This document shows positions 1 through 64,000 of a DNA stretch of 64,000 nt, in pieces. Made by a program: the position numbers and the translations under genes. The notes below the pieces were generated by a model. That model was given only the letters and a program-made list of their open reading frames with translations. It was not told the DNA's origin and made no database searches. Numbering within the stretch: position 1 is the first letter of the stretch; every line of letters starts with the position of its first letter. Source of the DNA: Chloroflexota bacterium. GTDB taxonomy: Bacteria; Chloroflexota; Limnocylindria; Limnocylindrales; CSP1-4. The DNA is taken from contig JBIQKJ010000010.1 of assembly GCA_044506615.1 (NCBI GenBank), positions 68,440 to 132,439 of the forward strand. Direction: 5' to 3'.

Positions 1-451
1 CGACTTCACCGCGATCTACGGCTTCCTCGAGACTGCGATCGGCGTCGGCAACCTGGTCGGCGGCTTCGTGATCGGGCTCGTCGGCGCGCGATTGGCCAAG
101 GGCTACATGGTGATCGCCGGCTACTCGGCGATGGGCTTCGCGATGCTGCTGCTCGCGTTCTCGGGCGACCTCGGGCTCTCGCTCGGGCTCATGTTCGGCA
201 TCGGCGTCGCGAACATGATCTTCGTGATCCCGAGCCAGACGCTCTTCCAGGAGCGGACGCCCAACGAGCTGCTCGGCCGGGTCGTGAGCTTCCGGTTCGC
301 GCTGGTCGGCGGCGCGATGACGATCGCGATGGGCGCGGGCGGCATCCTGGCCGAGGTCCTGCCGGTGACCGCGGTCATCGCCGCCTTCGGCATGCTGACG
401 CTGTGGGCCGGCATCGGCGGGTTGTTCGTGCCGGCGATCAGGGACGCGTGA
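1..451 (+). CDS. MFS-type transporter, C-terminal fragment (5' end outside window)
   Basis: Frame open from window edge to TGA 449-451. ORF 68..451 is a run of hydrophobic helices with an MFS-like loop (FQERTPNELLGRVVSFRF). Confidence 0.55.
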   Translation, partial: DFTAIYGFLETAIGVGNLVGGFVIGLVGARLAKGYMVIAGYSAMGFAMLLLAFSGDLGLSLGLMFGIGVANMIFVIPSQTLFQERTPNELLGRVVSFRFALVGGAMTIAMGAGGILAEVLPVTAVIAAFGMLTLWAGIGGLFVPAIRDA

Positions 452-563
452 CGGCCGATCGCCACTTCGCGAGACGGGACGGCCGCGGATCGGCTTCGCT
501 ACACTGGCGACCGCGCCGAGGCGCCCGAGGGCGGCCCGCGCCGACGAAGGAGACCTTCACCGC

Positions 564-1193
564 ATGACCGATCGACCGGGCACGCCCGACGAGCCGCTGC
601 CCGAGGGCACCGAGCCCGAGCCGACCGACACGACCGACGCCACCGACGCGCTCGAGACCTCCGACGCGCTCGCCGACGCCGACGCCGATGCGGTCGACGA
701 GGAGACCCTCGAGGCTGAGGCGGAGGACCTCGCTGCCGGCGAGGCCGACGACCTCGAGGCGGAGGTCTTCGAGACCGAGGAAGAGGCCGCGGCCGAGGAG
801 GCGCTGCGCGCCGAGGAGGATGCCGCGATCGCGGTCGGGGGCGCGGCAGGAGCGGCCGCCGCCGAACGCGCCGCCGAACGCCGGGAGCGCCGCCGGCTCG
901 GGTCGATCCAGAGCGGGGCACTGCCGACCGAGGGCGCCGTCCGCATCCGCGACGACGTCTCGAAGTGGTTCGTGATCCTGACCGTCGTCGTGTTCCTCGC
1001 GATCCTCGCGAACGGGTTCCTGCTCGGTCGCGGCGGGCTGTTCGCCCCGGCTCCGACGCCGCGACCGTCCCCGGCTGCGACCGCGAGCCCGGCCGCATCG
1101 GGGTCACCGACGGCGTCGGAGGGTGCAAGCCCCGCGGCCGCGTCACCGTCCCCGGCCGCATCGCCGTCGGCCGCCGCGTCCGCGTCGCCGTAG
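564..1193 (+). CDS. Hypothetical single-pass membrane protein, acidic N-terminal and Ala/Ser/Pro-rich C-terminal low-complexity regions
   Basis: ATG 564 preceded by AAGGAG (547-552). D/E/A/T-rich first ~110 aa, basic RRERRR, one TM helix (WFVILTVVVFLAILANGFLL), then PA/PS repeats. Confidence 0.5.
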   Translation: MTDRPGTPDEPLPEGTEPEPTDTTDATDALETSDALADADADAVDEETLEAEAEDLAAGEADDLEAEVFETEEEAAAEEALRAEEDAAIAVGGAAGAAAAERAAERRERRRLGSIQSGALPTEGAVRIRDDVSKWFVILTVVVFLAILANGFLLGRGGLFAPAPTPRPSPAATASPAASGSPTASEGASPAAASPSPAASPSAAASASP

Positions 1194-1314
1194 GGGGTCG
1201 GGTCTCGTCGGATCGGCCCCCGCGTGCCTCGTCTCGGCCCCCGGTCAGCCCCGAGCTTCGAACGCGCGCGGCGTAGCATCGTCGCTGCAACTCCGCGACG
1301 GAGTCCCCCGACCG

Positions 1315-2004
1315 ATGCGCGAGCGCCTCGAACGTATCCTCCGGACCATGACCGGTCCCGGCGACCCGGCCGACGCGCGAGCGGCGATGGTCGCCAACCA
1401 GCTGCGCACGCGCGGGATCGCCGATGAGCGCGTGCTGGCCGCGATGGCGTCGGTGCCGCGCGAGCGGTTCGTCGACGAGCGCCAGCGCTCCTGGGCCTAC
1501 GCCGACGAGGCGCTGCCGATCGAGGCCGGCCAGACCATCAGCCAGCCCTACGTCGTCGCGCGCATGACCGAGCTCCTCGCGCCGCGCGAGCACGATCGCA
1601 TCCTCGAGATCGGCACGGGCTCCGGCTACCAGGCGGCGGTGCTGGCCGCGCTCGGGTGTCGGGTGCTGTCGATCGAGCGTCACGCCAGCCTTGCCGACCA
1701 GGCGCGCGAGCGGCTGGCGTCGGTGGGGCTCGGCGACGCGGTCGAGATCCGGGTCGGCGACGGCAGCCTCGGCGCGCCGGATGCGGCGCCGTTCGACGGG
1801 ATCGTCGTGACCGCCGCTGCGCCGGCCGTGCCGCACAGCCTGCGCGAGCAGCTCGCCGACGGGGCCCGGCTCGTGGTCCCGGTCGGCGAGCGACGGCACC
1901 AGCAGCTCATCGTCGTGACGTGCCACGGCAACGAATGGACGGAGCACTCGGACGGGGCGGTGGTGTTCGTGCCGCTGATCGGCGACGAGGGCTGGTCGGA
2001 CTAA
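1315..2004 (+). CDS. pcm: Protein-L-isoaspartate O-methyltransferase
   Basis: ATG 1315 inside ORF 1123..2004. Motifs GQTISQPYVVA, ILEIGTGSGYQAAVLA (SAM-binding), DGIVVTAAAP. Confidence 0.9.
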   Translation: MRERLERILRTMTGPGDPADARAAMVANQLRTRGIADERVLAAMASVPRERFVDERQRSWAYADEALPIEAGQTISQPYVVARMTELLAPREHDRILEIGTGSGYQAAVLAALGCRVLSIERHASLADQARERLASVGLGDAVEIRVGDGSLGAPDAAPFDGIVVTAAAPAVPHSLREQLADGARLVVPVGERRHQQLIVVTCHGNEWTEHSDGAVVFVPLIGDEGWSD

Positions 2005-2276
2005 GCCCGCGGCGAGCCTCGCCGGTCATGGAGTCGGGCGAGCCTCCTGCCCGACCGGATGCGGTCGACGTAGGCCTCGCCGGTCTCGCCTCGGTCGCGC
2101 CAGGCACCGAAAGACGCGTCGATCGCCGCCAGGAGCTCATCACGTCGGGGCTCCGCAACGTACACCCGCTCGATCGCCTGGCGAATGAGGTCAGACCTGG
2201 TCCGTCCGAGGCGCGTCGCCTCGCGGTCGAGCGCCGCGATCTGGGCGCTGCTCAGGCTGACTGTGGTGCGCTCCAT
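2001..2276 (-). CDS. Ribbon-helix-helix (CopG/Arc-type) DNA-binding protein, antitoxin-like, no partner toxin adjacent
   Basis: ATG at 2276 (MERTTVSLSSAQIAALDREATRLGRTRSDLIRQAIERVY) gives a strand-helix-helix pattern. Its stop TAG (2001-2003) overlaps the pcm stop TAA (2002-2004) on the opposite strand. Confidence 0.7.
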   Translation of the reverse strand: MERTTVSLSSAQIAALDREATRLGRTRSDLIRQAIERVYVAEPRRDELLAAIDASFGAWRDRGETGEAYVDRIRSGRRLARLHDRRGSPRA

Positions 2277-2359
2277 GGTGGAGGTATACCTCGCAGCGGG
2301 ACCGCCGTCCATCGCGGGCCAGGCCCCATGAGTCCGGGTCGGGTGGCCCGTCGGTCCGG

Positions 2360-4600
2360 TTGCTCCGCCGATCCGACTGTCCCACACTGCCGCCCGTGGT
2401 CGTCCTGTTCAGCACTGCAATCCTGCTTTCGGCTGCCCTCGTCTTCATGGTCCAGCCGATGATCGCGAAGGCGGTCCTGCCCACCTTCGGTGGTACTCCG
2501 CAGGTCTGGACGGCGTCGATGCTGTTCTTCCAGGCGGCACTGCTCGCCGGGTACGGGTACTCGCATGTCGCGACGCGGCGGCTGGCCGTCCGGCCACAGG
2601 CCGCGATCCACGTGGTCGTGATGCTGCTGCCGCTCCTGGTCCTGCCGATCGCCCTTCGCGGGGTCGACGTCGTGGACGGTGCGGCGCCCGCCCTTGCCGT
2701 GGTCGGGATCCTCGCCCTCAGCGTCGGCCTCCCGTACGTGGTGGCCTCGACGACCAGTCCGCTGATCCAGCGGTGGTTCTCTCTCACCGGGCACCGACAC
2801 GCAGCCGACCCGTACTTCCTGTACGCCGCGAGCAACGTCGGGAGCCTCGCCGGGCTCCTCGCCTACCCATTCCTCGTGGAGCCGAACCTGCGCCTCGCTG
2901 ATCAAGGCCTGCTGTGGTCGATCGGCTACGCGCTGTTCATCGTCGCGGCCGCAGCCTGCGCCGTTGTCGTCGCGCGGACCGCCCGGGCAGCTCCGGCCCC
3001 TGCCGATCTGACGACGACTGATGTCGCCGGCGACCCGCAGGAAGCCGAGGTCGCGGCGACTGATGTCGCGCCGACGTGGCGTCGACGCGCGACCTGGGTC
3101 TTCAAGGCGTTCATCCCCTCGAGCCTGCTGCTCGGCGTGACGACCCACGTGCAGACCGACGTCGCGGCCGTTCCCCTGCTCTGGGTCATCCCGCTCTCGC
3201 TGTACCTGCTGACTTTCATCGTCGCCTTCTCGCCTCGGAGGCCCTTCGGGCCGGCGGGTGCAGCGCGGGTGCTTCCATTCGCGGTCGTGCTGACCGTGCT
3301 GACGTTCTTCCGCGTCATTCCGTTGCCGATCTGGGCGAACGTCGCCATCCACGACATCACGTTCTTCATCGCGGCGATGGTTGCGCACGGACAGCTCGCC
3401 GACGACCGACCGAGCCCGCGCCACCTCACGGGGTTCTACCTGCTCCTCGCCGTCGGCGGCGCCCTCGGCGGCATCTTCAACGCGCTGATCGCGCCACTCG
3501 TGTTCGACCAGGTGCTCGAGTACCCGCTGCTGCTCGTGATCGCCCTGCTCCTCCGGCAAGCACGATCTCGACCCGAACGGACCGCACGCCAGGCTCGGCG
3601 CGCGCTGCTCACCGACCTCGTCGTCCCCGCGCTCTACCTCGTCGTGCTTCTGGCCGGTCTCGCCTATCTGCCATTGGGCGAGGACGGGGCCGCCGTTTGG
3701 GCGACATTGGTCACCGGGGCCACCCTGGTGACGGTCCCGTGGCCGCGTCGATTCGCGCTTGCGACGGGAGCGGTTCTCGCAGTGACGTTTCTCTCGAGCG
3801 CGGGCGGGCTGTTTGCGGATCGGACCTTCTTCGGCGTGAACCGGGTGATCGAGGACGATGCCGGCAGGCACATCTACCTCAGCGGCGCGACGATCCACGG
3901 GGTTCAGCGCTGGGAGCCGGGCGGGGGTCGTCAGCCGCTCAGCTACTACCATCCCACTGGCCCGGCCGGGCAACTCTTCGACCGGTTCCGATCGGATCCC
4001 GCCGTCACGGACGTGGCGATCATCGGGCTCGGCGCGGGCGGCCTCGCGGCGTACAACGAGGCCCACCAGCGGTACGTGTTCTACGAGATCGACCCCGTGG
4101 TGGTGGACATCGCGAGGGACCCGACGCTCTTTACGTTCCTCGCCGATGCGCCCGGTACCGTCGAGGTCATCGAGGGTGACGGCCGCCTGGAGATCGAGCG
4201 CGCGCCCGACGCGTCGTATGACGTCATCGTGCTGGATGCATTCAGCTCGGACGCGATCCCCGCGCATCTGGTGACCCGCGAGGCGATCGGGGTCTACCTG
4301 GCGAAGCTCAAGCCCGGTGGGGTGCTCGTCGCGAATGTGTCCAATGCGTACCTCGATGTCGCCTCGGTCGTCGCGGCGGCCGCCGCGGCCAACGATCTCG
4401 CCGGCTTTGTTCGCACCGACGCTGACCTCGACGATGTCCCGGCCGGTGACAAGGAGGCCTCGTCGTGGATTGCCGCGAGCCGGGAACGTGCGCCGATCGC
4501 GCACCTCGAGAGCGACGAGCGCTGGGTGGATCTCTCCGAGGTCGATCGCGGCAACCTCTGGACCGACGACTTCTCGGACATCCTCAGCGTCATCCGCTGA
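2360..4600 (+). CDS. Polytopic membrane protein fused to spermidine-synthase-like (class I Rossmann) domain
   Basis: N-terminal multi-TM block. C-terminal IIGLGAGGLAAY ... DVIVLDAFSSDAIPAHL ... LKPGGVLV. TTG 2360 start is uncertain (GTG 2396 is also possible). Confidence 0.8.
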   Translation: MLRRSDCPTLPPVVVLFSTAILLSAALVFMVQPMIAKAVLPTFGGTPQVWTASMLFFQAALLAGYGYSHVATRRLAVRPQAAIHVVVMLLPLLVLPIALRGVDVVDGAAPALAVVGILALSVGLPYVVASTTSPLIQRWFSLTGHRHAADPYFLYAASNVGSLAGLLAYPFLVEPNLRLADQGLLWSIGYALFIVAAAACAVVVARTARAAPAPADLTTTDVAGDPQEAEVAATDVAPTWRRRATWVFKAFIPSSLLLGVTTHVQTDVAAVPLLWVIPLSLYLLTFIVAFSPRRPFGPAGAARVLPFAVVLTVLTFFRVIPLPIWANVAIHDITFFIAAMVAHGQLADDRPSPRHLTGFYLLLAVGGALGGIFNALIAPLVFDQVLEYPLLLVIALLLRQARSRPERTARQARRALLTDLVVPALYLVVLLAGLAYLPLGEDGAAVWATLVTGATLVTVPWPRRFALATGAVLAVTFLSSAGGLFADRTFFGVNRVIEDDAGRHIYLSGATIHGVQRWEPGGGRQPLSYYHPTGPAGQLFDRFRSDPAVTDVAIIGLGAGGLAAYNEAHQRYVFYEIDPVVVDIARDPTLFTFLADAPGTVEVIEGDGRLEIERAPDASYDVIVLDAFSSDAIPAHLVTREAIGVYLAKLKPGGVLVANVSNAYLDVASVVAAAAAANDLAGFVRTDADLDDVPAGDKEASSWIAASRERAPIAHLESDERWVDLSEVDRGNLWTDDFSDILSVIR

Positions 4601-4615
4601 GGGCCCCCGCCTCGG

Positions 4616-4621
4616 TATACT
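4616..4621 (+). promoter_or_regulatory. Candidate -10 box TATACT, 9 nt upstream of ATG 4631 (near-leaderless transcript)
   Basis: TATACT stands out in GC-rich DNA. No Shine-Dalgarno sequence lies between it and the ATG. Confidence 0.4.
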
Positions 4622-4630
4622 CGGCCGGCA

Positions 4631-5707
4631 ATGACCCACGTCTTCGTCGCGCCCCACCCCGACGACGTCGCCCTCTCCTGCGGCGGCCTCATCGCCTCGC
4701 TCCGTGAGCTCGGACAGAACGTCACGATCCTGACCGTCTTCTCCGGGACCGGCGCCGGCAACGGCAACCTGACCGACTACCAGCGGGAGGCCCTCGGCTT
4801 CGGCACCAAGGCCATGTGGCCGACGACCGAGGCGTTCAACCGCTCCGCGATCCTCGCCGACTACCCGGACGCTGCGCTCGTCCCCGCGTGGGCGGCCGAC
4901 GAGGATCGGCTCGAGGCCACCCAGGCCGATGCCGACGCTGCCGCGAAGCGGTTCTGGCAGCGCTCCTCGTGGTATCGACGCGCGAGCATCCGCAACGTCG
5001 CGCTCGCAGGCCAGCGGGTCATGGACGACGTCTCCACGCAGGGCCCGATCTACACGGACGGCATCGTCGAGGCGGCGCTGGCAGGCGATCTCATGGCCCG
5101 CCGCCGGGTCGAGGACGAGCGGTATGCCTACTTCGCCGAGGCCGCGATCGTCTTCCTCGACCTCCCCGACGCGGTCTTCCGCGGCTACGAGGGCGACGAC
5201 CAGCTGCTGTCCGCTCCCCGGCCCGACGACGACGCGCCGTACGAGGCCCTCCGGCGGGAGATCGTCCGGCTCGAGCCGCAGAAGATCTACTTCCCGCTCG
5301 GGATCGGCGGCCATGTCGACCACCAGCTGTGCCGGAACGTCGGCGTGCGGATGCTCGCCGAGGGTCGGGGCTGGGTCATGCCCGGGCCCGATTACGCCGG
5401 GATGACCGTGTTCTACGAGGACTTCCCGTACGCATGGTGGGAAGACTTCCGGCGGATCGAGGACCTCGGCCTGGGCGCGCTCGCCGGCTTCCCGGAGGAC
5501 CTCACGCTCGCGCCGCAGTACGCCGACGTGACCGATCAGATCGAGCGGAAGATCACCGGCATCTCGATCTACGAGAGCCAGCTCGAGCGCCTCTTCGACA
5601 GCCCCAAGGAGATGGGCGACGCGGTCCGCAGCTTCGGCAAGATCGTGGCCGAGCTCGGCAACGTGGCCGGCCTCGCCGAGCGCTACTGGGCGACCGCGCG
5701 AGTCTAA
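4631..5707 (+). CDS. PIG-L/LmbE family N-acetylglucosaminyl deacetylase with long insertion
   Basis: N-terminal VAPHPDDVALSCGG and a later GGHVDHQ motif typical of the PIG-L family. Confidence 0.8.
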   Translation: MTHVFVAPHPDDVALSCGGLIASLRELGQNVTILTVFSGTGAGNGNLTDYQREALGFGTKAMWPTTEAFNRSAILADYPDAALVPAWAADEDRLEATQADADAAAKRFWQRSSWYRRASIRNVALAGQRVMDDVSTQGPIYTDGIVEAALAGDLMARRRVEDERYAYFAEAAIVFLDLPDAVFRGYEGDDQLLSAPRPDDDAPYEALRREIVRLEPQKIYFPLGIGGHVDHQLCRNVGVRMLAEGRGWVMPGPDYAGMTVFYEDFPYAWWEDFRRIEDLGLGALAGFPEDLTLAPQYADVTDQIERKITGISIYESQLERLFDSPKEMGDAVRSFGKIVAELGNVAGLAERYWATARV

Positions 5708-6522
5708 ACGCGCTCCTTGCGCCTGCCGATCCACGCGATGATCGGCACAAGGAGCACGGGTACGCTCGTTACCGAGTAGAACAGCCCGCCGCCTCGCGAG
5801 TCCAGGACCACGCGAGGGTAGTCGAGCGTCGCACCAACGAAGGGGACTGACGCAAGGCCGAGGACCGCGAGGCCGATCCACCACCCGCGGCTCCGGATCC
5901 CGATCAGCGCGAACGGCGCCAGCGAGGGTTTGAGCAGCACGAGGACGCCCGGCCACCCGCGGAGATGCGCGAGCGCGAGGAACGCCGCAATCCAGAGCGA
6001 TGGGTTGGCGAAGACGACGTAGAGCAGCGTTACCGGATAGGCGATGCACAGCGCGAGAAGCGGCCGCGTCCATGCGGCGGGTCGCACCCGCCAAATGAAC
6101 CAGCCAAGAATGGCTATCGGCGCTGCGGTGAAGGTCCACGCCGGCAGGACCAGCCAAGGGAGGAAGAGCCAGGCGACGACGGGCGGATAGAGGACGTCCC
6201 CATGAACGATCGGGTAGGGACCGGAGAGCTGTCTCGAGAGGTACCAGTCGCCGTCAGCGAGGATTCGTGCCGTCGCGTCTCGATAGATCAGCAGGTCGTC
6301 GAAGAGGACCCGGGACCAGCCGACGCGATGACCGGCCATCGCGAAGATCGCGAGCCCAACGACGACGAACAGCACCGACAACCCGAGCGCGAGAGGACCT
6401 CCCCAGCGCAGGACAAGAGGCCGTGCAACCTCCGTGACGCGAACCCTCGGCTGCCACACCTGCGGAGGGGTTCCACTGAACGCACGTCGCGTGGTACGGC
6501 CTAGTTTGATCTCGAGTGCCAC
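5704..6522 (-). CDS. DUF2029/GT87-like polytopic membrane protein (putative GT-C glycosyltransferase)
   Basis: About 8 TM helices. Loop motif FDDLLIYRDATARILADGDWY follows TM1. GTG start at 6522 is uncertain. Confidence 0.6.
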   Translation of the reverse strand: MALEIKLGRTTRRAFSGTPPQVWQPRVRVTEVARPLVLRWGGPLALGLSVLFVVVGLAIFAMAGHRVGWSRVLFDDLLIYRDATARILADGDWYLSRQLSGPYPIVHGDVLYPPVVAWLFLPWLVLPAWTFTAAPIAILGWFIWRVRPAAWTRPLLALCIAYPVTLLYVVFANPSLWIAAFLALAHLRGWPGVLVLLKPSLAPFALIGIRSRGWWIGLAVLGLASVPFVGATLDYPRVVLDSRGGGLFYSVTSVPVLLVPIIAWIGRRKERV

Positions 6523-6710
6523 GGAACCCTTGCCCCTCCGCCGGAACGTCGCGTCACTCAGCGCTCACCGGCCCTTGGTACCAGGGTACAGACAGTACCT
6601 CAGGTGCCACTCTCTGGGCTCGGGATAGCGGCACACTTCGTCGCGTATCGACAGGGAGGCAAAGAACCCTGAACGGCAGTCACGCGCAGTACACCGACCG
6701 ACGATGGACG

Positions 6711-7946
6711 ATGGGGCTCCTGAGCTTGGCAGCGGCCGGCACGGTCGTTGCCACCGTGATCCGGCTCGTCCTCCTTCCGACCGACGGTCTCCGCGGTGAC
6801 ATCGACCAGTTCGTTGGCTGGGTGAACGGGATCGCCACCAACGGTCTCGGCAGGGCATTCGACCAGGAGCTGACGTTTGGGCCCGTGATCGCGTATGTGT
6901 GGGGCCTACTCGGGGCGGTCGAACCTGCCTTCCAAACCGCCACCGACGCGTCCGACCCGTGGATCCGCTCCTTGATGAAGCTGCCCGCGTCGCTCGCCGA
7001 TTTCGGGCTCGCGGCTGGCGTTCTCTACGGCCTCCGTGCCCGGCCCGCGCTCGCGGTGATCGGCGCCCTCGCGATCCTCTTCCAGCCGGCGACTTGGTAC
7101 GTGAGCGCCTGGTGGGGCCAATGGGAGTCGATGTACACGCTCCTCGCGTTGATCGCGGCGCTCTTCGCGATCGGGGGGCGCGACGGCTTCGCAGCGGCGT
7201 TCGTGGCGGCAGCGGTCCTCACGAAGCCGCAGGCGCTGCCCCTCCTCCTGCCATTCGCCGCCTGGTTCCTCGCAAGGGGAGGTTTGGCCGGCTTCCTGCG
7301 AGTCGCCGCGATCGGGCTTGCGACCGCTGCAGTCATCTGGCTCCCCTTCCTGGCGGCGGGTGGTCCCCTTCAATACCTGCGCGGGATTGGTGAGCTGCAG
7401 GACGAGACGTTCTCGATCCTGTCGCTTCGAGCGTGGAATGTGTGGTGGCTCGTGCAGGAGGCGGCTGCGGGCGGCTCGTTCGCATCCGATCGCACCGCAA
7501 TCCTCGGTCCAATCACGTTCCGACACATCGGATACGGGCTAACCGGGTTGCTCAGCCTGTTCGTCGCATTCCAAGTCTGGCGGCATCCACATCCGCGAAC
7601 CCTCGTCCTGGGGCTCGCCGCGGCGACGCTGATCGCATTCACGTTCCTGACCACAATGCACGAGCGCTACGCATACGCGGCGATCGTGTTCCTCTTGCTG
7701 CTGATCGATGACCGGCTGATCCGCGTTCTCGCGATCGCATTTGGCGTCGTCTTCACGCTCAACCTTCTCGCGGCGGTGCCCGCGACGGTGGCGATCAGTC
7801 AGCTGTTGCCGGTGTCGGGACTCGCGGGCATCGTGGGGTCCGGGTTGCTTGTCTCGCTCACGGTTCTTGTGGTCCTGTTGACGGCTGGCTCGAAGCCCGG
7901 CTCCCTGCCGCTTGAGAAGGTCGGTCTCGGCGAGCCCGCTCGGTGA
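6711..7946 (+). CDS. Polytopic membrane protein, GT-C-like (PIG-V/Alg-type mannosyltransferase-like)
   Basis: ATG 6711 inside ORF 6516..7946. Loop GDIDQFVGWVNGIATNG follows TM1, then more than 10 TM helices. Confidence 0.6.
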   Translation: MGLLSLAAAGTVVATVIRLVLLPTDGLRGDIDQFVGWVNGIATNGLGRAFDQELTFGPVIAYVWGLLGAVEPAFQTATDASDPWIRSLMKLPASLADFGLAAGVLYGLRARPALAVIGALAILFQPATWYVSAWWGQWESMYTLLALIAALFAIGGRDGFAAAFVAAAVLTKPQALPLLLPFAAWFLARGGLAGFLRVAAIGLATAAVIWLPFLAAGGPLQYLRGIGELQDETFSILSLRAWNVWWLVQEAAAGGSFASDRTAILGPITFRHIGYGLTGLLSLFVAFQVWRHPHPRTLVLGLAAATLIAFTFLTTMHERYAYAAIVFLLLLIDDRLIRVLAIAFGVVFTLNLLAAVPATVAISQLLPVSGLAGIVGSGLLVSLTVLVVLLTAGSKPGSLPLEKVGLGEPAR

Positions 7947-8793
7947 CGATACGGGAGAACACCGCGTGCGTTGCGACCGCCACCAAGGCAAGGAGCCCCG
8001 CCCCCTTGACTGGCAGCACGACAACCGCCGCCGCAACTGCGCTGCCTGTCGGTAGAACGAGGGTCGCGTAGTACTGCTGAGCGGATGGCCAAAGGGCCGG
8101 AACAGCCAGCCACGCCGCGTTCGCTCGCCCAACTGCCAAGAGGGCCAAAAGGCCGACAGGCGCGAGCGCAAGATGAAGCGGCATTGGAAGGCTCCAGCCC
8201 GCCTGTTCCTCCAGTCGCCCGTTGATCGCAGCAAGCTCCGAGAAGAAGGTGGGCCAAGGCATGAGTGGAACCGTGACAACCAGGATAAGCAGGGTGAAGG
8301 CAACCGGTCTCCATCGACCGAGGATCACGTCGGGCACGATTGCGTAGATCTTGAGCAGCGCAGCCAGTCCCCCTCCGCCCGCCAAGACCAAGGGCACGAG
8401 CAGTCCCTGTACATTCGCCCCGAGCATTGAGTGAACGAGAGGAGGAAAGAGGAGCCACCAAAGTGGTAAGCCCAGCATCCGCACGGTCGCCAGGCATCCG
8501 GCGACGATGAGAGCCGCCAGCACGAAGAGACCTACGGGCTCCGGCAACATCGCGAGTGGCGCCAATGGCAGGAGCGTCGGAGGAGGGGCCGCGAAGAAGA
8601 CCCCGTCGAGCTCGGTTGTCCACGGATTCTGACCGGCCAGCCAGTTTCGCGATGCGGCGAGATAAAGCTCCCCATCCCCGAGAAGGCGATCGCCCCGCAC
8701 GGCCACCTGCTGAACCCCTACCGCCGAAACAGCCGCAAACCACACGGCCAAGCCGTACCTTCGGAACCACCCGGTGACAAACCGAACGTTCAC
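7858..8793 (-). CDS. DUF2029-like small polytopic membrane protein, paralog family A member 1
   Basis: Motifs GDGELYLAASRNWLAGQNPW, FAAPPPTLLPL, LPLWWLLFPPL, LLKIYA, WPSAQQYY. GTG 8793 overlaps the upstream stop (GTGA). Confidence 0.65.
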   Translation of the reverse strand: MNVRFVTGWFRRYGLAVWFAAVSAVGVQQVAVRGDRLLGDGELYLAASRNWLAGQNPWTTELDGVFFAAPPPTLLPLAPLAMLPEPVGLFVLAALIVAGCLATVRMLGLPLWWLLFPPLVHSMLGANVQGLLVPLVLAGGGGLAALLKIYAIVPDVILGRWRPVAFTLLILVVTVPLMPWPTFFSELAAINGRLEEQAGWSLPMPLHLALAPVGLLALLAVGRANAAWLAVPALWPSAQQYYATLVLPTGSAVAAAVVVLPVKGAGLLALVAVATHAVFSRIVTERARRDRPSQAAGSRASSQPSTGPQEP

Positions 8794-9689
8794 GGTTCAG
8801 CGCGGCGCGTCGCCTCGACGGCACCGAGCACGAGCACGACGACGGGGACGAGCAGCACCACGGGCGTCGCAAGCAGGGCCGCGAGAACCGGCCGGCGCGC
8901 AATCGCGGGGAGCGCCGTCGACACGTAGTAGAACTGCGTTGCCGGGAAAATCGCTGGCACGATGAACCACTCAGCACCCCTTCGCCTGAGAAGCCAGAGT
9001 GCCGCCGCGACGAAGGGCAACAGGATGGGAAGACGCCATGCGCTCCCATTCCAAGCGGTCTGCAGGTGACTCCCGACACCGAGCCCCTGCTCGAGATAGA
9101 GCTGCCAGGGCACGATGATGAGCGCGACACCCAAGGCCAGACAAGCGATCACGAACCGACGAGGATGGAATGCCAAGGGGAGGAGCGCGTACAGCTTCAG
9201 CCCGGCCGCGATTACCCCGGCAACCGGCGTGCCGAGGACCAGCAGCGCAAGCATGATGGTCTGTGGGTTCGCGTTCCAGATCGCATGTGCGAGCGGCGGG
9301 AACAGGACCCACCACATGGGTAGGGATAGGCGTCGAACAAGCCACACCGCAGCGATCACGCCCACGACCATCCATAGGACGACGGACCCGTCGAGCGGGA
9401 AGAGGCTCGTCGGCGCATAGAACAGCAGGGTGTGCGGTCCCGCTGCGTACGGGATCCCGGACTCCGCCACCGCCCACGGATTTTCGCCATTGAGCCAAGC
9501 GTTCGCGGCTCGCTGGTAGTGCCGAGCGTCGATTCCGAGGACGTCGAGCTTGGCGATCCACAGCAGATCAACAACGACAAACCAGGCGGGCAGCCCGATT
9601 CGGCCTAGCGCTGAGCGGAAGGCACCGGTGCGACCAGCGACTCGACCGGCGATGCGATGAAGGTCAGGTGTGTCAAGGCCGGCGGCCAC
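8790..9689 (-). CDS. DUF2029-like small polytopic membrane protein, paralog family A member 2
   Basis: Motifs IDARHYQRAANAWLNGENPW, LPMWWVLFPPL, GLKLYA, FPATQFYY. GTG start 9689 overlaps the end of the GT2 gene. Confidence 0.65.
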   Translation of the reverse strand: MAAGLDTPDLHRIAGRVAGRTGAFRSALGRIGLPAWFVVVDLLWIAKLDVLGIDARHYQRAANAWLNGENPWAVAESGIPYAAGPHTLLFYAPTSLFPLDGSVVLWMVVGVIAAVWLVRRLSLPMWWVLFPPLAHAIWNANPQTIMLALLVLGTPVAGVIAAGLKLYALLPLAFHPRRFVIACLALGVALIIVPWQLYLEQGLGVGSHLQTAWNGSAWRLPILLPFVAAALWLLRRRGAEWFIVPAIFPATQFYYVSTALPAIARRPVLAALLATPVVLLVPVVVLVLGAVEATRRAEP

Positions 9690-10398
9690 GCCGGAGCCTT
9701 CCCATGAACGCGACCTGGTACCAGTGCAGGTAGTGCGGGAGCCACTTGCGAAGCTTGAAGTTGCTCTGGCCTGCGGTGCGATCGCGCCAAGTCGTCGGCA
9801 CTTCGGCGACGCGCCGCCCTTCGAGCGTTGCCTTGACCGTCAGCTCCAGTGCCAACTCGAAGCCGGCCGTGCTCTCGATCGTGGTCGCGTCGAGGAAGCG
9901 CCGGCTGTAGAGCTTGAAGTTGTTCGTCGGGTCATGGGTCGGGACGCCGGCGAACCAGTGGAGCGTCAGCCCGGCGACGCGGCTCATCAGGCGCTTGAGC
10001 GGAGGACCGCCGATCTGCCGGCCGCCGGGCATGTAGCGCGAGGCCGCCACGACGTCGGCACCCTCCTCAGCGAGCCGCACCATGCTGTCGACGACGTGCG
10101 GCTCGTCCGACCCGTCGGCCATCGAGATCAGCACGTACGACCCCTGTGACGCGGCGATCCCGGCCTTCATCGCGTTGAGCACGCCGCGCCTGAGGTCGTT
10201 GCGAAGCCCGCGGATGGTCGGCAGCTCCGCAGCGAGGCGGTCGATCACGGGCACCGTGGGATCCTCCTCGAAGTCGTAGACGACGAGGATCTCGTGCGAC
10301 GTCGTGATGCCGGCCGTCGTCGCCCGCAGGACGGGCTCGACGGCTTCGCCCTCCTTGAAGACGGGCATCACCACGGACAGCCGAGTTTTCGAAGTCAT
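9673..10398 (-). CDS. GT2 glycosyltransferase, polyprenyl-phosphate mannose/glucose synthase-like (DPM1/Ppm1-like), soluble
   Basis: ATG 10398 (MTSKTRLSVVMPVFKEGEAV). ILVVYDFEEDPT, ISMADGSDEP (DXD-like), TNNFKLY. The upstream part of ORF 9673..10728 is Arg-rich and probably non-coding. Confidence 0.8.
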   Translation of the reverse strand: MTSKTRLSVVMPVFKEGEAVEPVLRATTAGITTSHEILVVYDFEEDPTVPVIDRLAAELPTIRGLRNDLRRGVLNAMKAGIAASQGSYVLISMADGSDEPHVVDSMVRLAEEGADVVAASRYMPGGRQIGGPPLKRLMSRVAGLTLHWFAGVPTHDPTNNFKLYSRRFLDATTIESTAGFELALELTVKATLEGRRVAEVPTTWRDRTAGQSNFKLRKWLPHYLHWYQVAFMGRLRRGRRP

Positions 10399-10421
10399 GT
10401 TCTGTGCTCGATCCCCTTCGG

Positions 10422-10994
10422 TCACGGACGTGGCTGCCCGACGGACGACAGCTCGAATTCTGATTGTGGCCGGCGGAGCGCTGTCCATACGATCCGTTCC
10501 GGGACGCCGTCGATCGTGGTGTCGTACGAACGTTCGGAAATCTGCTGGAACCCAAATCTGCGGTGGAGCTCCAGGACCGGACGGTTCGTGGCCCGGGTCC
10601 TGCCACCGATCTCCTCCAGCCCGAGCACACCGAAGCCGTATTCGATCGCCTCCGCCTCCATGGCGATCCATGCGGGCAGCAGGGCGCCCCTTCGTTCGAG
10701 CCCTTCGATGTCGAGGAAGAACCCCCACTCCGCTGATCGGCGGTCGGCCTCAACGGTGAACATCACGACTCCGTAAGGTGCGCCATCGAACTCGAACACG
10801 AGCACGCGTCGTGCCGGGTCCCTGCTCACCCGCGACCACCAAGCCGCGTGCTCCTCCGGGCTGATGAACGCGGTGTGGATGTACGCCGCGCGGACCCTCG
10901 GATGGTTTCGCCAACGACGGATCTGGTCGAGATCCGCGACGCCAGCATCACGGAGCACTAGGACTTCCTCCCCACGGATCGGGTGTTGCCACAA
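10422..10994 (-). CDS. GNAT family N-acetyltransferase (PseH/WecD-like)
   Basis: LRDAGVADLDQIRRWRNHP ... GVVMF ... acetyl-CoA-fold pattern RGALLPAWIAMEAEAIEYGF. Start is uncertain (TTG 10994 or GTG 10958). Confidence 0.75.
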   Translation of the reverse strand: MWQHPIRGEEVLVLRDAGVADLDQIRRWRNHPRVRAAYIHTAFISPEEHAAWWSRVSRDPARRVLVFEFDGAPYGVVMFTVEADRRSAEWGFFLDIEGLERRGALLPAWIAMEAEAIEYGFGVLGLEEIGGRTRATNRPVLELHRRFGFQQISERSYDTTIDGVPERIVWTALRRPQSEFELSSVGQPRP

Positions 10995-11064
10995 CGCTAC
11001 ACTCAGCCGGCTTGGTTGCCCCTAGCCCCCACGTCCGGACGAGAACTAGGACCTGCGCGACGGA

Positions 11065-11304
11065 ATGACAGATCTCGACAAACTTCGCGAGGCGTTTCGC
11101 GAGGCCCTGTTCCTGGATGAGACCGCGGACGTCGATGCCCTTGAATATCGCGGTATCGAGCAGTGGGACTCGCTCGCGCACCTCACCCTCGTCGCCAAGG
11201 TGGAAGACACATTCGACCTGATGCTGACCACCGACGAGGTCATCGATCTGAGCTCATTCCAGGTCGCTCGGCGCATCCTCGCCAGCCACGGTGTCGATGT
11301 CTGA
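11065..11304 (+). CDS. Acyl/peptidyl carrier protein
   Basis: 79 aa, acidic, with a phosphopantetheine-site-like motif EQWDSLAHLTLV. Confidence 0.75.
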   Translation: MTDLDKLREAFREALFLDETADVDALEYRGIEQWDSLAHLTLVAKVEDTFDLMLTTDEVIDLSSFQVARRILASHGVDV

Positions 11305-12043
11305 GTCATTCGATCGCATCGCCTTCGTCACCGGCTCGTCCCGGGGGATCGGCCAGGCGATTGCCACCGAGCTTGCCGGACGCGGGCATGCGGTGATCGT
11401 CCACGCGCGCGAACCGGGCTCTGCCACGGACGTCGCGATGGAGATCCAGGAGCGCTTCGGAGTTCCCGTGATAGCGGTCCACGGCGACGTCGGTGACCAC
11501 GGGGCGATGCAATCGATCGCCGCCGAGGTGTTCCAGCGCTTTCGCCGCCTCGACGCCCTAGTTGTGAATGCCGGGGTGCACGAGGCATCGCTGCTGGGGA
11601 TGATCGACCCGTCGACGGCAGAGCGGGTGTTCTCGGTGAATGCCCTCGGCGCCCTGTACACCCTGCAGGCGTTCGTCCGATTGCTTCGTCGCGGCCGGAA
11701 TCCTGCTGTGGTGCTCACGTCCTCGATCATGGGCGTCAACGGAGCCGCCGGCCAGACCGTGTACTCAGCCACGAAGGCGGCACTGATCGGTCTTACCCAC
11801 GCGGCCGCGAAAGAGCTCGGCCCGATCGGGTGCCGGGTGAACGCGATCGCCCCGGGGTTCATCGAGACGGACATGACCGCGACCCTCAGCGAGGAGGAGC
11901 GGGAGGTCCGGATCCGTTCGACCCCGCTGGGGCGGTTCGGGCTCCCGAGCGAGGTAGCGGCCGTCGTCGCCTTCCTCCTGTCTGACCAGGCATCGTTCGT
12001 CACCGGCCAGGTGATCGGGGTGGACGGCGGAGTCACGGTGTGA
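11297..12043 (+). CDS. Short-chain dehydrogenase/reductase, 3-oxoacyl-ACP reductase (FabG)-like
   Basis: ATG 11297 overlaps the ACP stop. VTGSSRGIGQAIA, NAG, YSATKAAL (YxxxK), PGFIETDM. Confidence 0.85.
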   Translation: MSESFDRIAFVTGSSRGIGQAIATELAGRGHAVIVHAREPGSATDVAMEIQERFGVPVIAVHGDVGDHGAMQSIAAEVFQRFRRLDALVVNAGVHEASLLGMIDPSTAERVFSVNALGALYTLQAFVRLLRRGRNPAVVLTSSIMGVNGAAGQTVYSATKAALIGLTHAAAKELGPIGCRVNAIAPGFIETDMTATLSEEEREVRIRSTPLGRFGLPSEVAAVVAFLLSDQASFVTGQVIGVDGGVTV

Positions 12044-13443
12044 TCCCGGCTTTCGCAGGGGCTCGGATCGTGGAGGCATCCACCGGCCGGGTGCTGGAGG
12101 CGGGCGAGTTGCGAGACGAGATTCACCGGGCCAGCGCCGACCTCCAGCGGGTTCCGCCCGGGGTCGTCTTCATTCGAGCCGCTCGAGGCTTGCCGGCGAT
12201 CGTCGGCTATCTGGGCGCGCTGGACGCGCGGCGCCCGGTGGCGCTGCTCGATCCTGCCACCGCAGACGACCTGCTCGCGGGCTACGTTGGTCGCTATCTT
12301 CCCTCCGCGATCCACCCGTGGGAAGGGGATGTGCCCGATTGGGCCGTACCACTCGGCTATCGCGCCGCGAGCATCCCGGGTCTCGGGACCGCGCTCGTGT
12401 CGGGGTCCACCGGGCCGGAGACGCACCCGGATCTCGCCGTGCTCCTGCCGACCTCCGGCTCTACCGGGGACCCGCGCTTCGTCCGCCTCTCCCGGGCGGC
12501 GATCGAGGCGAACACAAATGCCATCGTGGAGACCCTGGGGATCACCGAAGCCGACGTGGTTGTAACCGCATTGCCGGTTTTCTACAGCTACGGGATGTCC
12601 GTGCTGAACACCCACCTGGCCGCCGGAGCGACCGTGGTCCTCTCCGACGATGGCCTGGCTAGTCGCACCTTCTGGAGCGTCGTGGACGAGTTTGGCGTCA
12701 CGACGCTGTCGTTGGTGCCGGCCCACTTCCACATCCTCGAGCGCCTGCGCTTCGACCCGAGGAGCCATCGGGCGTTGCGGACGCTCACGCAGGCGGGGGG
12801 TCGGCTGAGAACGGAATCAGTCCTGGACTTCCACGACCGGCTCCGCCCGATCGGGGGCAGGCTCTTCGTGATGTACGGCCAGACGGAAGGCGGGCCACGG
12901 CTCACGACGCTGCCGCCCTCGATGCTTCCCGCGAAGGCCGGCTCCGTCGGCCTGCCGCTTCCAGGCGGGAGCATTGCGATCGCCACGGACAGCGGTACAA
13001 CCACCGAGCCGCGGGTGGCAGGCGAGGTGGTCTACCGCGGGCCTAATGTGATGATGGGCTACGCACTGGATCGCGCCGATCTGGCGCTCGGCGACGAAAT
13101 GGGCGGCGAGCTGCACACCGGGGACGAAGGTGTCCTCGACGGGGACGGGTGCCTCACGATCGTCGGCCGGAGAAACCGCATCGCGAAGGTGTCCGGTGTG
13201 CGCGTGAACCTCGACGACATCGAGCGGCTCTTGACCGGCCCCGAACGAGTCGTCGCCGTGTCCGGCGAGGACAGCATCACCATCTGGTGTGAAGCCGATC
13301 CCGAGGCCCTGCGGAAGCGCGTGGTCGCCCTGGCCCTGGATCTGCGGCTCCATCCGTCGGGCTTCGAAGTCCGGCAGATCCGCGAGGTTCCGATAATGCC
13401 GAACGGCAAGGTCGACTACCGGCGCCTGGGAGCGCTGTCTTGA
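12040..13443 (+). CDS. Adenylate-forming AMP-dependent synthetase/ligase
   Basis: GTG 12040 overlaps the SDR stop. Motifs LLPTSGSTGDPRFV, YGQTEG, HTGDEG, PNGKVDYRRL. Confidence 0.8.
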   Translation: MIPAFAGARIVEASTGRVLEAGELRDEIHRASADLQRVPPGVVFIRAARGLPAIVGYLGALDARRPVALLDPATADDLLAGYVGRYLPSAIHPWEGDVPDWAVPLGYRAASIPGLGTALVSGSTGPETHPDLAVLLPTSGSTGDPRFVRLSRAAIEANTNAIVETLGITEADVVVTALPVFYSYGMSVLNTHLAAGATVVLSDDGLASRTFWSVVDEFGVTTLSLVPAHFHILERLRFDPRSHRALRTLTQAGGRLRTESVLDFHDRLRPIGGRLFVMYGQTEGGPRLTTLPPSMLPAKAGSVGLPLPGGSIAIATDSGTTTEPRVAGEVVYRGPNVMMGYALDRADLALGDEMGGELHTGDEGVLDGDGCLTIVGRRNRIAKVSGVRVNLDDIERLLTGPERVVAVSGEDSITIWCEADPEALRKRVVALALDLRLHPSGFEVRQIREVPIMPNGKVDYRRLGALS

Positions 13444-14504
13444 CTTACCCGTTTGAACGCTCGCAGGCGCAGCGCGAGGAGACGCTGCTTCCCCGTCTCG
13501 TCGCGCTGACGGAGCATCACCGCGAGCGGTGCGAGCCCTACGCGGCCATCCTGCGTGCCATCGGGCATTCGACCTCCACCGACTACCAGAGCGTGGCCGA
13601 ACTCCCATGGCTCCCGGTACGTCTGTTCAAGCTCCTGCAGCTCAGTTCCGTCCGGCCCGAGGATGTGTTTCGGGTGCTGACCTCAAGTGGCACAACCGGC
13701 GAAGCGAGCAGGATCTATGTCGATCGGGCGGCGGCAGCAGCGCAGGCGAAGGCGCTCGCGGACACGATGAAGGCCGTCCTCGGTCCGGACCGCCTTCCGA
13801 TGCTGATCGTAGACGGCCAAGGCCTCTTCAAGAACAGGCACAGCTTCTCGGCACGAGGCGCGGGCGTTCTCGGGATGATGAACTTCGGCCGCGACCACGC
13901 CTGGGTCCTCGATGCAGAGGGCCATCCCCAGCCGAACGAGATCAAGGACTTCCTCGCACGGCACGGGAATTCGCCGTTCCTCGTCTTCGGCTTCACGTTC
14001 ATGGTCTGGCGATTCCTGTACGAGATCGCCCGAGCTGAGTCGCTCGACCTGTCAAACGGGAGCCTCATTCACTCGGGCGGCTGGAAGCGCATGACCGAGA
14101 TCGCCGTCGACAAGGCGGAGTTCCGCGAGCGGTTCCGGCGCGACACGGGCCTGACGCGGATCCACGACTTCTACGGGATGGTCGAGCAGATCGGGGTGGT
14201 ATATCTGGAGGGCGCCGAAGGCGGCTCCTACTACTGCCCGGACTTCGCCGACGTCGTCGTGCGCGACCCGGAGACCTGGGAAGTGGCTCCGATCGGGACA
14301 CCCGGCGTCCTGCAGGTGATCAGCGCGTTGCCGGAGTCGTATCCGGGACACGTTCTGTTGACCGAGGACCTAGGGGTCATCCATGGCATCGATGACGGCA
14401 CCTGGCCCGGCAAGCGCTTCTCGGTGCTCGGCCGGCTGCCGAAGGCCGAGGCGCGAGGCTGCAGCGACACGTCGGACGCTGGGGCGCCGCGTGTGACGAA
14501 CTGA
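13440..14504 (+). CDS. LuxE-like acyl-protein synthetase
   Basis: TTG 13440 overlaps the ligase stop (TTGA). ELPWLPVRLFK ... VLTSSGTTGEASRIYVD ... LIHSGGWKR match the LuxE family pattern as I remember it. Confidence 0.7.
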   Translation: MTYPFERSQAQREETLLPRLVALTEHHRERCEPYAAILRAIGHSTSTDYQSVAELPWLPVRLFKLLQLSSVRPEDVFRVLTSSGTTGEASRIYVDRAAAAAQAKALADTMKAVLGPDRLPMLIVDGQGLFKNRHSFSARGAGVLGMMNFGRDHAWVLDAEGHPQPNEIKDFLARHGNSPFLVFGFTFMVWRFLYEIARAESLDLSNGSLIHSGGWKRMTEIAVDKAEFRERFRRDTGLTRIHDFYGMVEQIGVVYLEGAEGGSYYCPDFADVVVRDPETWEVAPIGTPGVLQVISALPESYPGHVLLTEDLGVIHGIDDGTWPGKRFSVLGRLPKAEARGCSDTSDAGAPRVTN

Positions 14505-14505
14505 C

Positions 14506-15735
14506 TTGAGCATCGACGTCCTCCTCCCGACGCGACGGCAGGTCAGCCTCGAGGAGCTGACTGCGGAGATCGCCCGGCGGGCGAACGACGACCACCTCGC
14601 CGTCGGGGATGGGCGCGCACGCACCGTCCTCGAGGAGGTGTCGTCCAGGCTGCTCGGGTCACGAGCCATCCGCCGGTTCCCGGAGCTCGGCGCGCTCGGG
14701 TTCTTCCTTCGTCGCAGCGAGCTCAGCCGGATCGTGGAGCGCTCCTCCCCGGCGGGCGAACTCGTCCTCGTACCGAGGGGACTGGTTGTTCACTTTCCAC
14801 CGGCGAACGTGGACACGATCTTCGCGTACTCGTGGTCGCTGTCGTTGCTCGCCGGCAACCGAAACGTCGTTCGGCTGTCGTCCCGGGCCGGTCCAGCCGC
14901 CACCGCACTCGTCGAACTGCTTGCGGATGTCCTCGCTCAGGCAGACCCGGCCGTGCGCGACTCGCAGCGTGTCGTGACATACGCGCACGATGACGCCATC
15001 ACGGCCGGACTGATTGCGATCGCCGACGTTCGCGTTGCCTGGGGAGGCGACCGGGCGGTGAATGCTCTGCGGTCGGCGCCGCTCACGCCTCTTGCTCGAG
15101 ACGTGGCCTTCCCCGACCGATCGTCGTTCGCCGCGATCAATGTCGCCGCCCTCGCGGGAGCGGACAATGCTCGCAGAGAGGCGCTCGCGGAGCAGCTCGC
15201 AACAGACGTGTTCTGGTTCGACCAAGCGGCGTGTTCCTCCCCGCGCGTCGTCTTCTGGGTTGGCGATCTCGTCCAGGCACTGGGCCTGCGGGCATCCCTC
15301 ATGGCTCAGGTCGCCACGGCCGCGAAGCGACGCGGGTTCACGCTCGAGCCGGCCATGGCGGTCGAGCAGCGGGTTCAAGCCCTACGCCTCGCCGGCGACG
15401 GTGTCGCCACAAAGGTCGAGTTCGTCGGCAACATGCTCGCTTCGTTCGAGCTCGAGCCCGATGCGCCGTTGCCGCGCGGTTGGCTGGGCAGCGGCGTGCT
15501 CGCCCACGTGGACATCGCCACGCTGGCTGAGGTCGAGCGATACTTGACTCGCCGCGACCAGACCCTGACCCACTTCGGGTTCACGCCCGAAGAGCTGCGG
15601 GTTCTGCTCGACCACGCTGGCGATCGAGCGCCGGACCGGATGGTGCCGATCGGCCACGCGCTGTCGTTCGAAGCGATCTGGGACGGGCACGATTTGCTCC
15701 GCGAATTCACTCGAACGGTCGTGTTCAGGCCATGA
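14506..15735 (+). CDS. LuxC-like acyl-CoA/acyl-carrier reductase
   Basis: TTG 14506, 2 nt after the LuxE stop. VVHFPPANVDTIFAYSW ... WFDQAACSSPRVVFWVG (catalytic-Cys context). Position after LuxE fits. Confidence 0.65.
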   Translation: MSIDVLLPTRRQVSLEELTAEIARRANDDHLAVGDGRARTVLEEVSSRLLGSRAIRRFPELGALGFFLRRSELSRIVERSSPAGELVLVPRGLVVHFPPANVDTIFAYSWSLSLLAGNRNVVRLSSRAGPAATALVELLADVLAQADPAVRDSQRVVTYAHDDAITAGLIAIADVRVAWGGDRAVNALRSAPLTPLARDVAFPDRSSFAAINVAALAGADNARREALAEQLATDVFWFDQAACSSPRVVFWVGDLVQALGLRASLMAQVATAAKRRGFTLEPAMAVEQRVQALRLAGDGVATKVEFVGNMLASFELEPDAPLPRGWLGSGVLAHVDIATLAEVERYLTRRDQTLTHFGFTPEELRVLLDHAGDRAPDRMVPIGHALSFEAIWDGHDLLREFTRTVVFRP

Positions 15736-15758
15736 TCCGTAGCGTCGTGCGCCAGTAG

Positions 15759-17711
15759 ATGGCCGAACGCCTCGTCGCGGACGGAGCAGCATTCCTCGCC
15801 GATCCAACGACTTGGATCAGCCTTGCTGCGGCTCTGACGATGATGATCGGGTCGTTGGGGGTTGGCATCGTCGCCGGGCGACGGATCGGACTATTCAACC
15901 GCGAGAGTCCCGTTTTGACCGTGTTCGGCCTCGGTCTAGGTCTGGGACTCCTGGTCATCACGCTCGCCTACGCGACCCTCCGATCACTCGGTGGCTCGAC
16001 GTACCTCCCGAGCGCCGTCCTTCTCGCAGCGACGCTGGTCCTCGGGCGCAGCCCGCTGATGCCCGGCGCGCCTCGTCGAGGCCTCGTGGCGCTCACGGTG
16101 GTTGCGTCCGGGTGCCTCTTCGTCGGTGCCGCGGCCTACGGGATGACGCTGGCACCCAGCCCACGGGATGGCCTCCAGCCGATCGAGTTCATGGATCCCG
16201 CCTTCTATGCGGTGCTCGGCTGGACCCTGGTCGACACGGGTGTCGAGTCGACGGTTGCGCACACGGGGATGAGCCAACTCGCGGGACAAGCGTCGCAGGC
16301 GTCGTACCACTGGGGGGAGATCTGGCTCGCAGCACTGGCGCTCAACTTCCCGGGCGTCACGCCGATGTCCGCGCGTCACGTCGTTGCGTTGCCGCTCGTC
16401 ATCCTCGCCACGACCGCATTGGTCGCCGGTCTCGCGGCCCAGGGGGTGCGCCGTGCCGAACGACGAGAGGCGGCTGTTCTTGCGGCAGTCGGCATGGCCG
16501 GCGTTGCCCCGATCCCGTTCTGGCTCGACCTGCACTTCGACTGGTGGGCGCGGCCGATCGGCTTCTCCGCGACGCTCTACGGTCTCGCGTACGTGGTGGC
16601 CGGGCTCGGCCTCATGCTGGCGCTGCGTGGTCGACACACGTGGACCCTCGCCACGTCCATGCTCGCAAGCGCGCTCACCGCGGCCTTGGTGGCATCACAC
16701 GTACTCGTCGCGGCGGTTGCTGCCGTCGGTGTCGCGGTGGGCTGGCTGGCATGGCTCGTGGTCACCAACGCCCCGCCAGGGCCCGCCCTTCGATCAGTGC
16801 GCATGCCCGTGGTCGCGTGCCTCGTGGGCGGGGTAGCAACCGTTGCCTGGGGCTTCCTCACAGGGCACGGGCTCGGGGCAGAGTCGCCCGTCCCCGGCGT
16901 TGCTCCGTTCGATTGGGCCTGGCGGCGGGCAATGCTCCTGACAACCGTCGGCGGGGGCGTGCTGATCGTGGGAGTCGTCCTGGCCGTGCGAGAGCGCAGG
17001 TCGAACCCGCGCCTCGCCGCCATTGCCATCGGTTCCACAGCCGCGGTCGGTTTGGGCGCGTTGTTATGGGGCTGGCGCCTCGCCGAGTTCAACATGTTCC
17101 ACATCTACTACGGAGCGATCGCCGTCCTGCTCACTCCCGTGGCCGTCCTCGCCACTGCCGTCACCCTCGTCCACGCCAGGCGGGATGGCTCCGGACGAGT
17201 CAGGGCCGTCCTGGCCACGTTGGTGTTTGCCCAGATTTCGATCGGCCTCGGCGCGACCGTCCAACGGCTCTATGAGTTCGGCCCTGGCCACTACGACCCG
17301 GTTCCAGTTGCGGTTCTCGATGAGATCAAATCCCTGCCCGAAGGGGCTCGCCTGGCGTACTCCTGCGACGAGATCGAGGAGGTCGCCCCGTGGGATGCTC
17401 GATTGATCAGCCTGACCGCCCACACGGGGCGGCCGGTAGTCGCGATGTGCTTCCAGGTAGATGTCTTCGGGGCCCAGTTGGGGGTTCTGCCGCCCGACCT
17501 CACGCGGATGAACCCCTTCTTCGCGTCCGCGCCGCAGCGTGACCTCTACCCTCGATCGGGCGCCAAGCCCACGACGGCGGAGATTCTGGCGTTCCTCGAG
17601 CGGTACGACATCGACTTCATCTACGAGGACGCCGACCATCCGAACCGGCTGCTACCCGACGCTCGACCTCGCTTCTCGATTGGTGCAGTGACGATCTATG
17701 AGGTGCCCTGA
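15759..17711 (+). CDS. Large polytopic membrane protein (about 14 TM) with C-terminal soluble domain; polymerase/GT-C-like, unclassified
   Basis: ORF 15759..17711 is continuous hydrophobic helices followed by a ~150-aa hydrophilic tail. Last gene of the ACP-LuxCE operon. Confidence 0.6.
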   Translation: MAERLVADGAAFLADPTTWISLAAALTMMIGSLGVGIVAGRRIGLFNRESPVLTVFGLGLGLGLLVITLAYATLRSLGGSTYLPSAVLLAATLVLGRSPLMPGAPRRGLVALTVVASGCLFVGAAAYGMTLAPSPRDGLQPIEFMDPAFYAVLGWTLVDTGVESTVAHTGMSQLAGQASQASYHWGEIWLAALALNFPGVTPMSARHVVALPLVILATTALVAGLAAQGVRRAERREAAVLAAVGMAGVAPIPFWLDLHFDWWARPIGFSATLYGLAYVVAGLGLMLALRGRHTWTLATSMLASALTAALVASHVLVAAVAAVGVAVGWLAWLVVTNAPPGPALRSVRMPVVACLVGGVATVAWGFLTGHGLGAESPVPGVAPFDWAWRRAMLLTTVGGGVLIVGVVLAVRERRSNPRLAAIAIGSTAAVGLGALLWGWRLAEFNMFHIYYGAIAVLLTPVAVLATAVTLVHARRDGSGRVRAVLATLVFAQISIGLGATVQRLYEFGPGHYDPVPVAVLDEIKSLPEGARLAYSCDEIEEVAPWDARLISLTAHTGRPVVAMCFQVDVFGAQLGVLPPDLTRMNPFFASAPQRDLYPRSGAKPTTAEILAFLERYDIDFIYEDADHPNRLLPDARPRFSIGAVTIYEVP

Positions 17712-17713
17712 CC

Positions 17714-18838
17714 TCAGTCGAGGGAAAGCAGGACGGCCTCGATGACGCCGTCCAGGTGGTCCTCGAGGCCGAGCCACACCGGAAGGCGAAGGAGTCGCTC
17801 GCTCGCGGCGTTCGTGTTCTCAAGGTCACCGCTCGCGCGCCCGACCTGACGCCCGTAGGGCGACGAGTGCAGCGGCACGTAGTGGAATACCGACTGCACC
17901 CCTCGGTCGCGGAGCCGGTCGATCGTCGCCGTGCGAGCCTCGAGATCCCGGAACAGCAGGTAGTAGAGGTGCGCGTTGTGCGTCCGACCTTCGGGAACGA
18001 GGGGCCTGCGGACGAGGCCACGCGCTTCTGCCTCGGCGAAGGCCTCGTGGTATCGGCTCCAGATTGCTAGGCGCCGTGCCGTGATCTCCTCAGCGTGCTC
18101 GAGCTGTGCGTAGAGGAACGCCGCAATGATCTCCCCGGGCAGATACGACGAGCCGATGTCCACCCAGGTGTACTTGTCGACCTCGCCTCGGAAGAACTGG
18201 CTGCGGTTCGTCCCCTTCTCGAGGATCACTTCGGCCCGAGCGGCAAGTTGAGCGTCGTTGACGAGAAGTGCGCCGCCTTCGCCCGAGATGACGTTCTTGG
18301 TCTCGTGGAACGACACGGCCGCGAGGTGCCCGTAGCTGCCCACCGGGCGCTCGTGGTACGTGGACATGAGACCCTGCGCGGCGTCCTCAACGACCATCAG
18401 GCCGTGGCGGGTCGCGATGTCCATGATTGCGTCCATCTCGGCCGACACGCCCGCGTAGTGCACGGGTACCAAAGCCCGCGTGCGGGGCGTGATCGCGTCC
18501 TCGATGCGTCGCTCATCGATGTTCAGCGTATCTGGCCTGATGTCCACGAAGACCGGCGTGGCGCCGCGCAGAACGAATGCGTTGGCGGTCGACACGAACG
18601 TGAAGGAGGGAAGGATCACCTCGTCGCCATGGCCGACGCCGCTCAGGATGGCCGCCATCTCGAGCGCGCCCGTGCAGGAATGGGTGAGCAGCGCTCGCGC
18701 CGAGCCCACCCGCTGCTCCAGCCACCGCGAGCAGAGTGCTGCGAACTCGCCCTGTCCGGCCAGGTGGCCGTTCTCGTAGGCCCGCTGGACATACTCCAGC
18801 TCCCTGCCAGTCATGAACGGCTTGTTGAACGGGATCAC
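17714..18838 (-). CDS. DegT/DnrJ/EryC1 aminotransferase, WecE-like (dTDP-4-keto-6-deoxyhexose 4-aminotransferase)
   Basis: GTG 18838 overlaps the upstream stop (GTGA). VIPFNKPFMTGRELEYV, PSFTFVSTANAFVLRGA, SFHETKN (PLP Lys), EKGTNRSQFFRGEVDKYTW. Close to E. coli WecE from memory. Confidence 0.9.
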   Translation of the reverse strand: MIPFNKPFMTGRELEYVQRAYENGHLAGQGEFAALCSRWLEQRVGSARALLTHSCTGALEMAAILSGVGHGDEVILPSFTFVSTANAFVLRGATPVFVDIRPDTLNIDERRIEDAITPRTRALVPVHYAGVSAEMDAIMDIATRHGLMVVEDAAQGLMSTYHERPVGSYGHLAAVSFHETKNVISGEGGALLVNDAQLAARAEVILEKGTNRSQFFRGEVDKYTWVDIGSSYLPGEIIAAFLYAQLEHAEEITARRLAIWSRYHEAFAEAEARGLVRRPLVPEGRTHNAHLYYLLFRDLEARTATIDRLRDRGVQSVFHYVPLHSSPYGRQVGRASGDLENTNAASERLLRLPVWLGLEDHLDGVIEAVLLSLD

Positions 18839-19710
18839 GGAGCCTGGTCCCGCTCGGCCGCGACGAGCAGGGACCCGCCGGCTGGAAACGACAGGCCCGC
18901 CTCGATGAGCCGACGCTCGAGCAACATCACGGGTCGAAGCAGAGCATCGATCGGTGCGGACACGGTCAGCGCGTCGACTCCATCCCGCTCCTCGGGGGCC
19001 CGCTCGCGCAGCCTCGCAAGCATCATGGCCGGCAGAAGCAGCGACACGAACGACGACATCCGACGCAGACGGAAACCCGCGGACTCCAACCTGCGGGCAA
19101 GCTGCTTTGCGACATACCGGCGCCGGTGGGACGCGCGCTCGTCCTGGGCGCTCCACAGGGCGGGGTGCTGCGGCACCGTCAGCAGGAGTCCGCCACCGGG
19201 TCGGAGCGCGCGGTGGAACATGCGCAACGCACCGAGATCGTCGTCGAGGTGCTCGATGACATCGAAGGCTCCGACCAGATCGAATTCCTCCACGAAGGGC
19301 ATTCGCGCCACGTCCACCTGGAGCAGCTTGATGTCGGGGTGGCGTGACCGAGCGATCTCCAACCCCTCGACGAGGACGTCACTGCCGGAGACCGTCGCGT
19401 CCGGCAGGGCGCGGCGCAGCGCCGAGAGAACATAGCCGGTGCCGCATCCTGCTTCGTGGACAGTTCGGCTGCTTGGGAAGTAGCGCCGCGCGGCCCACAT
19501 CACGAGCTGGTTCCGCGCCCGGAACCAGAAGCTTCCATCCTCCAGGCCGGCCAGCCCTTCGAAGTGGCCGGGATCGAAGCCGACCGATTCGAAGGCAAGA
19601 TCCGGGGCGAAGGCGGCAAATCCGCGAACGACCGAGGGGGCGAACCCACAGTCCTCGCACTTCCACTGTCCGTCACATCGGGCCGAACCACAGGCTGCAC
19701 ACGCCTTCAC
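18835..19710 (-). CDS. Class I SAM-dependent methyltransferase with N-terminal zinc-ribbon
   Basis: CxxC...CxxC (CAACGSARCDGQWKCEDCG), VHEAGCGTGYV, FDLVGAFDVIEHL, LRPGGGLLL. GTG 19710 overlaps the GT2 stop. Confidence 0.8.
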   Translation of the reverse strand: MKACAACGSARCDGQWKCEDCGFAPSVVRGFAAFAPDLAFESVGFDPGHFEGLAGLEDGSFWFRARNQLVMWAARRYFPSSRTVHEAGCGTGYVLSALRRALPDATVSGSDVLVEGLEIARSRHPDIKLLQVDVARMPFVEEFDLVGAFDVIEHLDDDLGALRMFHRALRPGGGLLLTVPQHPALWSAQDERASHRRRYVAKQLARRLESAGFRLRRMSSFVSLLLPAMMLARLRERAPEERDGVDALTVSAPIDALLRPVMLLERRLIEAGLSFPAGGSLLVAAERDQAP

Positions 19711-20720
19711 GGACGTTCTGCTGACCCTTCGTGGTCATCGGTCGTCGCGCGCACCACGTAAGTTGGGCGGTCCATCGTTCGGAAGTGAACCCGAGACAGG
19801 TACTCCCCGATGATCCCCAGGGCGAAGAGCTGCGCTCCACTGAAGATCGCGATGATCGACGCAATGAAGGCGAATCCCGGTACGGAGCTCCCGCCGTTGA
19901 CGAGGAAGCTGATCAGGACGTACGCCAGCACCAGGAGCCCGAACACGGTGAAGGCGAACCCGATGAGGCTGGCAACTTGCAGCGGGAACGTGCTGTAGGC
20001 GGTCATCACGTTCATCGCGTGACTGATGAGTGACCTGAGCGTGTAGTTCGAGCGTCCGTTCGCTCGCGGTTCGTGACGAACTTCCACGTGCGTGAACTTC
20101 GTGGTCCCCCAGGACAACAGCGCATCCAGCGCCACAAAGGGGCCCCGATACGCCTCGAATGCGGTGCGAAGCTCGGTGCGAAGCGCTCGAAATGCGCTCA
20201 CGTGGCGTGCAGTCTCCGCACCCATCACGCTCTGCAAGGCGAGCTTTGTGATCCGTGACGCCTGGTCTCGCAGAAAGCCGTGCTGCTCCCGATCCGGCGT
20301 CCCGTAGACGACGTCCATCCCGCCGGATAGCGCTGCCAGAAGTCGGGGTATCTCTTCCGGCGGGTTCTGCAGATCATCATCGATGGTGACCACGACGCTG
20401 TAGGTGGCCGCCCGGATGCCGCAGAGAAGGACGTGGTGCTGCCCGAAGTTGCGGCTCATCTGGAAGCCTCGGACACGCTCGTCGGTGGTTGCGATCTCCC
20501 GGATGACGCTCCACGAGGCGTCGCCGCCGCCATCCTCCACGAGCAGGATCTCGTAGGGAAGCCCAAGGTCCACCATAACGGCCGTGAGCCGCTGGTGGAG
20601 GTCGGGCAGCGTCGTCGCGGATCGGTAGACGGGCACGACGACCGAGACGCCGGACGGCAGCTCGGCTGGCTCCAAGGCATCCGTTGCTACGCGGCGCTCG
20701 ATGTGCCCGTTCAGGATCAA
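19707..20720 (-). CDS. Bitopic GT2, ArnC/GtrB-like polyprenyl-phosphate sugar transferase
   Basis: TTG 20720 overlaps the epimerase stop (TTGA). VSVVVPVYRS, ILLVEDGGGD, RNFGQHHVLLCG, TIDDDLQNPPEEIPRL, two C-terminal TM helices. The rest of ORF 19707..21926 is a shadow of the next gene. Confidence 0.85.
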   Translation of the reverse strand: MILNGHIERRVATDALEPAELPSGVSVVVPVYRSATTLPDLHQRLTAVMVDLGLPYEILLVEDGGGDASWSVIREIATTDERVRGFQMSRNFGQHHVLLCGIRAATYSVVVTIDDDLQNPPEEIPRLLAALSGGMDVVYGTPDREQHGFLRDQASRITKLALQSVMGAETARHVSAFRALRTELRTAFEAYRGPFVALDALLSWGTTKFTHVEVRHEPRANGRSNYTLRSLISHAMNVMTAYSTFPLQVASLIGFAFTVFGLLVLAYVLISFLVNGGSSVPGFAFIASIIAIFSGAQLFALGIIGEYLSRVHFRTMDRPTYVVRATTDDHEGSAERP

Positions 20721-21739
20721 AGCCGGCCTGCCTCCAGCTCGGCCCGGATCCACGGGATCACCTCGTCGAGCATCTGGTCGAGGGTCGTCGTCGCCTCGAA
20801 GCCGAGGACCTCGCGTGCCTTCCGGACGTCGGGGACACGCAGCTGGACATCGTGCTCGAACGGCGGGTCGGAGACGTAGCGGAACGGTCGGTCGGGACCG
20901 TGGATCTTGCGCCAGATCGCCTCGGCCAGCTCGAGCACGGTCGTCGAGGCCGCCGTCGAGAGGTTGAAGTCCTCGTTGATCGCCTTCGGTGACTCCATCG
21001 CGAGGCGGATGCCGTGGGCGAGGTCGCCGCCGTAGGTGTAGTGCCGGACCTGGTTGCCCTCGCCGAGGATGTGCAGCGGGTCCTGGCCCTTGAGCACCTT
21101 GAGCACGAGGTCGGGCACCACGTGTGAGAGGGCGAGCTTGACGTTCCCGCTCATCACGTCGGTGTCGCGGAGGGCCCGGCGCTCGCCGATCCCGACACAG
21201 TTGAACGGTCGCACGATCGTGTATGGCAGCTGGTACTGCTCCCAGGCGCCCTTCGCGAAGTACTCCGACGCGAGCTTCTGGAAGCCGTAGGTCGAGATCG
21301 GTGGCGGCGAGGTCAGCTGGGCGCCCTCGGGCGTCGGGAAGACATCGGACGACTCGTACACCATCGACGAGCTCATGACCACGATGCGCTCGAGATGGCC
21401 GTGCTCGTGGGCGGCGATCGCGGCTTCGAAGGTCGAGGCGAGGATGCGCTCGTTCTCGGCCATGAGGTCGAAGGCGAACTCGTGGAAGTAGCTGATCCCG
21501 CCGATCATCGCGGCGGCCGCGACGACCTGGTCGCAGTCGGCGGCGAGCTCGGTCAGGAGGCCCCGATCCTTCGCGTCGCCCTCGACGAAGCGGTAGCACG
21601 GGTGGCTGTCGTACGACTTCGCCAGCCGGCCGTACTTGCTGAAGTCGTCGACGCCGATGACCTCGTGGCCGGCCTCGAGAAGCTCCGGGACCAGATAGCC
21701 GTTGATGAACCCGGCGGCGCCGGTGATGAGGATGCGCAT
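20717..21739 (-). CDS. NAD-dependent nucleotide-sugar epimerase/dehydratase (extended SDR)
   Basis: MRILITGAAGFINGYL and a YGFQK catalytic dyad context. Confidence 0.85.
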   Translation of the reverse strand: MRILITGAAGFINGYLVPELLEAGHEVIGVDDFSKYGRLAKSYDSHPCYRFVEGDAKDRGLLTELAADCDQVVAAAAMIGGISYFHEFAFDLMAENERILASTFEAAIAAHEHGHLERIVVMSSSMVYESSDVFPTPEGAQLTSPPPISTYGFQKLASEYFAKGAWEQYQLPYTIVRPFNCVGIGERRALRDTDVMSGNVKLALSHVVPDLVLKVLKGQDPLHILGEGNQVRHYTYGGDLAHGIRLAMESPKAINEDFNLSTAASTTVLELAEAIWRKIHGPDRPFRYVSDPPFEHDVQLRVPDVRKAREVLGFEATTTLDQMLDEVIPWIRAELEAGRL

Positions 21740-21799
21740 CGAGGTTCGGCCTCTTCTGGTGTCGCCGGATCCCGGCGCTAGCGTGGGTTGACGAGCCGA

Positions 21800-23008
21800 C
21801 TAGAGCCGAATACCGCCACCGAGGGCTCCCCAGACATCGACGACATCCCTGCCGCCAATCTGGAGGTTCCGGTATGCCTTGTGCGGTGCGCCGAGGACGA
21901 TGACGTCGCTCTCCTGCAGGACGCACTCGAGCGTGGTCAGCCGGTCGTCCTGGACGTAGGGATCCGTGCAGACAACGCGAGCACCGGCCCAGGACAGCAG
22001 CTTTCGCAACTTGTAGGAGAGCGATGCGCGGGTGTCGTCGGACTCACCCTTGAAGGCCATGCCGAGGATGCCAACCGTCTTCCCGCGAAGGCCGCCGTAC
22101 CGGCGCTCGAGGGCCGACACAATGTACGCCGGCAGCCCCTCGTTGACCTGCATCGCCGCCTGACCGAGCGGGAAGTGGTCCGCGGTGAACGCGGCCAACT
22201 GCATGCAGTCCTTGAACAGGCAGGGGCCGGCGGCGAATCCGGGTCCTGGGAGGTCGGCCGCTCGAGGGTAGTCCTCGCGGATCGCCCGAAGGACGTTCGT
22301 GTAGTCGACGCCGGCTTGGTCCGCGATCATGAAGAACTGGTTGGCGACTGCGAACTTCATGTATCGCCAGGTGTTCGTGAAGAGTTTGGCCAGCTCGGCT
22401 TCGCGGGTGCTGGTTCGGATCGTCTTCGCGGCCAGGGTGGCGAACAGCGCGGTCGCCCGTTCGGCGGCGCGGTCGTCGTCGGCGCCGATGATCTGCGGCA
22501 GTGAGTGCAACTCCTCGAGGGCATGGCCCTCGGCGATCCGCTCCGGGCAGAACGCCACATCGACGCGGCAGCCGCGCTCTTCGAGGTGCTGGCGGACGTA
22601 GGCGGTTGTACTGGGGTATACCGTGCTCCGGAGGACCACGAGGGAACCGTCTCGAAGGTGCGGGGCGATCTGCTCGACCGTTCGCTCGAAGATGGTCATC
22701 GACGGCCCGAGGAACTCGTCGACCGGCGTCCCGACAACCACGATCAACTGCTCCGTGCGCTCGATCATCTCGGCGGACGAGCCAAGCTCAAGGCGGCCGG
22801 TGGGCAGGATTCGGGCGAGCAGATCTTCCGCGCCGTTCTCCATGAACGGCATTTCGCCGGCTTCGATCCGGTCGAGCGTCGTCTGGTTCGTGTCGTAGAC
22901 GCCGACCTTCAGCCCGGCGTCCGCAAAGGCGAGGCTCAGTGGAAGTCCGACGTGACCGCCCCCGCCGAGAACGACGACGTCGAGATCGTTCGTGGTCATC
23001 GGCCGCAC
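21800..23008 (-). CDS. Nucleotide-sugar dehydrogenase (UDP-glucose/UDP-ManNAc dehydrogenase family)
   Basis: VVVLGGGGHVGLPLSLAFA Rossmann motif, AAGPCLFKD catalytic Cys, C-terminal UDP-binding domain (GILGMAFKGESDDTR). Confidence 0.85.
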   Translation of the reverse strand: MRPMTTNDLDVVVLGGGGHVGLPLSLAFADAGLKVGVYDTNQTTLDRIEAGEMPFMENGAEDLLARILPTGRLELGSSAEMIERTEQLIVVVGTPVDEFLGPSMTIFERTVEQIAPHLRDGSLVVLRSTVYPSTTAYVRQHLEERGCRVDVAFCPERIAEGHALEELHSLPQIIGADDDRAAERATALFATLAAKTIRTSTREAELAKLFTNTWRYMKFAVANQFFMIADQAGVDYTNVLRAIREDYPRAADLPGPGFAAGPCLFKDCMQLAAFTADHFPLGQAAMQVNEGLPAYIVSALERRYGGLRGKTVGILGMAFKGESDDTRASLSYKLRKLLSWAGARVVCTDPYVQDDRLTTLECVLQESDVIVLGAPHKAYRNLQIGGRDVVDVWGALGGGIRL

Positions 23009-23030
23009 TCTAGCAGCGCGGTGCGCGAAG

Positions 23031-23975
23031 TCACCGCCCCGAAGGTCCTACGGCAGTACCGCTAGCGGCCTTCGGCGCCGATCGCTCGCGCCAGGTGAGA
23101 AGGGCGAGAACGAATAGTGCGGCCGTGCCGGCGCCGGCGACGGGCAGGGCGACGATCGCCGCCGCAATCTTGCTCTGAGCCGGGAGCACGAGCGTTCCGT
23201 AGTAGAACTGCTGGGCGGGCCACATGGCCGGAACCGCGAGCCAGGCGCCGCGATCACGGCCGACAAGCCACAGGGACGCGAGAATCAACGGAGAGAGGGC
23301 CACGAGCACGAGCGTGGGGAGGCCGTTCTCGTTCTGGATGGACAGGCGCGAGCCGATGAGGTCGAGGTCCGCGAGGAACGTGCCCCAGGGCAGGACGCCC
23401 AGCGAGGCGACACCGATCACGGCGAGGATGAGGAGCTGCCGCCCCTGACCGAGGATCAGCACCGGGACAGCCGCGTAGATCTTGAGCAGTGCGGCGAGCC
23501 AGCCGAGCCGCAGCAGGATCAGCGGCACGAGCAGCGCCTGCACGTTCCCCGAGAGCACGCTCTGGACGAGCGGCGGGAAGAGGATCCACCACCACGGGAG
23601 CTGGAGGAGGCGGATCGTGGCCACTGCGCCAACCGCGCACAGCCCGGCGAGAACCAGGTAGCCGGCTTCTGGCGGCAGGAGCGCAAACGGGACGAGCGGC
23701 AACAGCATCGGCGGCGGTGCCGCGAAATAGTTGCCGGCGATGTGCACCTGCCACGGGTCCGCCCCCTCGAGCCAGGCGCGGGTCGCGGCAATGTAGAGGC
23801 GGGCGTCGAAGAAGATGTAGCGCGTATCGAGCAGGGCCTGAGCGAGCCCCATGACGGACTCGATCGCGAACCACGCGGGCAGACCGTAGACCGTGACGAT
23901 CCGTACGACCCATGGTGAGTTGAACGGATAGCGGTCGAGGGGACCCGGCAGCGTCATCGCGGTGCCGTCCGTCAC
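23031..23975 (-). CDS. DUF2029-like small polytopic membrane protein, paralog family A member 3
   Basis: FFDARLYIAATRAWLEGADPW, FAAPPPMLLPL, LPWWWILFPPL, LLKIYA, WPAQQFYY. Start is GTG 23975 (GTGA overlap) or ATG 23957. Confidence 0.65.
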   Translation of the reverse strand: MTDGTAMTLPGPLDRYPFNSPWVVRIVTVYGLPAWFAIESVMGLAQALLDTRYIFFDARLYIAATRAWLEGADPWQVHIAGNYFAAPPPMLLPLVPFALLPPEAGYLVLAGLCAVGAVATIRLLQLPWWWILFPPLVQSVLSGNVQALLVPLILLRLGWLAALLKIYAAVPVLILGQGRQLLILAVIGVASLGVLPWGTFLADLDLIGSRLSIQNENGLPTLVLVALSPLILASLWLVGRDRGAWLAVPAMWPAQQFYYGTLVLPAQSKIAAAIVALPVAGAGTAALFVLALLTWRERSAPKAASGTAVGPSGR

Positions 23976-25402
23976 GGCCGGGCCGTTCGAACGAAGAGGC
24001 TGCCCTCAGCTGCGTCGACCGCCCTCGCCCACCCAGCGTCCGCCAACCGTTCCTCGAAGGCCGCATCGCCTTCCTCGGTCGTGACGAGCGTCACGTCCCA
24101 CTCGTCGAGGATCGTCTCCCAGCCGTCGCCGCCGGTAAGCACCGTCTCGTAGTCGTCCCACACGGCCGCGGGGAACAGCTCGATGCGCGAGTCGATCGCT
24201 ACCGGCAGCTCGGGGAGCGCGAACTGGAACCATGAGCCCCACCGCTGCACGTTGAAGAGGCGGTCGTTGGGTCCGGTCACGTCGCGGAGCGCGATGGTCA
24301 ACTCGGCCGGGGCCTGGCTCAGGACACCCTGCGGCGCGCCGAGTCCCAAATCCGTCGGGCGCCAGAGCGGCAGTAGCGCCACCCCGACGAGGACGAGGAT
24401 CGCGGCGATGGCGCCGTTGGCGAACCGGATCGGCCGTGGGTCGACGCGGCGTACGAGCTCGCCCGGGACAGCTGCCAGCAGCGGCGCCACCGCCGCGACC
24501 GCCGCGAACGGCCACCAGGCGATACCGCGAGCCGCGTAGGTACCGATCAGGAAGAAGAACCCCAGCCAGGCGAGCGTCGCCCACGGCGTCGCCCGACCGC
24601 GCCGGGCGAGGAAGAGCGCCACGAGCAGCGCCGATGCGAAGAAGACGATCCCCTCGACGTCGCGGAGTGAGGTCGGCTGCCACTCGCTGATCCGGCGGGT
24701 CACCTCGGGGTTCGAGCCCAGGACGACGGCATACACCCACACCGCGGGCCCGTGGGGCGTGACGCAAGCGGCCAGCCCAGCGACGACCGCCACGACCAGC
24801 GATCGATGCCTGGCCGTACCGGCGAGCGCGGCGTTCCCGAGGTCCGCCAGCCAGGCGAGCCCGATGACCACCGGCGCGAGGAAGAAGCTGCCGTGGACGT
24901 TGGCCCACAGGAGCGTGATCGGGAAAACGAGCCACAGCGTCCACGGGCGCGCGTGCCGCTCCGAGACGAGGAGGAGCGTCGCGGCGAACAGCGCGATCGC
25001 GATCAGCTGGGGCCGCAGTGCGAGCGCCGGCGCCGCCACGGTGAACGCTCCGAGCACGAGCCACGCCGAGACGCGGACGCCGACGCCTCGCCGCCGGCAC
25101 AGCACCAGCAGCAGCCCGAAGGCCGCGCCGACGAGCAGCGCCCGGAACACGACGAGACCCGTCCATCCGGCCACGCGATAGATGCCAGCCAGCAGGACCT
25201 GCGCGCCCCATTGCTGGTCGAACCACGGCTGGCCGGCCGCGGTGAACGTCCACGTGTCGACGGTCGGGATCCGGCCGGTGTCGAGGATCTCGGCGCCCGC
25301 TCGCAGGTGGTAGGTGAGGTCGGTCGAGGGCAACGGCGCGAGCAGCGACGCGAGGACGGGCAGGGCGACGGCAAGGAACGCCCAGAACGTGCCGAGGTTC
25401 AC
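23972..25402 (-). CDS. Polytopic membrane protein with C-terminal extracytoplasmic domain, GT-C-like, unclassified
   Basis: About 11 TM helices, loop HLRAGAEILDTGRIPTVDTW after TM1, WANVHGSFF, and a hydrophilic ~110-aa tail. Confidence 0.55.
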   Translation of the reverse strand: MNLGTFWAFLAVALPVLASLLAPLPSTDLTYHLRAGAEILDTGRIPTVDTWTFTAAGQPWFDQQWGAQVLLAGIYRVAGWTGLVVFRALLVGAAFGLLLVLCRRRGVGVRVSAWLVLGAFTVAAPALALRPQLIAIALFAATLLLVSERHARPWTLWLVFPITLLWANVHGSFFLAPVVIGLAWLADLGNAALAGTARHRSLVVAVVAGLAACVTPHGPAVWVYAVVLGSNPEVTRRISEWQPTSLRDVEGIVFFASALLVALFLARRGRATPWATLAWLGFFFLIGTYAARGIAWWPFAAVAAVAPLLAAVPGELVRRVDPRPIRFANGAIAAILVLVGVALLPLWRPTDLGLGAPQGVLSQAPAELTIALRDVTGPNDRLFNVQRWGSWFQFALPELPVAIDSRIELFPAAVWDDYETVLTGGDGWETILDEWDVTLVTTEEGDAAFEERLADAGWARAVDAAEGSLFVRTARP

Positions 25403-25452
25403 GGCGCGGATGCTACGCGCCGACGGTGCGCGCCCGCACCGCCCCGATGGTC

Positions 25453-26655
25453 CTATCCGGCGACGACCGCCGGGATCCGGACGCTTCGGGCGCCCTCGGC
25501 GTAGATGTCCTGGATCGCGTTGACCATGAGCTCGATGCAGAACCGGTCGTGGACCATGTCGTGGCCCGTCCGCCCCAGCATGTCCGCGTACGGATGGTCG
25601 GTCAGCAGCCGGGTGATCGCGGCTGCGAGCGCAGCGGGGTCGTGCGGCGGGACCAGCAGCCCGTTCACGCCGTCCTCGATCATCTCGGGGATGCCGCCGA
25701 CATTGGACGCGACGACCGGCCGCGACAGCGCAAGCGCCTCGAGGATCGTCAGCCCCTGCGCCTCACGGTAGGACGGCAGGACCGCGACGTCGAGCGCGGC
25801 GGTCACGGCCGGGACGTCGTCACGACGCCCCGTGAAAACCACGCGGTGAGCGACCCGCAGATCGCGGGCGAGCTGTTCGAGCGCCTCCCGCCGGCTGCCC
25901 TCGCCGATGACGAGCAGGTAGGCGTCGGGCACCGTGCGCAGCACCTGCGGCCACGCCTCGATGAGCGTCGGGTGGCCCTTCTCGGGCTCGAGCCGCGCGA
26001 CGACGCCGACGATCTGCGACCCGGGCTCCATCCCGTACTCGTCGCGCAGCGTGCAGCACGGCTCCTGGTGGTCGTAGCGCTCGAGGTCGACGCCGTTGTA
26101 GATCAGGCGGATCGGCGCGGATGCCCGGCCCTCGTCGTGGAGCTTCTGCTCGATCGATCGCGACACCGCGATCAGCTGGCCGATCTCGGGCGTGAGCCGC
26201 GCGAGCTGCTCGCGGTCCTCTGCCGACCGGACCCGGCTCGAGTGGACCGTCGACACGACGAACGGGCGCCGGTGGCCGGCCTCGCCGAGCGCGATCGCCG
26301 CGCGCGTCCCGACGAGCTCGGCCCGGTACATGTGGTTGTGCAGGACGTCGGGCCGGATGTCGACCAGGTGCGCCGCCAGCGCCCCCACCGCGATCGCGTC
26401 GTCCGGGTCATCGATGACGGTCACCGGGATGCCGGCTCGCTGCAGCTTGCGCACCGACGAGCCGTGGGACAGCGAGACGACCGACACGTCGAAGCGCGAG
26501 CGGTCGATCCGCGTGACGAGCGAGTAGAGGTGCTCCTGCGCGCCGCCGTTCGTGCCGGTGGCGAGCACCTCCACGACGCGCACGCGGTCGGCGGCGGGCG
26601 GCGCCAAGGGGTCGGCGGTCGACACGCACGGATCAGGGCGGCTGGGCGGCGTCAT
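25453..26655 (-). CDS. GT4 (GT-B fold) glycosyltransferase
   Basis: ATG 26655. EPEKG, REAQGLTILEALALSRPVVASNVGGIPEMIEDGVNG (E-x7-E). Confidence 0.85.
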   Translation of the reverse strand: MTPPSRPDPCVSTADPLAPPAADRVRVVEVLATGTNGGAQEHLYSLVTRIDRSRFDVSVVSLSHGSSVRKLQRAGIPVTVIDDPDDAIAVGALAAHLVDIRPDVLHNHMYRAELVGTRAAIALGEAGHRRPFVVSTVHSSRVRSAEDREQLARLTPEIGQLIAVSRSIEQKLHDEGRASAPIRLIYNGVDLERYDHQEPCCTLRDEYGMEPGSQIVGVVARLEPEKGHPTLIEAWPQVLRTVPDAYLLVIGEGSRREALEQLARDLRVAHRVVFTGRRDDVPAVTAALDVAVLPSYREAQGLTILEALALSRPVVASNVGGIPEMIEDGVNGLLVPPHDPAALAAAITRLLTDHPYADMLGRTGHDMVHDRFCIELMVNAIQDIYAEGARSVRIPAVVAG

Positions 26656-26656
26656 G

Positions 26657-27895
26657 TCAGACCGTTCGCCGAACGAGCAGCCGCTGGATCGGCTCGTCGA
26701 CGGCGCCCCACTCGTACTTGTACGGCTCGTCGCCGCGCAGGAAGTCGAGGCGACGGCAGCCCTGGGCGATCGCACGCTGGACGAAGCTCGCGGTGAGAAC
26801 GACGCCCGGCGACAGCTCGCGCGCGTCGGGATCGACGCCCGCGTTGTAGTACAGGAGACCGTCCGGCGCGTCGAGGTGGACCCCCGCGGCGATCCGCCTG
26901 CCGCCGACGGTCAGGAACGTCAGGTGGACGGGGCCCTCGTCGCCGGACAGCTCGAACAGCCGCCGGAAGAAGAGCCGGCTCTGCTCGCCGCCCCGGGTTG
27001 CCGGGAAGAGCCCGCGCTCCGCCCAGCGCTTCTGGTGGAGGTCGATGAAGGCCTCGAGGTCGGCGAGCGGATCGAGCGAGTCCTCCAGTTGGACCGCACC
27101 GGCCGCCTCCGCCCGCCGGACCTTGCGCCGGATCTCGTGGCGCTCCTTCTTGCCGAGGGTCGCGAGGTAGTCGTCGAACGTTCCGCCCAGCGGCAGGGTC
27201 ACGACCGGGCAGACGTCCTCGCGCTCGACGTTGAGCGTCCAGCCCTCGGACACCTCGCGCGACCCGAACGCCTCGGCGAGGGCCTCGGCGGCAGGATCCC
27301 CGCAGCGCAGCCGGCGGAGGTCGACGACATCCCACGCCTTCGGGTGCGCCTCGTCCGGCGGAGGCTCGGCCGCCAGGTGGTCGACGAGGGCGTCGGCGAC
27401 GTCCCGCAGGTCGTCGGGATCCGCGAGGACCGTCGCGTAGTCGGCGTGGTACGAGGCGCCGAAGAAGATCGCCTTCGCGGTCGGCTCGACCGGCGTCAGC
27501 TCGAGGTCCGCGCCCGAGCGCATCGTCGTGCGCGTCAGCGCGTCGGTCGACTCGACCTCGTGGCGATGCATGAGCGGAACGATCGCGACGGGGTCGGCGT
27601 CGGCCGGGGCCGCGGGGTCGATGACGACGACGGTCTGCTCGTGCGCGTTGTCGCCGTACGCGTCCCACCAGGCGCGGTGGATCGTCCAATCCGAGAAGGC
27701 CGTCGCCCACGGGTTGACCCGGGCGAGACGGTTCCAGGTCTCGCGGGAGATGGAATCGAAGGGTCGCCGCTCAGCGGCCAGTCGGCGGCGAGTGGGGGAC
27801 CATTCGGGGGCCGGCGCGGATCGGCCGGGACAGGCAGGCTCCGTGTCGGAATGCGAAGACGTCACAGCGCTTGGAGCATACCCCGGGGTGCCCAT
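26657..27895 (-). CDS. FemAB/CelD-like GNAT-fold acyl(aminoacyl)transferase
   Basis: WTIHRAWWDAYG, LTFLTVGGRRIAAGVHL, LYYNAGVDPD, RLDFLRGDEPYKYEWGA. This pattern fits the CelD/BioF2-like acetyltransferase family as I recall it. Confidence 0.65.
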   Translation of the reverse strand: MGTPGYAPSAVTSSHSDTEPACPGRSAPAPEWSPTRRRLAAERRPFDSISRETWNRLARVNPWATAFSDWTIHRAWWDAYGDNAHEQTVVVIDPAAPADADPVAIVPLMHRHEVESTDALTRTTMRSGADLELTPVEPTAKAIFFGASYHADYATVLADPDDLRDVADALVDHLAAEPPPDEAHPKAWDVVDLRRLRCGDPAAEALAEAFGSREVSEGWTLNVEREDVCPVVTLPLGGTFDDYLATLGKKERHEIRRKVRRAEAAGAVQLEDSLDPLADLEAFIDLHQKRWAERGLFPATRGGEQSRLFFRRLFELSGDEGPVHLTFLTVGGRRIAAGVHLDAPDGLLYYNAGVDPDARELSPGVVLTASFVQRAIAQGCRRLDFLRGDEPYKYEWGAVDEPIQRLLVRRTV

Positions 27896-27919
27896 TCAAG
27901 TGATTGGGAGGAATACGCT

Positions 27920-28936
27920 GTGGCCGTGGATTCTCCCCATGCCCGCACGGACTCCAGGTCGAGGGTGCGGGTCAAGCTCTGGCGCTCGCTTGGGATCGCG
28001 GCGACGGTGATCGGCCTGTGGTCATTCGCGTCGTGGGCCTTCCCGTTCGAGTCCTGGGTCGGGATCGATGGCGTCCGAATCCTGGATGCCGGGCGTGTCT
28101 GGGCATCAGGTGGCGACCCCTATACCGTGGACGGCTTCTTGTACACCCCGGCAATGGCTGTCCTGGGTTCGGTGCTGCCGCCCATGACGCCCCTCGTCGT
28201 TGGGGTCGCGGAAGTGGCCGTGGTGCTTCTCCTCTGTCCGCGCCACCCCCTAGCCTGGCTCGCCGTGTTCTCGACGCTCGCGGTGTGGAGTGACATCGGG
28301 CTTGGCAACGTGACGATCCTGATCGTCGGCACCATGGCCCTCGCCCTCCGATCGAATCGATGGCTGGCTGGTGTCCCGTTCGGACTCGCTCTGGCGCTCG
28401 TGCCGAAGCCGATGTTCATCCCGATCCTCCTCTGGATGGCCGCGCATCAGCGACGGTCGCTGGCAGGTGTCGTGCTTGCAGGAACGCTACTCACGCTGCC
28501 CATGCTCATGACGGGCCTCTATCCGGACTTTGTTCGCGCCTTGATCCGGGGTGTCGAACCGGACTTCTCGGGGAACCATGGGCTTTCTACCCTTGCGCCG
28601 ATCCTCGGTCCCGTGGCGTCGGCGATCAGCTTGGGGCTCCTCGCGCTCGTGATCCGAAAACGGGAGTCGGGACTGATGGCGGCTGGCATCGCGGGCGTGT
28701 TCATGGGCTCGTATGTTGGGTCGTACGCTCCCGTGCTGCCGATGGCCCTGCTCCAGCGATACGAGCGATTCGCGCCGGTGCCGGCGCTCGCGGTGGCGGT
28801 CGTTGGACTGCTGTCGACGTTGATGCTGCCCGTTGCTGGCGGACTGGCATTCGCCGTTGTCCTCTGGTCGGAGTTCCACCGCGCGGGCGTCGTGGACTCT
28901 CCTTCCTCCCTAGCGGAGGCGTCGTCAGCACAGTGA
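27920..28936 (+). CDS. DUF2029/GT87-like polytopic membrane protein
   Basis: GTG 27920, 6 nt after GGGAGGAA (27906-27913). GIDGVRILDAGRVWASGGDPY after TM1. The upstream part of ORF 26552..28936 is antisense to real genes. Confidence 0.6.
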   Translation: MAVDSPHARTDSRSRVRVKLWRSLGIAATVIGLWSFASWAFPFESWVGIDGVRILDAGRVWASGGDPYTVDGFLYTPAMAVLGSVLPPMTPLVVGVAEVAVVLLLCPRHPLAWLAVFSTLAVWSDIGLGNVTILIVGTMALALRSNRWLAGVPFGLALALVPKPMFIPILLWMAAHQRRSLAGVVLAGTLLTLPMLMTGLYPDFVRALIRGVEPDFSGNHGLSTLAPILGPVASAISLGLLALVIRKRESGLMAAGIAGVFMGSYVGSYAPVLPMALLQRYERFAPVPALAVAVVGLLSTLMLPVAGGLAFAVVLWSEFHRAGVVDSPSSLAEASSAQ

Positions 28937-28941
28937 TCCCG

Positions 28942-31218
28942 CTACTGGCCGAAGCCGAACAGCCTGCGTAACAGGAAGTACTCGGGGAGTGGCCGGTCGT
29001 CGGTGATCACGGGCCCCTCGCCGGCCCGCTCCCGGACCTCGTCGCCCTCGAGCGTCACGAGCGACGGGATCCGCCGCGCCCAGCCCTCGAGCGTCGACTC
29101 CGGGGAGTCGTAGGCCGAGGAGATGTCGGCGAGCACGCCGGGGCGCTCGAGGGCCCCGCGGATGTTGGCTTCGGTCAGCTCGATGGGCTCCTCCGAACCG
29201 AGCATGAAGTTGCCGTAGCCTCCCGGTCCCCGGGCGACGAGCACGTGCGGGAAGGCCTGCGCGAACGTCCGCAGGTGGCGCTCGAACTCGCCCTCGAGGG
29301 TCCCGTGCGGAGTCCACTGCATCATGATCCCGCCCGGCGCGAGGTGCTCCCGGCCCGCCTCGTAGTACTCGCGCGACGAGATGACCGACGCGCCCGAGCT
29401 TTCGATGGGTGGCGGCGGGTCGGTGACGATGATGTCGTAGGCCTCGTCGCTGAGCTCGAGGTGGTTCCGCCCGTCGGCGACGATGATTCGGCCGTTCGGA
29501 TGGTTCCGGAAGACCTCGGCGTCCGGGTAGTAGTGGCCGAACATCTCGACGACCGAGGGCACGAGCTCGACGGCCTCGGTTCGGAGGCCAGCGATGAGCG
29601 CCGCTCGATAGCTCGAGCCCATGCCGAAGGCGACGATCAAGGCGTGCTCGGCGTCCGGATTCGCCATCAGCGGCAGGATCGGCATGAGCTTCGCATCGAT
29701 CGTGAGCAGCGTCATCGACGTCCCCGCGACCCACAGCTCCGGCGTCGAGCGGATCTGACCCGCCTGGACGGATGCAATCTCGTCCTCGCGTGACTCGAAG
29801 AGCCGGCCGCCCTCGGCCTGGCGGATCCATGTCTCGTTCGGTTGGGCGAGTGTTCCGGGGACGAGCGAAACGACGACGATGGCAAGCCCCACGGCCATGC
29901 CGGCGGCGGCGGTGAGGGCTCGACGCCCGCCGTTGGCGCGCTCCGCCGGCGAGGGCAGGAGCGCGAGGGCGACACCGACCGACGCGTTGACGAGCGTGAG
30001 CAGCGCGACCACGACCGGCGAGCCGAGCGCCGGGATGAGGAAGAACGGGATGACGAGGCTTCCCGTGATCGAGCCCGCGGTGTTGACGCCGAGCAGGGCG
30101 CCGGACGACGTGCCGGCGCGCTCGGGCCCGTCGGGGAGGAGCGCGCTCGCCGCGGGAAAGGCGAGCCCGAGCACCAGCGTGACGGGCAGCACGACGATGA
30201 CGACCGACGCAATGAGCGCGCCGATGGTCTCGAGTGGCCGGCTCGGCGTGAACGTTTGTGGCGAGCCGATGAGCCAGACGAGGCCGACGAACGCGAGCAG
30301 GGCCACGGCGATCTGCGCGACCGACAGCACCCGGACCGGATCGCTGATTCGCGGTCGGACGAGGTTGAAGACGACCGCGCCGAGCGCGATGCCGGTCAGG
30401 AACACGCCGAGGATCAGCGTGAAGACGTAGGTGGTGTTGCCCGTGCCGGACGCGAGCAGGCGCGTCCACAGCACCTGGTAGCCGAGGGACGTCAGCCCGG
30501 ACAGGAACGCGACCACCAGCGCGAGGCGGGGGCGCGCGACCCCGCGTCGGACGGCCGGTCTCGCCTGTGCCTCCACGGGCCGGCGCGCGACGTCGCTCCG
30601 ACGCTCCCGGCGCAGGGACAGGAGCACGGCAATGACCCCGGCAATCCCGGAGCAGGCAGCCCCGACCGCGAGCCCACCGCTCAGCCCGAGGATCTCGATG
30701 AGGATGAGCCCCGCGGCGAGCGTGCCGGCGATCGCACCGATCGTGTTGGCTGCGTACAGCCGCCCGAACGCCTGGCTCAGGTGCGCGTCACCCGTGAGAT
30801 CCCGGGTGAGGATCGGCAACGTCGCCCCCATGAGCACGGTCGCCGGCCCGAGTGCGAGCAGCGAGAGCCCGAGCCGAATCAGGGCGAGCGCCTGCGGCGC
30901 GGTCTCGAGCGAGGCGTAGATCCCGCGGTACGCCTCGTGGATGAGCCCGAAGGTCAGCGGCGTCGCGAGAACGATGCCGACCAGGACGATCTCGATGAGG
31001 CCGTACAGGCGCAGCGGTGACGAGACCCGGTCGGCGATCCGACCGCCGATCACGCTGCCGATCGCCATCCCGCCGAAGAAGCCGGTCAGGATGGCCGAGA
31101 CGGCCTGCGTCGTGTTCCCGAAGACGAGCACGAGCTGGCGCGCCCAGACGATCTCGTAGATGAGTCCGGCCGCCCCGGACAGGATGAAGATCCCGAGGAT
31201 CGGCCAGCGTGCGCGCAC
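28942..31218 (-). CDS. Polytopic membrane protein fused to spermidine-synthase-like domain (paralog of 2360..4600)
   Basis: ILGIFILSGAAGLIYEIVWARQL and about 14 TM helices. C-terminal ALIVAFGMGSSYRAAL, DIIVTDPPPP, LAPGGIMMQW. Confidence 0.8.
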   Translation of the reverse strand: MRARWPILGIFILSGAAGLIYEIVWARQLVLVFGNTTQAVSAILTGFFGGMAIGSVIGGRIADRVSSPLRLYGLIEIVLVGIVLATPLTFGLIHEAYRGIYASLETAPQALALIRLGLSLLALGPATVLMGATLPILTRDLTGDAHLSQAFGRLYAANTIGAIAGTLAAGLILIEILGLSGGLAVGAACSGIAGVIAVLLSLRRERRSDVARRPVEAQARPAVRRGVARPRLALVVAFLSGLTSLGYQVLWTRLLASGTGNTTYVFTLILGVFLTGIALGAVVFNLVRPRISDPVRVLSVAQIAVALLAFVGLVWLIGSPQTFTPSRPLETIGALIASVVIVVLPVTLVLGLAFPAASALLPDGPERAGTSSGALLGVNTAGSITGSLVIPFFLIPALGSPVVVALLTLVNASVGVALALLPSPAERANGGRRALTAAAGMAVGLAIVVVSLVPGTLAQPNETWIRQAEGGRLFESREDEIASVQAGQIRSTPELWVAGTSMTLLTIDAKLMPILPLMANPDAEHALIVAFGMGSSYRAALIAGLRTEAVELVPSVVEMFGHYYPDAEVFRNHPNGRIIVADGRNHLELSDEAYDIIVTDPPPPIESSGASVISSREYYEAGREHLAPGGIMMQWTPHGTLEGEFERHLRTFAQAFPHVLVARGPGGYGNFMLGSEEPIELTEANIRGALERPGVLADISSAYDSPESTLEGWARRIPSLVTLEGDEVRERAGEGPVITDDRPLPEYFLLRRLFGFGQ

Positions 31219-31275
31219 CGGCGGAGCGTGTCACTCGCCGGATTGCAGCGACGTTACAAACCGCTTCGACGGACG

Positions 31276-32154
31276 CTAGCGGGCGTATCCGGATGCGGTG
31301 GCACGGTGGGTGTTTCGGACGAGCGGCACGATTGCAACGAGCGTGCTCAGCGCGGTCATCCAGAGGGTCGGAAGCGCAGTGACGATCGCGACGACGAGCA
31401 GCGGCTCGCCGTAGCGGTCCGGAAGTCGGGCCGCAACCACGGCGAGGGCGACCGCGACGGCTGCACGGATCGCGTACGGGATCGGCAGGAAGCTCGAGAC
31501 GTCTCCAGGGCCGCGGGCAAGCAGGATGTCGACGAACTGTCCCCAGGCGCTCGGCGACAGGACGACGCTGACCGCCAGCAGGGCGGAACCCACGACGATG
31601 GCCGTCACGCCGGCCCGCCAGCGCCCGCTGGCGAGCAGGTACACGATGCCGACGCCCGGGCCGATCTTGATGGCTGCCGCGGCGGCGAAGAGCGCCGGCG
31701 CTCGTCGGACGGCCAGCACGATCAGGACGGCCAGGATGAGGTGGACGTTCCGGAACCAGAACTCGACCGCGACTGGTGGGAACGCGACGAGTGCGAGCGC
31801 GACGAGGACGTTGCGTCCGGCAAGCCACCAGAGGCAGCCGAGCATGAGGACGGTCCACGCCGCGGTGAAGGCCAGCTCCGGCAGGATCACAGCGAACGGG
31901 ACGAGTGCCTGCGCCACGATCGGCGGATACCAGAACGCGTACGGCGTGACAGGTGTCGCCGTCGGGTCGTACAGCGGCAGCCCTTCGACCAGCCGCCGCG
32001 CGGCGAGCCAGTAGGCATGCTCGTCGCTCGGGACCGACCATCGCGTGACGGCGACGATGACCAGGAGCGTCGCCCCGAGCGCTGCGAGCATGACGAGCCC
32101 GAGCGGGGGCAACGTCCGCCCACCCACGGCCACCGGTCGCATGAGCGCGGTCAT
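31276..32154 (-). CDS. DUF2029/GT87-like polytopic membrane protein
   Basis: ATG 32154 overlaps the upstream stop (ATGA). SDEHAYWLAARRLVEGLPLY after TM1. Confidence 0.6.
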   Translation of the reverse strand: MTALMRPVAVGGRTLPPLGLVMLAALGATLLVIVAVTRWSVPSDEHAYWLAARRLVEGLPLYDPTATPVTPYAFWYPPIVAQALVPFAVILPELAFTAAWTVLMLGCLWWLAGRNVLVALALVAFPPVAVEFWFRNVHLILAVLIVLAVRRAPALFAAAAAIKIGPGVGIVYLLASGRWRAGVTAIVVGSALLAVSVVLSPSAWGQFVDILLARGPGDVSSFLPIPYAIRAAVAVALAVVAARLPDRYGEPLLVVAIVTALPTLWMTALSTLVAIVPLVRNTHRATASGYAR

Positions 32155-33350
32155 ATCCGGTACGCCCAGTACGGCGCGAACGCCATCACGACGAGCCCGA
32201 CCGCAATCACCGCGCGCCAGGGCCACGACACGCCGCCTCGGTACACCGCCGCCATCCCGCAGATCGCCCAGAGGAACGGGATCGAGTCGAGGAAGTAGCG
32301 GTAGCCGTACTGGAGCCAGCCACCGCCGTAGTAGAGGAGCGTCGGGATCAGGACCGCGACTGCGGCACCCAGCAGCAGCCACGCCGTCCGATCACGCCAG
32401 TCGGCGCGGACCGCGTAGAGGAGGCCGGGCGTCGTGAGGAACACCGACATGCCGAGCCCGTCGGGCATGAAGAACGGGAACTCGTCGATGAGCCGCGGCA
32501 GGTGGAAGAAGAGGTAGTCGACGTTCATCGGCACGTGGGCGATCGAGAAGAGCCCGAGCTCGCGCTGCTCGGCCAGCCACCCGGGCAGACGCGCCAGCGC
32601 GTACCCGGATTCCAGCGGCGTGCCGAACCGGAGCTCGTTATAGAGGAAGAAGAAGACGATCGACGGCAGGACACCGAGGCCGAGCGCGACCCACCGTCGC
32701 CATTGCTCTCCGGGGAGGCGCCAGGTGATCGCGCCGTCCCACAGGAGCAACGCGTAGAACGGGACCGCGAACGCGAGCGGCGCCCGCGTCAGGAACGCCG
32801 CCCCTGCGAGCAGGCCGATCAGCCAGGCCCGGCGCCGGCCCCACAGCTCGATGAGACAGCCGAGGGTCAGCAGCGTCGCGATGAGATGCCCGGTGTGCCA
32901 GACGCCACCGCGGGTGGTGATCCACAGGATCTGCGTCGAGAAGCCGAGCAGCGCCACGAGCCAGATTCGGTCCCACAGCCGTTCGACGCCGATCCGGCCG
33001 AGCAGCCACCAGCCCATCCCGACGCTCGCCGCCGCGAGCAGCGCGTTGATCCCCGACTCCCAGATGTCGGCGCTCTCTGCCCCGATGAGTGCCACGAGCG
33101 GCATGAACGCGATCGCCGGGAACGGCGCAAAGGGGACGTAGAACCGGCCGTCGATTGCGATGACGTCGTTCGCGTTGGGACCGCCGGGCGGGAACTCGAG
33201 CCAGGTTCGGCCTTGGAGGAACGCCTCCGCCAGGTAGAAGAAGTCGCCGCGGCCGGCCTCGAAGCCGCGGTTGGCGATCCAGTAGATGACCGCCGAGACC
33301 GCCACCACGGCGAGCCCGATGAGGGTCGTCCGCTCCCGCAGCTGCGTCAC
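32151..33350 (-). CDS. ArnT/PMT_2-like GT-C membrane glycosyltransferase
   Basis: GTG 33350 overlaps the upstream stop. RGDFFYLAEAFLQGRTW loop and about 11 TM helices. Confidence 0.6.
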   Translation of the reverse strand: MTQLRERTTLIGLAVVAVSAVIYWIANRGFEAGRGDFFYLAEAFLQGRTWLEFPPGGPNANDVIAIDGRFYVPFAPFPAIAFMPLVALIGAESADIWESGINALLAAASVGMGWWLLGRIGVERLWDRIWLVALLGFSTQILWITTRGGVWHTGHLIATLLTLGCLIELWGRRRAWLIGLLAGAAFLTRAPLAFAVPFYALLLWDGAITWRLPGEQWRRWVALGLGVLPSIVFFFLYNELRFGTPLESGYALARLPGWLAEQRELGLFSIAHVPMNVDYLFFHLPRLIDEFPFFMPDGLGMSVFLTTPGLLYAVRADWRDRTAWLLLGAAVAVLIPTLLYYGGGWLQYGYRYFLDSIPFLWAICGMAAVYRGGVSWPWRAVIAVGLVVMAFAPYWAYRI

Positions 33351-34417
33351 GGTCTCGCCGGCACAGCGGGGGCCTCGACCGTCGGGCCGATCTCCCGTCG
33401 GGCAACCGCTGGCAAGAGCAGCACGAGCAGGACGACGAGCGCCGCGACAGGAAGGACGTCGCCGGGCAACCAGCCCGCGAGCGGCAAGGCGACAGCGACG
33501 GGGGTGAGGCGATCCACGAGGAACGCCGCAGGGATGAGCAGGATCACGAGGTAGTGCGGGTGGAGGAACGGGGCGGTCAGCAGGGTTGCCGTTGCCGTCA
33601 CGACGAATGCCGTGTCCCGATCCCTTCGTGCGGCGGCGTACGCGATCGCGGAAGCGCCGAGCACCACGCCGAGCACGAGCCCGGCGGTCGCAATCTCAGG
33701 GCCGAAGCCCGCACCGAGCGCGATCGACTTCAAGCTGAAGTTGTGCTCTCCGGCGCTGACATCCGGAAGTCCCGTGAGGAGCGCCAGGTACTCGCGGTAC
33801 GCATCGAGACCGACGATAGGGACGGACAGCAGGAGGATGACGATGCCGGCGAGGACGGTCCGCGCCACCATCGTCCATCGCCGTTGGAAGAGCCATTGAA
33901 CGCCGAAGACGAGAAATGGGATTCGCAGCATCGCGAGCGCGGCATGGACGATTCCGGCGACCCACCCATCGCCGAGTCGCCAGGCGACGGCAGTCAGCGC
34001 GAACAGCACCACACTGATGTTGCCCAGGTTCAGATCGAAGAGCACCGGAAACGACACGCAGGCGACGGCAAACGTCCCGAGTCGTGCGGCACGGGACACC
34101 GGCATGGCTGCACATCCCACGATGAGAAGCGCCAGCCGAAGGGCGAACCAGACGAACGCTGCCGACTCCGGGGGCAGCAGCGCCAGCGGCACAAAGCTGA
34201 TCGCCACAGGCGGTGGATACAGGTAGAGGCCCTCATACGCGCCCGAGCGATAGGCGCCAGCCGTTCCCGGAAGGTACAGAGGCTCGCCGTTGAGCAGCCG
34301 ACGCGCCGCTTCGTCATACGCGCGGAAGTCGTATGCCCAACCCTCACTGCCCTGGAAGATCGCCGCCGCGAGGATCAACACGGCCAAGCCTGTCGCAGCC
34401 GCTACCGGCAGAAGCAT
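33347..34417 (-). CDS. DUF2029/GT87-like polytopic membrane protein
   Basis: ATG 34417 (TTG 34450 possible). GWAYDFRAYDEAARRLLNGEPLY after TM1. Confidence 0.65.
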   Translation of the reverse strand: MLLPVAAATGLAVLILAAAIFQGSEGWAYDFRAYDEAARRLLNGEPLYLPGTAGAYRSGAYEGLYLYPPPVAISFVPLALLPPESAAFVWFALRLALLIVGCAAMPVSRAARLGTFAVACVSFPVLFDLNLGNISVVLFALTAVAWRLGDGWVAGIVHAALAMLRIPFLVFGVQWLFQRRWTMVARTVLAGIVILLLSVPIVGLDAYREYLALLTGLPDVSAGEHNFSLKSIALGAGFGPEIATAGLVLGVVLGASAIAYAAARRDRDTAFVVTATATLLTAPFLHPHYLVILLIPAAFLVDRLTPVAVALPLAGWLPGDVLPVAALVVLLVLLLPAVARREIGPTVEAPAVPARP

Positions 34418-34461
34418 CGGACGGAGCGAGGTCCCGGCGGTGCTGGTCAATCTCCGCTCCG

Positions 34462-35253
34462 TCAGCCGTCGCCCCCCGCAGCCGGCGCAGCACGACGCAC
34501 CGGTCGATGGATGAATGGGATTCGCAGGAGATCCCAGGCGACCTGGAGCGCGAGGCGCGGCCGCGCACGCATGCGGGACCCGCGCTTGTCTGCCCACTTG
34601 ATCGGCACCACGGAGATCCGGTACCCGCGTCGACGGGCGAGGTAGATCAGCTCTACGTCGAAGACGATGCTGGTGATTCGCTGCCGCGCGAAGAGGTCCT
34701 GCGCGGCCGCGTGCGTGAACCCCTTGAAGCCGCACTGGGTGTCCTTGACCGGTCCGACGACCCAGACCGACGCGAAGAGGTGGAACGCCCACCCGAGGAC
34801 CCGCCGGAAGATCGGCTGGCTCGCGCGCATGTCGGAGCCGTCCGGCTGGATGCGCGACCCGAGCGCCACATCGTGCGTCTCGAGCGCCGCCACCAAGAGG
34901 GGGAGCTGATCGGGCGGGGTCGCCATGTCGGCGTCGGCGAAGACCACCACGTCGCCGAGGGCAGCGAGCATGCCGGCGCGGACGGCCGCACCCTTGCCCC
35001 CGTGCGGCACCTCGAGGACGTCGAGCGTGACACCCGGGACCTGAGCCACGCCGTGCTCCGGGCGGGCGCGCACCAAGTTGGCCGTGCCATCGGTGCTGCC
35101 GTCGTCGACGACGAGGACTTCGACCGCTGCCGGGACGCTCCCGGAAGGAACCACCTCGCGGAGCCAGGTGAACAGCTCATCGAGGGCAGGGCCGAGCCGC
35201 TCCAGCTCGTTGTAGGCGGGCAGGACGATCGAAAGGCGCTGGACGGGAGGCAT
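34462..35253 (-). CDS. GT2, dolichyl/polyprenyl-phosphate beta-glucosyl(mannosyl)transferase-like
   Basis: LSIVLPAYNE, VLVVDDGSTDGT, HGGKGAAVRAG, FADADMATPP, TQCGFKGF. Confidence 0.85.
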   Translation of the reverse strand: MPPVQRLSIVLPAYNELERLGPALDELFTWLREVVPSGSVPAAVEVLVVDDGSTDGTANLVRARPEHGVAQVPGVTLDVLEVPHGGKGAAVRAGMLAALGDVVVFADADMATPPDQLPLLVAALETHDVALGSRIQPDGSDMRASQPIFRRVLGWAFHLFASVWVVGPVKDTQCGFKGFTHAAAQDLFARQRITSIVFDVELIYLARRRGYRISVVPIKWADKRGSRMRARPRLALQVAWDLLRIPFIHRPVRRAAPAAGGDG

Positions 35254-35314
35254 GTCGCGGGCAGTCTAGCGCCCTGGTGACGGGCGTCACCGCCCGCGTC
35301 TGGTCCCGCGCGAC

Positions 35315-35369
35315 TAGCCGATTCGTACTGGTCTCACATCGTCGGTCCGGTGCTACCCTGCACCGCGGG
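35315..35369 (+). promoter_or_regulatory. 55-bp upstream module copy A (TAGCCnATTCGTAC ... CCGGTGCTACCCTGCACCG) with -10-like TACCCT 35354-35359
   Basis: Aligns by eye at roughly three quarters identity with 36110..36164. Lies in the divergent GT2/methyltransferase intergenic region. Confidence 0.35.
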
Positions 35370-35382
35370 CTTCACACAACCG

Positions 35383-36084
35383 ATGCCCGCCCTGGAGGAT
35401 TCCGTGCACAACCATCACCACGCGACGAGCGAGCATGCCGCCGCCGGAATCGACCTCGAAGTCGGGTCCACCGCGTGGTCGGAATGGGTCAAGGACTACT
35501 ACCGCGACATCGAGACGTATGACTGGGTCGATGTCGCCGACAACCTTCGTGGGCTCGAAGCGTTCTTCCACCGCAATCGTGCTCGGGTGGTCCGCGGCCT
35601 CGTGTCGAAGTTCGCCCCCGCAGGTGCGGCCATCCTCGACGCCGGCTGTGGAACCGGGCTGAACCTGCGCAACTTGCCCCCGACGGCCGTCGGCATCGAC
35701 ATCAACCCGCGGAACCTCGAACTGATCCGGAGCCGCCTGCCCCACCACGTCGTTGAAGGGGACATCGAGGCGATGCCGTTTCCGGACGGCTCCTTCGACA
35801 CGATCCTCTGCACCGAGGTGCTGGAGCACGTACCGGCCCCCGAGACGGCGCTGCGCGAGTTCAATCGGGTGCTTCGGCCCGGCGGGGTGCTCATCGGGTC
35901 GGTACCGGCTCGATCACTGATCTGGAAGCTGCGGTTCCTCTCGAGCACGTGCCCGCACAGTGAGCCCTTCCACAACGAGTACCTGCCCCATGAGGTCCGG
36001 GCGATGCTCGCGGGCTGGACCGTCGAACAGATCCGGTACTCGCTGCTCCACTTCAACGTGATGTTCGTCGCCCGCAAGCGGTAG
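35383..36084 (+). CDS. Class I SAM-dependent methyltransferase
   Basis: ILDAGCGTGLNL, VEGDIEAMPFPDGSFDTILCTEVLEHV, LRPGGVLI. Start is ATG 35383 or GTG 35350. Confidence 0.75.
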   Translation: MPALEDSVHNHHHATSEHAAAGIDLEVGSTAWSEWVKDYYRDIETYDWVDVADNLRGLEAFFHRNRARVVRGLVSKFAPAGAAILDAGCGTGLNLRNLPPTAVGIDINPRNLELIRSRLPHHVVEGDIEAMPFPDGSFDTILCTEVLEHVPAPETALREFNRVLRPGGVLIGSVPARSLIWKLRFLSSTCPHSEPFHNEYLPHEVRAMLAGWTVEQIRYSLLHFNVMFVARKR

Positions 36085-36109
36085 ACCGTCGCCGCGAGTA
36101 CCCCTCGCG

Positions 36110-36164
36110 TAGCCCATTCGTACCGTTCGGTGCCGCCGGGGGCCGGTGCTACGCTGCACCGGCC
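36110..36164 (+). promoter_or_regulatory. 55-bp upstream module copy B with -10-like TACGCT 36150-36155, 9 nt before GTG 36165
   Basis: Duplicate of 35315..35369. No SD precedes GTG 36165. Confidence 0.35.
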
Positions 36165-37766
36165 GTGCGTACCCCCGTCCTGCTGTATCTGCTTGCGCTC
36201 GCGGTCCGCGCGTTGCTCATCGCGCTCTACCCGGACCCCGCGTACCCCGATTCCTACTACTACGTCGACGTCGCGAGGTCCCTTGCCGCCGGTCGCGGGT
36301 TCACAGTCGACTTCGTCTGGATCTTCGCCGAGGTGGGCGGCCGCATCCCGGCCCACCCGACCCTGCCGATCCCGTCGAACGCGCATTGGATGCCATTGGC
36401 GTCAATCGTGCAGGTGCCGTTCCTTGCTCTGTTCGGCCCGGTGGCGTGGGCTTCGGCAGCGCCCTTCGCCTTGATCGGATCTGCGGCCGCGCCGCTCGCG
36501 TGGGCGATCGCGCGAGACGCGGGTGCGCGACCCTGGGTCGCCCTGGGTGCCGGCGTCCTCACCGCGATCCCCGCCATGTCGGTCGTCTACATGGTTCAGC
36601 CAGACAACTTCTCCCTCTTCCAACCCCTGGTGGCGGGCGCCCTGTGGATGACGGCTCGCGGGCTCAAGGGCTCGCCTCGATCATTCATGCTCGCCGGGCT
36701 GCTCACCGGGCTCGCCACCCTGTCGCGCAATGACGGGCTCCTGGTCGCCGCCACCCTCGGGGTTGCCGTGGCGTGGGATCGCTGGCGGGCATGGCGATCG
36801 AGAAGCATCCGGCCGCCGGCCATTCCGTGGGTCGCCGTCGTCGTCGCAGCGATCGCATTCCTCGCCGTCATGGCGCCGTGGTGGCTCCGACAGCTTTCCG
36901 TCTTCGGATCGCTGTCGCCGTCCACCGCGTCCGGAAAGGTCCTGTTCATCCGCGACATCGGCGAGTGGAACAGCATCACCACGCCAGCAACCCTCGAGCA
37001 CCTGCTCGGTATGGGTGCCGGGCCGTTGATCGCGACGCGGCTGGGCGGCCTCGTGGCGGCGGTGACGATCTACGCGACATTGGTGGGGGGCGTCATCCTC
37101 GCGCCGCTGATGCTGGTCGGGGCGTGGGCGCGCCGGCGGTCCGTCGACTTCGGCCCGTTCTTCATCTATGCGCTCCTCCTGTTCGCGTTCTCGGCACTGG
37201 TTTCGGCCGTCCACGTGCCTGGCGGGACGTTCATCCACTCCGCGGTAGCGCTCGCGCCCCACAGCTACGTCCTGGCCCTCGAGGGCATCGCCGTCGCCGT
37301 CGCCTGGATCGCTCATCGCCGGCCAACGTGGCAACCCGCACCCGCGACTCGGATCTTCACCACGGCTGCGGTGGCATTCGCCGTGTTGGTCGGCGTGGCG
37401 GGATCGGCGTTCGTTCACCAGGTCTGGGGCGAGCGTCGCGAGCGAGGACGAGCGGTGGCCGCCGCCCTGGATGCTGCCGGTGCGTCACCGTCCGACCGGG
37501 TGATGTCCATCGATGCCGCGGGTACTCGGTACTGGACGGGTCGCGGGGGTGTCGTGCTCGTGAACGATCCGCTCGAGACCGTCGCGGAGGTGGCGCGCGC
37601 CTACGACGTCGACTGGCTGGTGCTCGAGCGGGACGACACCGTCTCGGCAGCGGCCCCGGTCTTCGAGGGAGAGCGGCCCGACTGGGTCGGCCCGCCGGTC
37701 CTCGAGCGTGGGGACGATCGTGTGACGCTCGCGGTCTACCCGGTTCGACTGGATCCACAGCCATGA
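36165..37766 (+). CDS. ArnT/PMT_2-like GT-C membrane glycosyltransferase
   Basis: LYPDPAYPDSYYYVDVARSLAAGRGF after TM1, LSRNDG, about 12 TM helices plus a C-terminal soluble domain. Confidence 0.7.
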   Translation: MRTPVLLYLLALAVRALLIALYPDPAYPDSYYYVDVARSLAAGRGFTVDFVWIFAEVGGRIPAHPTLPIPSNAHWMPLASIVQVPFLALFGPVAWASAAPFALIGSAAAPLAWAIARDAGARPWVALGAGVLTAIPAMSVVYMVQPDNFSLFQPLVAGALWMTARGLKGSPRSFMLAGLLTGLATLSRNDGLLVAATLGVAVAWDRWRAWRSRSIRPPAIPWVAVVVAAIAFLAVMAPWWLRQLSVFGSLSPSTASGKVLFIRDIGEWNSITTPATLEHLLGMGAGPLIATRLGGLVAAVTIYATLVGGVILAPLMLVGAWARRRSVDFGPFFIYALLLFAFSALVSAVHVPGGTFIHSAVALAPHSYVLALEGIAVAVAWIAHRRPTWQPAPATRIFTTAAVAFAVLVGVAGSAFVHQVWGERRERGRAVAAALDAAGASPSDRVMSIDAAGTRYWTGRGGVVLVNDPLETVAEVARAYDVDWLVLERDDTVSAAAPVFEGERPDWVGPPVLERGDDRVTLAVYPVRLDPQP

Positions 37767-39397
37767 GCCGCCGTGAGGCCATCCTGACCGCGCTCGGGAT
37801 CTTCGCCGTCGCCCTCGCAGTCCGGTTCTGGTTCGCCGCGCAGATCGTCTACGCGAAGCCAGAGGACACGGCGTACTACGTCGGCGTCGCCCGGAACCTG
37901 CTGGAAGGCCGTGGGCTCATCTCGGATGCGCTGTGGAGCTACCAGACGCCGCCGCTCGAGCTCGGCCGTGATGCATTCGAAGTGTGGATGCCCCTCCCGA
38001 CGTTCCTGGCAGCGATCACGATGGCCGTCTTCGGCGTCTCCTTCACGGGGGCGCAGGTCTCATCCGTCATCGTCGGCGCGATGCTGCCCGTGCTGGCGTG
38101 GCGCCTGGCGGCCGACGTGGCGGACGATCGTCGCTTCGACGCGTGGCGTGCTCGGACGATCGCGATCGGGACAGGCCTGACCACTGCCGTCTATCTACCG
38201 GTCCTGCTGTTCTCGGCGTTGCCTGACTCGACGATGCCGTTTGCGGTGCTCGTCCTCGGTGCCTGCCTGCTCATGACCCGCATCCTCCGGGAGCCCGCTG
38301 CCCCCGCGCGGGTTGATGGCCGGGCGATCGCGCTCGGCGTTGTGCTCGGCTTGGGGGCCCTTACCCGCAACGAAACCGCCATTCTCGCCCTGATCTGGGC
38401 GGTGCTCGTATGGTTCCGGACTGGCTGGACGCTGGCGGAGCGTCTTCGCCTCATCGGGATCGTGGCCCTGGCTGCGTTCGTCGTGTTTCTCCCATGGATC
38501 GTCCGGAACCTCGTGGTCCTTGGTCACCCTTTGCCCAGCCAAGCGGCTGCGAATGCGCTCTATCTGACCGGTTTCGACGTCTTTGCATGGAACGACCCGC
38601 CAACGCTCGCCCGCTACCTCGCGCAGGGTCCGCTGCACCTCCTCGAGCTGCGTGTCGAGGGCACGGCGCACAACCTCTTCAATGTGCTCCTCTATCTCGG
38701 GCTGCCGATCTCGCTGATCGGCCTGGCGACCCTGCCCTGGCAGGGTCGCGACGCGGCTACACGGCCGCTGGTGCTGATCAGCGTGGTGCTGTTCGTGTTC
38801 ATCAGCCTCGTGTTCCCGGCCGCCACGCAGTGGGGAACATTCCTTCATGCCGCGGGACCCGCCCACGTCCTCCTGGTGCTCAGTGCATTGCTCGCTCTCG
38901 ACGCGGCGATTGCCCGGCTTGGCCAACGGCTCGGGTGGACGAACCCAGTAGCGTGGCTGGGGCCGGCCCTCGGAGTCTTCGCATCGCTGCTGTTCTCCGC
39001 GGTGCTGCTCGCAGGATTCGGCGCGAGCTCGCGCGAAACGGCGACCTATTACCAGGAGCTTGGCCGCCGCATGGCGGCAATCGGGCGGCCCCTCGACGCT
39101 TCCGCGGGACCCGTGATCTCCAACTTCCCCATTTGGGTGGCCGAGGAGTTCAGGATCCCCGCCCTCGCGCTGCCAAACGAGCCGCCCCTCGACGTCCTCG
39201 ACCTGGCCGCGTCGTTCGAGGGGACGCGGCTGTTGATCCTCAGCGATCCGGGCCATCCCCATTGGCCAGCCGACCTGGACGCCGGGGCGCCGGGCAGCGA
39301 GTGCTTCCAGGAGCTGGACCTCGGCGTGGCCCCCGACGCCACGTTGGCGACCGATCCCCTCGCGAAGACCCGCGTCTTCGTGATTGCCTGTCCATGA
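37763..39397 (+). CDS. ArnT/PMT_2-like GT-C membrane glycosyltransferase (tandem paralog)
   Basis: ATG 37763 overlaps the upstream stop (ATGA). KPEDTAYYVGVARNLLEGRGL, LTRNET, C-terminal soluble domain. Confidence 0.7.
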   Translation: MSRREAILTALGIFAVALAVRFWFAAQIVYAKPEDTAYYVGVARNLLEGRGLISDALWSYQTPPLELGRDAFEVWMPLPTFLAAITMAVFGVSFTGAQVSSVIVGAMLPVLAWRLAADVADDRRFDAWRARTIAIGTGLTTAVYLPVLLFSALPDSTMPFAVLVLGACLLMTRILREPAAPARVDGRAIALGVVLGLGALTRNETAILALIWAVLVWFRTGWTLAERLRLIGIVALAAFVVFLPWIVRNLVVLGHPLPSQAAANALYLTGFDVFAWNDPPTLARYLAQGPLHLLELRVEGTAHNLFNVLLYLGLPISLIGLATLPWQGRDAATRPLVLISVVLFVFISLVFPAATQWGTFLHAAGPAHVLLVLSALLALDAAIARLGQRLGWTNPVAWLGPALGVFASLLFSAVLLAGFGASSRETATYYQELGRRMAAIGRPLDASAGPVISNFPIWVAEEFRIPALALPNEPPLDVLDLAASFEGTRLLILSDPGHPHWPADLDAGAPGSECFQELDLGVAPDATLATDPLAKTRVFVIACP

Positions 39398-40518
39398 AAG
39401 GTCGTCCGTATACTCCAGAATCAATGGACGCCGTGCGCGCGGGCACCGAGCCGACCGACGGCCGCTTCGATGGGCTCCGGGCCGAGGCGTCCGCGGCGGT
39501 CGGATACAGCGCGAACACGCTCCGCGCCACCCGCGAGCGCTACCGGGAGGCCTACACCGACGCGCTTCGTCGCTGGCAGGGGCTCCGCGACGAGCTCGAG
39601 GCGCTCGAGCGGGCGCCGCGCGACGGGCGACCGAGGGTGGTCCCGCCGGGCGCAAGCCCCGAGGACGCCGCGACCGCCGCCGAGGCGCACGCCGACGACG
39701 AGCACCTTCGGGCGCTGCGCCACGAGGTCGAGAACCTGACTGCCGAGATCAGCGAGCGCCAGGCGCACCTCGGCAAGATCGAGCTCGCCGAGCGGACCCT
39801 CGAACGGACGTGGCTGTTCCTCGAGCAGCGCGACGCCAGCCTGCTCATGGAGGGCGGACCGACCACGGCGAGCGACTTCGCGATGCGCATCGTCGAGGCC
39901 CAGGAGGCCGAGCGGTCACGCCTCGCCCAGGAAGTCCACGACGGCCCCGCCCAGGCGCTCGCCAACGCCATCTTCCAGGTCGAGTACCTCGAGCGGATCA
40001 TCGAGTCGGATACCGCGCTCGCGCGCACCGAGCTTCGCTATCTGCGCGAGCTGCTGCGCCGCGAGCTGGGCGACGTCCGCTCGTTCATCAGCGCGCTGCG
40101 CCCACCGCTGCTCGCCGAGATCGGTCTCGACGGGTCGCTGCTCGAGGCAGTCGAGCACGCGCGGACGCTGACCGGCCTGCCGATCTCGGTGGAGCTGGGT
40201 GCGTCGAGCGACGGATTGGGGGCCGGAGCGCAGACAGTCGTCCTGCGCGTGGTACAGGAAGCACTGCAGAATGTCCGCAAGCACGCGGCCGCCACGAAGG
40301 CGTCCGTGGTGACGCGGACGGAGGGCACCGACTGGGTCGTTGAGGTGCGCGACGACGGGCGTGGGTTCGATCCGGCCGCGGTGGCCGCCCGAGGGCGGCG
40401 CAACTTCGGCCTCCAATTCATGCGCGAACGAGCCGAGCTGATCGGCGCCCGACTGGACGTACGATCTCGGACGGACGGCGGCACGGTCGTCCGACTGGCG
40501 ATCCCCGTCCCGGGCTGA
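39394..40518 (+). CDS. Soluble HisKA_3-type sensor histidine kinase (DegS-like, coiled-coil N-terminus, no TM)
   Basis: ATG 39394 overlaps the GT-C stop (ATGA); ATG 39424 is an alternative. EAERSRLAQEVHDGPAQ (H-box), QEALQNVRKHA (N-box), DDGRGF, FGLQFMRERA. Confidence 0.8.
   Translation: MKGRPYTPESMDAVRAGTEPTDGRFDGLRAEASAAVGYSANTLRATRERYREAYTDALRRWQGLRDELEALERAPRDGRPRVVPPGASPEDAATAAEAHADDEHLRALRHEVENLTAEISERQAHLGKIELAERTLERTWLFLEQRDASLLMEGGPTTASDFAMRIVEAQEAERSRLAQEVHDGPAQALANAIFQVEYLERIIESDTALARTELRYLRELLRRELGDVRSFISALRPPLLAEIGLDGSLLEAVEHARTLTGLPISVELGASSDGLGAGAQTVVLRVVQEALQNVRKHAAATKASVVTRTEGTDWVVEVRDDGRGFDPAAVAARGRRNFGLQFMRERAELIGARLDVRSRTDGGTVVRLAIPVPG
39409..39414 (+). promoter_or_regulatory. 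Candidate internal -10 box TATACT, 9 nt upstream of ATG 39424
   Basis: Same TATACT-N9-ATG geometry as at 4616-4633. Confidence 0.3.
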
Positions 40519-40539
40519 CAAGGGAGCAGAGGAGAGCGA

Positions 40540-41286
40540 ATGAGCGCAGCCGAGTACTCGGGCCCCGAGCGGCGACGGGGCGGTCCGGATCGCCGGAACC
40601 CAGGTGAGATCACGCGGATCCTCATCGTCGACGATCACGCGCTGTTCCGCGTCGGGATCGCCAACATCCTCGGCCGGGAGCCGGACTTCGAGATCGTCGG
40701 CGAGGCCGACGATTCGCGAAGCGCGATGGATCGGGCGCTCGAGACGTCGCCCGACATCATCCTCATGGACCTGTCGCTGCCCGCTCCGGGCGGCATCGAG
40801 ACCACCCAGCGGATCAAGCGCGAGCTGCCGTCGACCGCGATCGTCGTTCTTGCCGTCAGCGAGGACGAGGACGCGCTGTTCGACGCGATCAAGGCCGGCG
40901 CCGCCGCGTTCATCCTCAAGGACGTCGGCCCCGACGACCTCGTCACGATCATCCGCCGGGTCGTCTCCGGCGAGTACCTCATCAACGACAAGGTCTTCTC
41001 GAAGCCGTCGGTCGCGTCGCGGGTCCTCAAGGAGTTCCGCGAGCTCGCGGTCTACGGCCAGGAGGCCGCCCCGATCTTCGCGCCGCTGTCGCCGCGCGAG
41101 GTGGAGATCCTCGACAACATCGCCCAGGGCATGACGAACAAGCAGGTCGCCTATGCCCTCACGATCTCCGAGCAGACCGTCAAGAACCACATGAGCTCGA
41201 TCCTGCGCAAGCTCTCGGTCAACGACCGAACCCAGGCCGTCGTCTACGCGATGCGCCAGGGCTGGATCCGGATGCCCGAGGACTGA
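40540..41286 (+). CDS. NarL/LuxR (DegU-like) response regulator
   Basis: AGAGGAG SD. ILIVDDH, IILMDLSLP (phospho-Asp), VLAVSED, C-terminal HTH LSPREVEILDNIAQGMTNKQVAYALTISEQTVKNH. Confidence 0.9.
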   Translation: MSAAEYSGPERRRGGPDRRNPGEITRILIVDDHALFRVGIANILGREPDFEIVGEADDSRSAMDRALETSPDIILMDLSLPAPGGIETTQRIKRELPSTAIVVLAVSEDEDALFDAIKAGAAAFILKDVGPDDLVTIIRRVVSGEYLINDKVFSKPSVASRVLKEFRELAVYGQEAAPIFAPLSPREVEILDNIAQGMTNKQVAYALTISEQTVKNHMSSILRKLSVNDRTQAVVYAMRQGWIRMPED

Positions 41287-42512
41287 TGACCGACGCTGCC
41301 GCCGCCGAGCCGCCCGCGTCCGAGCTTCCGCTCCCGGAGCGCCTCGCGGGCGATCTCGACGCGATCGAGAAGGAGCTCGGCGAGATCGACCTGCTCGTCG
41401 AGCAGGCGACGACCGAGGCTGGCCGCCATGAGGCCCGTCGCGCCGCGGCCGCCGAGAAGGCGTCGCGCGCGGCTCGGGGCGGGACCGATCCTGCCGAGCT
41501 CAACGGCCTCTACGAGCAGCTCATGACGCTGACCAAGCGGGCGGCGCTCATGGAGTCCCAGGTCGAGGTGCTCGAGGGCAAGCGACGGGCGCTCACCCGG
41601 TATCGCGATGCCCTCGCGTCGTACGTCGACGCCGCCGGTGCCGCGCCAGCATCGCCGGCCACCGCCCGGTCGGAGCCGTCCGCGGTCGACGGCGGCGTGC
41701 TCGAAGGGGTGCCGCCGGCAGTCGCCCGTCTCCTGCTGACCACCCAGGAGGACCTGCGTCGCGACATCGCGCGCGCGATGCACGACGGGCCGGCACAGAG
41801 CCTCACGAACATCGTGCTCCAGGCCCAGATCGTCGAGCGGCTCGTCACCGCCGACCCGCAGATGGCCTCCGGCGAAGTCCGCCAGCTGATCGCGATGGTC
41901 CAGCAGACGCTCGAGGCGACGAAGTCGTTCATCTTCGACGTGCGCCCGATGGTGCTCGACGATCTCGGCCTCGTCGCGACGCTCCGGCGGGCGGCTCGTG
42001 ACCGCGGGCGGCGCGCCGGCGTCGCAGTCGAGTTCGATTCGGTCGGGGTCGACCGGCGGCTCCCGATGGAGATCGAGAGCGGCCTCTTCCGGATCCTCGA
42101 CGAGGCGCTGACCGCGTATCTCGCGCTCGGGCCCGATCGGGTGACCGTCAAGCTCGACTGGGGCGACGGGATGGAGGCGCGCGTGACCGCGATCCGAGGC
42201 GCCCCGGAGATGGCCGTCGAGGGCACGCCCGAGGAGCCGTCGACCGAGAAGACCTCCGGCCGGAAGGGCCGGGGCAAGGCAGCCGAGCTTCCGCCGGCCC
42301 TCGCCGCGATGATCGAGGAGCGCCGCGCCGATGAGCGCGATGCGGCCGAGGCCGCGCGGCTCCGGGCGCTGGTCGTCCTGCCCGCATCGACGTGGCGCGA
42401 GATCGAATCGCGTGCGCGCACGCTGGGACTCGAGGTCGAGCTGCTCGGCGAGGGCTCGGAGCTGCGCGTCGCGGTCGACCTCACCAACGGAGACCGTCCG
42501 GAGGCGGAGTGA
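41286..42512 (+). CDS. Degenerate HisKA_3 kinase-like protein (H-box retained, ATP-binding motifs lost)
   Basis: ATG 41286 overlaps the RR stop (TGATG). Coiled-coil N-terminus. RRDIARAMHDGPAQSL H-box. EALTAYLA replaces the N-box, there is no DxGxG, and a Lys/Glu-rich insert is present. Confidence 0.65.
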   Translation: MTDAAAAEPPASELPLPERLAGDLDAIEKELGEIDLLVEQATTEAGRHEARRAAAAEKASRAARGGTDPAELNGLYEQLMTLTKRAALMESQVEVLEGKRRALTRYRDALASYVDAAGAAPASPATARSEPSAVDGGVLEGVPPAVARLLLTTQEDLRRDIARAMHDGPAQSLTNIVLQAQIVERLVTADPQMASGEVRQLIAMVQQTLEATKSFIFDVRPMVLDDLGLVATLRRAARDRGRRAGVAVEFDSVGVDRRLPMEIESGLFRILDEALTAYLALGPDRVTVKLDWGDGMEARVTAIRGAPEMAVEGTPEEPSTEKTSGRKGRGKAAELPPALAAMIEERRADERDAAEAARLRALVVLPASTWREIESRARTLGLEVELLGEGSELRVAVDLTNGDRPEAE

Positions 42513-42691
42513 TCACCCTCGCTGCGATCCGTGGCCACGGCCCGGGCGCGTGCGCCGGCCAGGGCATCGTCGAGTACGGGCTGATCCTCGCGCTCACGTC
42601 GGTGCTGACGATCGTGATCCTCGTGGTCTTCGGCGGGACGCTCAGCGACGTGCTGCAGACGATCGGCGACGCGATCGACGCGGCGACGTAA
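42509..42691 (+). CDS. flp: Flp/Fap-type pilin 1
   Basis: GTG 42509 overlaps the upstream stop (GTGA) after GGAGGCGGAG. CAG/QGIVEYGLILALTSVL processing motif and hydrophobic core. Confidence 0.7.
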   Translation: MITLAAIRGHGPGACAGQGIVEYGLILALTSVLTIVILVVFGGTLSDVLQTIGDAIDAAT

Positions 42692-42707
42692 GTCGTGCCC
42701 CCGGCAA

Positions 42708-42728
42708 GGTCCCACCGCGGTTGGGACC
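42708..42728 (+). terminator. Weak hairpin after flp1 (GGTCCCA-N7-TGGGACC), no U-tract
   Basis: 7-bp perfect stem seen 17 nt after the flp1 stop. Confidence 0.3.
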
Positions 42729-42815
42729 AATAGGCTAGTGCAATCCCGGGAACGCTCGCGGATAGTTCAGACCGCCCCCGCTTGGGGGGTGAGTACTCAT
42801 CCAGGAGGCAGCCAC

Positions 42816-42986
42816 ATGGCGCTCGTCACCGCTCTCCTCGCCTCGCTTCGGCGCGACGAGGAAGGCCAGGGTCTCGCGGAGTACGCGCTGATCCTCGCCC
42901 TCATCGCGATCATCGCGATCATCGCCCTGATCTTCCTCGGTGGGCAGGTCAGCGGCATCCTGAGCAACGTCGGCAAGTCGATCTAG
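42816..42986 (+). CDS. flp: Flp/Fap-type pilin 2
   Basis: AGGAGG SD, ATG 42816. MALVTALLASLRRDEEG/QGLAEYALILALIAIIAIIALIFLGGQVSGILSNVGKSI. Confidence 0.85.
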   Translation: MALVTALLASLRRDEEGQGLAEYALILALIAIIAIIALIFLGGQVSGILSNVGKSI

Positions 42987-43006
42987 TCGACCTCGACAGC
43001 AACACC

Positions 43007-43055
43007 GAACCGCCGGAGCCCTCGGGCCCGGCGGTTCTTCCTTTTCTGGGGTTTT
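43007..43055 (+). terminator. Intrinsic terminator after flp2
   Basis: GAACCGCCGG...CCGGCGGTTC stem followed by TTCCTTTTCTGGGGTTTT. Confidence 0.7.
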
Positions 43056-43087
43056 CCGTGGTGCACCAGATACGGCATTACCCGTAC

Positions 43088-43116
43088 TTGACACGATCCC
43101 GAGTCGCACCTACCTT
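43088..43116 (+). promoter_or_regulatory. Sigma-70-like promoter of flp3 (TTGACA-N17-TACCTT)
   Basis: -35 at 43088-43093, 17-nt spacer, -10 at 43111-43116. About 55 nt upstream of ATG 43175. Confidence 0.5.
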
Positions 43117-43174
43117 GTCGCAGCCTCCGGTGGGGGCCGGGGAGCCCAAGGGGAAAGGAGGTGTCTGCCCAACC

Positions 43175-43345
43175 ATGTCGTACATCACTGCTCTCATCGC
43201 ATCGCTTCGCTCTGAGGACGAGGGCCAGGGTCTCGCGGAGTACGCGCTGATCCTCGCGCTCATCGCCATCATCGCGATCATCGCCCTGATCTTCCTGGGC
43301 GGCCAGGTCAGCGGGATCCTGAGCAACGTCGGCAAGTCGATCTAG
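43175..43345 (+). CDS. flp: Flp/Fap-type pilin 3 (mature peptide identical to pilin 2)
   Basis: AAAGGAGG SD, ATG 43175. MSYITALIASLRSEDEG/QGLAEY... From the processing-site Gly codon to the stop it differs from flp2 only by 6 synonymous changes. Confidence 0.85.
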   Translation: MSYITALIASLRSEDEGQGLAEYALILALIAIIAIIALIFLGGQVSGILSNVGKSI

Positions 43346-43370
43346 TCGGCTCCATCACGGACTCTGAACG

Positions 43371-43410
43371 GACCGCCGATCGCGTGAGCGACTCGGCGGT
43401 CTATTCGTCT
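43371..43410 (+). terminator. Hairpin terminator after flp3
   Basis: GACCGCCGA...TCGGCGGTC stem (extendable) followed by TATTCGTCT. Confidence 0.5.
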
Positions 43411-43447
43411 CGAGGGCACGGAGGCACCGTTCCGTACCAACGGCCTA

Positions 43448-43475
43448 TTGACCCGTCACACCCGGACCCTAGTGT
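43448..43475 (+). promoter_or_regulatory. Sigma-70-like promoter of flp4 (TTGACC-N16-TAGTGT)
   Basis: -35 at 43448-43453, -10 at 43470-43475. Confidence 0.45.
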
Positions 43476-43544
43476 CACCTCATACGGCCGCATCATGTCG
43501 CACGGTGCAGGCGGTCTAGGGAATGGAAGGAGGTGATCAGCTCC

Positions 43545-43718
43545 ATGTTCCGGCGCATCCGAGCGTTCCTGGACGCAGTTACCGCTGAAGCGCGTGGCCA
43601 AGGCCTCGCCGAGTATGCTCTCATCCTCGCGCTCATCGCGATTCTTGCCATCATCGCGCTGCTCTTCCTTGGCAGCCAGATCAGCGACCGGCTCAGCGAG
43701 GTCGGCCAGGCTCTGTAG
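43545..43718 (+). CDS. flp: Flp/Fap-type pilin 4
   Basis: GGAAGGAGG SD. ATG 43545 (GTG 43533 possible). MFRRIRAFLDAVTAEARG/QGLAEYALILALIAILAIIALLFLGSQISDRLSEVGQAL. Confidence 0.8.
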   Translation: MFRRIRAFLDAVTAEARGQGLAEYALILALIAILAIIALLFLGSQISDRLSEVGQAL

Positions 43719-43734
43719 TTCATCGTCAGATCTC

Positions 43735-43775
43735 GACGGCCCGCCAGCCCCTCGCTGGCGGGCCGTCTTATTGTT
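43735..43775 (+). terminator. Intrinsic terminator after flp4
   Basis: 14-bp perfect stem GACGGCCCGCCAGC / GCTGGCGGGCCGTC, 5-nt loop, then TTATTGTT. Confidence 0.7.
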
Positions 43776-43921
43776 CCGCGCACCTTGCTCGCGACCTTGC
43801 GCGACGCACGAAATCCTGCCGAATCCTCCCAATGGGTCCTAGCCCATTGGTATAGTCGCGCCGCGATTCGCCGGTGCTACAGTGGTGCCACCTGTCACAC
43901 CGTCTCGGGGAGTATCCAGCC

Positions 43922-44920
43922 TTGAAGCGCTCTAATCGTTTGGTCCTGCTCATCGGGGTGTTCCTCGCGGTTATCGCGTTCGTGGGCGTCCTGGTGCTGT
44001 CCCAGCCGGACACGGGCCCAGGCCCTGACACCCCTCCTACCGAAGCTACTGTGGTCATCGCACGCGAAGACATTCCTTTGGGGACGGTCATCGACCAAGG
44101 GATGGTCGAGAACCGCCAGCTGCCGATCAACGCAGCTGAAGCGGACGCTTACAACGACGTCTCACAGGTGATCGGTCAGGTGGCCCGACAGCAGGTTGTT
44201 GCCGGCGCTCAGATCACCGGACGCACGACGTCGGGGGGCACAAGCGGCGCGATCATCGATCTCGACGTCCCCGCCGGAATGCGCGCCATGACAATCCGGG
44301 TCGATCAGGTGACGGGCGTGGGTACGCTCATCAAGGCCGGCGACTACGTGGACATGGTCGTTCGAATGAAGATCCCACCCGCGCGCCTAGTCGAGATTGA
44401 TCCCGTGTGGGATACGACTTCGAAGCTGCTGATCCAAGGCGTGCAGGTACTCGGCGTCCAGCTGCCACCTCCCGCAGTCCCAGCCGAGGGCGGAGAAGGT
44501 GAGCCCCAGCAGCAAGGAACGGGCCTCGTTGAGCAGCAGGAGCTGGTCACGGTGGGCCTGACTCCCGCCCAGGTTGAGGTCGTGAAGTGGGTCCAGAACC
44601 TCGACGTCAATCCGGCCTGGTCCTCGGCCGACCCCTCCATTTCGCTAGTTCTCCGTGCTCCCGCCGACTTCATCGATGAGAACGGCGAGCCCCGGCTCCC
44701 TGAATCTCCGTGCACGGCACTGCCGCAGCCGACAGTCGCGCCCGAGCCAGGCGCAAGTCCGGCGCCCGAAGAGCCGCCTACGTACCGAGGTTGCGAGGTC
44801 ACCGACGGCGTCATCTTGAGCACACTCATTGACGAATACGGCGTTCTGTTCCCGGCTCTCGTGGACGGCGATATCGAGCCAGACGAGTCCCCGGAGGCCA
44901 CCGAGTCGCCGGCCCCGTAG
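43922..44920 (+). CDS. cpaB: CpaB/RcpC Flp pilus assembly protein with Pro/Glu-rich C-terminal extension
   Basis: TTG 43922 (GTG 43874 possible). N-terminal TM, SAF-like VVIAREDIPLGTVIDQGMV, RcpC-like central domain, C-terminal ~100 aa rich in P/E with two Cys. Confidence 0.75.
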   Translation: MKRSNRLVLLIGVFLAVIAFVGVLVLSQPDTGPGPDTPPTEATVVIAREDIPLGTVIDQGMVENRQLPINAAEADAYNDVSQVIGQVARQQVVAGAQITGRTTSGGTSGAIIDLDVPAGMRAMTIRVDQVTGVGTLIKAGDYVDMVVRMKIPPARLVEIDPVWDTTSKLLIQGVQVLGVQLPPPAVPAEGGEGEPQQQGTGLVEQQELVTVGLTPAQVEVVKWVQNLDVNPAWSSADPSISLVLRAPADFIDENGEPRLPESPCTALPQPTVAPEPGASPAPEEPPTYRGCEVTDGVILSTLIDEYGVLFPALVDGDIEPDESPEATESPAP

Positions 44921-44973
44921 GAAGACCACCGCAGTCGGTCGCGACGCGACCACCCCATGACGGGACCCAGGCC

Positions 44974-45010
44974 GACGGGCGCGGCGGAGCTCATCCGAAC
45001 CGCGCCCGTC
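44974..45010 (+). other. Strong RNA hairpin between cpaB and tadZ (11-bp perfect GC stem, 15-nt loop)
   Basis: GACGGGCGCGG (44974-44984) pairs with CCGCGCCCGTC (45000-45010). No U-tract follows. Confidence 0.4.
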
Positions 45011-45069
45011 CCGACTCCGGCCCCGGGACGACCATCGCCCATCCTTCGTAGCTGCAAAGACCAAGCCTG

Positions 45070-46317
45070 ATGGCAGACACGATCCGCGTACTCATCGTCG
45101 ACGACATCCCGGAGACCCGCGACCACCTGACGAAGCTGCTCGGCTTCGAGAGCGACATCGAGGTGGTCGGCTCGGCGGCGTCCGGGACGGAGGCGATCGA
45201 GCTCGCGGGAAAGCTCAACCCCGACGTCGTCCTGATGGACATCAACATGCCGGACATGGACGGCATCACCGCGACCGAGCGCCTCGCCACCGCGGCGCCG
45301 CTCAGCTCGGTGGTCATGATGTCCGTGCAGGGCGAGGCCGATTACCTGCGACGGTCCATGCTCGCGGGCGCGCGCGAGTTCCTGGTCAAGCCGTTCAGCT
45401 CCGACGAGCTCAACGCGTCGATCCGCCAGGTCTACGCCCGTGAGCGCGAGAAGCAGAGCCTGATCGCACCGGTCGTCGCGCCGCAGGCAGCCAACTCGGT
45501 GGCTCCCGGCCGCGAGCCCGGCACGGTGCTCGCGGTCTTCAGCCCGAAGGGCGGCGTCGGCCGGACGACCGTTGCGGTCAACCTCGCGATCGCTGCCGCG
45601 ACGGACCTCGGCAAGAAGGTCGTGCTCGTCGACGGATCGTTCCAGTTCGGCGACGTGGGCGTCCTGCTCAACCTGAATCCGAAGAACAAGTCGATCGCGG
45701 ACCTCCTGCCCGAGCTCGAAGCGGGCGAGCCCGAGTCGCTCGACACGTTCGTGATCACCCATTCGGCCGGCATCCGCGTGCTGCTCGCGCCGCCGACGCC
45801 CGAGACCGCCGAGCTGATCACGCCGGCCGCGATCCGGAAGGTGCTCGAGACGCTCCGGCGCGAGGCCGACGTCGTCATCGTGGACTGCAGCTCGTTCTTC
45901 AACGACACGACGCTGGCGATCCTCGACACGGCGGATACGATTCTCACGATGCTCAGCCTCGAGATCACGAGCATCAAGAACATGCGGCTCTTCCTCGAGG
46001 TGGCCGATCAGCTCGGCTACGAGAAGGGCAAGGTTCGACTCGTCCTGAACCGGGGCGACTCGGCGCTCGGCATCCGTGTGACCGACGTCGAGCAGTCGAT
46101 CGGCCGCAAGATCAACGACACGATCGTGAGCGACGGCCGCAGCGTCGTCTATGCCTTGAACCGCGGCGTCCCGTTCTACCTCAGCAACCGGGACGCGCAG
46201 GTCTCCCAGGACATCCTCCGATTGGCCAAGGCCGTGGTCGGCGAACGGACGCAGGTCGCGCCCGTCGAGGAATCGGCCAAGGCGTCCTCCAAGAAGTCGC
46301 TGTTCGCATGGCGATGA
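45070..46317 (+). CDS. CpaE/TadZ-type ParA/MinD-like ATPase with canonical N-terminal receiver domain
   Basis: REC domain: LIVDDIPE, VVLMDINMPDMDG, MMSVQGE, LVKPF. ATPase domain: FSPKGGVGRTTVAVNLA (deviant Walker A with Arg in place of Lys). Confidence 0.85.
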   Translation: MADTIRVLIVDDIPETRDHLTKLLGFESDIEVVGSAASGTEAIELAGKLNPDVVLMDINMPDMDGITATERLATAAPLSSVVMMSVQGEADYLRRSMLAGAREFLVKPFSSDELNASIRQVYAREREKQSLIAPVVAPQAANSVAPGREPGTVLAVFSPKGGVGRTTVAVNLAIAAATDLGKKVVLVDGSFQFGDVGVLLNLNPKNKSIADLLPELEAGEPESLDTFVITHSAGIRVLLAPPTPETAELITPAAIRKVLETLRREADVVIVDCSSFFNDTTLAILDTADTILTMLSLEITSIKNMRLFLEVADQLGYEKGKVRLVLNRGDSALGIRVTDVEQSIGRKINDTIVSDGRSVVYALNRGVPFYLSNRDAQVSQDILRLAKAVVGERTQVAPVEESAKASSKKSLFAWR

Positions 46318-46362
46318 GCGCGACCGTAGCGTGCCCGGCGGGGCGAGAAGGGGTGTGAATCA

Positions 46363-47775
46363 ATGTCTCTGCTGAAGCGGATCGAGAGTGCTCGACCGGG
46401 TGCAGGGTCGCCTGCTCCGGCCGCCCCCAGCGGCGGCCCGAACCTGCCGGTTCCGGCGGGTGGTCCTCCGGCCCCTCCTTCGGGCACCGGCCGGCTCATG
46501 ACCGCCGGTCCCCAGCGCGAGTCGTTCCGGGACGTCAAGTTCCGGATCCAGAACCGCGTCATCCAGGACCTCGACCCCAAGCTCGATCTGTCCAACCAGG
46601 TCGAGGTGCGCCGCCAGATCGAGGAGATCTTCGGTCGCGTCGTCGACGAGGAGGGCCTCGCCCTCACCCGTGCCGAGCGCGTCCGGATGCTCGAGCAGAT
46701 CACCGACGAGATCATCGGCCTCGGGCCGCTCGAGCCGCTCCTTCGCGACGAGTCGATCACCGAGGTCATGGTCAACGGCCCCCGCCAGGTCTACATCGAG
46801 CGCTCCGGCAAGCTCGAGCTGACCAACGTCGTCTTCCAGAACGACGACCACGTGATGCGCATCATCGACCGGATCATCGCCCCGATCGGTCGTCGCGTCG
46901 ACGAGTCGAGCCCGATGGTCGACGCGCGCCTCACCGACGGCTCCCGCGTCAACGCGATCATCCCGCCGCTGTCGTTGGTCGGGCCGGTCATCACGATCCG
47001 GAAGTTCTCGGCCTCGCCGTTCACGGTCGACGACCTCGTCCGCTTCGGCACCGCGACGCCCGACATGTTCGACTTCCTCCGCGCGTGCGTCGAGGCGCGG
47101 CTCAACATCTTCGTGTCCGGCGGCACCGGCTCGGGCAAGACGACCACGCTCAACGTGCTGTCGTCGTTCATCCCGAACGACGAGCGCATCGTGACGATCG
47201 AGGACGCGGCCGAGCTCCAGCTCCGCCAGGAGCACGTCGTGACGCTCGAGTCGCGCCCGCCGAACATCGAGGGCAAGGGCGCGATTCCGATCCGTGAGCT
47301 CGTGCGGAACGCCCTTCGCATGCGGCCCGACAGGATCATCGTCGGGGAGTGCCGTTCGGGTGAGGCGCTGGACATGCTCCAGGCGATGAACACCGGCCAC
47401 GACGGCTCGATGTCCACGGGTCACGCCAACAGCCCGCGCGACATGCTGTCGCGGCTCGAGACGATGGTCCTCATGGCCGGCGTCGATCTGCCGTTGCGCG
47501 CCATCCGCGAGCAGGTCGCCTCGGCGGTCGACCTGATCGTCCACCAGAGCCGCCTCAAGGACGGGACCCGCAAGATCACGAACATCACCGAGGTCCAGGG
47601 GATGGAAGGTGACGTGATCGTGATGCAGGACGTGTTCGTCTTCGAGCAGACCGGCGTGATCGAGGGCAAGATCCAGGGCCGCCTCAAGGCGACCGGCATC
47701 CGCCCGAAGTTCGTCGAGAAGTTCGAGATCATGGGCATCAACCTCCCGCCCGGCCTCTTCGGCTTCACCTACTAG
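46363..47775 (+). CDS. cpaF: CpaF/TadA pilus assembly secretion ATPase
   Basis: SITEVMVNGP, VSGGTGSGKTTTLN (Walker A), RIVTIEDAAEL, DRIIVGECRSGEALDMLQAMNTGHDGSMST. Confidence 0.95.
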   Translation: MSLLKRIESARPGAGSPAPAAPSGGPNLPVPAGGPPAPPSGTGRLMTAGPQRESFRDVKFRIQNRVIQDLDPKLDLSNQVEVRRQIEEIFGRVVDEEGLALTRAERVRMLEQITDEIIGLGPLEPLLRDESITEVMVNGPRQVYIERSGKLELTNVVFQNDDHVMRIIDRIIAPIGRRVDESSPMVDARLTDGSRVNAIIPPLSLVGPVITIRKFSASPFTVDDLVRFGTATPDMFDFLRACVEARLNIFVSGGTGSGKTTTLNVLSSFIPNDERIVTIEDAAELQLRQEHVVTLESRPPNIEGKGAIPIRELVRNALRMRPDRIIVGECRSGEALDMLQAMNTGHDGSMSTGHANSPRDMLSRLETMVLMAGVDLPLRAIREQVASAVDLIVHQSRLKDGTRKITNITEVQGMEGDVIVMQDVFVFEQTGVIEGKIQGRLKATGIRPKFVEKFEIMGINLPPGLFGFTY

Positions 47776-47796
47776 CACGGAAGGAGCAACCGGACC

Positions 47797-48810
47797 ATGG
47801 ATCCGATGACGCTCGCGGTCGCAGGAGCCGCTGCGCTTGCGGTCCTGTTCATCGCGGTCGGCATTGCGATGTCCGGTCGGTCGGGGATCACCGATCGGCT
47901 CGAGCGTTACGCCTCGACCGGCCGGCAGGGCCAAGCCAAGGCATCGACCGGGCAGGGACCGATCACCGACCTCATCGCGCAGAGCCAGGCGCTTGCCTCG
48001 CTCAACAAGGTCGTCGAGAACCGGGACTTCGGGGCCAACCTGGCCCGCGACATCGCGCGCGCCGACCTCAAGCTGAAGTCATCCGAGTTCCTAGCGATCT
48101 GGGGCGCCTCGATCGTCGGCGTCCCCGTCATCATGTGGATTCTCTCGTTCGTCCTGCCGACGCTCGGCACCCCGATCTTCCTGCTCATCGGCGCGCTGAT
48201 CGGGTTCATGCTCCCCCGAATGTGGCTCGGTCGTCGAAAGGGTTCGCGGCTCAACGCGTTCAACAAGCAGCTACCTGACACGATCACGCTGATCGCCAAC
48301 GCGCTGCGGGCCGGCTCGTCGTTCCTCCAGGCGATCGAGCTCGTCGTGCGCGAGTCGCGCCCGCCGATCTCGACCGAGTTCAGCCGGGTCATCCGCGAGG
48401 TCAACCTCGGTCTGCCGTTCGACCAGGCGCTCGAGAACATGGTCCGGCGCGTCCGATCCGACGACCTCGAGCTCATGGCGACCGCGATCACGATCCAGCA
48501 CCAGGTCGGCGGCAACCTCGCCGAGATCCTCGACTCGATCGCGTTCACGATCCGCGAGCGGATCCGGATCAAGGGCGAGATCAACACGCTGACCGCGCAG
48601 CAGCGGCTGTCGGGTTACGTCGTCGGCTTCCTGCCGATCGCGCTCGCCGGCTTCCTGTTCGTCGTCGCGCCGCAGTTCATGGAGCCGATGTTCGACAAGC
48701 CGCCCGACGCGTTCGGCTTGCCGCTGGGCATCGTCATCCTCGCGTTCGGCGGCTTCATGATGTTCGTCGGCTTCATGCTCATCCGCCGCATCGTCGACAT
48801 CGAGGTCTGA
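47797..48810 (+). CDS. tadB: TadB (type II secretion system F-domain platform protein)
   Basis: GGAAGGAG SD. N-terminal TM, QLPDTITLIANALRAGSSFLQAIE T2SSF pattern, C-terminal TM pair. Confidence 0.85.
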   Translation: MDPMTLAVAGAAALAVLFIAVGIAMSGRSGITDRLERYASTGRQGQAKASTGQGPITDLIAQSQALASLNKVVENRDFGANLARDIARADLKLKSSEFLAIWGASIVGVPVIMWILSFVLPTLGTPIFLLIGALIGFMLPRMWLGRRKGSRLNAFNKQLPDTITLIANALRAGSSFLQAIELVVRESRPPISTEFSRVIREVNLGLPFDQALENMVRRVRSDDLELMATAITIQHQVGGNLAEILDSIAFTIRERIRIKGEINTLTAQQRLSGYVVGFLPIALAGFLFVVAPQFMEPMFDKPPDAFGLPLGIVILAFGGFMMFVGFMLIRRIVDIEV

Positions 48811-48812
48811 CC

Positions 48813-49739
48813 ATGGAGCCCTTGTCGGTCATCATCGCGGCGGTTGCTGCGGGTGGCATCCTCCTCATCGTCCTCGGGCTGATCGGCAGCTCGCCGGTCG
48901 ACCCGGTCCAGGCGCGCCTGAGCCAGCTCGGCCAGATGCAGGCCAAGTCGCTCGAGGAGCTCGAGCTCCAGCAGCCGTTCCTCGAGCGGACGCTGCGCCC
49001 GTTCGTTGCCCGGATGTCGGGGACGGTCGAGCGAGTGACGTCCAGCTCGTTCACCGAGCGCACCGAGAAGCGGCTCGCACTCGCCGGAAATCCCGGCGAC
49101 CTGCGGGTCGCCGACTGGCTCGGCATCAAGGCCGTCGGCGCGATCGTGGGCGCGATCCTGTTCTTCCTGCTGTTCGGGCTGCTGAACATCCTCTCGATGC
49201 CCGTCCCGCTCAACTACCTGATGGTGCTGCTCGGGCTCTACATGGGCTACGCGCTTCCGGAGTTCTGGCTTGGCGGCAAGGTCAAGGCTCGCCAGAAGGC
49301 GATCCTGCTCATGGTGCCGGACACGCTCGACCTGCTGACGATCTCCGTCCGGGCCGGTCTCGGCTTCGACGCCGCGCTCGGCAAGGTCGTCGAGAAGCTC
49401 AAGGGTCCGCTGTCGGACGAGTTCAGGCGGGCGCTCGCCGAGGTCCGGGTCGGGAAGGCGCGCCGGGACGCGCTGCGCGACATCGTGCCGCGCACCGAGG
49501 TGCCGGCACTGACGAACTTCATCGGCGCGGTCATCCAGGCCGAACAGCTCGGTGTGTCGATCTCGAAGGTGCTCCAGGTCCAGTCGGAGCAGCTCCGGAT
49601 CGAGCGCCGACAGCGTGCGGAGGCCGAGGCGGCCCGGGCGCCGATCAAGATGCTGTTCCCGCTCGTCGGGTGCATCTTCCCGTCGCTGTTCATCGTCATC
49701 CTCGGACCGGCGATCATCCAGATCATGCAGGCGCTCTAG
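48813..49739 (+). CDS. tadC: TadC (type II secretion system F-domain platform protein)
   Basis: VPDTLDLLTISVRAGLGFDAAL T2SSF pattern, three TM segments. Starts 2 nt after tadB. Confidence 0.85.
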   Translation: MEPLSVIIAAVAAGGILLIVLGLIGSSPVDPVQARLSQLGQMQAKSLEELELQQPFLERTLRPFVARMSGTVERVTSSSFTERTEKRLALAGNPGDLRVADWLGIKAVGAIVGAILFFLLFGLLNILSMPVPLNYLMVLLGLYMGYALPEFWLGGKVKARQKAILLMVPDTLDLLTISVRAGLGFDAALGKVVEKLKGPLSDEFRRALAEVRVGKARRDALRDIVPRTEVPALTNFIGAVIQAEQLGVSISKVLQVQSEQLRIERRQRAEAEAARAPIKMLFPLVGCIFPSLFIVILGPAIIQIMQAL

Positions 49740-49778
49740 GCGGCTGCTGGATCCCCGGGGCGTCGGCGCCCTGCTCGG

Positions 49779-50141
49779 ATGATTGCCCGCAACGTCACCC
49801 GCGGGACCGTGCTCGCCTCGGACGTCGAGGTGGCCGCGAGCCTGTGGACCAAGTTCATGGGCCTGATGGGCCGTGCCTCGCTCGCGCAGGGGGCGGCCCT
49901 CTGGCTGCCCGACTCGAACGGCATCCACATGATGTTCATGCGGTTCCCCATCGACGCGGTGTTCGTCGGCGGTCCTGGCGCGGACGGGGCGCGGCGGGTG
50001 CTGTCCGTGCATCGGTCATTGCCCGCGTGGCGCGGGATCGTGCCGCTCGTACGGGGCGCCAAGGGCGTGCTGGAGCTGCCGGTCGGGGCGATCGACGCCT
50101 CCGCGACGTCGGTCGGTGACGAGGTGGTGCTCGAGGGCTGA
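49779..50141 (+). CDS. DUF192 domain protein
   Basis: FMGLMGR ... GAALWLPDSNGIHMMFMRFPIDAVFV ... VLELPVG matches my recollection of DUF192 (COG1430). Confidence 0.65.
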   Translation: MIARNVTRGTVLASDVEVAASLWTKFMGLMGRASLAQGAALWLPDSNGIHMMFMRFPIDAVFVGGPGADGARRVLSVHRSLPAWRGIVPLVRGAKGVLELPVGAIDASATSVGDEVVLEG

Positions 50142-50431
50142 GCGGAGGGCGCGGCCCCGGCGGGGCGGCCCTGGCGTCCCCCGGGCGCCCCCCGAGCGCC
50201 CTCCCGGCGCCCCGAGCGCTGTCCGGGGCCCCTTGGCCCCGTCACCTTCTCGGTTAGTCTCCTGGGTCCCACGTATGGCCCGTCTGGGCCGCTCAGCTTG
50301 CTGCGTAGTCCTGCCACGACTCGTACGGAAGCGGAACGGGCCGCGAGACCCGCGATCAGGCCCGAACAGCCGACCTGGACCCCGTTGTAGTCACCATACG
50401 ACTGCGGCGACAAGGAAACCGCGAAGGGGCT

Positions 50432-50439
50432 CGCGTACT
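50432..50439. repeat. Target-site duplication CGCGTACT (left copy)
   Basis: An identical 8-mer abuts the right IR at 51856-51863. Confidence 0.75.
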
Positions 50440-50475
50440 AGTGCTTATCCCCTTGCTTCAGCAGATGTGAGGCGG

Positions 50476-50481
50476 TAGCGT
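50476..50481 (+). promoter_or_regulatory. Candidate -10 box TAGCGT, 6 nt upstream of transposase ATG (leaderless)
   Basis: TAnnnT hexamer 50476-50481, ATG 50488, no SD. Confidence 0.35.
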
Positions 50482-50487
50482 CGGGTC

Positions 50488-51441
50488 ATGGTCCGACCCG
50501 GCTTTCCGAAGACGATCCGCGAGTTCCAGCTCGAGTTTGCCGACGAGGACGCGTGTGCGCGCTACCTGGCATCGTGCCGATGGCCGGACGGGTTCCGGTG
50601 TCCCAAGTGCGGTCACGACCGTGCCTACGTCCTCGCTGTGCTCCGCTGGCAGTGCGCCTCGCCCGACTGCCGCCACCAGACCTCGCTGACCGCGGGAACG
50701 GTCCTGCACGGGTCACGGACGCCGCTGACGACCTGGTTCTGGGCCGCCTACCTCATGGCGACGGACAAGCGGGGCGTGTCAGCCCTGCTCCTCCAGCGGC
50801 AGCTCGGCATGGGCTACAAGACGGCGTGGCTGCTGCTCCACAAGCTTCGCCGTGCGACAGTCGCCCTCGAGCGGACGAAGCTCCGCGGAGTCGTCGAGAT
50901 GGACGAGACCTGGGTCGGCGGGCTCCAGACCGGGCTCAAGGGCAGCCGGCAGCTCAAGGGGCGCAAGGCCGCGCTTGTCATCGTGGCGGTCGAGCGACGT
51001 GGGACCGCGACCGGCCGCGCCCGCATGGAGGTCATCCCCGACTTCACGCAGAAGACGATGACCGACTTCGCCCGGAGGAACATCGAGTCGGGGACGACGA
51101 TCATCACCGACAAGATGGTCGGGTTCGACGGGCTCCCGGCCGCCGGCTACGACCACCGGCCGAAGAAGCAGGGCAACATCCGCAAGGGCGCGGAGCACGT
51201 GGTGCCCCTCGCCGACCGTGCGATGGGCAACCTCAAGCAGTGGCTCCTGGGCACGTTCCACGGCGTCGGCCGGCCGCAGCTCCAGGCATACCTCGACGAG
51301 TTCGTCTTCCGGCACAACCGGCGGGGCAACCCGCAGGCCGCGTTCCAGACGCTGCTCGGGCTCGGGGCAAGTCGCGGGGCCTCGCCGCTGGCCGTGGTCC
51401 GCGGTGCGACCGACCTGCCGAACTACCCGGTGAGGGCCTGA
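50488..51441 (+). CDS. IS1595-family (ISXO2-like) DDE transposase with N-terminal zinc ribbon
   Basis: CRWPDGFRCPKCG...CASPDCRHQ zinc ribbon, VVEMDETWVGG, ITDKMVGF, LDEFVFRHNRR. Confidence 0.85.
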   Translation: MVRPGFPKTIREFQLEFADEDACARYLASCRWPDGFRCPKCGHDRAYVLAVLRWQCASPDCRHQTSLTAGTVLHGSRTPLTTWFWAAYLMATDKRGVSALLLQRQLGMGYKTAWLLLHKLRRATVALERTKLRGVVEMDETWVGGLQTGLKGSRQLKGRKAALVIVAVERRGTATGRARMEVIPDFTQKTMTDFARRNIESGTTIITDKMVGFDGLPAAGYDHRPKKQGNIRKGAEHVVPLADRAMGNLKQWLLGTFHGVGRPQLQAYLDEFVFRHNRRGNPQAAFQTLLGLGASRGASPLAVVRGATDLPNYPVRA

Positions 51442-51489
51442 CCCAGGTGAAGATCCGGCAGTCCCGCAAAGTCGAGCAACCGAGTCGCG

Positions 51490-51795
51490 GTGCCGTCTAG
51501 AATCGGGCGCGTGGAACTGTCGCCGCGCATCCTTGCGCGGATTGCCCGAGACTTCCCCGACAGCCGCGCGTCCGAGGTCGCCGACCTGCTAAGTGCGCTC
51601 GATCCGCCCCTACACCACTCGCCCGACGGCGACGAGCGGCTCTGCGGCGCGGTCCTGATCGTCGCCGGCGGCGACGTCGATCAGCTTCTGGAGGCGACTG
51701 CGCTCGCCGAGCTCGATTGGCGTGACCTGTTCGTTTCGGCCGGTCTCGAACACGACGACTGGCCGATGAAGCTCGCCAGGGCTCTCGCGGAGTAG
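51490..51795 (+). CDS. Hypothetical 101-aa protein carried inside the IS
   Basis: GTG 51490. Normal acidic/Leu-rich composition and G/C-rich third positions. Lies between the transposase gene and the right IR. Confidence 0.45.
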   Translation: MPSRIGRVELSPRILARIARDFPDSRASEVADLLSALDPPLHHSPDGDERLCGAVLIVAGGDVDQLLEATALAELDWRDLFVSAGLEHDDWPMKLARALAE

Positions 51796-51855
51796 CAGTT
51801 GCCCCGGCAGCCGGCTAGGGTGTTCGATGCCGGCTGAACGAAGGGGATAAGCACT

Positions 51856-51863
51856 CGCGTACT
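51856..51863. repeat. Target-site duplication CGCGTACT (right copy)
   Basis: See 50432-50439. Confidence 0.75.
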
Positions 51864-51958
51864 AGTCCTCCGGAGCATGAGCACGAAGTTCGGGAACAAG
51901 AGGGGCACGAGAACCCCGGGCCGCCCCCGCCCGTTGCGGCCCCGCGTCTCACCCGGAA

Positions 51959-52696
51959 CTACCCCCGAGCGCCGCCACTCCCCGCCGCGCGGCGGACCCG
52001 CCGGCGCAGCCGTCGGCTTCGAGCCGGAAGCTCGTCGGCGGCTACGAACCAGATCCCGGCAATCGCGCCCCGCGGCCGCAGGATCCAGGACCGGATTGCC
52101 GGCATCCGCTCGGGGAGGACGGAATCGAATGACGCGGCATGCCGCGACACGACCGTACGGTTTGCGGTCGTTCCGGGCAGCACGAGCAGCCGGGCGACAT
52201 GGGCGGGATCCCAGCCGCGATCGCGTCGAACGATTCCCGGCACGAGCCGGACCTTCCGGGCATACGAGGCGAACGTGTCCTGGAGGTCCGTGAGCCGCGA
52301 CTTCACCTCGACGATCAGCAGGATCCGTTCGGTTGGATGCCAGGCGAGGACATCCACCGAGCCCCGCTCGCCGTACTCGTTGAAGCCGAACTCGACCTCG
52401 GTCTCCCACCCGGCCGACCGCAACCGCTCGACGACATGCTCGACCACGCCGGCGTGTGCACCGTCGACGAGCCGGTCCAGCTCGCCCCGCATCCACCGTG
52501 CCTCCAAGAACAGGCGGACTTCGAGCACAGCGGCGACCTGCTCGAGCTGGCCGACGGTCATGCCGTCGATCTGCCCGCGCTCGATCCGCGACACGACCGA
52601 TTGGCTCACCCCGGCCTTCCCGGCAACGTCCGCCTGGCGAAAGCCCAAGTGCAACCGAACCGCCCTCAGGCGAGTCCCAAACCGAGCTCCGTTCAC
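51959..52696 (-). CDS. XRE-family HTH fused to PD-(D/E)xK nuclease-like domain
   Basis: GTG 52696 (TTG 52795 possible). FGTRLRAVRLHLGFRQADVAGKAGVSQSVVSRIERG HTH, then ERGSVDVLAW...LLIVEVKSRL (D...ExK). Confidence 0.6.
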   Translation of the reverse strand: MNGARFGTRLRAVRLHLGFRQADVAGKAGVSQSVVSRIERGQIDGMTVGQLEQVAAVLEVRLFLEARWMRGELDRLVDGAHAGVVEHVVERLRSAGWETEVEFGFNEYGERGSVDVLAWHPTERILLIVEVKSRLTDLQDTFASYARKVRLVPGIVRRDRGWDPAHVARLLVLPGTTANRTVVSRHAASFDSVLPERMPAIRSWILRPRGAIAGIWFVAADELPARSRRLRRRVRRAAGSGGARG

Positions 52697-52860
52697 GGCG
52701 CCAGTCTGTCGGTGCGCGATTGCCTGCCGATCTACCGGCACTTCACCGGCACTTAGCCGCGCGAGAAGAGGAGCAACTGCTCGACCTCGAACCAACCTAG
52801 CCCGCGCATCAGATCGGATACGTAGATCGCCGGTGAAGCGCCGCCTCGCATGCTCCCCTG

Positions 52861-53550
52861 ATGGCGGTCCTCACGAGGCTTGCATCGCGGGCCCTCGACC
52901 TGGCGTTCCCCGCGACCTGTGCGGGCTGCGGGCGTGAAGGCGACCCGATCTGCCGGCGCTGCGCTCCGGCCCTCGACGCCCGCCTCGAGCTCGCCGCAGG
53001 CATCCCGTTCGGGCTCGAGTCGGACGTCCCGGAGCCGCTCCTCCAGCTCGAGTGGTGTGCGCCGTTCACCGGCGTCGTCCGGACGGCCCTCCATCAGCTG
53101 AAGTACGCCGGCGAACGCCGCCACGCCGAGCCCCTTGGTCGCGCGATTGCACGCCGATGGTCGCGAGTCGGCGTCGGCGGCGACGTCCTCGTCCCGGTGC
53201 CGGTCCACCGGGATCGCGCACGCCAGCGCGGATACGATCAGGCCCTGCTGATCGCGGAGGTTGCAGGGCGCGAGCTCGGCCTCCCGATGGCGCCGCTGCT
53301 CGAGCGCGCCCGAGCGACCACCGCCCAGTTCGACCTCGATCGCGCGACGCGGGCGACGAATGTCCGTGGCGCCTTCCGCCTGCGCCCGCCGCCGGCGAGC
53401 CTCGGCGCTCGTGAACCACTGCGGGGCCGCTGGATCGTGCTGGTCGACGACGTCGTCACGACGGGCGCCACCCTCGCCGCCTGCGCCGCTCCCCTGCTCG
53501 AGGCGGGTGCGATCGGCGTGTCCGCGGTGGCCGTCGCGCGCGAGCGGTAG
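52861..53550 (+). CDS. comF: ComF-family protein (ComFC-like phosphoribosyltransferase)
   Basis: N-terminal CxxC...CxxC (CAGCGREGDPICRRC), LKYAGERR, PVPVH, WIVLVDDVVTTGATL PRTase motif. Confidence 0.8.
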   Translation: MAVLTRLASRALDLAFPATCAGCGREGDPICRRCAPALDARLELAAGIPFGLESDVPEPLLQLEWCAPFTGVVRTALHQLKYAGERRHAEPLGRAIARRWSRVGVGGDVLVPVPVHRDRARQRGYDQALLIAEVAGRELGLPMAPLLERARATTAQFDLDRATRATNVRGAFRLRPPPASLGAREPLRGRWIVLVDDVVTTGATLAACAAPLLEAGAIGVSAVAVARER

Positions 53551-53617
53551 CGCGAGCGGGACCTTTGGCCGAGCGGCCGGGACGACACGGCCCGGGCCAG
53601 CCTCGGAAGGCCCGGAC

Positions 53618-53623
53618 TATACT
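53618..53623 (+). promoter_or_regulatory. Candidate -10 box TATACT for hpf (leadered transcript)
   Basis: TATACT lies about 80 nt upstream of GTG 53705. GGGAGG SD at 53693-53698. Confidence 0.35.
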
Positions 53624-53704
53624 CGTGGTCCGACGGCCGACCGACCGGCCGGCCCGACGAATCGCAGCTCCTGCCAGCGAGGCACCGCCTCAGGGAGGTC
53701 ACGC

Positions 53705-54298
53705 GTGAGGACGATCGTCAAGGGCAAGAATGTCGAGGTCCCCGAGCGGGTACGGGAGTACGCGGAACGCCGCCTTCGCCGCATCGAGCGCCTCACCGAC
53801 GATCGAACGGACGCCATCGTCGAGCTCTCGAACGAGAAGCACCGGAGCGCCGCCGACGCCCACCGCGCCGACGTCACGCTGGTCATCGACGGCGCCACCC
53901 TCCACAGCCACGCGACCGGAGGTACGTACCAGGCCGCGCTCGACACCGTCGTCGATAAGGTCGAGCGACGGGCCGTCGACCACAAGAAGAAGCCGCGCCT
54001 GAAGGCGCGCGCGCCCGAGGAGAAGCAGATCCTCCGCCTGATCGCGGACGGCACGGCCGAGCCTGATGCCGAGCGCCGGGTCGTCAAGACGAAGCGCTTT
54101 GCGATCGAGCCGATGTTCGAGGAGGACGCGATCGCGTCGATGGAGGAGCTCGGGCACCAGTTCTTCGTGTTCGTGAATGCGGAGAGCGAGCGGGTCGCGA
54201 TCCTGTACGCCCGCAAGGACGGCGATTACGGCCTCATCGAGCCGGTCGTCGGCGGCGAGTACACGAAGGGCCGCGCCGGCTCGAACGGCCGGCATTGA
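53705..54298 (+). CDS. hpf: Ribosome hibernation promoting factor, long form
   Basis: GTG 53705 after GGGAGG. VRTIVKGKNVEVPERVREYAERRL N-terminal domain. C-terminal dimerisation domain KRFAIEPMFEEDAIASMEELGHQFFVFVN. Confidence 0.9.
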   Translation: MRTIVKGKNVEVPERVREYAERRLRRIERLTDDRTDAIVELSNEKHRSAADAHRADVTLVIDGATLHSHATGGTYQAALDTVVDKVERRAVDHKKKPRLKARAPEEKQILRLIADGTAEPDAERRVVKTKRFAIEPMFEEDAIASMEELGHQFFVFVNAESERVAILYARKDGDYGLIEPVVGGEYTKGRAGSNGRH

Positions 54299-54299
54299 G

Positions 54300-55184
54300 C
54301 TAGGGGCGCTCGACCGCCATCAGGGGACGGGTCGCCGGGGTGATGCCGTCCGGCCGGGACTCTCGATAGGGTGGACCGAGCCGCCAGAGCGCGATCGGGG
54401 CGAGGATCACGACCAGCTGGCCCCAGTACAGGTTCGGGCTGGCGAGCATTGCCCCGAGCGCGCGCGTCCAGGGGCGCTGCAGGGCCAGGAGCACGGCCGC
54501 GATCGGAAGCCGCACCAGGAACGGCACCGGCACGAGCGGCGCGATCGGGTCCTCCGCGTTCTCGAGGAGCTCCGCGATCCATTCGCCGTACCAGCCGAGC
54601 CACGGCAGCGTGATGACGGCCACAGCAAGGGCAGCGATCAGGAACTGCCGCCAGAGACGGGGCGGCAGCGCGAGCGCCGGCCAGATCTTTGCCCAGGACA
54701 TGATCGCCAGCGGCCAGACGTTGCGGCGCTGCGCCTCCACGATCGCTGCGGCGCAGAGGATGTTGAGCTGGCCCGCCCCCATCTCGGTCACGACCAGCGG
54801 GAACCACATCAGCCAGCCCGCCCGAAGCCAGGATCTCCCCGCGATGGCCCACAGCGCGACGAAGTCGAGCGCGATGATCGCGATGTGCATGGCGCCGTAG
54901 GGGAGCGCGGCGAACGGCGCCAGGATGAACCCCCACGGCGGCCCGTAGAAGAACAGGACACCGTAGGGAGACTCTCCTCGAAGGACGTCCCAGCCCGCCG
55001 GATAGAAGACGGCGACGAGGTCTCCGGCCGGGAACCACCAGTCCTGATTCAGGAACCCGTTCAGCAAGCCGAAGATCGCGAACAGGTAGCCACCCACGCT
55101 GAATGCCACCTGGAAGCGCCTGTCCCCGAACACGCCGACCAGCCTCGCGCCCGATGCCCGTTTCGTCACCGACCCAGAGGTCAC
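54300..55184 (-). CDS. DUF2029/GT87-like polytopic membrane protein (outlying copy)
   Basis: GTG 55184 overlaps the regulator stop (GTGA). AGDLVAVFYPAGWDVLRGESPY after TM1. About 8 TM helices. Confidence 0.6.
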   Translation of the reverse strand: MTSGSVTKRASGARLVGVFGDRRFQVAFSVGGYLFAIFGLLNGFLNQDWWFPAGDLVAVFYPAGWDVLRGESPYGVLFFYGPPWGFILAPFAALPYGAMHIAIIALDFVALWAIAGRSWLRAGWLMWFPLVVTEMGAGQLNILCAAAIVEAQRRNVWPLAIMSWAKIWPALALPPRLWRQFLIAALAVAVITLPWLGWYGEWIAELLENAEDPIAPLVPVPFLVRLPIAAVLLALQRPWTRALGAMLASPNLYWGQLVVILAPIALWRLGPPYRESRPDGITPATRPLMAVERP

Positions 55185-55756
55185 GCTCGGCGGTACTCCC
55201 CTGCTGCCCGGGTGACGAGGCCGCCGTCGACCATGTATCGGCGCAGCGACGCGACATCCGGGTGGAAGAGCGCGAGCCGCTGGTTGACCTCCTTCTCCGG
55301 GTACGGTCGGTCCTCGGTGAAGACGCGGTCGCGCAGATAGCGCAGGACGACGAGCCGCTTCCGCTCCTGGGCCGGGATCGTCGTGAGGCGGCCGTCGTCG
55401 AGGAACGAGCGGAGGATCCGCGCGTCCTCCGCCGTCAGCGGCTCGCCGTCGGGGCCGGTCGCGAGCGTCGGATCGTCGCCGGCGGTCGCGTCGAGCGCGG
55501 CGAGCCGCCGGCCGACGTCGTTGATGGCCTCGACCCTGAGTCCGAAGATAGGCCCCGCGCCACCCCTGGTGGACCGAGCCTCGACGAGCCCGAGGCGCTG
55601 CAGGAGCCCGAGCTGCCGGTTGACGACCGCGGTCGACAGACCGGTCGTCTCGCTGAGCTCGGCCAGCGTGCGATCGGCGGTCCCGAGCGCCCCGATGACC
55701 CGGAGACGCGGAACGTCGGCGAACGCCTTGAGCGTCTCGAGCAGGTCGCGATCCAT
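55181..55756 (-). CDS. ArsR-type winged-HTH regulator with DUF2087-like C-terminal domain
   Basis: RLRVIGALGTADRTLAELSETTGLSTAVVNRQLGLLQRLGLVE; C-terminal YPEKEVNQRLALFHPDVASLRRYMVDGGLV. Confidence 0.7.
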   Translation of the reverse strand: MDRDLLETLKAFADVPRLRVIGALGTADRTLAELSETTGLSTAVVNRQLGLLQRLGLVEARSTRGGAGPIFGLRVEAINDVGRRLAALDATAGDDPTLATGPDGEPLTAEDARILRSFLDDGRLTTIPAQERKRLVVLRYLRDRVFTEDRPYPEKEVNQRLALFHPDVASLRRYMVDGGLVTRAAGEYRRA

Positions 55757-55773
55757 GGTCCGGCCATCGTACG

Positions 55774-56742
55774 ATGCCCCGGATGCTTCCCGACGGCCGC
55801 CGCATCGGAGCCCACCTCCCGCTCGGCACGGGGATGGTCAAGGCGGTCGATCGGGCGCACGAGATCGGCGCCCAGGCGATCCAGATCTTCTCGGACAACC
55901 CGACCTCCTGGCGGCGCCGCGCCGCGCCCCCGAAGGAGCAGCCGGCGTTTCGGGCTCGGCTCCGCGCGCTCGGCATCGAGCCGGTCGCGATCCACGCCGC
56001 GTACCTCGTCAACCTCGCCGGGCCCGACCCGACGTTCTGGTCCCAGTCGATCGAGATCCTCGCCCACGAGCTCGAGACCGGGCCGGGGTTCCTCGCGCGG
56101 TTCGTGAACGTCCACATCGGGTCGCATCGGGGGACCGGCGTCGCGATGGGGACCGCCCGGGTCGCCGACGGCGTGCGCCGGGCGCTCGACCACGTCGACG
56201 ACACGCCCCGGACCCCGATGGTCGTGCTCGAGAATTCGGCCGGCGGGGGCTTCGGGTTGGGGGCATCGATCGAGGAGCTCGCGGGCATCGCGGACGCGCT
56301 CGCCGCGTGCGGCGTGCCCGAGCGTCGCGTCGGGTTCTGCCTCGACACCGCGCACGCCTGGGGGGCCGGTCACGACGTCTCCGATCCCCAGGCGATCGAT
56401 CGGCTGCTCGAGGCGTTCGATGCGCGTGTCGGGCTCCGGCGGCTCGTGATGATCCACCTCAACGATTCGAAGTCGGAGCTCGGGTCACACACGGACCGGC
56501 ACGAGCACATCGGGGCGGGTCAGATCGGCGAGGCCGGCATGGCCCACCTGCTGCGGCACCCGCGGCTCGCCCACGCCACGTACGTCATCGAAACGCCGGG
56601 CATGGACGAGGGGTACGACGCGATCAACCTGCGGCGGGCATTCGACCTGGCCGCCGGTCGGCCGCTCGAGCCGCTGCCGCCCGAGGCGATGCACGTCCGA
56701 GGCAGCCGGTCGAGAACGCCCCCGGAGCCGATCGAGGAGTGA
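55774..56742 (+). CDS. nfo: Endonuclease IV (AP endonuclease family 2)
   Basis: IGAHLPL, AIQIFSDNP, HAAYLVNLA, VNVHIGSH, VVLENSAG, CLDTAHAW, IHLNDSK, DRHEHIG. Confidence 0.9.
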   Translation: MPRMLPDGRRIGAHLPLGTGMVKAVDRAHEIGAQAIQIFSDNPTSWRRRAAPPKEQPAFRARLRALGIEPVAIHAAYLVNLAGPDPTFWSQSIEILAHELETGPGFLARFVNVHIGSHRGTGVAMGTARVADGVRRALDHVDDTPRTPMVVLENSAGGGFGLGASIEELAGIADALAACGVPERRVGFCLDTAHAWGAGHDVSDPQAIDRLLEAFDARVGLRRLVMIHLNDSKSELGSHTDRHEHIGAGQIGEAGMAHLLRHPRLAHATYVIETPGMDEGYDAINLRRAFDLAAGRPLEPLPPEAMHVRGSRSRTPPEPIEE

Positions 56743-58367
56743 GGGTGACCGAGGGGACCGAGGGGATCGGCGGGGCGGCGCGCCCGCGAGCGTGGTCGAT
56801 CTCCGCCGAGCTCATGGCGCTGCTCGTCATCGTCGCGCTGGCGGCGCTGCTGCGCCTCCCCGACCTGCCGCTGCGCGGCACCTGGGACAGCGACCAGGGA
56901 CACGACATGCTCGTGCTTCGGGCGCTCGTCCGCGACGGGGCGCTGCCGCTGCTCGGTCCACCGACGTCGATCGGCGACTTCCACCACGGCGCGCTCTACT
57001 ACTACCTGCTCTCGCCTGCCGCGTTCGTGTCGGGCGGCAGCGTCCCGCACCACGTCGTCGGGTGGATCGCGTTCCAGGGGATCGCCGCGGTGGCAGTCGT
57101 CTGGTGGCTCGCCCGATCGATCGGCGAGTCGGTCGCGGGTGCCGCGGCCGCGCTCCTCATGGCGATCTCCACGTCCGCCGTCGACGAGTCGACGTTCATC
57201 TGGAACCCGAACCCGATCCCGCTCTGGGCCGCACTCGCGCTCGCGACCGCGTGGCGCGCCTGGACGACGGGTCGTGTCCGGTGGTGGCTCGTCGCCGCGG
57301 CCACGACCGCGATGACGATGCAGCTCCACGTGCTCGCGGTGCTGTTCCTGCCGGTCGTGGCCGCGCTGCTCGTGGCCGATGCGCGACGGCGAACCGGGTC
57401 GGACCGTCGACGCGTGCTGCTCGCTGGGCTGGCCGGTCTCGGCATCATCGCGGTCGCGTACGTGCCGCTCGTCGTCCACGAGCTCACGACCGACTTCTCC
57501 GAGACGCGGGCAGCGCTCGACTGGCTCACCGGCGAGCGCGAGCCGTCACGGTTCGATCCGGTGACGCGGCTCCTGATCGTCGGGGTTCGGGTGCTGACGT
57601 GGCCGATCGTTGGGCTGATCTCGGACGCTGGCGCGGTCGCGCTCCTCGGGGCCGTGCTCGTCGTGGGGATCGTTGTGTGGCGCTGGCGGAGCGCCGACCG
57701 CGCCGAACGGGTCGCCGTGCGCTGGCTCGGTCTCGGGCTGCTCTGGTCGTCGGTCTCGCTGAGCTTCGCAGCGACGAGCCTCGCGACGGTTGCCCGCGGC
57801 CTGCCGAACGACCACTACCACGCCTTCGCCGATCCGATGGTGTTCGTGCTGATGGGCCTGGGCGCCGCGGCGGCGGTCCGCCTCGAGGTGCCGCGGCCGG
57901 GGCTGCGGACGAGGCTACGGGCGGCGGGCGCGGCGGGCGCGGGGGGCGCGGTGGGTGCCGCGCTCGTGCTCGGCGGGCTCGTCGCCTGGAACGTGACCCG
58001 GTTGCCGCCCGTGCCGAACCCGGACGGCGGCTTCCCGGCGATGCAGGCGGCGGCGCAGCGGACGGTGTCGGTGCTGGGCGAGCGGTCGTTCGCCTTCGCG
58101 TCTCTGCCCGACTTCAAGTCGACCGAGAACCTCGAGTACCCGCTGCTGCTCGAGGGGCTCGCGCCGGTGCCCGCGGCCGAGGCCGACGCGCTCGTGCTCG
58201 TGTGCGACGGGCTGTTCGAGGCGGCGATCGGGGCGGCGTGCGGCGGGGCGGCCGAGGATGCCGCGGTGCCGCCGTCGACGCGGTTCGTCGAGCTCGTGGA
58301 CCGGTTCGAGGCGCAACCCGAGACGTGGATCTCGGTGTACGTGGCGGCCGCGGCGGTCGGGGAGTAG
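56739..58367 (+). CDS. ArnT/PMT_2-like GT-C membrane glycosyltransferase
   Basis: GTG 56739 overlaps the nfo stop (GTGA); GTG 56745 is also possible. WDSDQGHDMLVLRALVRDG after TM1, about 12 TM helices, C-terminal soluble domain. Confidence 0.7.
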   Translation: MRVTEGTEGIGGAARPRAWSISAELMALLVIVALAALLRLPDLPLRGTWDSDQGHDMLVLRALVRDGALPLLGPPTSIGDFHHGALYYYLLSPAAFVSGGSVPHHVVGWIAFQGIAAVAVVWWLARSIGESVAGAAAALLMAISTSAVDESTFIWNPNPIPLWAALALATAWRAWTTGRVRWWLVAAATTAMTMQLHVLAVLFLPVVAALLVADARRRTGSDRRRVLLAGLAGLGIIAVAYVPLVVHELTTDFSETRAALDWLTGEREPSRFDPVTRLLIVGVRVLTWPIVGLISDAGAVALLGAVLVVGIVVWRWRSADRAERVAVRWLGLGLLWSSVSLSFAATSLATVARGLPNDHYHAFADPMVFVLMGLGAAAAVRLEVPRPGLRTRLRAAGAAGAGGAVGAALVLGGLVAWNVTRLPPVPNPDGGFPAMQAAAQRTVSVLGERSFAFASLPDFKSTENLEYPLLLEGLAPVPAAEADALVLVCDGLFEAAIGAACGGAAEDAAVPPSTRFVELVDRFEAQPETWISVYVAAAAVGE

Positions 58368-58459
58368 GCCCGGGGCCGCCGGGGCGGTCGGGGAGTAGGC
58401 CCGGGGCCGCTGGGGCGGTCGGGGCGGCCGGCGCGGTTGGGGCGGCCGGGGAGTAGGCC
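58353..58459. repeat. 31-bp tandem repeat (2 near-perfect copies plus 1 degenerate) that reiterates the last codons and TAG stop of the preceding gene
   Basis: GCGGTCGGGGAGTAGGCCCGGGGCCGC[C/T]GGG at 58353 and 58384 (30/31 identical). The third copy from 58415 is expanded and ends GGGGAGTAGGCC. Confidence 0.7.
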
Positions 58460-58611
58460 CCCCGTCGGTGCTGTCTCGCGCCGGAACTTCCCTCCGTAGT
58501 CGCCCGAGTACCAGTTACGGGTGACTGGGCTGAATCTCCCTGCTGGGTAGTCGCGGGGCAACTACTACGAAAGAGCCGAGCCCCCTCGCCCTGGTCTGGG
58601 AGCCGGAAACG

Positions 58612-58642
58612 CTCGTACCAGTCTCCCGGGGAGTACGCAGCA
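58612..58642. repeat. GTAC-core imperfect palindromic repeat, copy R1
   Basis: CTCGTACCAGTCTCCCGGGGAGTACGCAGCA. Near-identical to R2, 48 nt downstream. Confidence 0.6.
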
Positions 58643-58659
58643 ACCTCGTCGCGTAACTC

Positions 58660-58692
58660 CTCGCGTACGAGTCTCCCGGGGAATACGCAGCA
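58660..58692. repeat. GTAC-core imperfect palindromic repeat, copy R2
   Basis: CTCGCGTACGAGTCTCCCGGGGAATACGCAGCA. Its 5' half resembles the IS target site CTCGCGTACTAGTCCTCCGG. Confidence 0.6.
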
Positions 58693-58940
58693 GGTTGCGG
58701 GAGCAGCCGGGGCTCGGGCCTGCCCGAGGGGCCCCGGGGCGCCTGAGCGGGAGTGGGGTCCGCTGCCGGGAGGGTCCATCGCCGCGGCCGGCACCGGGAG
58801 ATGCGCCGCTGGCACGGCCGGGAGCCAGCGCCCCGCCAGCTCCTCACCGAATATGCGAACGCCGGCGCCCCAGCGCCGGCGTTCGCTGTCCCCGAGACCC
58901 GGTACGTGGAGGCCGTATCGGGTCGTGCCCTGGTGACTTC

Positions 58941-59540
58941 TCAGTAGCGTCCGGGCTCGCGTCCGGACCGAGCAACGGGTCGAACCGTGGCGATCGTCGA
59001 GATCGTCGCGGTCGGGGTCGTGCGGCGGATCGTGCCGCTGGCCTGGCTCCCCTCGGTCCGCGTCGGCGAGTTGCCGAACGGCCGGGACGAGACGGTGGTC
59101 GTCGGCCGGAGTGCATGGCCTTCACCGCGCTCCGAGCCGCCGCCTCCGCCCGATGTCGAGGTGCCCCCCTCGGGCTGGTAGGCGCGGCCGTAGCGTCGCA
59201 TCCGGACGGCGAGGTAGTACTCCATGATCTGGCGCACCTGCGCCTCGGAGAGCAGGTCGTCGCTGCGGAGCGCGTACTCGACGCGCGCCGTCGGATTGGT
59301 CGTCCCGGACGACACGAGCCCGAGATAGGCGGGCGTGTCGGCGTCGTCTCGGAGCTCCCGAAGTCCTCGGGCGAGCTTGGTTGCCGTACCGAGCGAGGGC
59401 ATGCGGTCGCCGCGGATCAGCCGGGAGATCGTCGAATGGTCGACCCCGGACTGCTGCGCCAGCTGACGCTGGGACATCTTCTTGGCCTTGAGCTGTCCTC
59501 GCAGCCACTCGTTGAACGCTCGGCCGTTCTGGCTCGTCAT
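58941..59540 (-). CDS. XRE-family HTH transcriptional regulator with low-complexity C-terminal tail
   Basis: ATG 59540. FNEWLRGQLKAKKMSQRQLAQQSGVDHSTISRLIRGDRMPS HTH. The tail is Gly/Thr/Ser-rich. Confidence 0.6.
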   Translation of the reverse strand: MTSQNGRAFNEWLRGQLKAKKMSQRQLAQQSGVDHSTISRLIRGDRMPSLGTATKLARGLRELRDDADTPAYLGLVSSGTTNPTARVEYALRSDDLLSEAQVRQIMEYYLAVRMRRYGRAYQPEGGTSTSGGGGGSERGEGHALRPTTTVSSRPFGNSPTRTEGSQASGTIRRTTPTATISTIATVRPVARSGREPGRY

Positions 59541-59915
59541 TGTGCCTGGGCGCTCCGTGAGGTCGGGGCGGCCGTTGCCGCGATGCCCCAACTATCCCGA
59601 CGCCGAGGCGGGGTCGTTATCCCCCGTTGGTACCAAACGGAATGCCGAGCGGCGTCGGGTCCGTTGGGGAGAGGTACGGTCTGTGGCCGTACTCGGTTCG
59701 CGGGGAGTGCCGGGTCGCGCGGGGGGCGGTGCTCCGGGTCCGGGTGGGCGCAACGAGGAAGTACGGGCTGCGCCGCCGTGGTGCTGGTGCGGGCGTGCGC
59801 CAGGGGCTTCGCCCAGGCGACGTCGGGACGTGGACGTGCCGCCGGGCCGCGGCGGGGCGTGCGAGCCGCGCCCTTTCCCAGTCCATAACGCTGGTACCGG
59901 TATATCCGGGCCTAC

Positions 59916-60218
59916 GTGTCGGACAACGCCGTCCACGCCGCCGCTTGTCGCGGTCCGCAACGCTGGGATCGATACGGCGAGCGTGAAGTCGGCGCCAAGG
60001 AGGCCCGAACCCGACGGCCGCACGGCTTGTGCCCGCTCAAGTGCCCGGTATATCGCTATCAGCGTTATGCGTCGACTTTGGGGCCGGGGGTCGACGTTGG
60101 GGGCCGGGGGTCGGCTGCCGCGGAAGGAGTTCGCCGCACGCGCGTCAGGTACGCGCCGGGCGCGCAGGCGGGTCCGAATCGGGTGGTCGGGCGCGGATAC
60201 GACGCGCCCCACGCGTAG
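59916..60218 (+). CDS. Speculative leaderless small ORF (100 aa, basic) in a non-coding island
   Basis: GTG 59916 lies exactly 9 nt after TATATC (59901-59906). Composition is Arg/Gly-rich, so coding is doubtful. Confidence 0.2.
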   Translation: MSDNAVHAAACRGPQRWDRYGEREVGAKEARTRRPHGLCPLKCPVYRYQRYASTLGPGVDVGGRGSAAAEGVRRTRVRYAPGAQAGPNRVVGRGYDAPHA

Positions 60219-60301
60219 GTGGTGGACGACGCCCCGCCGCGGCCGCGGAGGAGCCACGCGCCGCCGCGACTCCGGGAGGCGCCACGCCCCCCGGCCGAGC
60301 G

Positions 60302-61537
60302 TCAGACCGCGCCGCTCGGCAGCGACTCGTCGGCGACCCGCTCCTCGCCCCGCGGCTTCGCCGACAGAGCGTACGCGATCGATCCCAGCACGATGATCGA
60401 GAACACGCTGATCACCCGGTCGAGCAGCACGATCGCGGTCGCCTCAGCCACCGGGACGCCGTATGCGTTCGTCAGCACCCACGCGACCCCGAGCTCGACC
60501 ACGCCGAGACCGGCAGGCGCCAGCGGCACCGCGGTCAGCAGCGACCCGATGAGCGCCACGAACACCGCTCCCGAGATCCCGAGCGTCACGTCGGAGAACC
60601 CGAACGCCTGGACCACGAAGAACAGCCGAAGCGACTCGGTCGCCCAGATGAGCCCGGTGAGGATCCCGAACCGCGGCAGCTGTCGGACGCCGATCGCCCC
60701 GAACACGCCCTCCTCGAACCGGTCGTACAGCTCGAGCACCTGGCCGGGCAGCGGCAGCGCGACGATCAGCCGCCGGCCGAAGTTGCGCAGCGTGAACATC
60801 CCGAGCCCCAGCCCGAGGATCACGACCAGCCCGACGACGAACACGGCCTGGATCGGCCCCGGCATGCCGCTCCGGAAGCTCCAGAACCCGGCAGCGAGCC
60901 CGAGCGTGGCAATCGCGAACAGATCGAGGATTCGCTCGGTGAAGACGGTCCCGAAGGTCCGGCTCAGCGAGGTCGTGCTGTTGATCTTGAGCAGGTACGC
61001 GCGGTAGACGTCGCCGAGCTTCGCCGGCACCACGCAGTTCACGAGCCACGACAGGAAGAGGATCTCGGTCGCGTCCTTGACCCGGATCCGGACGCCGCTC
61101 CCGCGCAGCAGGCTCGCCCAGCGGTAGCCGCGCAGCGGGAAGCCGAGGTAGAAGATTCCGAAGGCGAGGAGGATCAGCAACGGGTTCGCCTGGAGGATCA
61201 GGCTCGGAACCCGCTCGAGGTCCTCGCGGTTCAGGTAGACGAAGACCGCGATGATGACGAGCGGGACCGCGATCGACAGGATCGTTCGGGGCTGTCGCAG
61301 CCGCGCCTTGATCGAGAGGCTCTCGCGGGACGGTCCCTCGGCGTCGGCGTCGTCCGCGCGTCGCGGTGCGGGCGGGGCGGATGGTGATGGGGTCGGTCCC
61401 CGATCTGCCGGCGCGGGGCGCGCGCTACCGGGGATGGCTCGGTCGTGCAGCGGGAGGTCCATCGGATCGGACGGTACCGAGCCGCCCTCGCCGGGCGCCA
61501 TCGGCCGATGGTCCTGCCCCCCGCCCCCTGCGCTCAC
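60302..61537 (-). CDS. Lysylphosphatidylglycerol-synthase-TM-like (flippase-like, UPF0104) membrane protein
   Basis: GTG 61537 overlaps the PHP stop. Pro/Ala-rich N-terminus, then LRGYRWASLLR, LSWLVNCVVPAKLGDVYRAYLLK, and about 8 TM helices. Confidence 0.7.
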   Translation of the reverse strand: MSAGGGGQDHRPMAPGEGGSVPSDPMDLPLHDRAIPGSARPAPADRGPTPSPSAPPAPRRADDADAEGPSRESLSIKARLRQPRTILSIAVPLVIIAVFVYLNREDLERVPSLILQANPLLILLAFGIFYLGFPLRGYRWASLLRGSGVRIRVKDATEILFLSWLVNCVVPAKLGDVYRAYLLKINSTTSLSRTFGTVFTERILDLFAIATLGLAAGFWSFRSGMPGPIQAVFVVGLVVILGLGLGMFTLRNFGRRLIVALPLPGQVLELYDRFEEGVFGAIGVRQLPRFGILTGLIWATESLRLFFVVQAFGFSDVTLGISGAVFVALIGSLLTAVPLAPAGLGVVELGVAWVLTNAYGVPVAEATAIVLLDRVISVFSIIVLGSIAYALSAKPRGEERVADESLPSGAV

Positions 61538-62271
61538 GGCGCGTCGCTCCCCGGATCCCGCGCGGCCCCGATCGCCCCAGTCGGTCCCACTGCGACCGGC
61601 GGCCGCCGGTTGCCGCGGACGCGATGGACGACCTTCGCGAACGGGGTCGCGAGCCGCACGAAGTACGTCGCCCGGCCCGGGCTGATCCGGGCCGTCGGCA
61701 GCGCCGACAGCAGCCCCGCGGGGGTCGACGGATCGGTGTCGAACGCGGTCTGCGCCACGCCGACCTCGAGGACGGTGTGCGCATCGGACACCGCGATGCC
61801 GGGCAGGCCCTCCTCCAGCGCGAACGCGCTCGCGCGCTCGTTCCCGTCGCCGACCATGATCCGCGCGTTGTGGACCTCGACCCAGTCGACCTTGGAGGCG
61901 AGCGACGCCATCGCGAGGTCGCGCAGGAGCGAGCCCCGGGAGCGGTCGAACGGGTGCGGGATCCCGACGAGCCCGCCCTGCTCCCGCACGGCCGCGATCG
62001 TGTCGTCGGCCGACAGGCCGCGCGGCACCGCGCGCTCGAGGAACAGGCAGATCAGGTCGCCGTCGCGGGTCCGCACCTCCTCGCCGACGATCACGGTCAG
62101 CCCGGACGGCGCGACGTCACGGACGGCGAGGGCGCCGTCGATCCGCTCGTGGTCGGTGATCGCGAGGTGGGTCAGCCCCCGGGCGGCGGCGGCGCGCACG
62201 ACGGCGGACGGCCGGGCGAGGCTGTCGAAGCTCGCCGCAGTGTGAACGTGAAGATCGGCGAAGAACGTCAA
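61534..62271 (-). CDS. PHP-domain metal-dependent phosphoesterase
   Basis: FADLHVHTAASFDS, LAITDHE, GIPHPFD, VSDAH. Confidence 0.8.
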   Translation of the reverse strand: MTFFADLHVHTAASFDSLARPSAVVRAAAARGLTHLAITDHERIDGALAVRDVAPSGLTVIVGEEVRTRDGDLICLFLERAVPRGLSADDTIAAVREQGGLVGIPHPFDRSRGSLLRDLAMASLASKVDWVEVHNARIMVGDGNERASAFALEEGLPGIAVSDAHTVLEVGVAQTAFDTDPSTPAGLLSALPTARISPGRATYFVRLATPFAKVVHRVRGNRRPPVAVGPTGAIGAARDPGSDAP

Positions 62272-62335
62272 ACCGGAGCGGGGTGGCGCCGATCGTCACG
62301 ACCCGCGACGGGACGCGCGACGGTGCCCGGGGCCA

Positions 62336-63334
62336 TCAGATCTGCTGGACGAGGGACTTCTTGAAGAAGTCGAAGTGCTCGAGCGCGAGGCCGGTCCCGA
62401 GCGCGACGCAGTTGAGCGAGTTCTCGGCGACGTGGCACGGCACGCCGGTCACCTGGGTGAGCAGCTTGTCGACGTTGCGCAGCAGCGCCCCGCCGCCGGA
62501 CATGACCATGCCCTTGTCGATGATGTCCGACGACAGCTCGGGCGGTGTCTGCTCGAGGACCGCGCGGACCGCTGCGACGAGCTGCTGCAGCGGCGCCTCG
62601 ATCGCCTCCATCACCTCGGACGAGGTGATCGGGATCGTGCGCGGCAGGCCGGCGATCAGGTCGCGCCCACGGACCTCCATCGAGAGCTCACGCTCGAGCG
62701 GTAGCGCGGTGCCGATCTGCATCTTGACCTCTTCGGCCGTCCGCTCGCCGATCATGAGGTTGTACTTCTTGCGGATGTAGGTCGCGATCGCCTCGTCGAA
62801 CTTGTTCCCGCCGACGCGCAGGCTGTGCGACACGACGATCCCGCCGAGCGCGATCACCGCGATCTCGCTCGTCCCGCCCCCGATGTCGATGATCAGGTTC
62901 CCCGACGGACCGCTGATCGGGACGTTGGCGCCGATCGCGGCGGCGAGCGGCTCCTCGATGAGGAACGCCTCCTTCGCGCCGGCCTTGAGCGTCGCGTCGC
63001 GCACGGCCCGCTTCTCGACCGACGTCACGCCGGCCGGCACCGAGATCATCACGTCGGGTCGCGACAGGCCGATCCGGCCCTTCGTCGCCTTGGCGATGAA
63101 GAAGCGGAGCATCGCCTCGGTGATGACGTAGTCGGCGATGACGCCGTCCTTCATCGGGCGGATGGCCTGGATGTTGCCGGGCGTGCGCCCGATCATCTCG
63201 CGCGCCTCCTCGCCGACGGCGACGATCCGGTTGTCGTCGCTCACCGCCACGACGGAGGGCTCGGTGATGACGATGCCCTTGCCCTTGACGTAGACGAGGA
63301 CGTTGGCCGTGCCGAGGTCGATGCCGATCTTCAT
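62336..63334 (-). CDS. mreB: Rod shape-determining actin homologue MreB
   Basis: [53 protein letters not shown] 63334 overlaps the murA stop (ATGA). Confidence 0.95.
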
Positions 63335-64000
63335 GAGGTCGTGACTGCGGTCCCTTCTGCGTGGCGCTCGATCCTCGCGCCGAGGTCGAGGAACTTCCGC
63401 TGGATGTTCTCATAGCCCCGGTGAACGTGGTGCGCACCGTGAATCGTCGTCGTGCCCTCGGCCGCGAGCGCGGCGAGGATCAGCGAGGCGCCCGCGCGCA
63501 GGTCGCCGATCTCGACGTCGGCGCCGCGCAATCGGGCGGGGCCGGTGATCGAGGCGTGGTGGTTGTCGTGGATCTCGACCCCCGCGCCCATCTTGGCCAG
63601 CTCCTCGAGCCACTCGAGGCGATCCTCGAAGATCGTCTCGTGGACCCGGGACGTGCCTGTCGCCTGGCTGAGCAGGACGCAGGTGGGCGGCTGGAGGTCG
63701 GTTGCGAGGCCCGGGTACGGGGCCGTCTCGACGTCGCAGGCGCGATAGCCGCCGTCGAGCAGCCCCCGGCCGTCGACCTCGATCGTGTCAGTGCCGCAGG
63801 CGACCGCGACGCCCGCCCGACCCATGAGCTCGAGGAAGCTCGCGAGGTGGTCGCAGGCCGCGTTCTCGAGCCGCACCTGGCCGCCCGTGACCGCGGCCGC
63901 GACGACGAACGTGCCGGATTCGATGCGGTCAGGGATGACCTTGTGCTCGGCCCCGCGCAGCCGGCGCTTGCCGTGGACCTCGATCGTGTCGGGGTACGTG
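63331..64000 (-). CDS. murA: UDP-N-acetylglucosamine 1-carboxyvinyltransferase, C-terminal part (5' end outside window)
   Basis: Frame stays open to the window edge. [71 protein letters not shown] align with E. coli MurA from memory. Confidence 0.9.

Follow-up and report, generated by a model that had tools for sequence, protein, structure and literature searches.

The 64,000-nucleotide stretch of DNA analysed here (the window) carries a 37-kb island (2360–39397) that encodes 13 membrane GT-C glycosyltransferase candidates and three GT2 enzymes, with two further GT-C candidates outside it. Gene calling by codon usage matches the coordinates of the initial annotation, with only small start-codon differences. 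The site of the island is conserved, with a PCMT gene on one side and a PMT_2 pair, a two-component system, and an Flp/Tad array on the other, into which the island physically runs on (a link absent from the initial annotation). All 15 membrane proteins proposed as GT-C-like have some support, albeit unequal: seven pass a Pfam gathering score (four GT87 and three PMT_2), four have a profile-profile link to the GT87 family (probability 95.5–96.8%), two match by predicted structure, and two show weaker matches. By profile and structure searches, the candidates fall into GT-C families or have GT-C folds, and none goes to a transporter family.

Eight of these proteins had been described as DUF2029/GT87-like, and this assignment holds. 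Four exceed the Pfam GT87 cut-off of 25 bits, namely 27920..28936 (plus strand, 28.7 bits), 31276..32154 (minus strand, 46.5 bits), 33347..34417 (minus strand, 80.1 bits), and, outside the island, 54300..55184 (minus strand, 28.6 bits). The other four, all on the minus strand, are linked by family profile. The divergent 5704..6522 has no Pfam match, and its family profile aligns with GT87 at 96.8% (E 2e-10), while the family of 7858..8793, 8790..9689, and 23031..23975 does so at 95.5% (E 1.5e-8). These last three are paralogues of 33–48% identity (48% between 7858–8793 and 23031–23975), and 8790–9689 is up to 70% identical to proteins of relatives. The loop motif said to be common to all eight is exact in five, 7858–8793 and 31276–32154 among them, and approximate in three; it does not occur in 50 codon shuffles. 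Its D-x3-Y element never varies within three sets of GT87-like orthologues, as with D76 and Y80 in the 5704–6522 family and D57 and Y61 in that of 23031–23975. The spacing equals that of the catalytic pair D58/Y62 of PimE, where D58 serves as catalytic base and each of the substitutions Y62A, Y92A, and K195A abolishes activity (PMC12041525). The family profile of 33347–34417 matches PimE itself (9dm5, E 2.5e-6), with D30/Y34 at the same spacing and with Y67, R165, and H288 aligned to PimE Y92, K195, and H321. Thirteen GT-C enzymes keep the catalytic Asp, with the Asp/Tyr pair in the GT87-like ones.

Three of the four proteins considered ArnT/PMT_2-like pass Pfam PMT_2 (cut-off 26.1). Two form a plus-strand pair with a 4-nt overlap at 36165..37766 and 37763..39397 (38.4 and 26.4 bits), which in 24–26 of 41 relatives separates the island from the two-component system. 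The third (56739..58367, plus strand, 31.7 bits) lies outside the island, and its orthologues, at 56–59% identity, hold the same position in two relatives (L086 and L089). The fourth, 32151..33350 (minus strand), putatively PMT_2/ArnT-like, is the least supported candidate, and its assignment to GT-C is weak: a Pfam scan gave no match, the NCBIfam LA_3751/LA_3752 putative glycosyltransferase family is matched at E 9e-6 and by 6 of 12 orthologues, and hhalign aligns it with the PMT_2 trio at 54% (E 1.3e-4), with D36 nearly invariant. Also among the weaker cases is the putative ALG6/ALG8-like enzyme 6711..7946 (plus strand), which matches Alg6_Alg8 below the Pfam cut-off (E 1e-4). Among its orthologues, 14 of 21 match Alg6_Alg8 and 8 of 21 match GT87; the family profile matches ALG6 (6snh, E 0.0055), and D30, F34, and W37 are invariant.

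The remaining two candidates have no Pfam or NCBIfam match and were assigned through predicted structures, for which all credible matches are GT-C enzymes. The AF2 model of 23972..25402 (minus strand; pLDDT 92) finds GT-C enzymes in all of its best 31 PDB matches, with STT3 first (Foldseek E 9e-8) and DPY19, AglB, PglB, AftD, AftA, and ArnT also among them. This large family has more than 1,400 homologues in the protein database, none with a Pfam domain and nearly all named "hypothetical protein" (one "MFS family permease"), and D28 is invariant among orthologues. For 15759..17711 (plus strand; pLDDT 73, pTM 0.80), the best seven Foldseek matches are all GT-C, with AftA first (E 4e-8) and a sharp drop thereafter; those named are AftA, ArnT, STT3, DPY19, PglB, and ALG9. 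Its family has 391 representatives in 1.8 billion proteins, none of which carries a name. The acidic/aromatic signature was originally described as following the first transmembrane helix, but in 15759–17711 the conserved stretch (R136-D137 ... E143-F-x-D146 ... Y150) follows the fourth predicted helix. The statement that no Emb/Aft-sized protein is present also needs amending: nothing is Emb-sized, but this 650-aa protein is an AftA-like GT-C.

The three GT2 enzymes, all encoded on the minus strand, are of the DPMS/ArnC/GtrB type, whose members attach single sugars to polyprenyl phosphate; this confirms the initial annotation. GT2a (9673..10398) is a Pfam GT2 protein with a catalytic domain only; among solved structures it best matches the Pyrococcus Dol-P-Man synthase 5mlz (E 2e-16 over the full catalytic domain), followed by ArnC and GtrB, and it reaches 86% identity in relatives. 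GT2b (19707..20720) matches the ArnC model (179 bits) and PgfS (160 bits) over the full length, and has two C-terminal transmembrane helices near residues 252 and 278 (ArnC/GtrB/PgfS type). GT2c (34462..35253) matches ArnC (1e-13), DPMS (9e-11), and the NCBIfam dolichyl-phosphate hexose transferase (52 bits). Two of these genes directly precede GT-C genes, in the runs GT2a > 8790 > 7858 and GT2c > 33347 > 32151 > 31276. Overlaps of 4–17 nt join GT2 to GT-C gene and GT-C genes among themselves; GT2a overlaps its own GT-C gene by 17 nt, and GT2c ends 44 nt upstream of its own. The proposal that the GT2 enzymes make donors that the GT-C enzymes use is strengthened by this layout. The GT2b operon ends tail-to-tail with the operon terminating in 15759–17711, the predicted partner of GT2b.

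Each GT2 enzyme has sugar-tailoring genes of its own. For GT2a these are two genes on the minus strand. An NDP-sugar 6-dehydrogenase forming uronic acid (21800..23008; TIGR03026, 281 bits, cut-off 190) has UDP-Glc and UDP-ManNAc dehydrogenases as nearest solved structures and is up to 85% identical in relatives. A nucleotide-sugar SDR (20717..21739; Pfam Epimerase), a 4-epimerase or decarboxylase, has GalE, UDP-GlcA decarboxylase, and UDP-GlcA 4-epimerases among its nearest solved structures and is up to 89% identical. The set of GT2b joins an ACP/LuxE/LuxC acyl module to a WecE-type aminotransferase and a methyltransferase, and belongs to a roughly 10-kb strain-specific cassette that carries a modified 4-amino-4,6-dideoxyhexose module. 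The dTDP-4-keto-6-deoxyhexose 4-aminotransferase (17714..18838, minus strand) matches NF008687 (583 bits, cut-off 375) and TIGR02379 (570 bits, cut-off 435). The SAM-dependent methyltransferase (18835..19710, minus strand; Pfam Methyltransf_23/25/11) adjoins DegT also in L081–L083, and the 15759 family adjoins DegT and methyltransferase in three other contigs, with a GT2 in two of the three. The plus-strand acyl module identified by Pfam (11065..15735) consists of an ACP-like protein (11065–11304), a FabG-type SDR (11291–12043), an AMP-ligase (12040–13443), LuxE (13440–14504), and LuxC (14506–15735). Aeromonas flagellin glycosylation islands list these five genes in the same sequence (PMC7874193); the module was not found in the relatives retrieved around the 23972 homologue. 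At the cassette edge lies a C-terminal GNAT fragment (10422..10805, minus strand; Acetyltransf_3 E 0.003, C-terminal part only), of which L081 and L082 have intact genes within the same cassette.

Several further genes of the island could act on a primer. These are a PIG-L/LmbE-family de-N-acetylase (4631..5707, plus strand; Pfam PIG-L, 57.8 bits, weak BshB1 match), with orthologues up to 75% identical and beside the ALG6-like gene in several relatives; a cytoplasmic GT4 (25453..26625, minus strand; Pfam GT4/GT1), a candidate primer-forming enzyme with partial similarity to BshA, MshA, and GlcNAc-PG synthase models; and a FemAB-like GNAT (26657..27865, minus strand; Pfam Acetyltransf_6, 112 bits), next to GT4 in relatives. 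A fused MFS/spermidine-synthase-like protein conserved in the locus (28942..31218, minus strand; Pfam MFS_1 and Spermine_synth, NCBIfam MFS_SpdSyn 96.6 bits) has weak N-terminal similarity to 2396..4600 (plus strand), a protein of about 11 transmembrane helices with a C-terminal spermidine-synthase-like domain (MFS_SpdSyn 64.6 bits, cut-off 40, residues 555–680). For the latter, which is no GT-C enzyme, flipping and modification are candidate roles. Both fusions and a nearby LPG_synthase_TM protein are flippase candidates; for the fusions, this role is a guess by analogy. A second SAM-dependent methyltransferase lies at 35383..36084 (plus strand; Methyltransf_11, 92.7 bits).

Among relatives, the island varies in content between about 9 kb and 33 kb. 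The order GT2c-GT87-Y-MFS/SpdSyn-AcT6-GT4-X-DH-Epim-GT2a-GT87-ALG6like-PIGL is found repeatedly, and a minimal core recurs of GT2, GT87, FemAB-like acyltransferase, GT4, GT87-like, and PIG-L. The complete chromosome L176 has the compact form GT2c-GT87-AcT6-GT4-GT87like-PIGL. Of 41 relatives, 37 have AcT6, 34 the 33347-type GT87, 31 GT4, and 26 the 32151 type. The relatives found with locus proteins are all metagenome-assembled or other uncultured genomes; the host lineage is Limnocylindria-like Chloroflexota of soil or groundwater, known only from metagenomes. The 37 kb is a mosaic of lineage-conserved core, paralogue expansion, and strain-specific 10-kb cassette, and therefore does not necessarily encode one single pathway. 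Nothing among the sequences retrieved matches a characterised polysaccharide cluster, and our literature search turned up no paper about GT87 or GT-C enzymes of Chloroflexota. The chemistry is of a known kind, but neither the island nor two of its enzyme families have been described.

The most likely role of the island is to assemble a glycan of the cell surface, outside the cytoplasmic membrane, from lipid-linked single sugars with its 13 membrane glycosyltransferases. Pfam scans of every called gene of the window found no phosphoglycosyltransferase, Wzx, Wzy, ABC exporter, or LCP protein, which upholds the earlier reading on initiation and export; the initiating enzyme could be encoded beyond the window. 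We give an even chance to our preferred, fuller reading of outer-face assembly without a Wzx/Wzy or ABC route, leading to a PIM/LM-like or GPI-like lipid-anchored product. The acceptor would be a lipid-anchored primer of cytoplasmic origin, to which GT4 would add GlcNAc, from which the PIG-L enzyme would take off the acetyl group, and whose amine the FemAB-like GNAT would re-acylate. Once flipped by an MFS-type fusion protein, the primer would be lengthened and decorated outside by GT87, ALG6-like, and other GT-C enzymes, for which PIM/LM/LAM and GPI assembly serve as the model. The cassette would add an N-methylated or N-acylated 4-amino-4,6-dideoxyhexose as a strain-specific side group. The content of the island would differ from strain to strain much as in surface-antigen loci. 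Against a lipid anchor, the analysis identified neither a phosphatidylinositol-related gene nor another anchor-lipid gene here.

The main rival to a lipid-anchored glycan is glycosylation of protein, namely Flp pilin. The island abuts the PMT_2 pair and, co-directional with it on the plus strand, a histidine kinase, a LuxR-type response regulator, and a second histidine kinase (39424..42512, Pfam; the regulator 83–95% identical in close relatives), followed by four Flp pilin genes, RcpC, CpaE-like, TadA, TadB, and TadC (42509..49739, plus strand; Pfam Flp_Fap, RcpC, T2SSE, T2SSF). This array has the same gene order in relatives, and in another phylum homologues of 23972–25402 lie next to flp genes. 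The adjacency of the island to these genes and the flp neighbours of the homologues both speak for a protein acceptor. As a syntenic neighbour of the island, the Flp/Tad array may provide the acceptor. Lastly, the GT4/PIG-L/GNAT trio might make a soluble compound, because it also looks like the opening steps of bacillithiol or mycothiol synthesis.

Codon-usage gene calling recovers about 63 genes in the window, which has a G+C content of about 69%. All 15 polytopic membrane proteins proposed as GT-C glycosyltransferases in the initial annotation are present where it had placed them, and seven of the 15 reach the Pfam gathering score for GT87 or PMT_2 in profile searches. The GT87 score (PF09594) is reached by 27920-28936, 31276-32154, 33347-34417 and 54300-55184, and the PMT_2 score (PF13231) by 36165-37766 (PMT2a, 38.4 bits), 56739-58367 (31.7 bits) and, at the borderline, 37763-39397 (PMT2b, 26.4 bits against 26.1). 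The PF09594 cut-off is missed by 5704-6522, 7858-8793, 8790-9689 and 23031-23975, whose kinship with GT87 appears at the profile-profile level only. The last three are mutual paralogues (33-48% identical) with no Pfam match, and in hhalign comparisons their family profile aligns to the 33347-type GT87 family with a probability of 95.5% (E 1.5e-8); the 5704-6522 family aligns to GT87 with a probability of 96.8% (E 2e-10). The 33347 family profile matches the solved PimE structure (E 2.5e-6), which anchors the group to an experimentally studied enzyme; identity between PimE and the GT87 proteins of the window is very low, and this match is seen only with the family profile.

The remaining candidates are more divergent. 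The protein encoded at 6711-7946 scores 21.5-21.7 bits against the ALG6/ALG8 model (GT57, PF03155; cut-off 25), but 14 of its 21 orthologues match Alg6_Alg8 and the family profile matches yeast ALG6 over nearly its full length. Judged by sequence it is ALG6-like, with membership in ALG6/ALG8 not demonstrated. The protein at 32151-33350 has no match to the PMT_2 model (PF13231). It shows a weak NCBIfam match to the 'LA_3751/LA_3752 putative glycosyltransferase' family, shared by 6 of 12 orthologues, and hhalign against the PMT_2 trio aligns its D-F-F-Y..A..L..G stretch with a probability of 54%; it gave no link to the 23972-25402, 6711-7946, 33347-34417 and A9 families. It is the weakest of the GT-C cases, a weakly supported putative member. 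Likewise, hhalign found no link between families A9 and A7, or between the 23972-25402 family and GT87, the ALG6-like family or PMT_2. Among solved-structure sequences, no match was found for the family profiles of 5704-6522 and 32151-33350 or for the single sequence of 36165-37766.

Structure prediction addressed two proteins that the initial annotation had left unclassified, 23972-25402 and 15759-17711, and for both the credible matches are exclusively GT-C enzymes. The model of 23972-25402 has a pLDDT of 92 and a pTM of 0.91, and its best 31 PDB matches are all GT-C, with STT3 first at 9e-8, followed by DPY19, AglB, PglB, AftD, AftA, ArnT, AftB, ALG3, PimE and Pmt4. In fold it comes closest to the protein-glycosylating GT-C enzymes STT3, DPY19, AglB and PglB, with TM-scores of 0.62 to STT3 and about 0.55 to AftD and ArnT. 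The protein has no Pfam STT3 match and no WWDYG motif, its conserved motifs such as PWGSWFEF being different, and its C-terminal domain spans about 130 aa where a large one is expected of STT3, AglB or PglB. As modelled, it resembles these enzymes in fold only, and the features that define their family are missing. The model of 15759-17711 is of moderate quality (pLDDT 73, pTM 0.80); its seven best matches are to AftA (4e-8), ArnT, STT3, DPY19, PglB and ALG9, after which the probability collapses. Homologues number more than 1,400 for the 23972 family and 391 representatives for the 15759 family, and a second homologue search with the 15759 profile returned no new sequences. The exact 23972-25402 protein was found only in two Logan assemblies of sequencing runs. 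Both families lack a Pfam or NCBIfam match and appear undescribed.

The eight GT87-like proteins had been described as sharing a D-x3-Y motif just after the first transmembrane helix (TM1). The motif is exact in five of the eight and inexact in the other three, and it never arises in codon shuffles. The broader expectation of an acidic signature in the first extracytoplasmic loop is borne out by an invariant Asp in the orthologue alignments of 33347 (D30), 23031 (D57), 5704 (D76), 23972 (D28) and 6711 (D30), and by the nearly invariant D36 of the 32151 family. It fails for 15759-17711, in which the conserved acidic and aromatic stretch lies after the fourth predicted helix and not after TM1. 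The N-termini of the GT-C proteins are rich in Lys and Arg and the loops are net acidic, consistent with a loop outside. In PimE the catalytic base is D58, at the tip of the first juxtamembrane helix, where it is hydrogen-bonded by Y62, and the mutants Y62A, Y92A and K195A are dead (PMC12041525). Compared with the PimE constellation of D58, Y62, Y92, K195 and H321/H322, residues Y67, R165 and H288 of 33347-34417 align with Y92, K195 and H321. The D30/Y34 pair of this protein has a spacing like that of D58/Y62 and lies upstream of the aligned block; since the pair falls outside the HMMER alignment, its equivalence to D58/Y62 rests on spacing. Three orthologue alignments show the D-x3-Y pair without variation, as D30/Y34 (33347), D57/Y61 (23031) and D76/Y80 (5704).

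The three GT2 enzymes are of the polyprenyl-phosphate-sugar synthase type, as the initial annotation had proposed, with matches to ArnC, PgfS and DPMS. GT2b (19707-20720) gives full-length alignments with the ArnC and PgfS models and carries two C-terminal TM helices, GT2a (9673-10398) is nearest to the Pyrococcus dolichol-phosphate-mannose synthase (E 2e-16), and GT2c (34462-35253) is nearest to ArnC and DPMS. As read from the coordinates, two of the GT2 genes lie directly upstream of GT-C genes. The 8790-9689 gene shares 17 nt with GT2a at one end and 4 nt with 7858-8793 at the other. Next in line after GT2c are 33347-34417, 32151-33350 and 31276-32154, with 4-nt overlaps at the second and third junctions, and after them comes a fusion of MFS-type and spermidine-synthase-like domains. 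Because three DPMS/ArnC-type GT2 genes are present and two of them stand in this position, we infer that the GT-C enzymes use polyprenyl-phosphate-linked donors. Homology, fold, conservation of catalytic residues and gene coupling together make the general mechanism well supported: the three GT2 enzymes make polyprenyl-phosphate monosaccharides, which the many GT-C enzymes use outside the membrane.

The export genes reported as missing are indeed absent: Pfam searches of the called genes of the window found no phosphoglycosyltransferase, Wzx, Wzy or ABC exporter family, and no LCP ligase family in any called gene of the 64 kb. No GtrA, ArnE/F or MATE flippase occurs among the called genes either. 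The sole flippase candidates in the window are the MFS-type fusions and an LPG_synthase_TM protein at 60302-61462, which resembles the flippase domain of MprF and may be a flippase for lipid-linked sugars because weak homologues (28-30%) lie within the glycan locus of two relatives, L036 and L053. The fusions, at 2396-4600 and 28942-31218, are membrane proteins with a C-terminal spermidine-synthase-like domain and are not GT-C proteins; 2396-4600 had been considered as a GT-C enzyme and was rejected on this ground. One of the two is kept inside the glycan island of relatives. A role as flippase or as glycan-modifying enzyme is possible for them.

The relatives retrieved with several proteins are Chloroflexota, mostly Limnocylindria/Limnocylindrales or 'uncultured Chloroflexia' MAGs, together with some Actinomycetota MAGs; all are uncultured or metagenome-assembled genomes, and in the Tad region the nearest are about 80% identical at the nucleotide level. 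This makes the source of the window an uncultured member of the Chloroflexota with Limnocylindria-like affinity. Comparison of 80 loci around a 23972 homologue, and of 41 GT2c loci with full flanks, shows that gene order is kept among the Chloroflexota loci. The shared order runs GT2c, GT87, 32151-type, an optional GT87, the MFS/spermidine-synthase fusion, AcT6 (a FemAB-like GNAT, 26657-27865), GT4 (25453-26625) and 23972-type, and continues with dehydrogenase, SDR, GT2a, GT87-like, ALG6-like, PIG-L (4631-5707) and PCMT. Core enzymes are 75-89% identical between relatives and window. Across the 41 GT2c loci, AcT6 is present in 37, the 33347-type GT87 in 34, GT4 in 31, the 32151-type gene and PMT2b in 26 each, PMT2a in 24 and the response regulator (RR) in 22. 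Several loci show the entire order Flp, histidine kinase (HK), RR, HK, PMT2b, PMT2a, a variable segment, and GT2c through GT4 to the 23972-type gene, and one complete chromosome (L176) carries a compact version of about 9 kb with GT2c, GT87, AcT6, GT4, GT87-like, PIG-L and PCMT. This comparison places the island at a fixed site, with PCMT on one side and the PMT_2 pair, the two-component system and the Tad array on the other, and with a content ranging from about 9 kb to about 33 kb. Since relatives have a median of three and a maximum of seven GT-C-like genes per 20.8 kb, the window stands at the expanded end. The island, the variability of its content at a fixed site and its continuity with the Tad locus appear undescribed; literature searches on the envelopes of Limnocylindria, the glycosylation of Flp pilins and the GT87 or GT-C enzymes of Chloroflexota yielded no publications.

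The region is a mosaic that includes a strain-specific cassette. On the minus strand, a run of about 10 kb comprises AcT6, GT4, 23972-25402, 23031-23975, a dehydrogenase, an SDR, GT2b, a methyltransferase and an aminotransferase (17714-18838), with 4-nt overlaps at four junctions. Converging on it is a series of genes for ACP, SDR, AMP-ligase, LuxE, LuxC and 15759-17711, so that the GT2b operon ends tail-to-tail with the operon ending in 15759-17711. In relatives the SDR either adjoins GT2a or lies less than 1 kb from it; in the window the distance is 10.3 kb. The 10.3-kb insert, absent from most relatives, contains a GNAT fragment, the acyl module, 15759-17711, the aminotransferase, the methyltransferase and GT2b. 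A 15759-type GT-C gene with DegT and methyltransferase genes recurs on three unrelated metagenome contigs, on two of them with a GT2 gene as well. The fragment at the cassette edge (10422-10805) is a 127-aa GNAT C-terminus, which looks like a remnant of rearrangement because the equivalent cassette on other contigs has intact GNAT genes. G+C content is 0.65-0.68 at 6000-24000 and 0.69-0.74 in the flanks, as would fit a part of the island that varies and may have been exchanged.

The aminotransferase is WecE-type and scores above the curated cut-offs for dTDP-4-amino-4,6-dideoxyhexose synthesis, so the cassette sugar is not L-Ara4N, and an L-Ara4N (Arn) pathway for 17714-23008 was rejected on this basis. 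The dehydrogenase, SDR and GT2a suggest a lipid-linked uronic acid or pentose donor. A dehydrogenase/SDR/GT2 trio of this kind resembles the Rhizobium Rgt and Arn pathways, and the solved relatives nearest to the dehydrogenase and SDR leave the identity of the sugar unfixed. The acyl module has a close parallel in the flagellin glycosylation islands of Aeromonas, where the same five genes occur in the same sequence (ACP, 3-oxoacyl-ACP reductase, AMP-synthetase, LuxE, LuxC), followed by a glycosyltransferase (PMC7874193). However, the downstream transferase is a GT-A-fold GT2 in Aeromonas and a GT-C here, and the sugar context is pseudaminic acid there and a 4-amino-4,6-dideoxyhexose here; the function of the module is putative in both.

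The conserved minimal core of the island consists of a cytoplasmic GT4, a PIG-L-family deacetylase, a FemAB-like GNAT, a DPMS-like GT2 and two GT87-type enzymes. These are the enzyme classes of PIM/LM and GPI anchors, for which reason a lipid-anchored glycan is the favoured product: a primer containing GlcN would be made, flipped by an MFS-type protein and built into the lipid-anchored glycan. We give this whole reading an even chance of being right; the extracytoplasmic GT-C logic taken alone is far more certain. In mycobacteria, PIM, lipomannan and LAM are assembled by the PimA/PimB GT4 enzymes, the acyltransferase PatA, the GT2 Ppm1 and the GT87-type GT-C enzymes PimE and Mpt. Like that system, the island combines a cytoplasmic GT4 with an acyltransferase, has GT2 donor synthases of the DPMS type and several PimE-like GT87 enzymes in which the catalytic Asp and Tyr are spaced alike, and lacks Wzx/Wzy or ABC export. 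It differs in its host (Chloroflexota instead of Corynebacteriales), in the gathering of the genes into one island, and in the addition of a PIG-L deacetylase, two membrane/spermidine-synthase-like fusions, and ALG6-like and unclassified GT-C enzymes; moreover, the window has no phosphatidylinositol-related gene and no Emb-sized protein. The eukaryotic GPI-anchor and lumenal N-glycan steps (PIG-A GT4, PIG-L, DPM1, and the GT-C enzymes PIG-M/V/B and ALG3/6/8/9) offer a second parallel, at family level only, in the co-occurrence of a GT4, a PIG-L-family deacetylase, a DPMS-like GT2 and an ALG6-like GT-C. Unlike in GPI assembly, there is no sign of an inositol lipid, a transamidase or ethanolamine-phosphate transferases, and the PIG-L match spans only part of the 358-aa protein. 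A thiol-biosynthesis role for GT4 and PIG-L was set aside as improbable. Both proteins fall far below the bacillithiol and mycothiol equivalog cut-offs, GT4 with 132 bits for BshA (cut-off 274) and 106 bits for MshA (cut-off 462) and PIG-L with 39.6 bits for BshB1 (cut-off 182), and no BshC or MshC ligase was found in the window.

Alternatively, the GT-C enzymes may move lipid-linked sugars or glycans to secreted proteins, the PMT_2 pair and 23972-25402 being the transferases, and the Flp pilins most likely, or an S-layer protein, the acceptors. We consider this unlikely. In its favour, PMT2a, PMT2b, HK, RR, HK (two-component genes at 39424-42512) and the first Flp gene, within 36165-43718, all point one way and either overlap by 1-4 nt or are separated by less than 30 nt, so the PMT_2 pair may share a transcription unit with the Flp/Tad genes, and the order recurs in many relatives. 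Four Flp pilin paralogues stand in a row at 42509-43718, two of them 87.5% identical, with RcpC, CpaE-like, TadA, TadB and TadC genes downstream. Among 13 long loci with a 23972-type gene (38-43% identical) from Actinomycetota MAGs, 10 place it no more than about 10 kb away from tadA, tadB, tadC and a cpaE-like gene. Detailed reading of two of them (L047:9528-11407 and L079:8869-11400) shows it divergently adjoining an flp gene, and L047 has an rcpC-sized ORF between flp and cpaE. Archaeal type IV pilins are glycosylated by AglB, and the Pseudomonas TfpO and TfpW genes adjoin pilA. The structural kinship of 23972-25402 with STT3, DPY19, AglB and PglB points the same way, but its TM-score to STT3 is little above those to AftD and ArnT, and the missing Pfam STT3 match and WWDYG motif and the small C-terminal domain weigh against an oligosaccharyltransferase. 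Furthermore, none of the four Flp pilins of the window has an N-x-S/T sequon, the functionally known GT87 enzymes work on glycolipids, and adjacency within one clade may reflect inheritance and not function.

A narrower form of this idea, which is speculative and quite improbable, is that the 23972 family is a new oligosaccharyltransferase-like GT-C glycosylating the Flp pilins of Tad pili, with the island, the PMT_2 pair and the two-component system supplying and regulating the lipid-linked glycan. It is prompted by a family that is large, has no Pfam or NCBIfam match, sits in the glycan island of Chloroflexota and is flp-adjacent in Actinomycetota. As with TfpO/PilO and the GT-C enzyme TfpW of Pseudomonas and with archaeal AglB, a membrane glycosyltransferase gene has a pilin gene as its neighbour in the two Actinomycetota loci examined closely. 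Oligosaccharyltransferases are nearest in fold, but there is no sequence-level membership in STT3 or O-antigen ligases, and in the window the 23972 gene lies 17 kb from the flp genes, in contrast to the pilin-adjacent TfpO and TfpW. If true, the family would be a bacterial counterpart of AglB-dependent archaeal type IV pilin glycosylation, serving a pilus family thought to be of archaeal origin.

We also doubt, somewhat more than for protein glycosylation at large, that the island decorates or extends a peptidoglycan-linked wall polysaccharide in the manner of arabinogalactan or of teichoic-acid glycosylation, with the phosphoglycosyltransferase and LCP ligase encoded elsewhere and the island amounting to several independent Gtr/Arn-type modules, each of a GT2, a flippase and a GT-C. 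Chloroflexus peptidoglycan reportedly carries a covalently bound complex polysaccharide. The pairing of GT2 synthases with GT-C and nucleotide-sugar enzymes fits the published logic of the Gtr, Arn and GT136 three-component systems (PMC11127046), GT2b, with its C-terminal TM helices, is ArnC-like, 15759-17711 finds its best structural match in AftA, and module content varies between relatives. The cassette at 15759-20720 in particular mirrors the ArnB/ArnC/ArnT logic, although its amino sugar comes by the WecE-type dTDP-4-amino-4,6-dideoxyhexose route and not by UDP-Ara4N, neither Pfam nor NCBIfam has a match for the family of its GT-C, and many modules are stacked in one locus. Against this reading, the 64 kb hold no GtrA-type, ArnE/F or MATE flippase, phosphoglycosyltransferase or LCP ligase; the cytoplasmic GT4, deacetylase and acyltransferase of the minimal core look like primer synthesis and not decoration. 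Finally, that unrelated envelope genes were clustered by duplication and drift, the GT-C paralogues serving independent pathways and no single system, would suit the mosaic region with its strain-specific cassette, the varying number of paralogues and the compact 9-kb version, but is very improbable given an order kept across dozens of species-level genomes, translational overlaps within operons and the high identity of core proteins between relatives.

Little is understood of the Chloroflexota cell envelope, whose architecture has been under debate for a long time (PMC7332563). The chemistry seen here belongs to a known kind. Metagenome surveys of soil, sediment and fresh water commonly recover Limnocylindria-type lineages, for which the island offers a concrete set of genes, open to experimental testing, behind a major surface glycoconjugate. 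Mycobacteria and the eukaryotic ER are the best-known users of assembly from polyprenyl-phosphate sugars by GT-C enzymes, and the island shows heavy use of it in a distant phylum, with gene content varying at a fixed chromosomal site like that of surface-antigen loci. For annotation, two GT-C families that match nothing in Pfam or NCBIfam are now available, as are two divergent GT87-like subfamilies, and a testable link is raised between GT-C enzymes and Tad/Flp pili.

Two further observations concern the far end of the window. Genes for a PHP-domain protein, MreB and a MurA-like enzyme occupy 61534-63999, at its very end, which is consistent with a rod-shaped bacterium with peptidoglycan. The stretch downstream of the Tad operon contains an IS1595-family transposase (50488-51441) and an ORF (51511-51795) that have no counterpart at this position in the genus-level relatives examined, and an HTH gene (51959-52648) is missing in the loci L086 and L089 and present in L087 and L088, which points to a recent insertion at 50488-52648.

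Follow-up and report, generated by a model that had tools for sequence, protein, structure and literature searches.

A LuxE/LuxC-containing acyl carrier cassette, a putative amino-sugar N-acylation module in a Chloroflexota glycan locus

The segment at positions 10422–20738 of the window, the whole 64,000-nucleotide stretch of a Chloroflexota contig (JBIQKJ010000010.1) analysed here, probably encodes a plug-in amino-sugar N-acylation module in a locus for polyprenyl-phosphate-dependent surface glycosylation. Most likely, the block produces a small acyl group with a hydroxyl function, carried by an acyl carrier protein (ACP) of its own, and couples it to an amino sugar of the cell surface. The genes of the segment are as follows:

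10422..10994, minus strand: PseH-like GNAT, proposed N-acyltransferase (Acetyltransf_3; PDB match PseH 4xpk)
11065..11304, plus strand: dedicated ACP, 79 aa, attachment serine S36 in WDSL
11291..12043, plus strand: FabG-like SDR, proposed aldehyde (or keto) reductase (adh_short_C2)
12040..13443, plus strand: ANL-superfamily adenylate-forming ligase, proposed acid-to-ACP loader (AMP-binding)
13440..14504, plus strand: LuxE-family acyl-protein synthetase (PF04443)
14506..15735, plus strand: LuxC-family thioester reductase (PF05893)
15759..17711, plus strand: predicted GT-C-fold membrane glycosyltransferase, 650 aa, last gene of the operon (AF2 model and Foldseek)
17714..18826, minus strand: WecE-type dTDP-4-keto-6-deoxyhexose 4-aminotransferase, amino-sugar acceptor supply (NF008687, TIGR02379)
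18835..19710, minus strand: SAM-dependent methyltransferase of the sugar module (Methyltransf_23, _25, _11)
19707..20738, minus strand: ArnC/PgfS-like GT2, putative polyprenyl-phosphate sugar synthase (NF007986 and PgfS, both below cut-off)

The operon and its sugar module

The coordinates and families of all cassette genes agree with an earlier note made from the sequence alone, and the catalytic residues are intact. The plus-strand operon is tightly packed, as that note had described, because the ACP/SDR, SDR/ligase and ligase/LuxE-like junctions overlap by 4–14 nt, and the LuxE/LuxC and LuxC/membrane protein gaps are only 1 nt and 23 nt. The reported absence of luxA, luxB and luxD also stands, with neither a luciferase (PF00296) nor a LuxD-type protein among the 44 window ORFs scanned.

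The proposed connection to a 4-amino-sugar pathway gains support from the neighbouring aminotransferase, which passes the NCBIfam WecE equivalog NF008687 with 573 bits (cut-off 375) and TIGR02379 with 559 bits (cut-off 435), versus 210 bits for ArnB. Neither a dTDP-glucose synthase nor a clear 4,6-dehydratase was identified within the window, which counts against the pathway proposed below. The methyltransferase matches all three of its Pfam families, and adjoins the aminotransferase also in three other loci (L088, L089 and L090; 51–57% identity). The GT2 scores 179 bits against ArnC (NF007986) and 160 bits against PgfS, both under the equivalog cut-off, and an ArnC-like GT2 orthologue lies directly 3′ of LuxC in Dactylosporangium. 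The 650-aa membrane protein has no match in Pfam or NCBIfam. Only five homologues of it were found, and the aminotransferase, methyltransferase and GT2 genes adjoin them in every case; the gene order from LuxC to this protein is the same in L088 as in the window. In a Foldseek search of its AF2 model (pLDDT 73, pTM 0.80) against the PDB, the top seven hits were all GT-C proteins (AftA, ArnT, STT3, DPY19, PglB, ALG9), at TM-scores of 0.43–0.50 and with a model of moderate quality built on a six-sequence alignment, which suggests a membrane glycosyltransferase of the GT-C fold.

Cassette enzymes and their conserved neighbourhood

The LuxE and LuxC assignments of the earlier note hold up in HMM searches, in which the two proteins score 170 bits against PF04443 (cut-off 24.9; E 9e-50) and 102 bits against PF05893 (cut-off 21; E 4e-29), respectively. 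Their scores against the NCBIfam equivalogs are far below the cut-offs (LuxE, 62 versus 550 bits; LuxC, 49 versus 750 bits); therefore, they are family members and not orthologues of the bioluminescence enzymes. Both acyl-accepting cysteines of the LuxCDE fatty-acid reductase (PDB 7xc6) are kept: C243 of the LuxC-like protein (FDQAACSS), conserved at 97% or more across 84 sequences, aligns on the active-site motif YDQQACFS of 7xc6_A, and the C-terminal C341 of the LuxE-like protein (ARGCSD), invariant in 15 sequences, aligns on KGCS of 7xc6_E (match E 1.6e-11). In contrast to that system, LuxD, LuxA and LuxB are missing, and the partners in the window are an ACP, a second ligase, an SDR and a sugar acyltransferase. 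Since the bioluminescence LuxE and LuxC use C14 fatty acids, belonging to these families does not reveal the chain length of the substrate. Fusions among the LuxE relatives comprise LuxE–LuxC, AMP ligase–LuxE, LuxE–LuxC–AMP ligase and a full-length Fe-alcohol dehydrogenase–LuxE (P0279).

The ACP falls under the Pfam threshold (PP-binding_2, 18 versus 32 bits). Built into a profile, 71 homologues match Escherichia coli AcpP over the full length (hhalign probability 90.8%), with S36 on the phosphopantetheine serine Ser36, and W34, D35 and S36 are each conserved at 97% or more in these sequences. The SDR (adh_short_C2, 194 bits) has an intact Ser/Tyr/Lys triad (S145, Y158, K162); its best matches are FabG-type 3-oxoacyl-ACP reductases (TIGR01830, 223 bits), and it lies under the cut-offs of all NCBIfam FabG equivalogs. 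The ligase (AMP-binding, 134 bits) retains the TSGSTG P-loop, the TGD motif and the A10 lysine K457. In the PDB, its best matches are 3wvn, which is a stand-alone adenylation enzyme, and oxalate-, o-succinylbenzoate- and malonyl-CoA ligases. The nearest relatives of known structure either use dicarboxylic acids or load stand-alone carriers. The GNAT scores 36 bits against Acetyltransf_3 (cut-off 25.4) and 66.6 bits, sub-cut-off, against NCBIfam PseH; the PseH structure 4xpk is its best PDB match.

The colinear ACP–SDR–AMP ligase–LuxE–LuxC block was found in at least 549 species-level genomes, and the same order also occurs on plasmids of Deinococcus and the alphaproteobacterial Ponticoccus. 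Colinearity was observed in 83 of the 85 fetched loci, the SDR being an invariant member of the cassette in these. A sugar acyltransferase lies within 3 kb of the cassette in 76 of the 83 actinomycete loci, either of the hexapeptide-repeat type (46) or a PseH-like GNAT (30 loci, 47–55% identical to that of the window), the two being mutually exclusive; in the seven loci with no acyltransferase detected, the cassette still adjoins PseB/PseC-type genes. The Deinococcus cassette is partnered by a sugar N-acetyltransferase of the NeuD/PglB/VioB family, above its cut-off, and a DegT-type aminotransferase is encoded within 10 kb in 77 of the 85 loci. The metagenome contigs L089 and L090 represent a close relative (epimerase 86–88% and GT2a 80% identical to those of the window), and carry the aminotransferase, the methyltransferase, the ArnC-like GT2 and the GT-C homologue. 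In them the cassette is absent and a WecD-like acetyltransferase takes its place, a natural module swap.

Proposed pathway and competing readings

The proposal builds on the identified genes with their intact catalytic residues, on their conserved synteny and pairing with acyltransferases, and on the module swap and fusions described above. First, a small acid, in the simplest case a dicarboxylic acid such as malate, would be adenylated by LuxE on one carboxyl group, and the acyl group would pass via the C-terminal cysteine of LuxE to the LuxC cysteine. LuxC would then reduce the thioester to the aldehyde with NAD(P)H, the SDR would reduce the aldehyde to the alcohol, yielding a hydroxy acid, and the ANL ligase would adenylate the remaining carboxyl and load it on the dedicated ACP. 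With this acyl group, the PseH-like GNAT would next acylate the 4-amino position of dTDP-4-amino-4,6-dideoxyhexose, the product of the WecE-type enzyme, and the methyltransferase would decorate the sugar. Finally, the ArnC-like GT2 would load the sugar on polyprenyl phosphate and, after flipping, the 650-aa protein would transfer it to an envelope acceptor, an export route suggested by the GT2 and by the predicted GT-C fold. We infer which acid is used, how the first four steps follow one another, where the sugar is methylated and what the acceptor is, as well as that the GNAT draws on acyl-ACP and not on acyl-CoA.

The earlier note envisaged a dedicated carrier charged with an acyl group that may be passed on to an amino sugar, a view that fits the acyltransferase pairing and the WecD-like swap in the relative. 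That note offered reduction to an aldehyde and transfer to the sugar as alternatives; we keep both steps but not the choice between them, as they are more likely successive, the carboxyl being reduced to the alcohol before loading and transfer. It also took the SDR as a hint of a 3-hydroxyacyl group. For this enzyme, the aldehyde from LuxC is a more likely substrate than a 3-oxoacyl group, because no ketosynthase was noted on inspection of the genes in the neighbourhoods covered and because Fe-alcohol dehydrogenase–LuxE fusions exist. The FabG-type best matches of the SDR, which would also fit a 3-hydroxyacyl product, count against the small-hydroxyacyl reading.

These matches form part of the case for a "liposugar", an improbable but not negligible rival, in which the ACP would receive a fatty or 3-oxo acid from the ligase, the SDR would act as a FabG-type 3-oxoacyl-ACP reductase, the GNAT would transfer the 3-hydroxyacyl chain, and fatty acyl or aldehyde species would be provided or recycled by LuxE/LuxC. 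A lipid component was indeed proposed in the Aeromonas and Enterobacteriaceae flagellin papers (PMC7874193, PMC4875605), and Pseudomonas syringae makes N-(3-hydroxybutanoyl)-viosamine via an ACP, the FabG-like VioR and an acyltransferase. However, the P. syringae system requires the KAS III enzyme VioS, whereas no ketosynthase was noted in the inspected neighbourhoods; the second activating enzyme and the reductase would be left without a role, and the Fe-alcohol dehydrogenase–LuxE fusions indicate aldehyde reduction. The flagellin glycan of another organism, Aeromonas AH-3, contains a pseudaminic acid (Pse) derivative of 376.14 Da and an unexplained unit of 102 Da, both much lighter than a sugar bearing a fatty acyl chain (484 Da computed for Pse with acetyl and myristoyl). 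The former corresponds to Pse + acetyl + C4H6O3 (computed 376.148 Da) and the latter to C4H6O3 (computed 102.032 Da), which speaks for the small-hydroxyacyl reading. Both matches are of composition only, and O-methylglyceroyl has the same formula.

It is still less probable that the aldehyde itself is the end product, released by LuxE/LuxC, possibly ACP-tethered, and then transaminated or condensed to give, for example, an amino-acyl or N-alkyl substituent instead of an alcohol. LuxC-family enzymes do halt at the aldehyde, and the DegT-type aminotransferases frequent near the cassette are PLP-dependent; yet that of the window is clearly a WecE-type sugar enzyme, the SDR is kept in 83 of the 85 loci, and alcohol dehydrogenase fusions occur. 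Finally, a fatty aldehyde/alcohol or small-metabolite pathway placed in the locus by chance, to which the family names alone would point and which is compatible with a cassette–sugar link deduced from the genes, is very hard to reconcile with the sugar acyltransferases and aminotransferases that consistently adjoin the cassette across phyla, with the GT-C gene 23 nt 3′ of LuxC on the same strand (an order shared by L088), and with the acetyltransferase that replaces the cassette in the relative.

Relation to described systems

The small-hydroxyacyl reading has its closest precedent in Vibrio cholerae O1, for which Morona et al. (1995, Gene 166:19) put forward a tetronate pathway using the same set of enzymes. 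In the V. cholerae literature, the perosamine (4-amino-4,6-dideoxyhexose) is acylated with 2,4-dihydroxybutanoate, described as malate-derived, and the 471-aa ligase WbeL is described as loading this acid onto CoA or the carrier RfbK; the pathway is presented there as a proposal, with genetic support for wbeL. The logic of wbeK-O (rfbKLMNO) matches that of the cassette, a likeness at the level of published descriptions: the acceptor is likewise a 4-amino-4,6-dideoxyhexose, the carrier is dedicated, and the adenylate-forming ligases are of similar size, about 470 aa (467 aa in the window). In the original description and the N16961 annotation, RfbN is reportedly a two-domain protein resembling LuxE and LuxC, RfbM an iron alcohol dehydrogenase and RfbO a protein similar to acetyltransferases. 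In the window, by contrast, LuxE and LuxC are not joined in one protein, they are accompanied by an SDR and not an Fe-alcohol dehydrogenase as reductase, a PseH-like GNAT takes the place of the transferase, the sugar would be dTDP-linked (WecE type) instead of GDP-perosamine, and delivery would rely on an ArnC-like GT2 and a GT-C enzyme rather than the ABC-transporter O-antigen route.

The idea that the arrangement is undescribed is not supported, given the V. cholerae proposal of 1995, the at least 549 genomes, the plasmid copies, and two reports of flagellin islands. The same five families, as described in print, follow in the same order as orf1-5 (ACP, 3-oxoacyl-ACP reductase, AMP-dependent synthetase, luxE, luxC) in the flagellin glycosylation islands of Aeromonas group II and Enterobacteriaceae. 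In 98 strains of Aeromonas they come immediately 3′ of pseH (PMC7874193), and they are also reported from 71–80 Enterobacteriaceae strains (PMC4875605). A PseH-type GNAT adjoins the cassette inside a glycan locus there, as in the window. Those islands modify flagellin pseudaminic acid in Gram-negatives, the function of orf1-5 being putative, whereas the window has a high G+C content and a cassette with exclusively actinomycete relatives, with a dTDP-4-amino-6-deoxyhexose and polyprenyl-phosphate/GT-C delivery, and with no flagellin gene among the ORFs scanned.

The P. syringae viosamine island (vioA, vioM, vioT, vioS, vioB, vioR, acp) likewise combines a 4-aminotransferase, a methyltransferase, a dedicated ACP, a FabG-like reductase and an N-acyltransferase, and its product is an N-hydroxyacyl, O-methyl 4-amino-4,6-dideoxyhexose according to genetics and mass spectrometry. 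There, however, VioS builds the acyl chain, the AMP ligase, LuxE and LuxC are absent, and the soluble VioT performs the transfer, onto flagellin rhamnan. The Arn (4-amino-4-deoxy-L-arabinose) lipid A pathway has the same order of events as the proposed one: an aminotransferase acts first, the nucleotide-linked amino sugar is then N-acylated, an ArnC-type enzyme hands it to polyprenyl phosphate, and an ArnT-type GT-C enzyme completes the transfer outside the membrane. It differs in its acyl group, a formyl from ArnA that is later removed, and in its sugar, a UDP-pentose; the window aminotransferase fits WecE far better than ArnB, and no ArnD-type deformylase was identified.

The view that this decoration chemistry has no biochemical description appears to hold within the literature searched, where in-vitro work on the cassette pathway is apparently lacking. 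The cassette is thus a further example of a known arrangement that, in that literature, has no in-vitro reconstitution, and blocks of its type are common in bacterial glycan loci.

Gene map and family assignments of the cassette

Six plus-strand genes, whose junctions overlap by 4–14 nt or leave gaps of 1–23 nt in the ORF map, are divergent from the gene of a PseH-like GNAT, in line with the translationally coupled operon that the earlier note had described. The first five encode an acyl carrier protein (ACP), a short-chain dehydrogenase/reductase (SDR), an adenylate-forming (AMP) ligase, a LuxE-like protein and a LuxC-like protein, and are referred to here as the cassette.

Genes of the cassette and its immediate neighbors (coordinates, strand, product and basis)
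10422–10994, minus: PseH-like GNAT, 190 aa (ORF map, Acetyltransf family)
11065–11304, plus: ACP, 79 aa (profile alignment to E. coli AcpP)
11291–12043, plus: SDR (ORF map; Ser/Tyr/Lys triad)
12040–13443, plus: adenylate-forming ligase (ORF map; P-loop, A10 lysine)
13440–14504, plus: LuxE-family protein (PF04443)
14506–15735, plus: LuxC-family protein (PF05893)
15759–17711, plus: 650-aa membrane protein (GT-C fold from AF2 model and Foldseek)

The LuxE and LuxC assignments, made in the earlier note from the sequence, were upheld by HMM searches: the LuxE-like protein matched the Pfam model PF04443 at 170 bits (cut-off 24.9) over residues 3–344, and the LuxC-like protein matched PF05893 at 102 bits (cut-off 21), with the match spanning only model positions 86–263 of 401. 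In the former, the P-loop TSSGTTG (residues 81–87) and the RGCSD motif carrying C341 were invariant among 15 sequences. With the solved Photobacterium LuxC–LuxE complex (7xc6) as the reference, C341 aligned with the C-terminal acyl-accepting cysteine of the LuxE chain (7xc6_E), and C243 of the LuxC-like protein, at least 97% conserved among 84 sequences, aligned with the catalytic motif of the LuxC chain (7xc6_A). The bioluminescence equivalogs NF052244 (LuxE; 62 versus 550 bits) and NF052251 (LuxC; 49 versus 750 bits) were not reached, and both proteins are family members rather than orthologues of the bioluminescence enzymes. Among the 44 window ORFs scanned, neither a luciferase nor a LuxD was detected, consistent with the claimed absence of luxA, luxB and luxD. 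A bioluminescence or fatty-aldehyde role was rejected based on the gene context and on scores far under the orthologue thresholds; the bioluminescence fatty-acid reductase has only protein families in common with the cassette.

The ACP scored 18 bits against the Pfam carrier-protein model, under its threshold of 32. A family profile built from 71 homologues nevertheless aligned along its whole length with E. coli AcpP (72 columns, probability 90.8%), placing S36 on the phosphopantetheine S36 of AcpP, and the serine of the WDS motif was invariant. The 79-aa protein is therefore an ACP-like sequence with a DSL-type serine at the start of helix II, which bears out its reading as a carrier. According to homologue alignments, the SDR retains the catalytic Ser/Tyr/Lys triad, and the ligase retains the P-loop and the A10 lysine. 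The SDR stayed under the cut-offs of all the FabG equivalogs (best TIGR01830, 223.5 versus 297.75 bits). The nearest solved relatives of the ligase are a carrier-loading stand-alone adenylation enzyme and oxalate-, succinylbenzoate- and malonyl-CoA ligases. The best PDB relative of the GNAT is PseH (4xpk, E 8.7e-6), while its score against the PseH equivalog TIGR03585 lies under the cut-off (66.6 versus 93.1 bits).

The cassette is located within a stretch of ~16 kb (6–22 kb) with a G+C content of ~0.66, versus 0.69–0.74 in the flanks. Convergent with the operon are genes for a WecE-type aminotransferase (573 bits against the WecE equivalog, cut-off 375), a SAM methyltransferase, a GT2 with ArnC and PgfS as top matches, an epimerase/dehydratase-family protein and a nucleotide-sugar dehydrogenase. 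ArnC and PgfS are polyprenyl-phosphate sugar synthases. An Ara4N-type (UDP-pentose) pathway, to which the neighboring genes for the dehydrogenase and the epimerase-family protein had pointed, was rejected as the main reading in view of weak ArnA/UXS matches and an aminotransferase clearly of the WecE type. These two genes lie at 20717–23008 (minus strand), downstream of the ArnC-like GT2, and may supply the second, DPM1-like GT2 found 5′ of the cassette (9673–10380) with another sugar, either a uronic acid or a pentose. Four adjacent multi-span membrane proteins of 272–476 aa, encoded at 5704–9689, all fell below the Pfam thresholds, one being a weak Alg6/Alg8 match; as they adjoin the DPM1-like GT2, they may represent further uncharacterised GT-C-type transferases. 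No clear candidate for a dTDP-glucose 4,6-dehydratase was found within the window, and a scan of 10300–18000 returned no promoter or terminator above shuffled expectation.

Three envelope-glycan genes lie beyond the cassette region.

Outlying envelope-glycan genes
26657–27895, minus: Acetyltransf_6/Mig-14-like protein
31276–32382, minus: GT87 enzyme
36165–37766, plus: PMT_2 GT-C enzyme

The glycosylation region is therefore taken to span ~5–38 kb. Fused MFS/spermidine-synthase family matches flank the glycan region on both sides, at 2360–4600 (plus strand, 746 aa) and 28942–31218 (minus strand, 758 aa). A Tad/Flp-type pilus set at 45070–49739, comprising a CpaE-like response-regulator ATPase, a T2SSE ATPase and two T2SSF proteins, is followed by an IS1595-family transposase (50488–51441).

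Distribution and pairing with sugar acyltransferases

Relatives of the LuxE-like protein numbered more than 7,900 in a 90%-clustered collection and 1,800 cluster representatives at 50% identity, the closest among the matches listed (64–72% identity) being all of actinomycete origin. When genomes, one for each species, were scanned with two strict peptide patterns, at least 549 were found to carry the cassette, and the best 80 loci were all actinomycete. The order ACP–SDR–ligase–LuxE–LuxC was kept in 83 of the 85 fetched loci. Beyond these, it was present on a Deinococcus plasmid, with glycosyltransferase genes on one side and an acetyltransferase gene on the other, and on a plasmid of the alphaproteobacterium Ponticoccus, and Rhizobium plasmids carried a rearranged version. 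Moreover, the same five genes had already been reported immediately 3′ of pseH in 98 Aeromonas strains (PMC7874193), and they had also been reported in 71–80 Enterobacteriaceae strains (PMC4875605), so the arrangement is not an undescribed one. The arrangement is common and long noted, and the window provides one more example of it and no new principle. What does appear to stand is the earlier remark that its chemistry lacks a biochemical description: the literature searched yielded genomic accounts only and no in-vitro characterisation.

The cassette is closely associated with sugar acyltransferases. In the actinomycete loci, an acyltransferase was found within 3 kb in 76 of 83 cases, namely a hexapeptide-repeat enzyme directly 5′ of the cassette in 46 loci and a homologue of the PseH-like GNAT in 30, either divergent on the 5′ side as in the window (19) or just 3′ of LuxC (11). 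The two partners never co-occurred in one locus, and in the other seven loci the cassette adjoined PseB/PseC-type amino-sugar genes. The Deinococcus partner belongs to the NeuD/PglB/VioB family of sugar N-acetyltransferases (above cut-off), and a DegT-type aminotransferase was encoded within 10 kb of the cassette in 77 of 85 loci. The gene order in Dactylosporangium (GNAT, cassette, ArnC-like GT2, GtrA, WecE-like aminotransferase and a large membrane protein) mirrors that of the window, and on contig L088 LuxC is followed by two GT-C paralogues and then by the same sugar genes as in the window.

Two metagenome contigs of a close relative (L089 and L090; epimerase 86–88% and GT2 80% identical to those of the window) carry the aminotransferase, the methyltransferase, the ArnC-like GT2 and a homologue of the 650-aa protein, together with a WecD-like acetyltransferase and without the cassette. 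The cassette and its GNAT therefore behave as a unit that can be exchanged for a simple N-acetyltransferase. Across the 85 fetched loci, SDR identity to the window SDR was 48–62% where a GNAT adjoins the cassette versus 42–48% in most hexapeptide-linked loci (up to 54%), and the acyl groups made may differ between the two subtypes. Taken together, the cassette is likely to be a module donating the N-acyl group of an amino sugar.

Proposed acyl chemistry and competing readings

Two activating enzymes, a thioester reductase, a dehydrogenase and a carrier exceed what is needed for attaching a ready-made acid. Four kinds of natural fusion occur among the LuxE relatives: LuxE–LuxC, AMP ligase–LuxE, LuxE–LuxC–AMP ligase and full-length iron alcohol dehydrogenase–LuxE. 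The fusion proteins P0279 (the dehydrogenase fusion), P0137, P0174 and P0138 come from outside the actinomycetes, with Parachlamydiaceae and Bacteriovoracales among the named sources. These fusions link all four activities and indicate an alcohol-forming step after the LuxC aldehyde. In the 1995 paper and the genome annotation of V. cholerae O1, RfbN is reportedly LuxE/LuxC-like and RfbM an iron alcohol dehydrogenase. The scheme published for the O1 antigen follows the same logic as the cassette: tetronate (2,4-dihydroxybutanoate) is described as malate-derived, WbeL (a ligase of 471 aa) is said to activate it for transfer to CoA or to the carrier RfbK, and the acyl group ends up on the 4-amino group of perosamine, with wbeL needed for the antigen. 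In the Aeromonas AH-3 glycan, a derivative of pseudaminic acid has a mass of 376.14 Da, and a further unit of 102 Da is unexplained (PMC7874193); we computed 376.148 Da for pseudaminic acid plus acetyl plus a C4H6O3 acyl group and 102.032 Da for C4H6O3, a match in composition only.

From the fusions, the ligase relatives, the V. cholerae scheme and the Aeromonas AH-3 mass match, we propose the order reduce, load, transfer. LuxE and LuxC would turn one carboxyl of a small acid into an aldehyde, which the SDR would convert to an alcohol, and the ligase would then put the resulting hydroxy acid on the ACP. Subsequently, the GNAT could move the acyl group to a dTDP-4-amino-4,6-dideoxyhexose, and the methyltransferase, the ArnC-like GT2 and the GT-C protein would finish decoration and export. 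We offer this reduce-then-load hydroxy-acid chemistry tentatively, as a possibility that falls a little short of probable. The earlier note had likewise envisaged acyl loading, followed by either reduction to an aldehyde or transfer to an amino sugar; the pairing and the swap favor the transfer, and the two alternatives are more likely to be successive steps.

On the other hand, the sugar could receive a 3-hydroxyacyl or lipid decoration. The FabG-like match of the SDR, from which the earlier note took its hint of a 3-hydroxyacyl group, fits this well, and the authors of the flagellin-island papers suggested a 'liposugar' (PMC7874193, PMC4875605). However, no ketosynthase was noted in the gene neighborhoods inspected, whereas the viosamine island of P. 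syringae uses the KAS III enzyme VioS; the Aeromonas glycan masses are too small, and LuxE and LuxC would be left without a role, making this reading unlikely. That the aldehyde is itself the end product, perhaps after transamination, appears less probable still, because the cassette invariably includes the SDR. That the cassette has nothing to do with the glycan is very improbable, being contradicted by both the conserved acyltransferase pairing and the acetyltransferase swap.

Export and relation to known systems

The 650-aa protein had no match in Pfam or NCBIfam and only five homologues in a collection of 5.8 billion proteins; its function therefore rests on an AF2 model of moderate quality (pLDDT 73, pTM 0.80) and a fold search. 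The top seven Foldseek matches in the PDB were all GT-C enzymes (E 4e-8 to 3e-3, TM-scores 0.36–0.50), with AftA, ArnT, STT3, DPY19, PglB and ALG9 among them. The protein combines a multi-span fold, an acidic motif in the first outer loop (RDGxQPxEFxDxAxY, R136–Y150, invariant across six homologues) and a C-terminal soluble alpha/beta domain (residues 517–650), as expected of a GT-C enzyme. Members of this family always adjoin a WecE-like aminotransferase, a methyltransferase and an ArnC-like GT2 (the window, L089, L090 and L088, the last with the two GT-C paralogues in tandem). The co-occurrence of an ArnC-like GT2 and a GT-C fold points to a locus type in which polyprenyl phosphate is loaded inside the cell and a GT-C enzyme transfers the sugar outside, and we regard this delivery route as more likely than not, and so as somewhat more probable than the acyl chemistry. 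LPG_synthase_TM (MprF-flippase-like) proteins often adjoin the cassette in actinomycete loci, for example next to LuxC in L002, L004, L059 and L071, and may flip a lipid-linked sugar; the window encodes one at 60302–61537, ~45 kb from the cassette.

Compared by published description, orf1–5 of the Aeromonas and enterobacterial flagellin islands match the cassette in their five families, in gene order and in lying next to a sugar acyltransferase within a glycan locus. In functional terms, wbeK–O of V. cholerae may be a system of the same kind: the roles of carrier, ligase, LuxE/LuxC-type reductase, alcohol-forming dehydrogenase and N-acyltransferase for a 4-amino-4,6-dideoxyhexose are all represented in the window, but those of dehydrogenase and transferase by proteins of other families. 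The locus resembles the P. syringae viosamine island in outcome and the Arn pathway in export logic. Nevertheless, the window epimerase-family protein scored only 38 bits as the ArnA formyltransferase/decarboxylase, and no formyltransferase or ArnD-type deformylase was found among the scanned window ORFs. As an actinobacterial-type example, the window unites a rare GT-C family with a PseH-like GNAT and a sugar of the WecE type. It could represent an undescribed Arn-like route in a high-G+C Gram-positive bacterium, in which the PseH-like GNAT would use acyl-ACP rather than acyl-CoA to add a reduced-dicarboxylate (hydroxy-acyl) group to dTDP-4-amino-4,6-dideoxyhexose, polyprenyl phosphate would carry the product, and the very rare GT-C family would pass it on to a polymer or protein of the envelope; as a whole, we consider this route doubtful.

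Ranging over hundreds of actinomycete species, Deinococcus, alphaproteobacteria and the Aeromonas/enterobacterial flagellin islands, the cassette counts as one of the more widely distributed glycan-tailoring modules without in-vitro reconstitution, and a related form serves the cholera O1 antigen, a vaccine target and phage receptor. The exclusive acyltransferase partners, the acetyltransferase swap and the alcohol dehydrogenase fusions lead to a testable scheme of reduction, loading and transfer, and if the Arn-like acyl-ACP route is true, the acyl group could be new to bacterial glycans.
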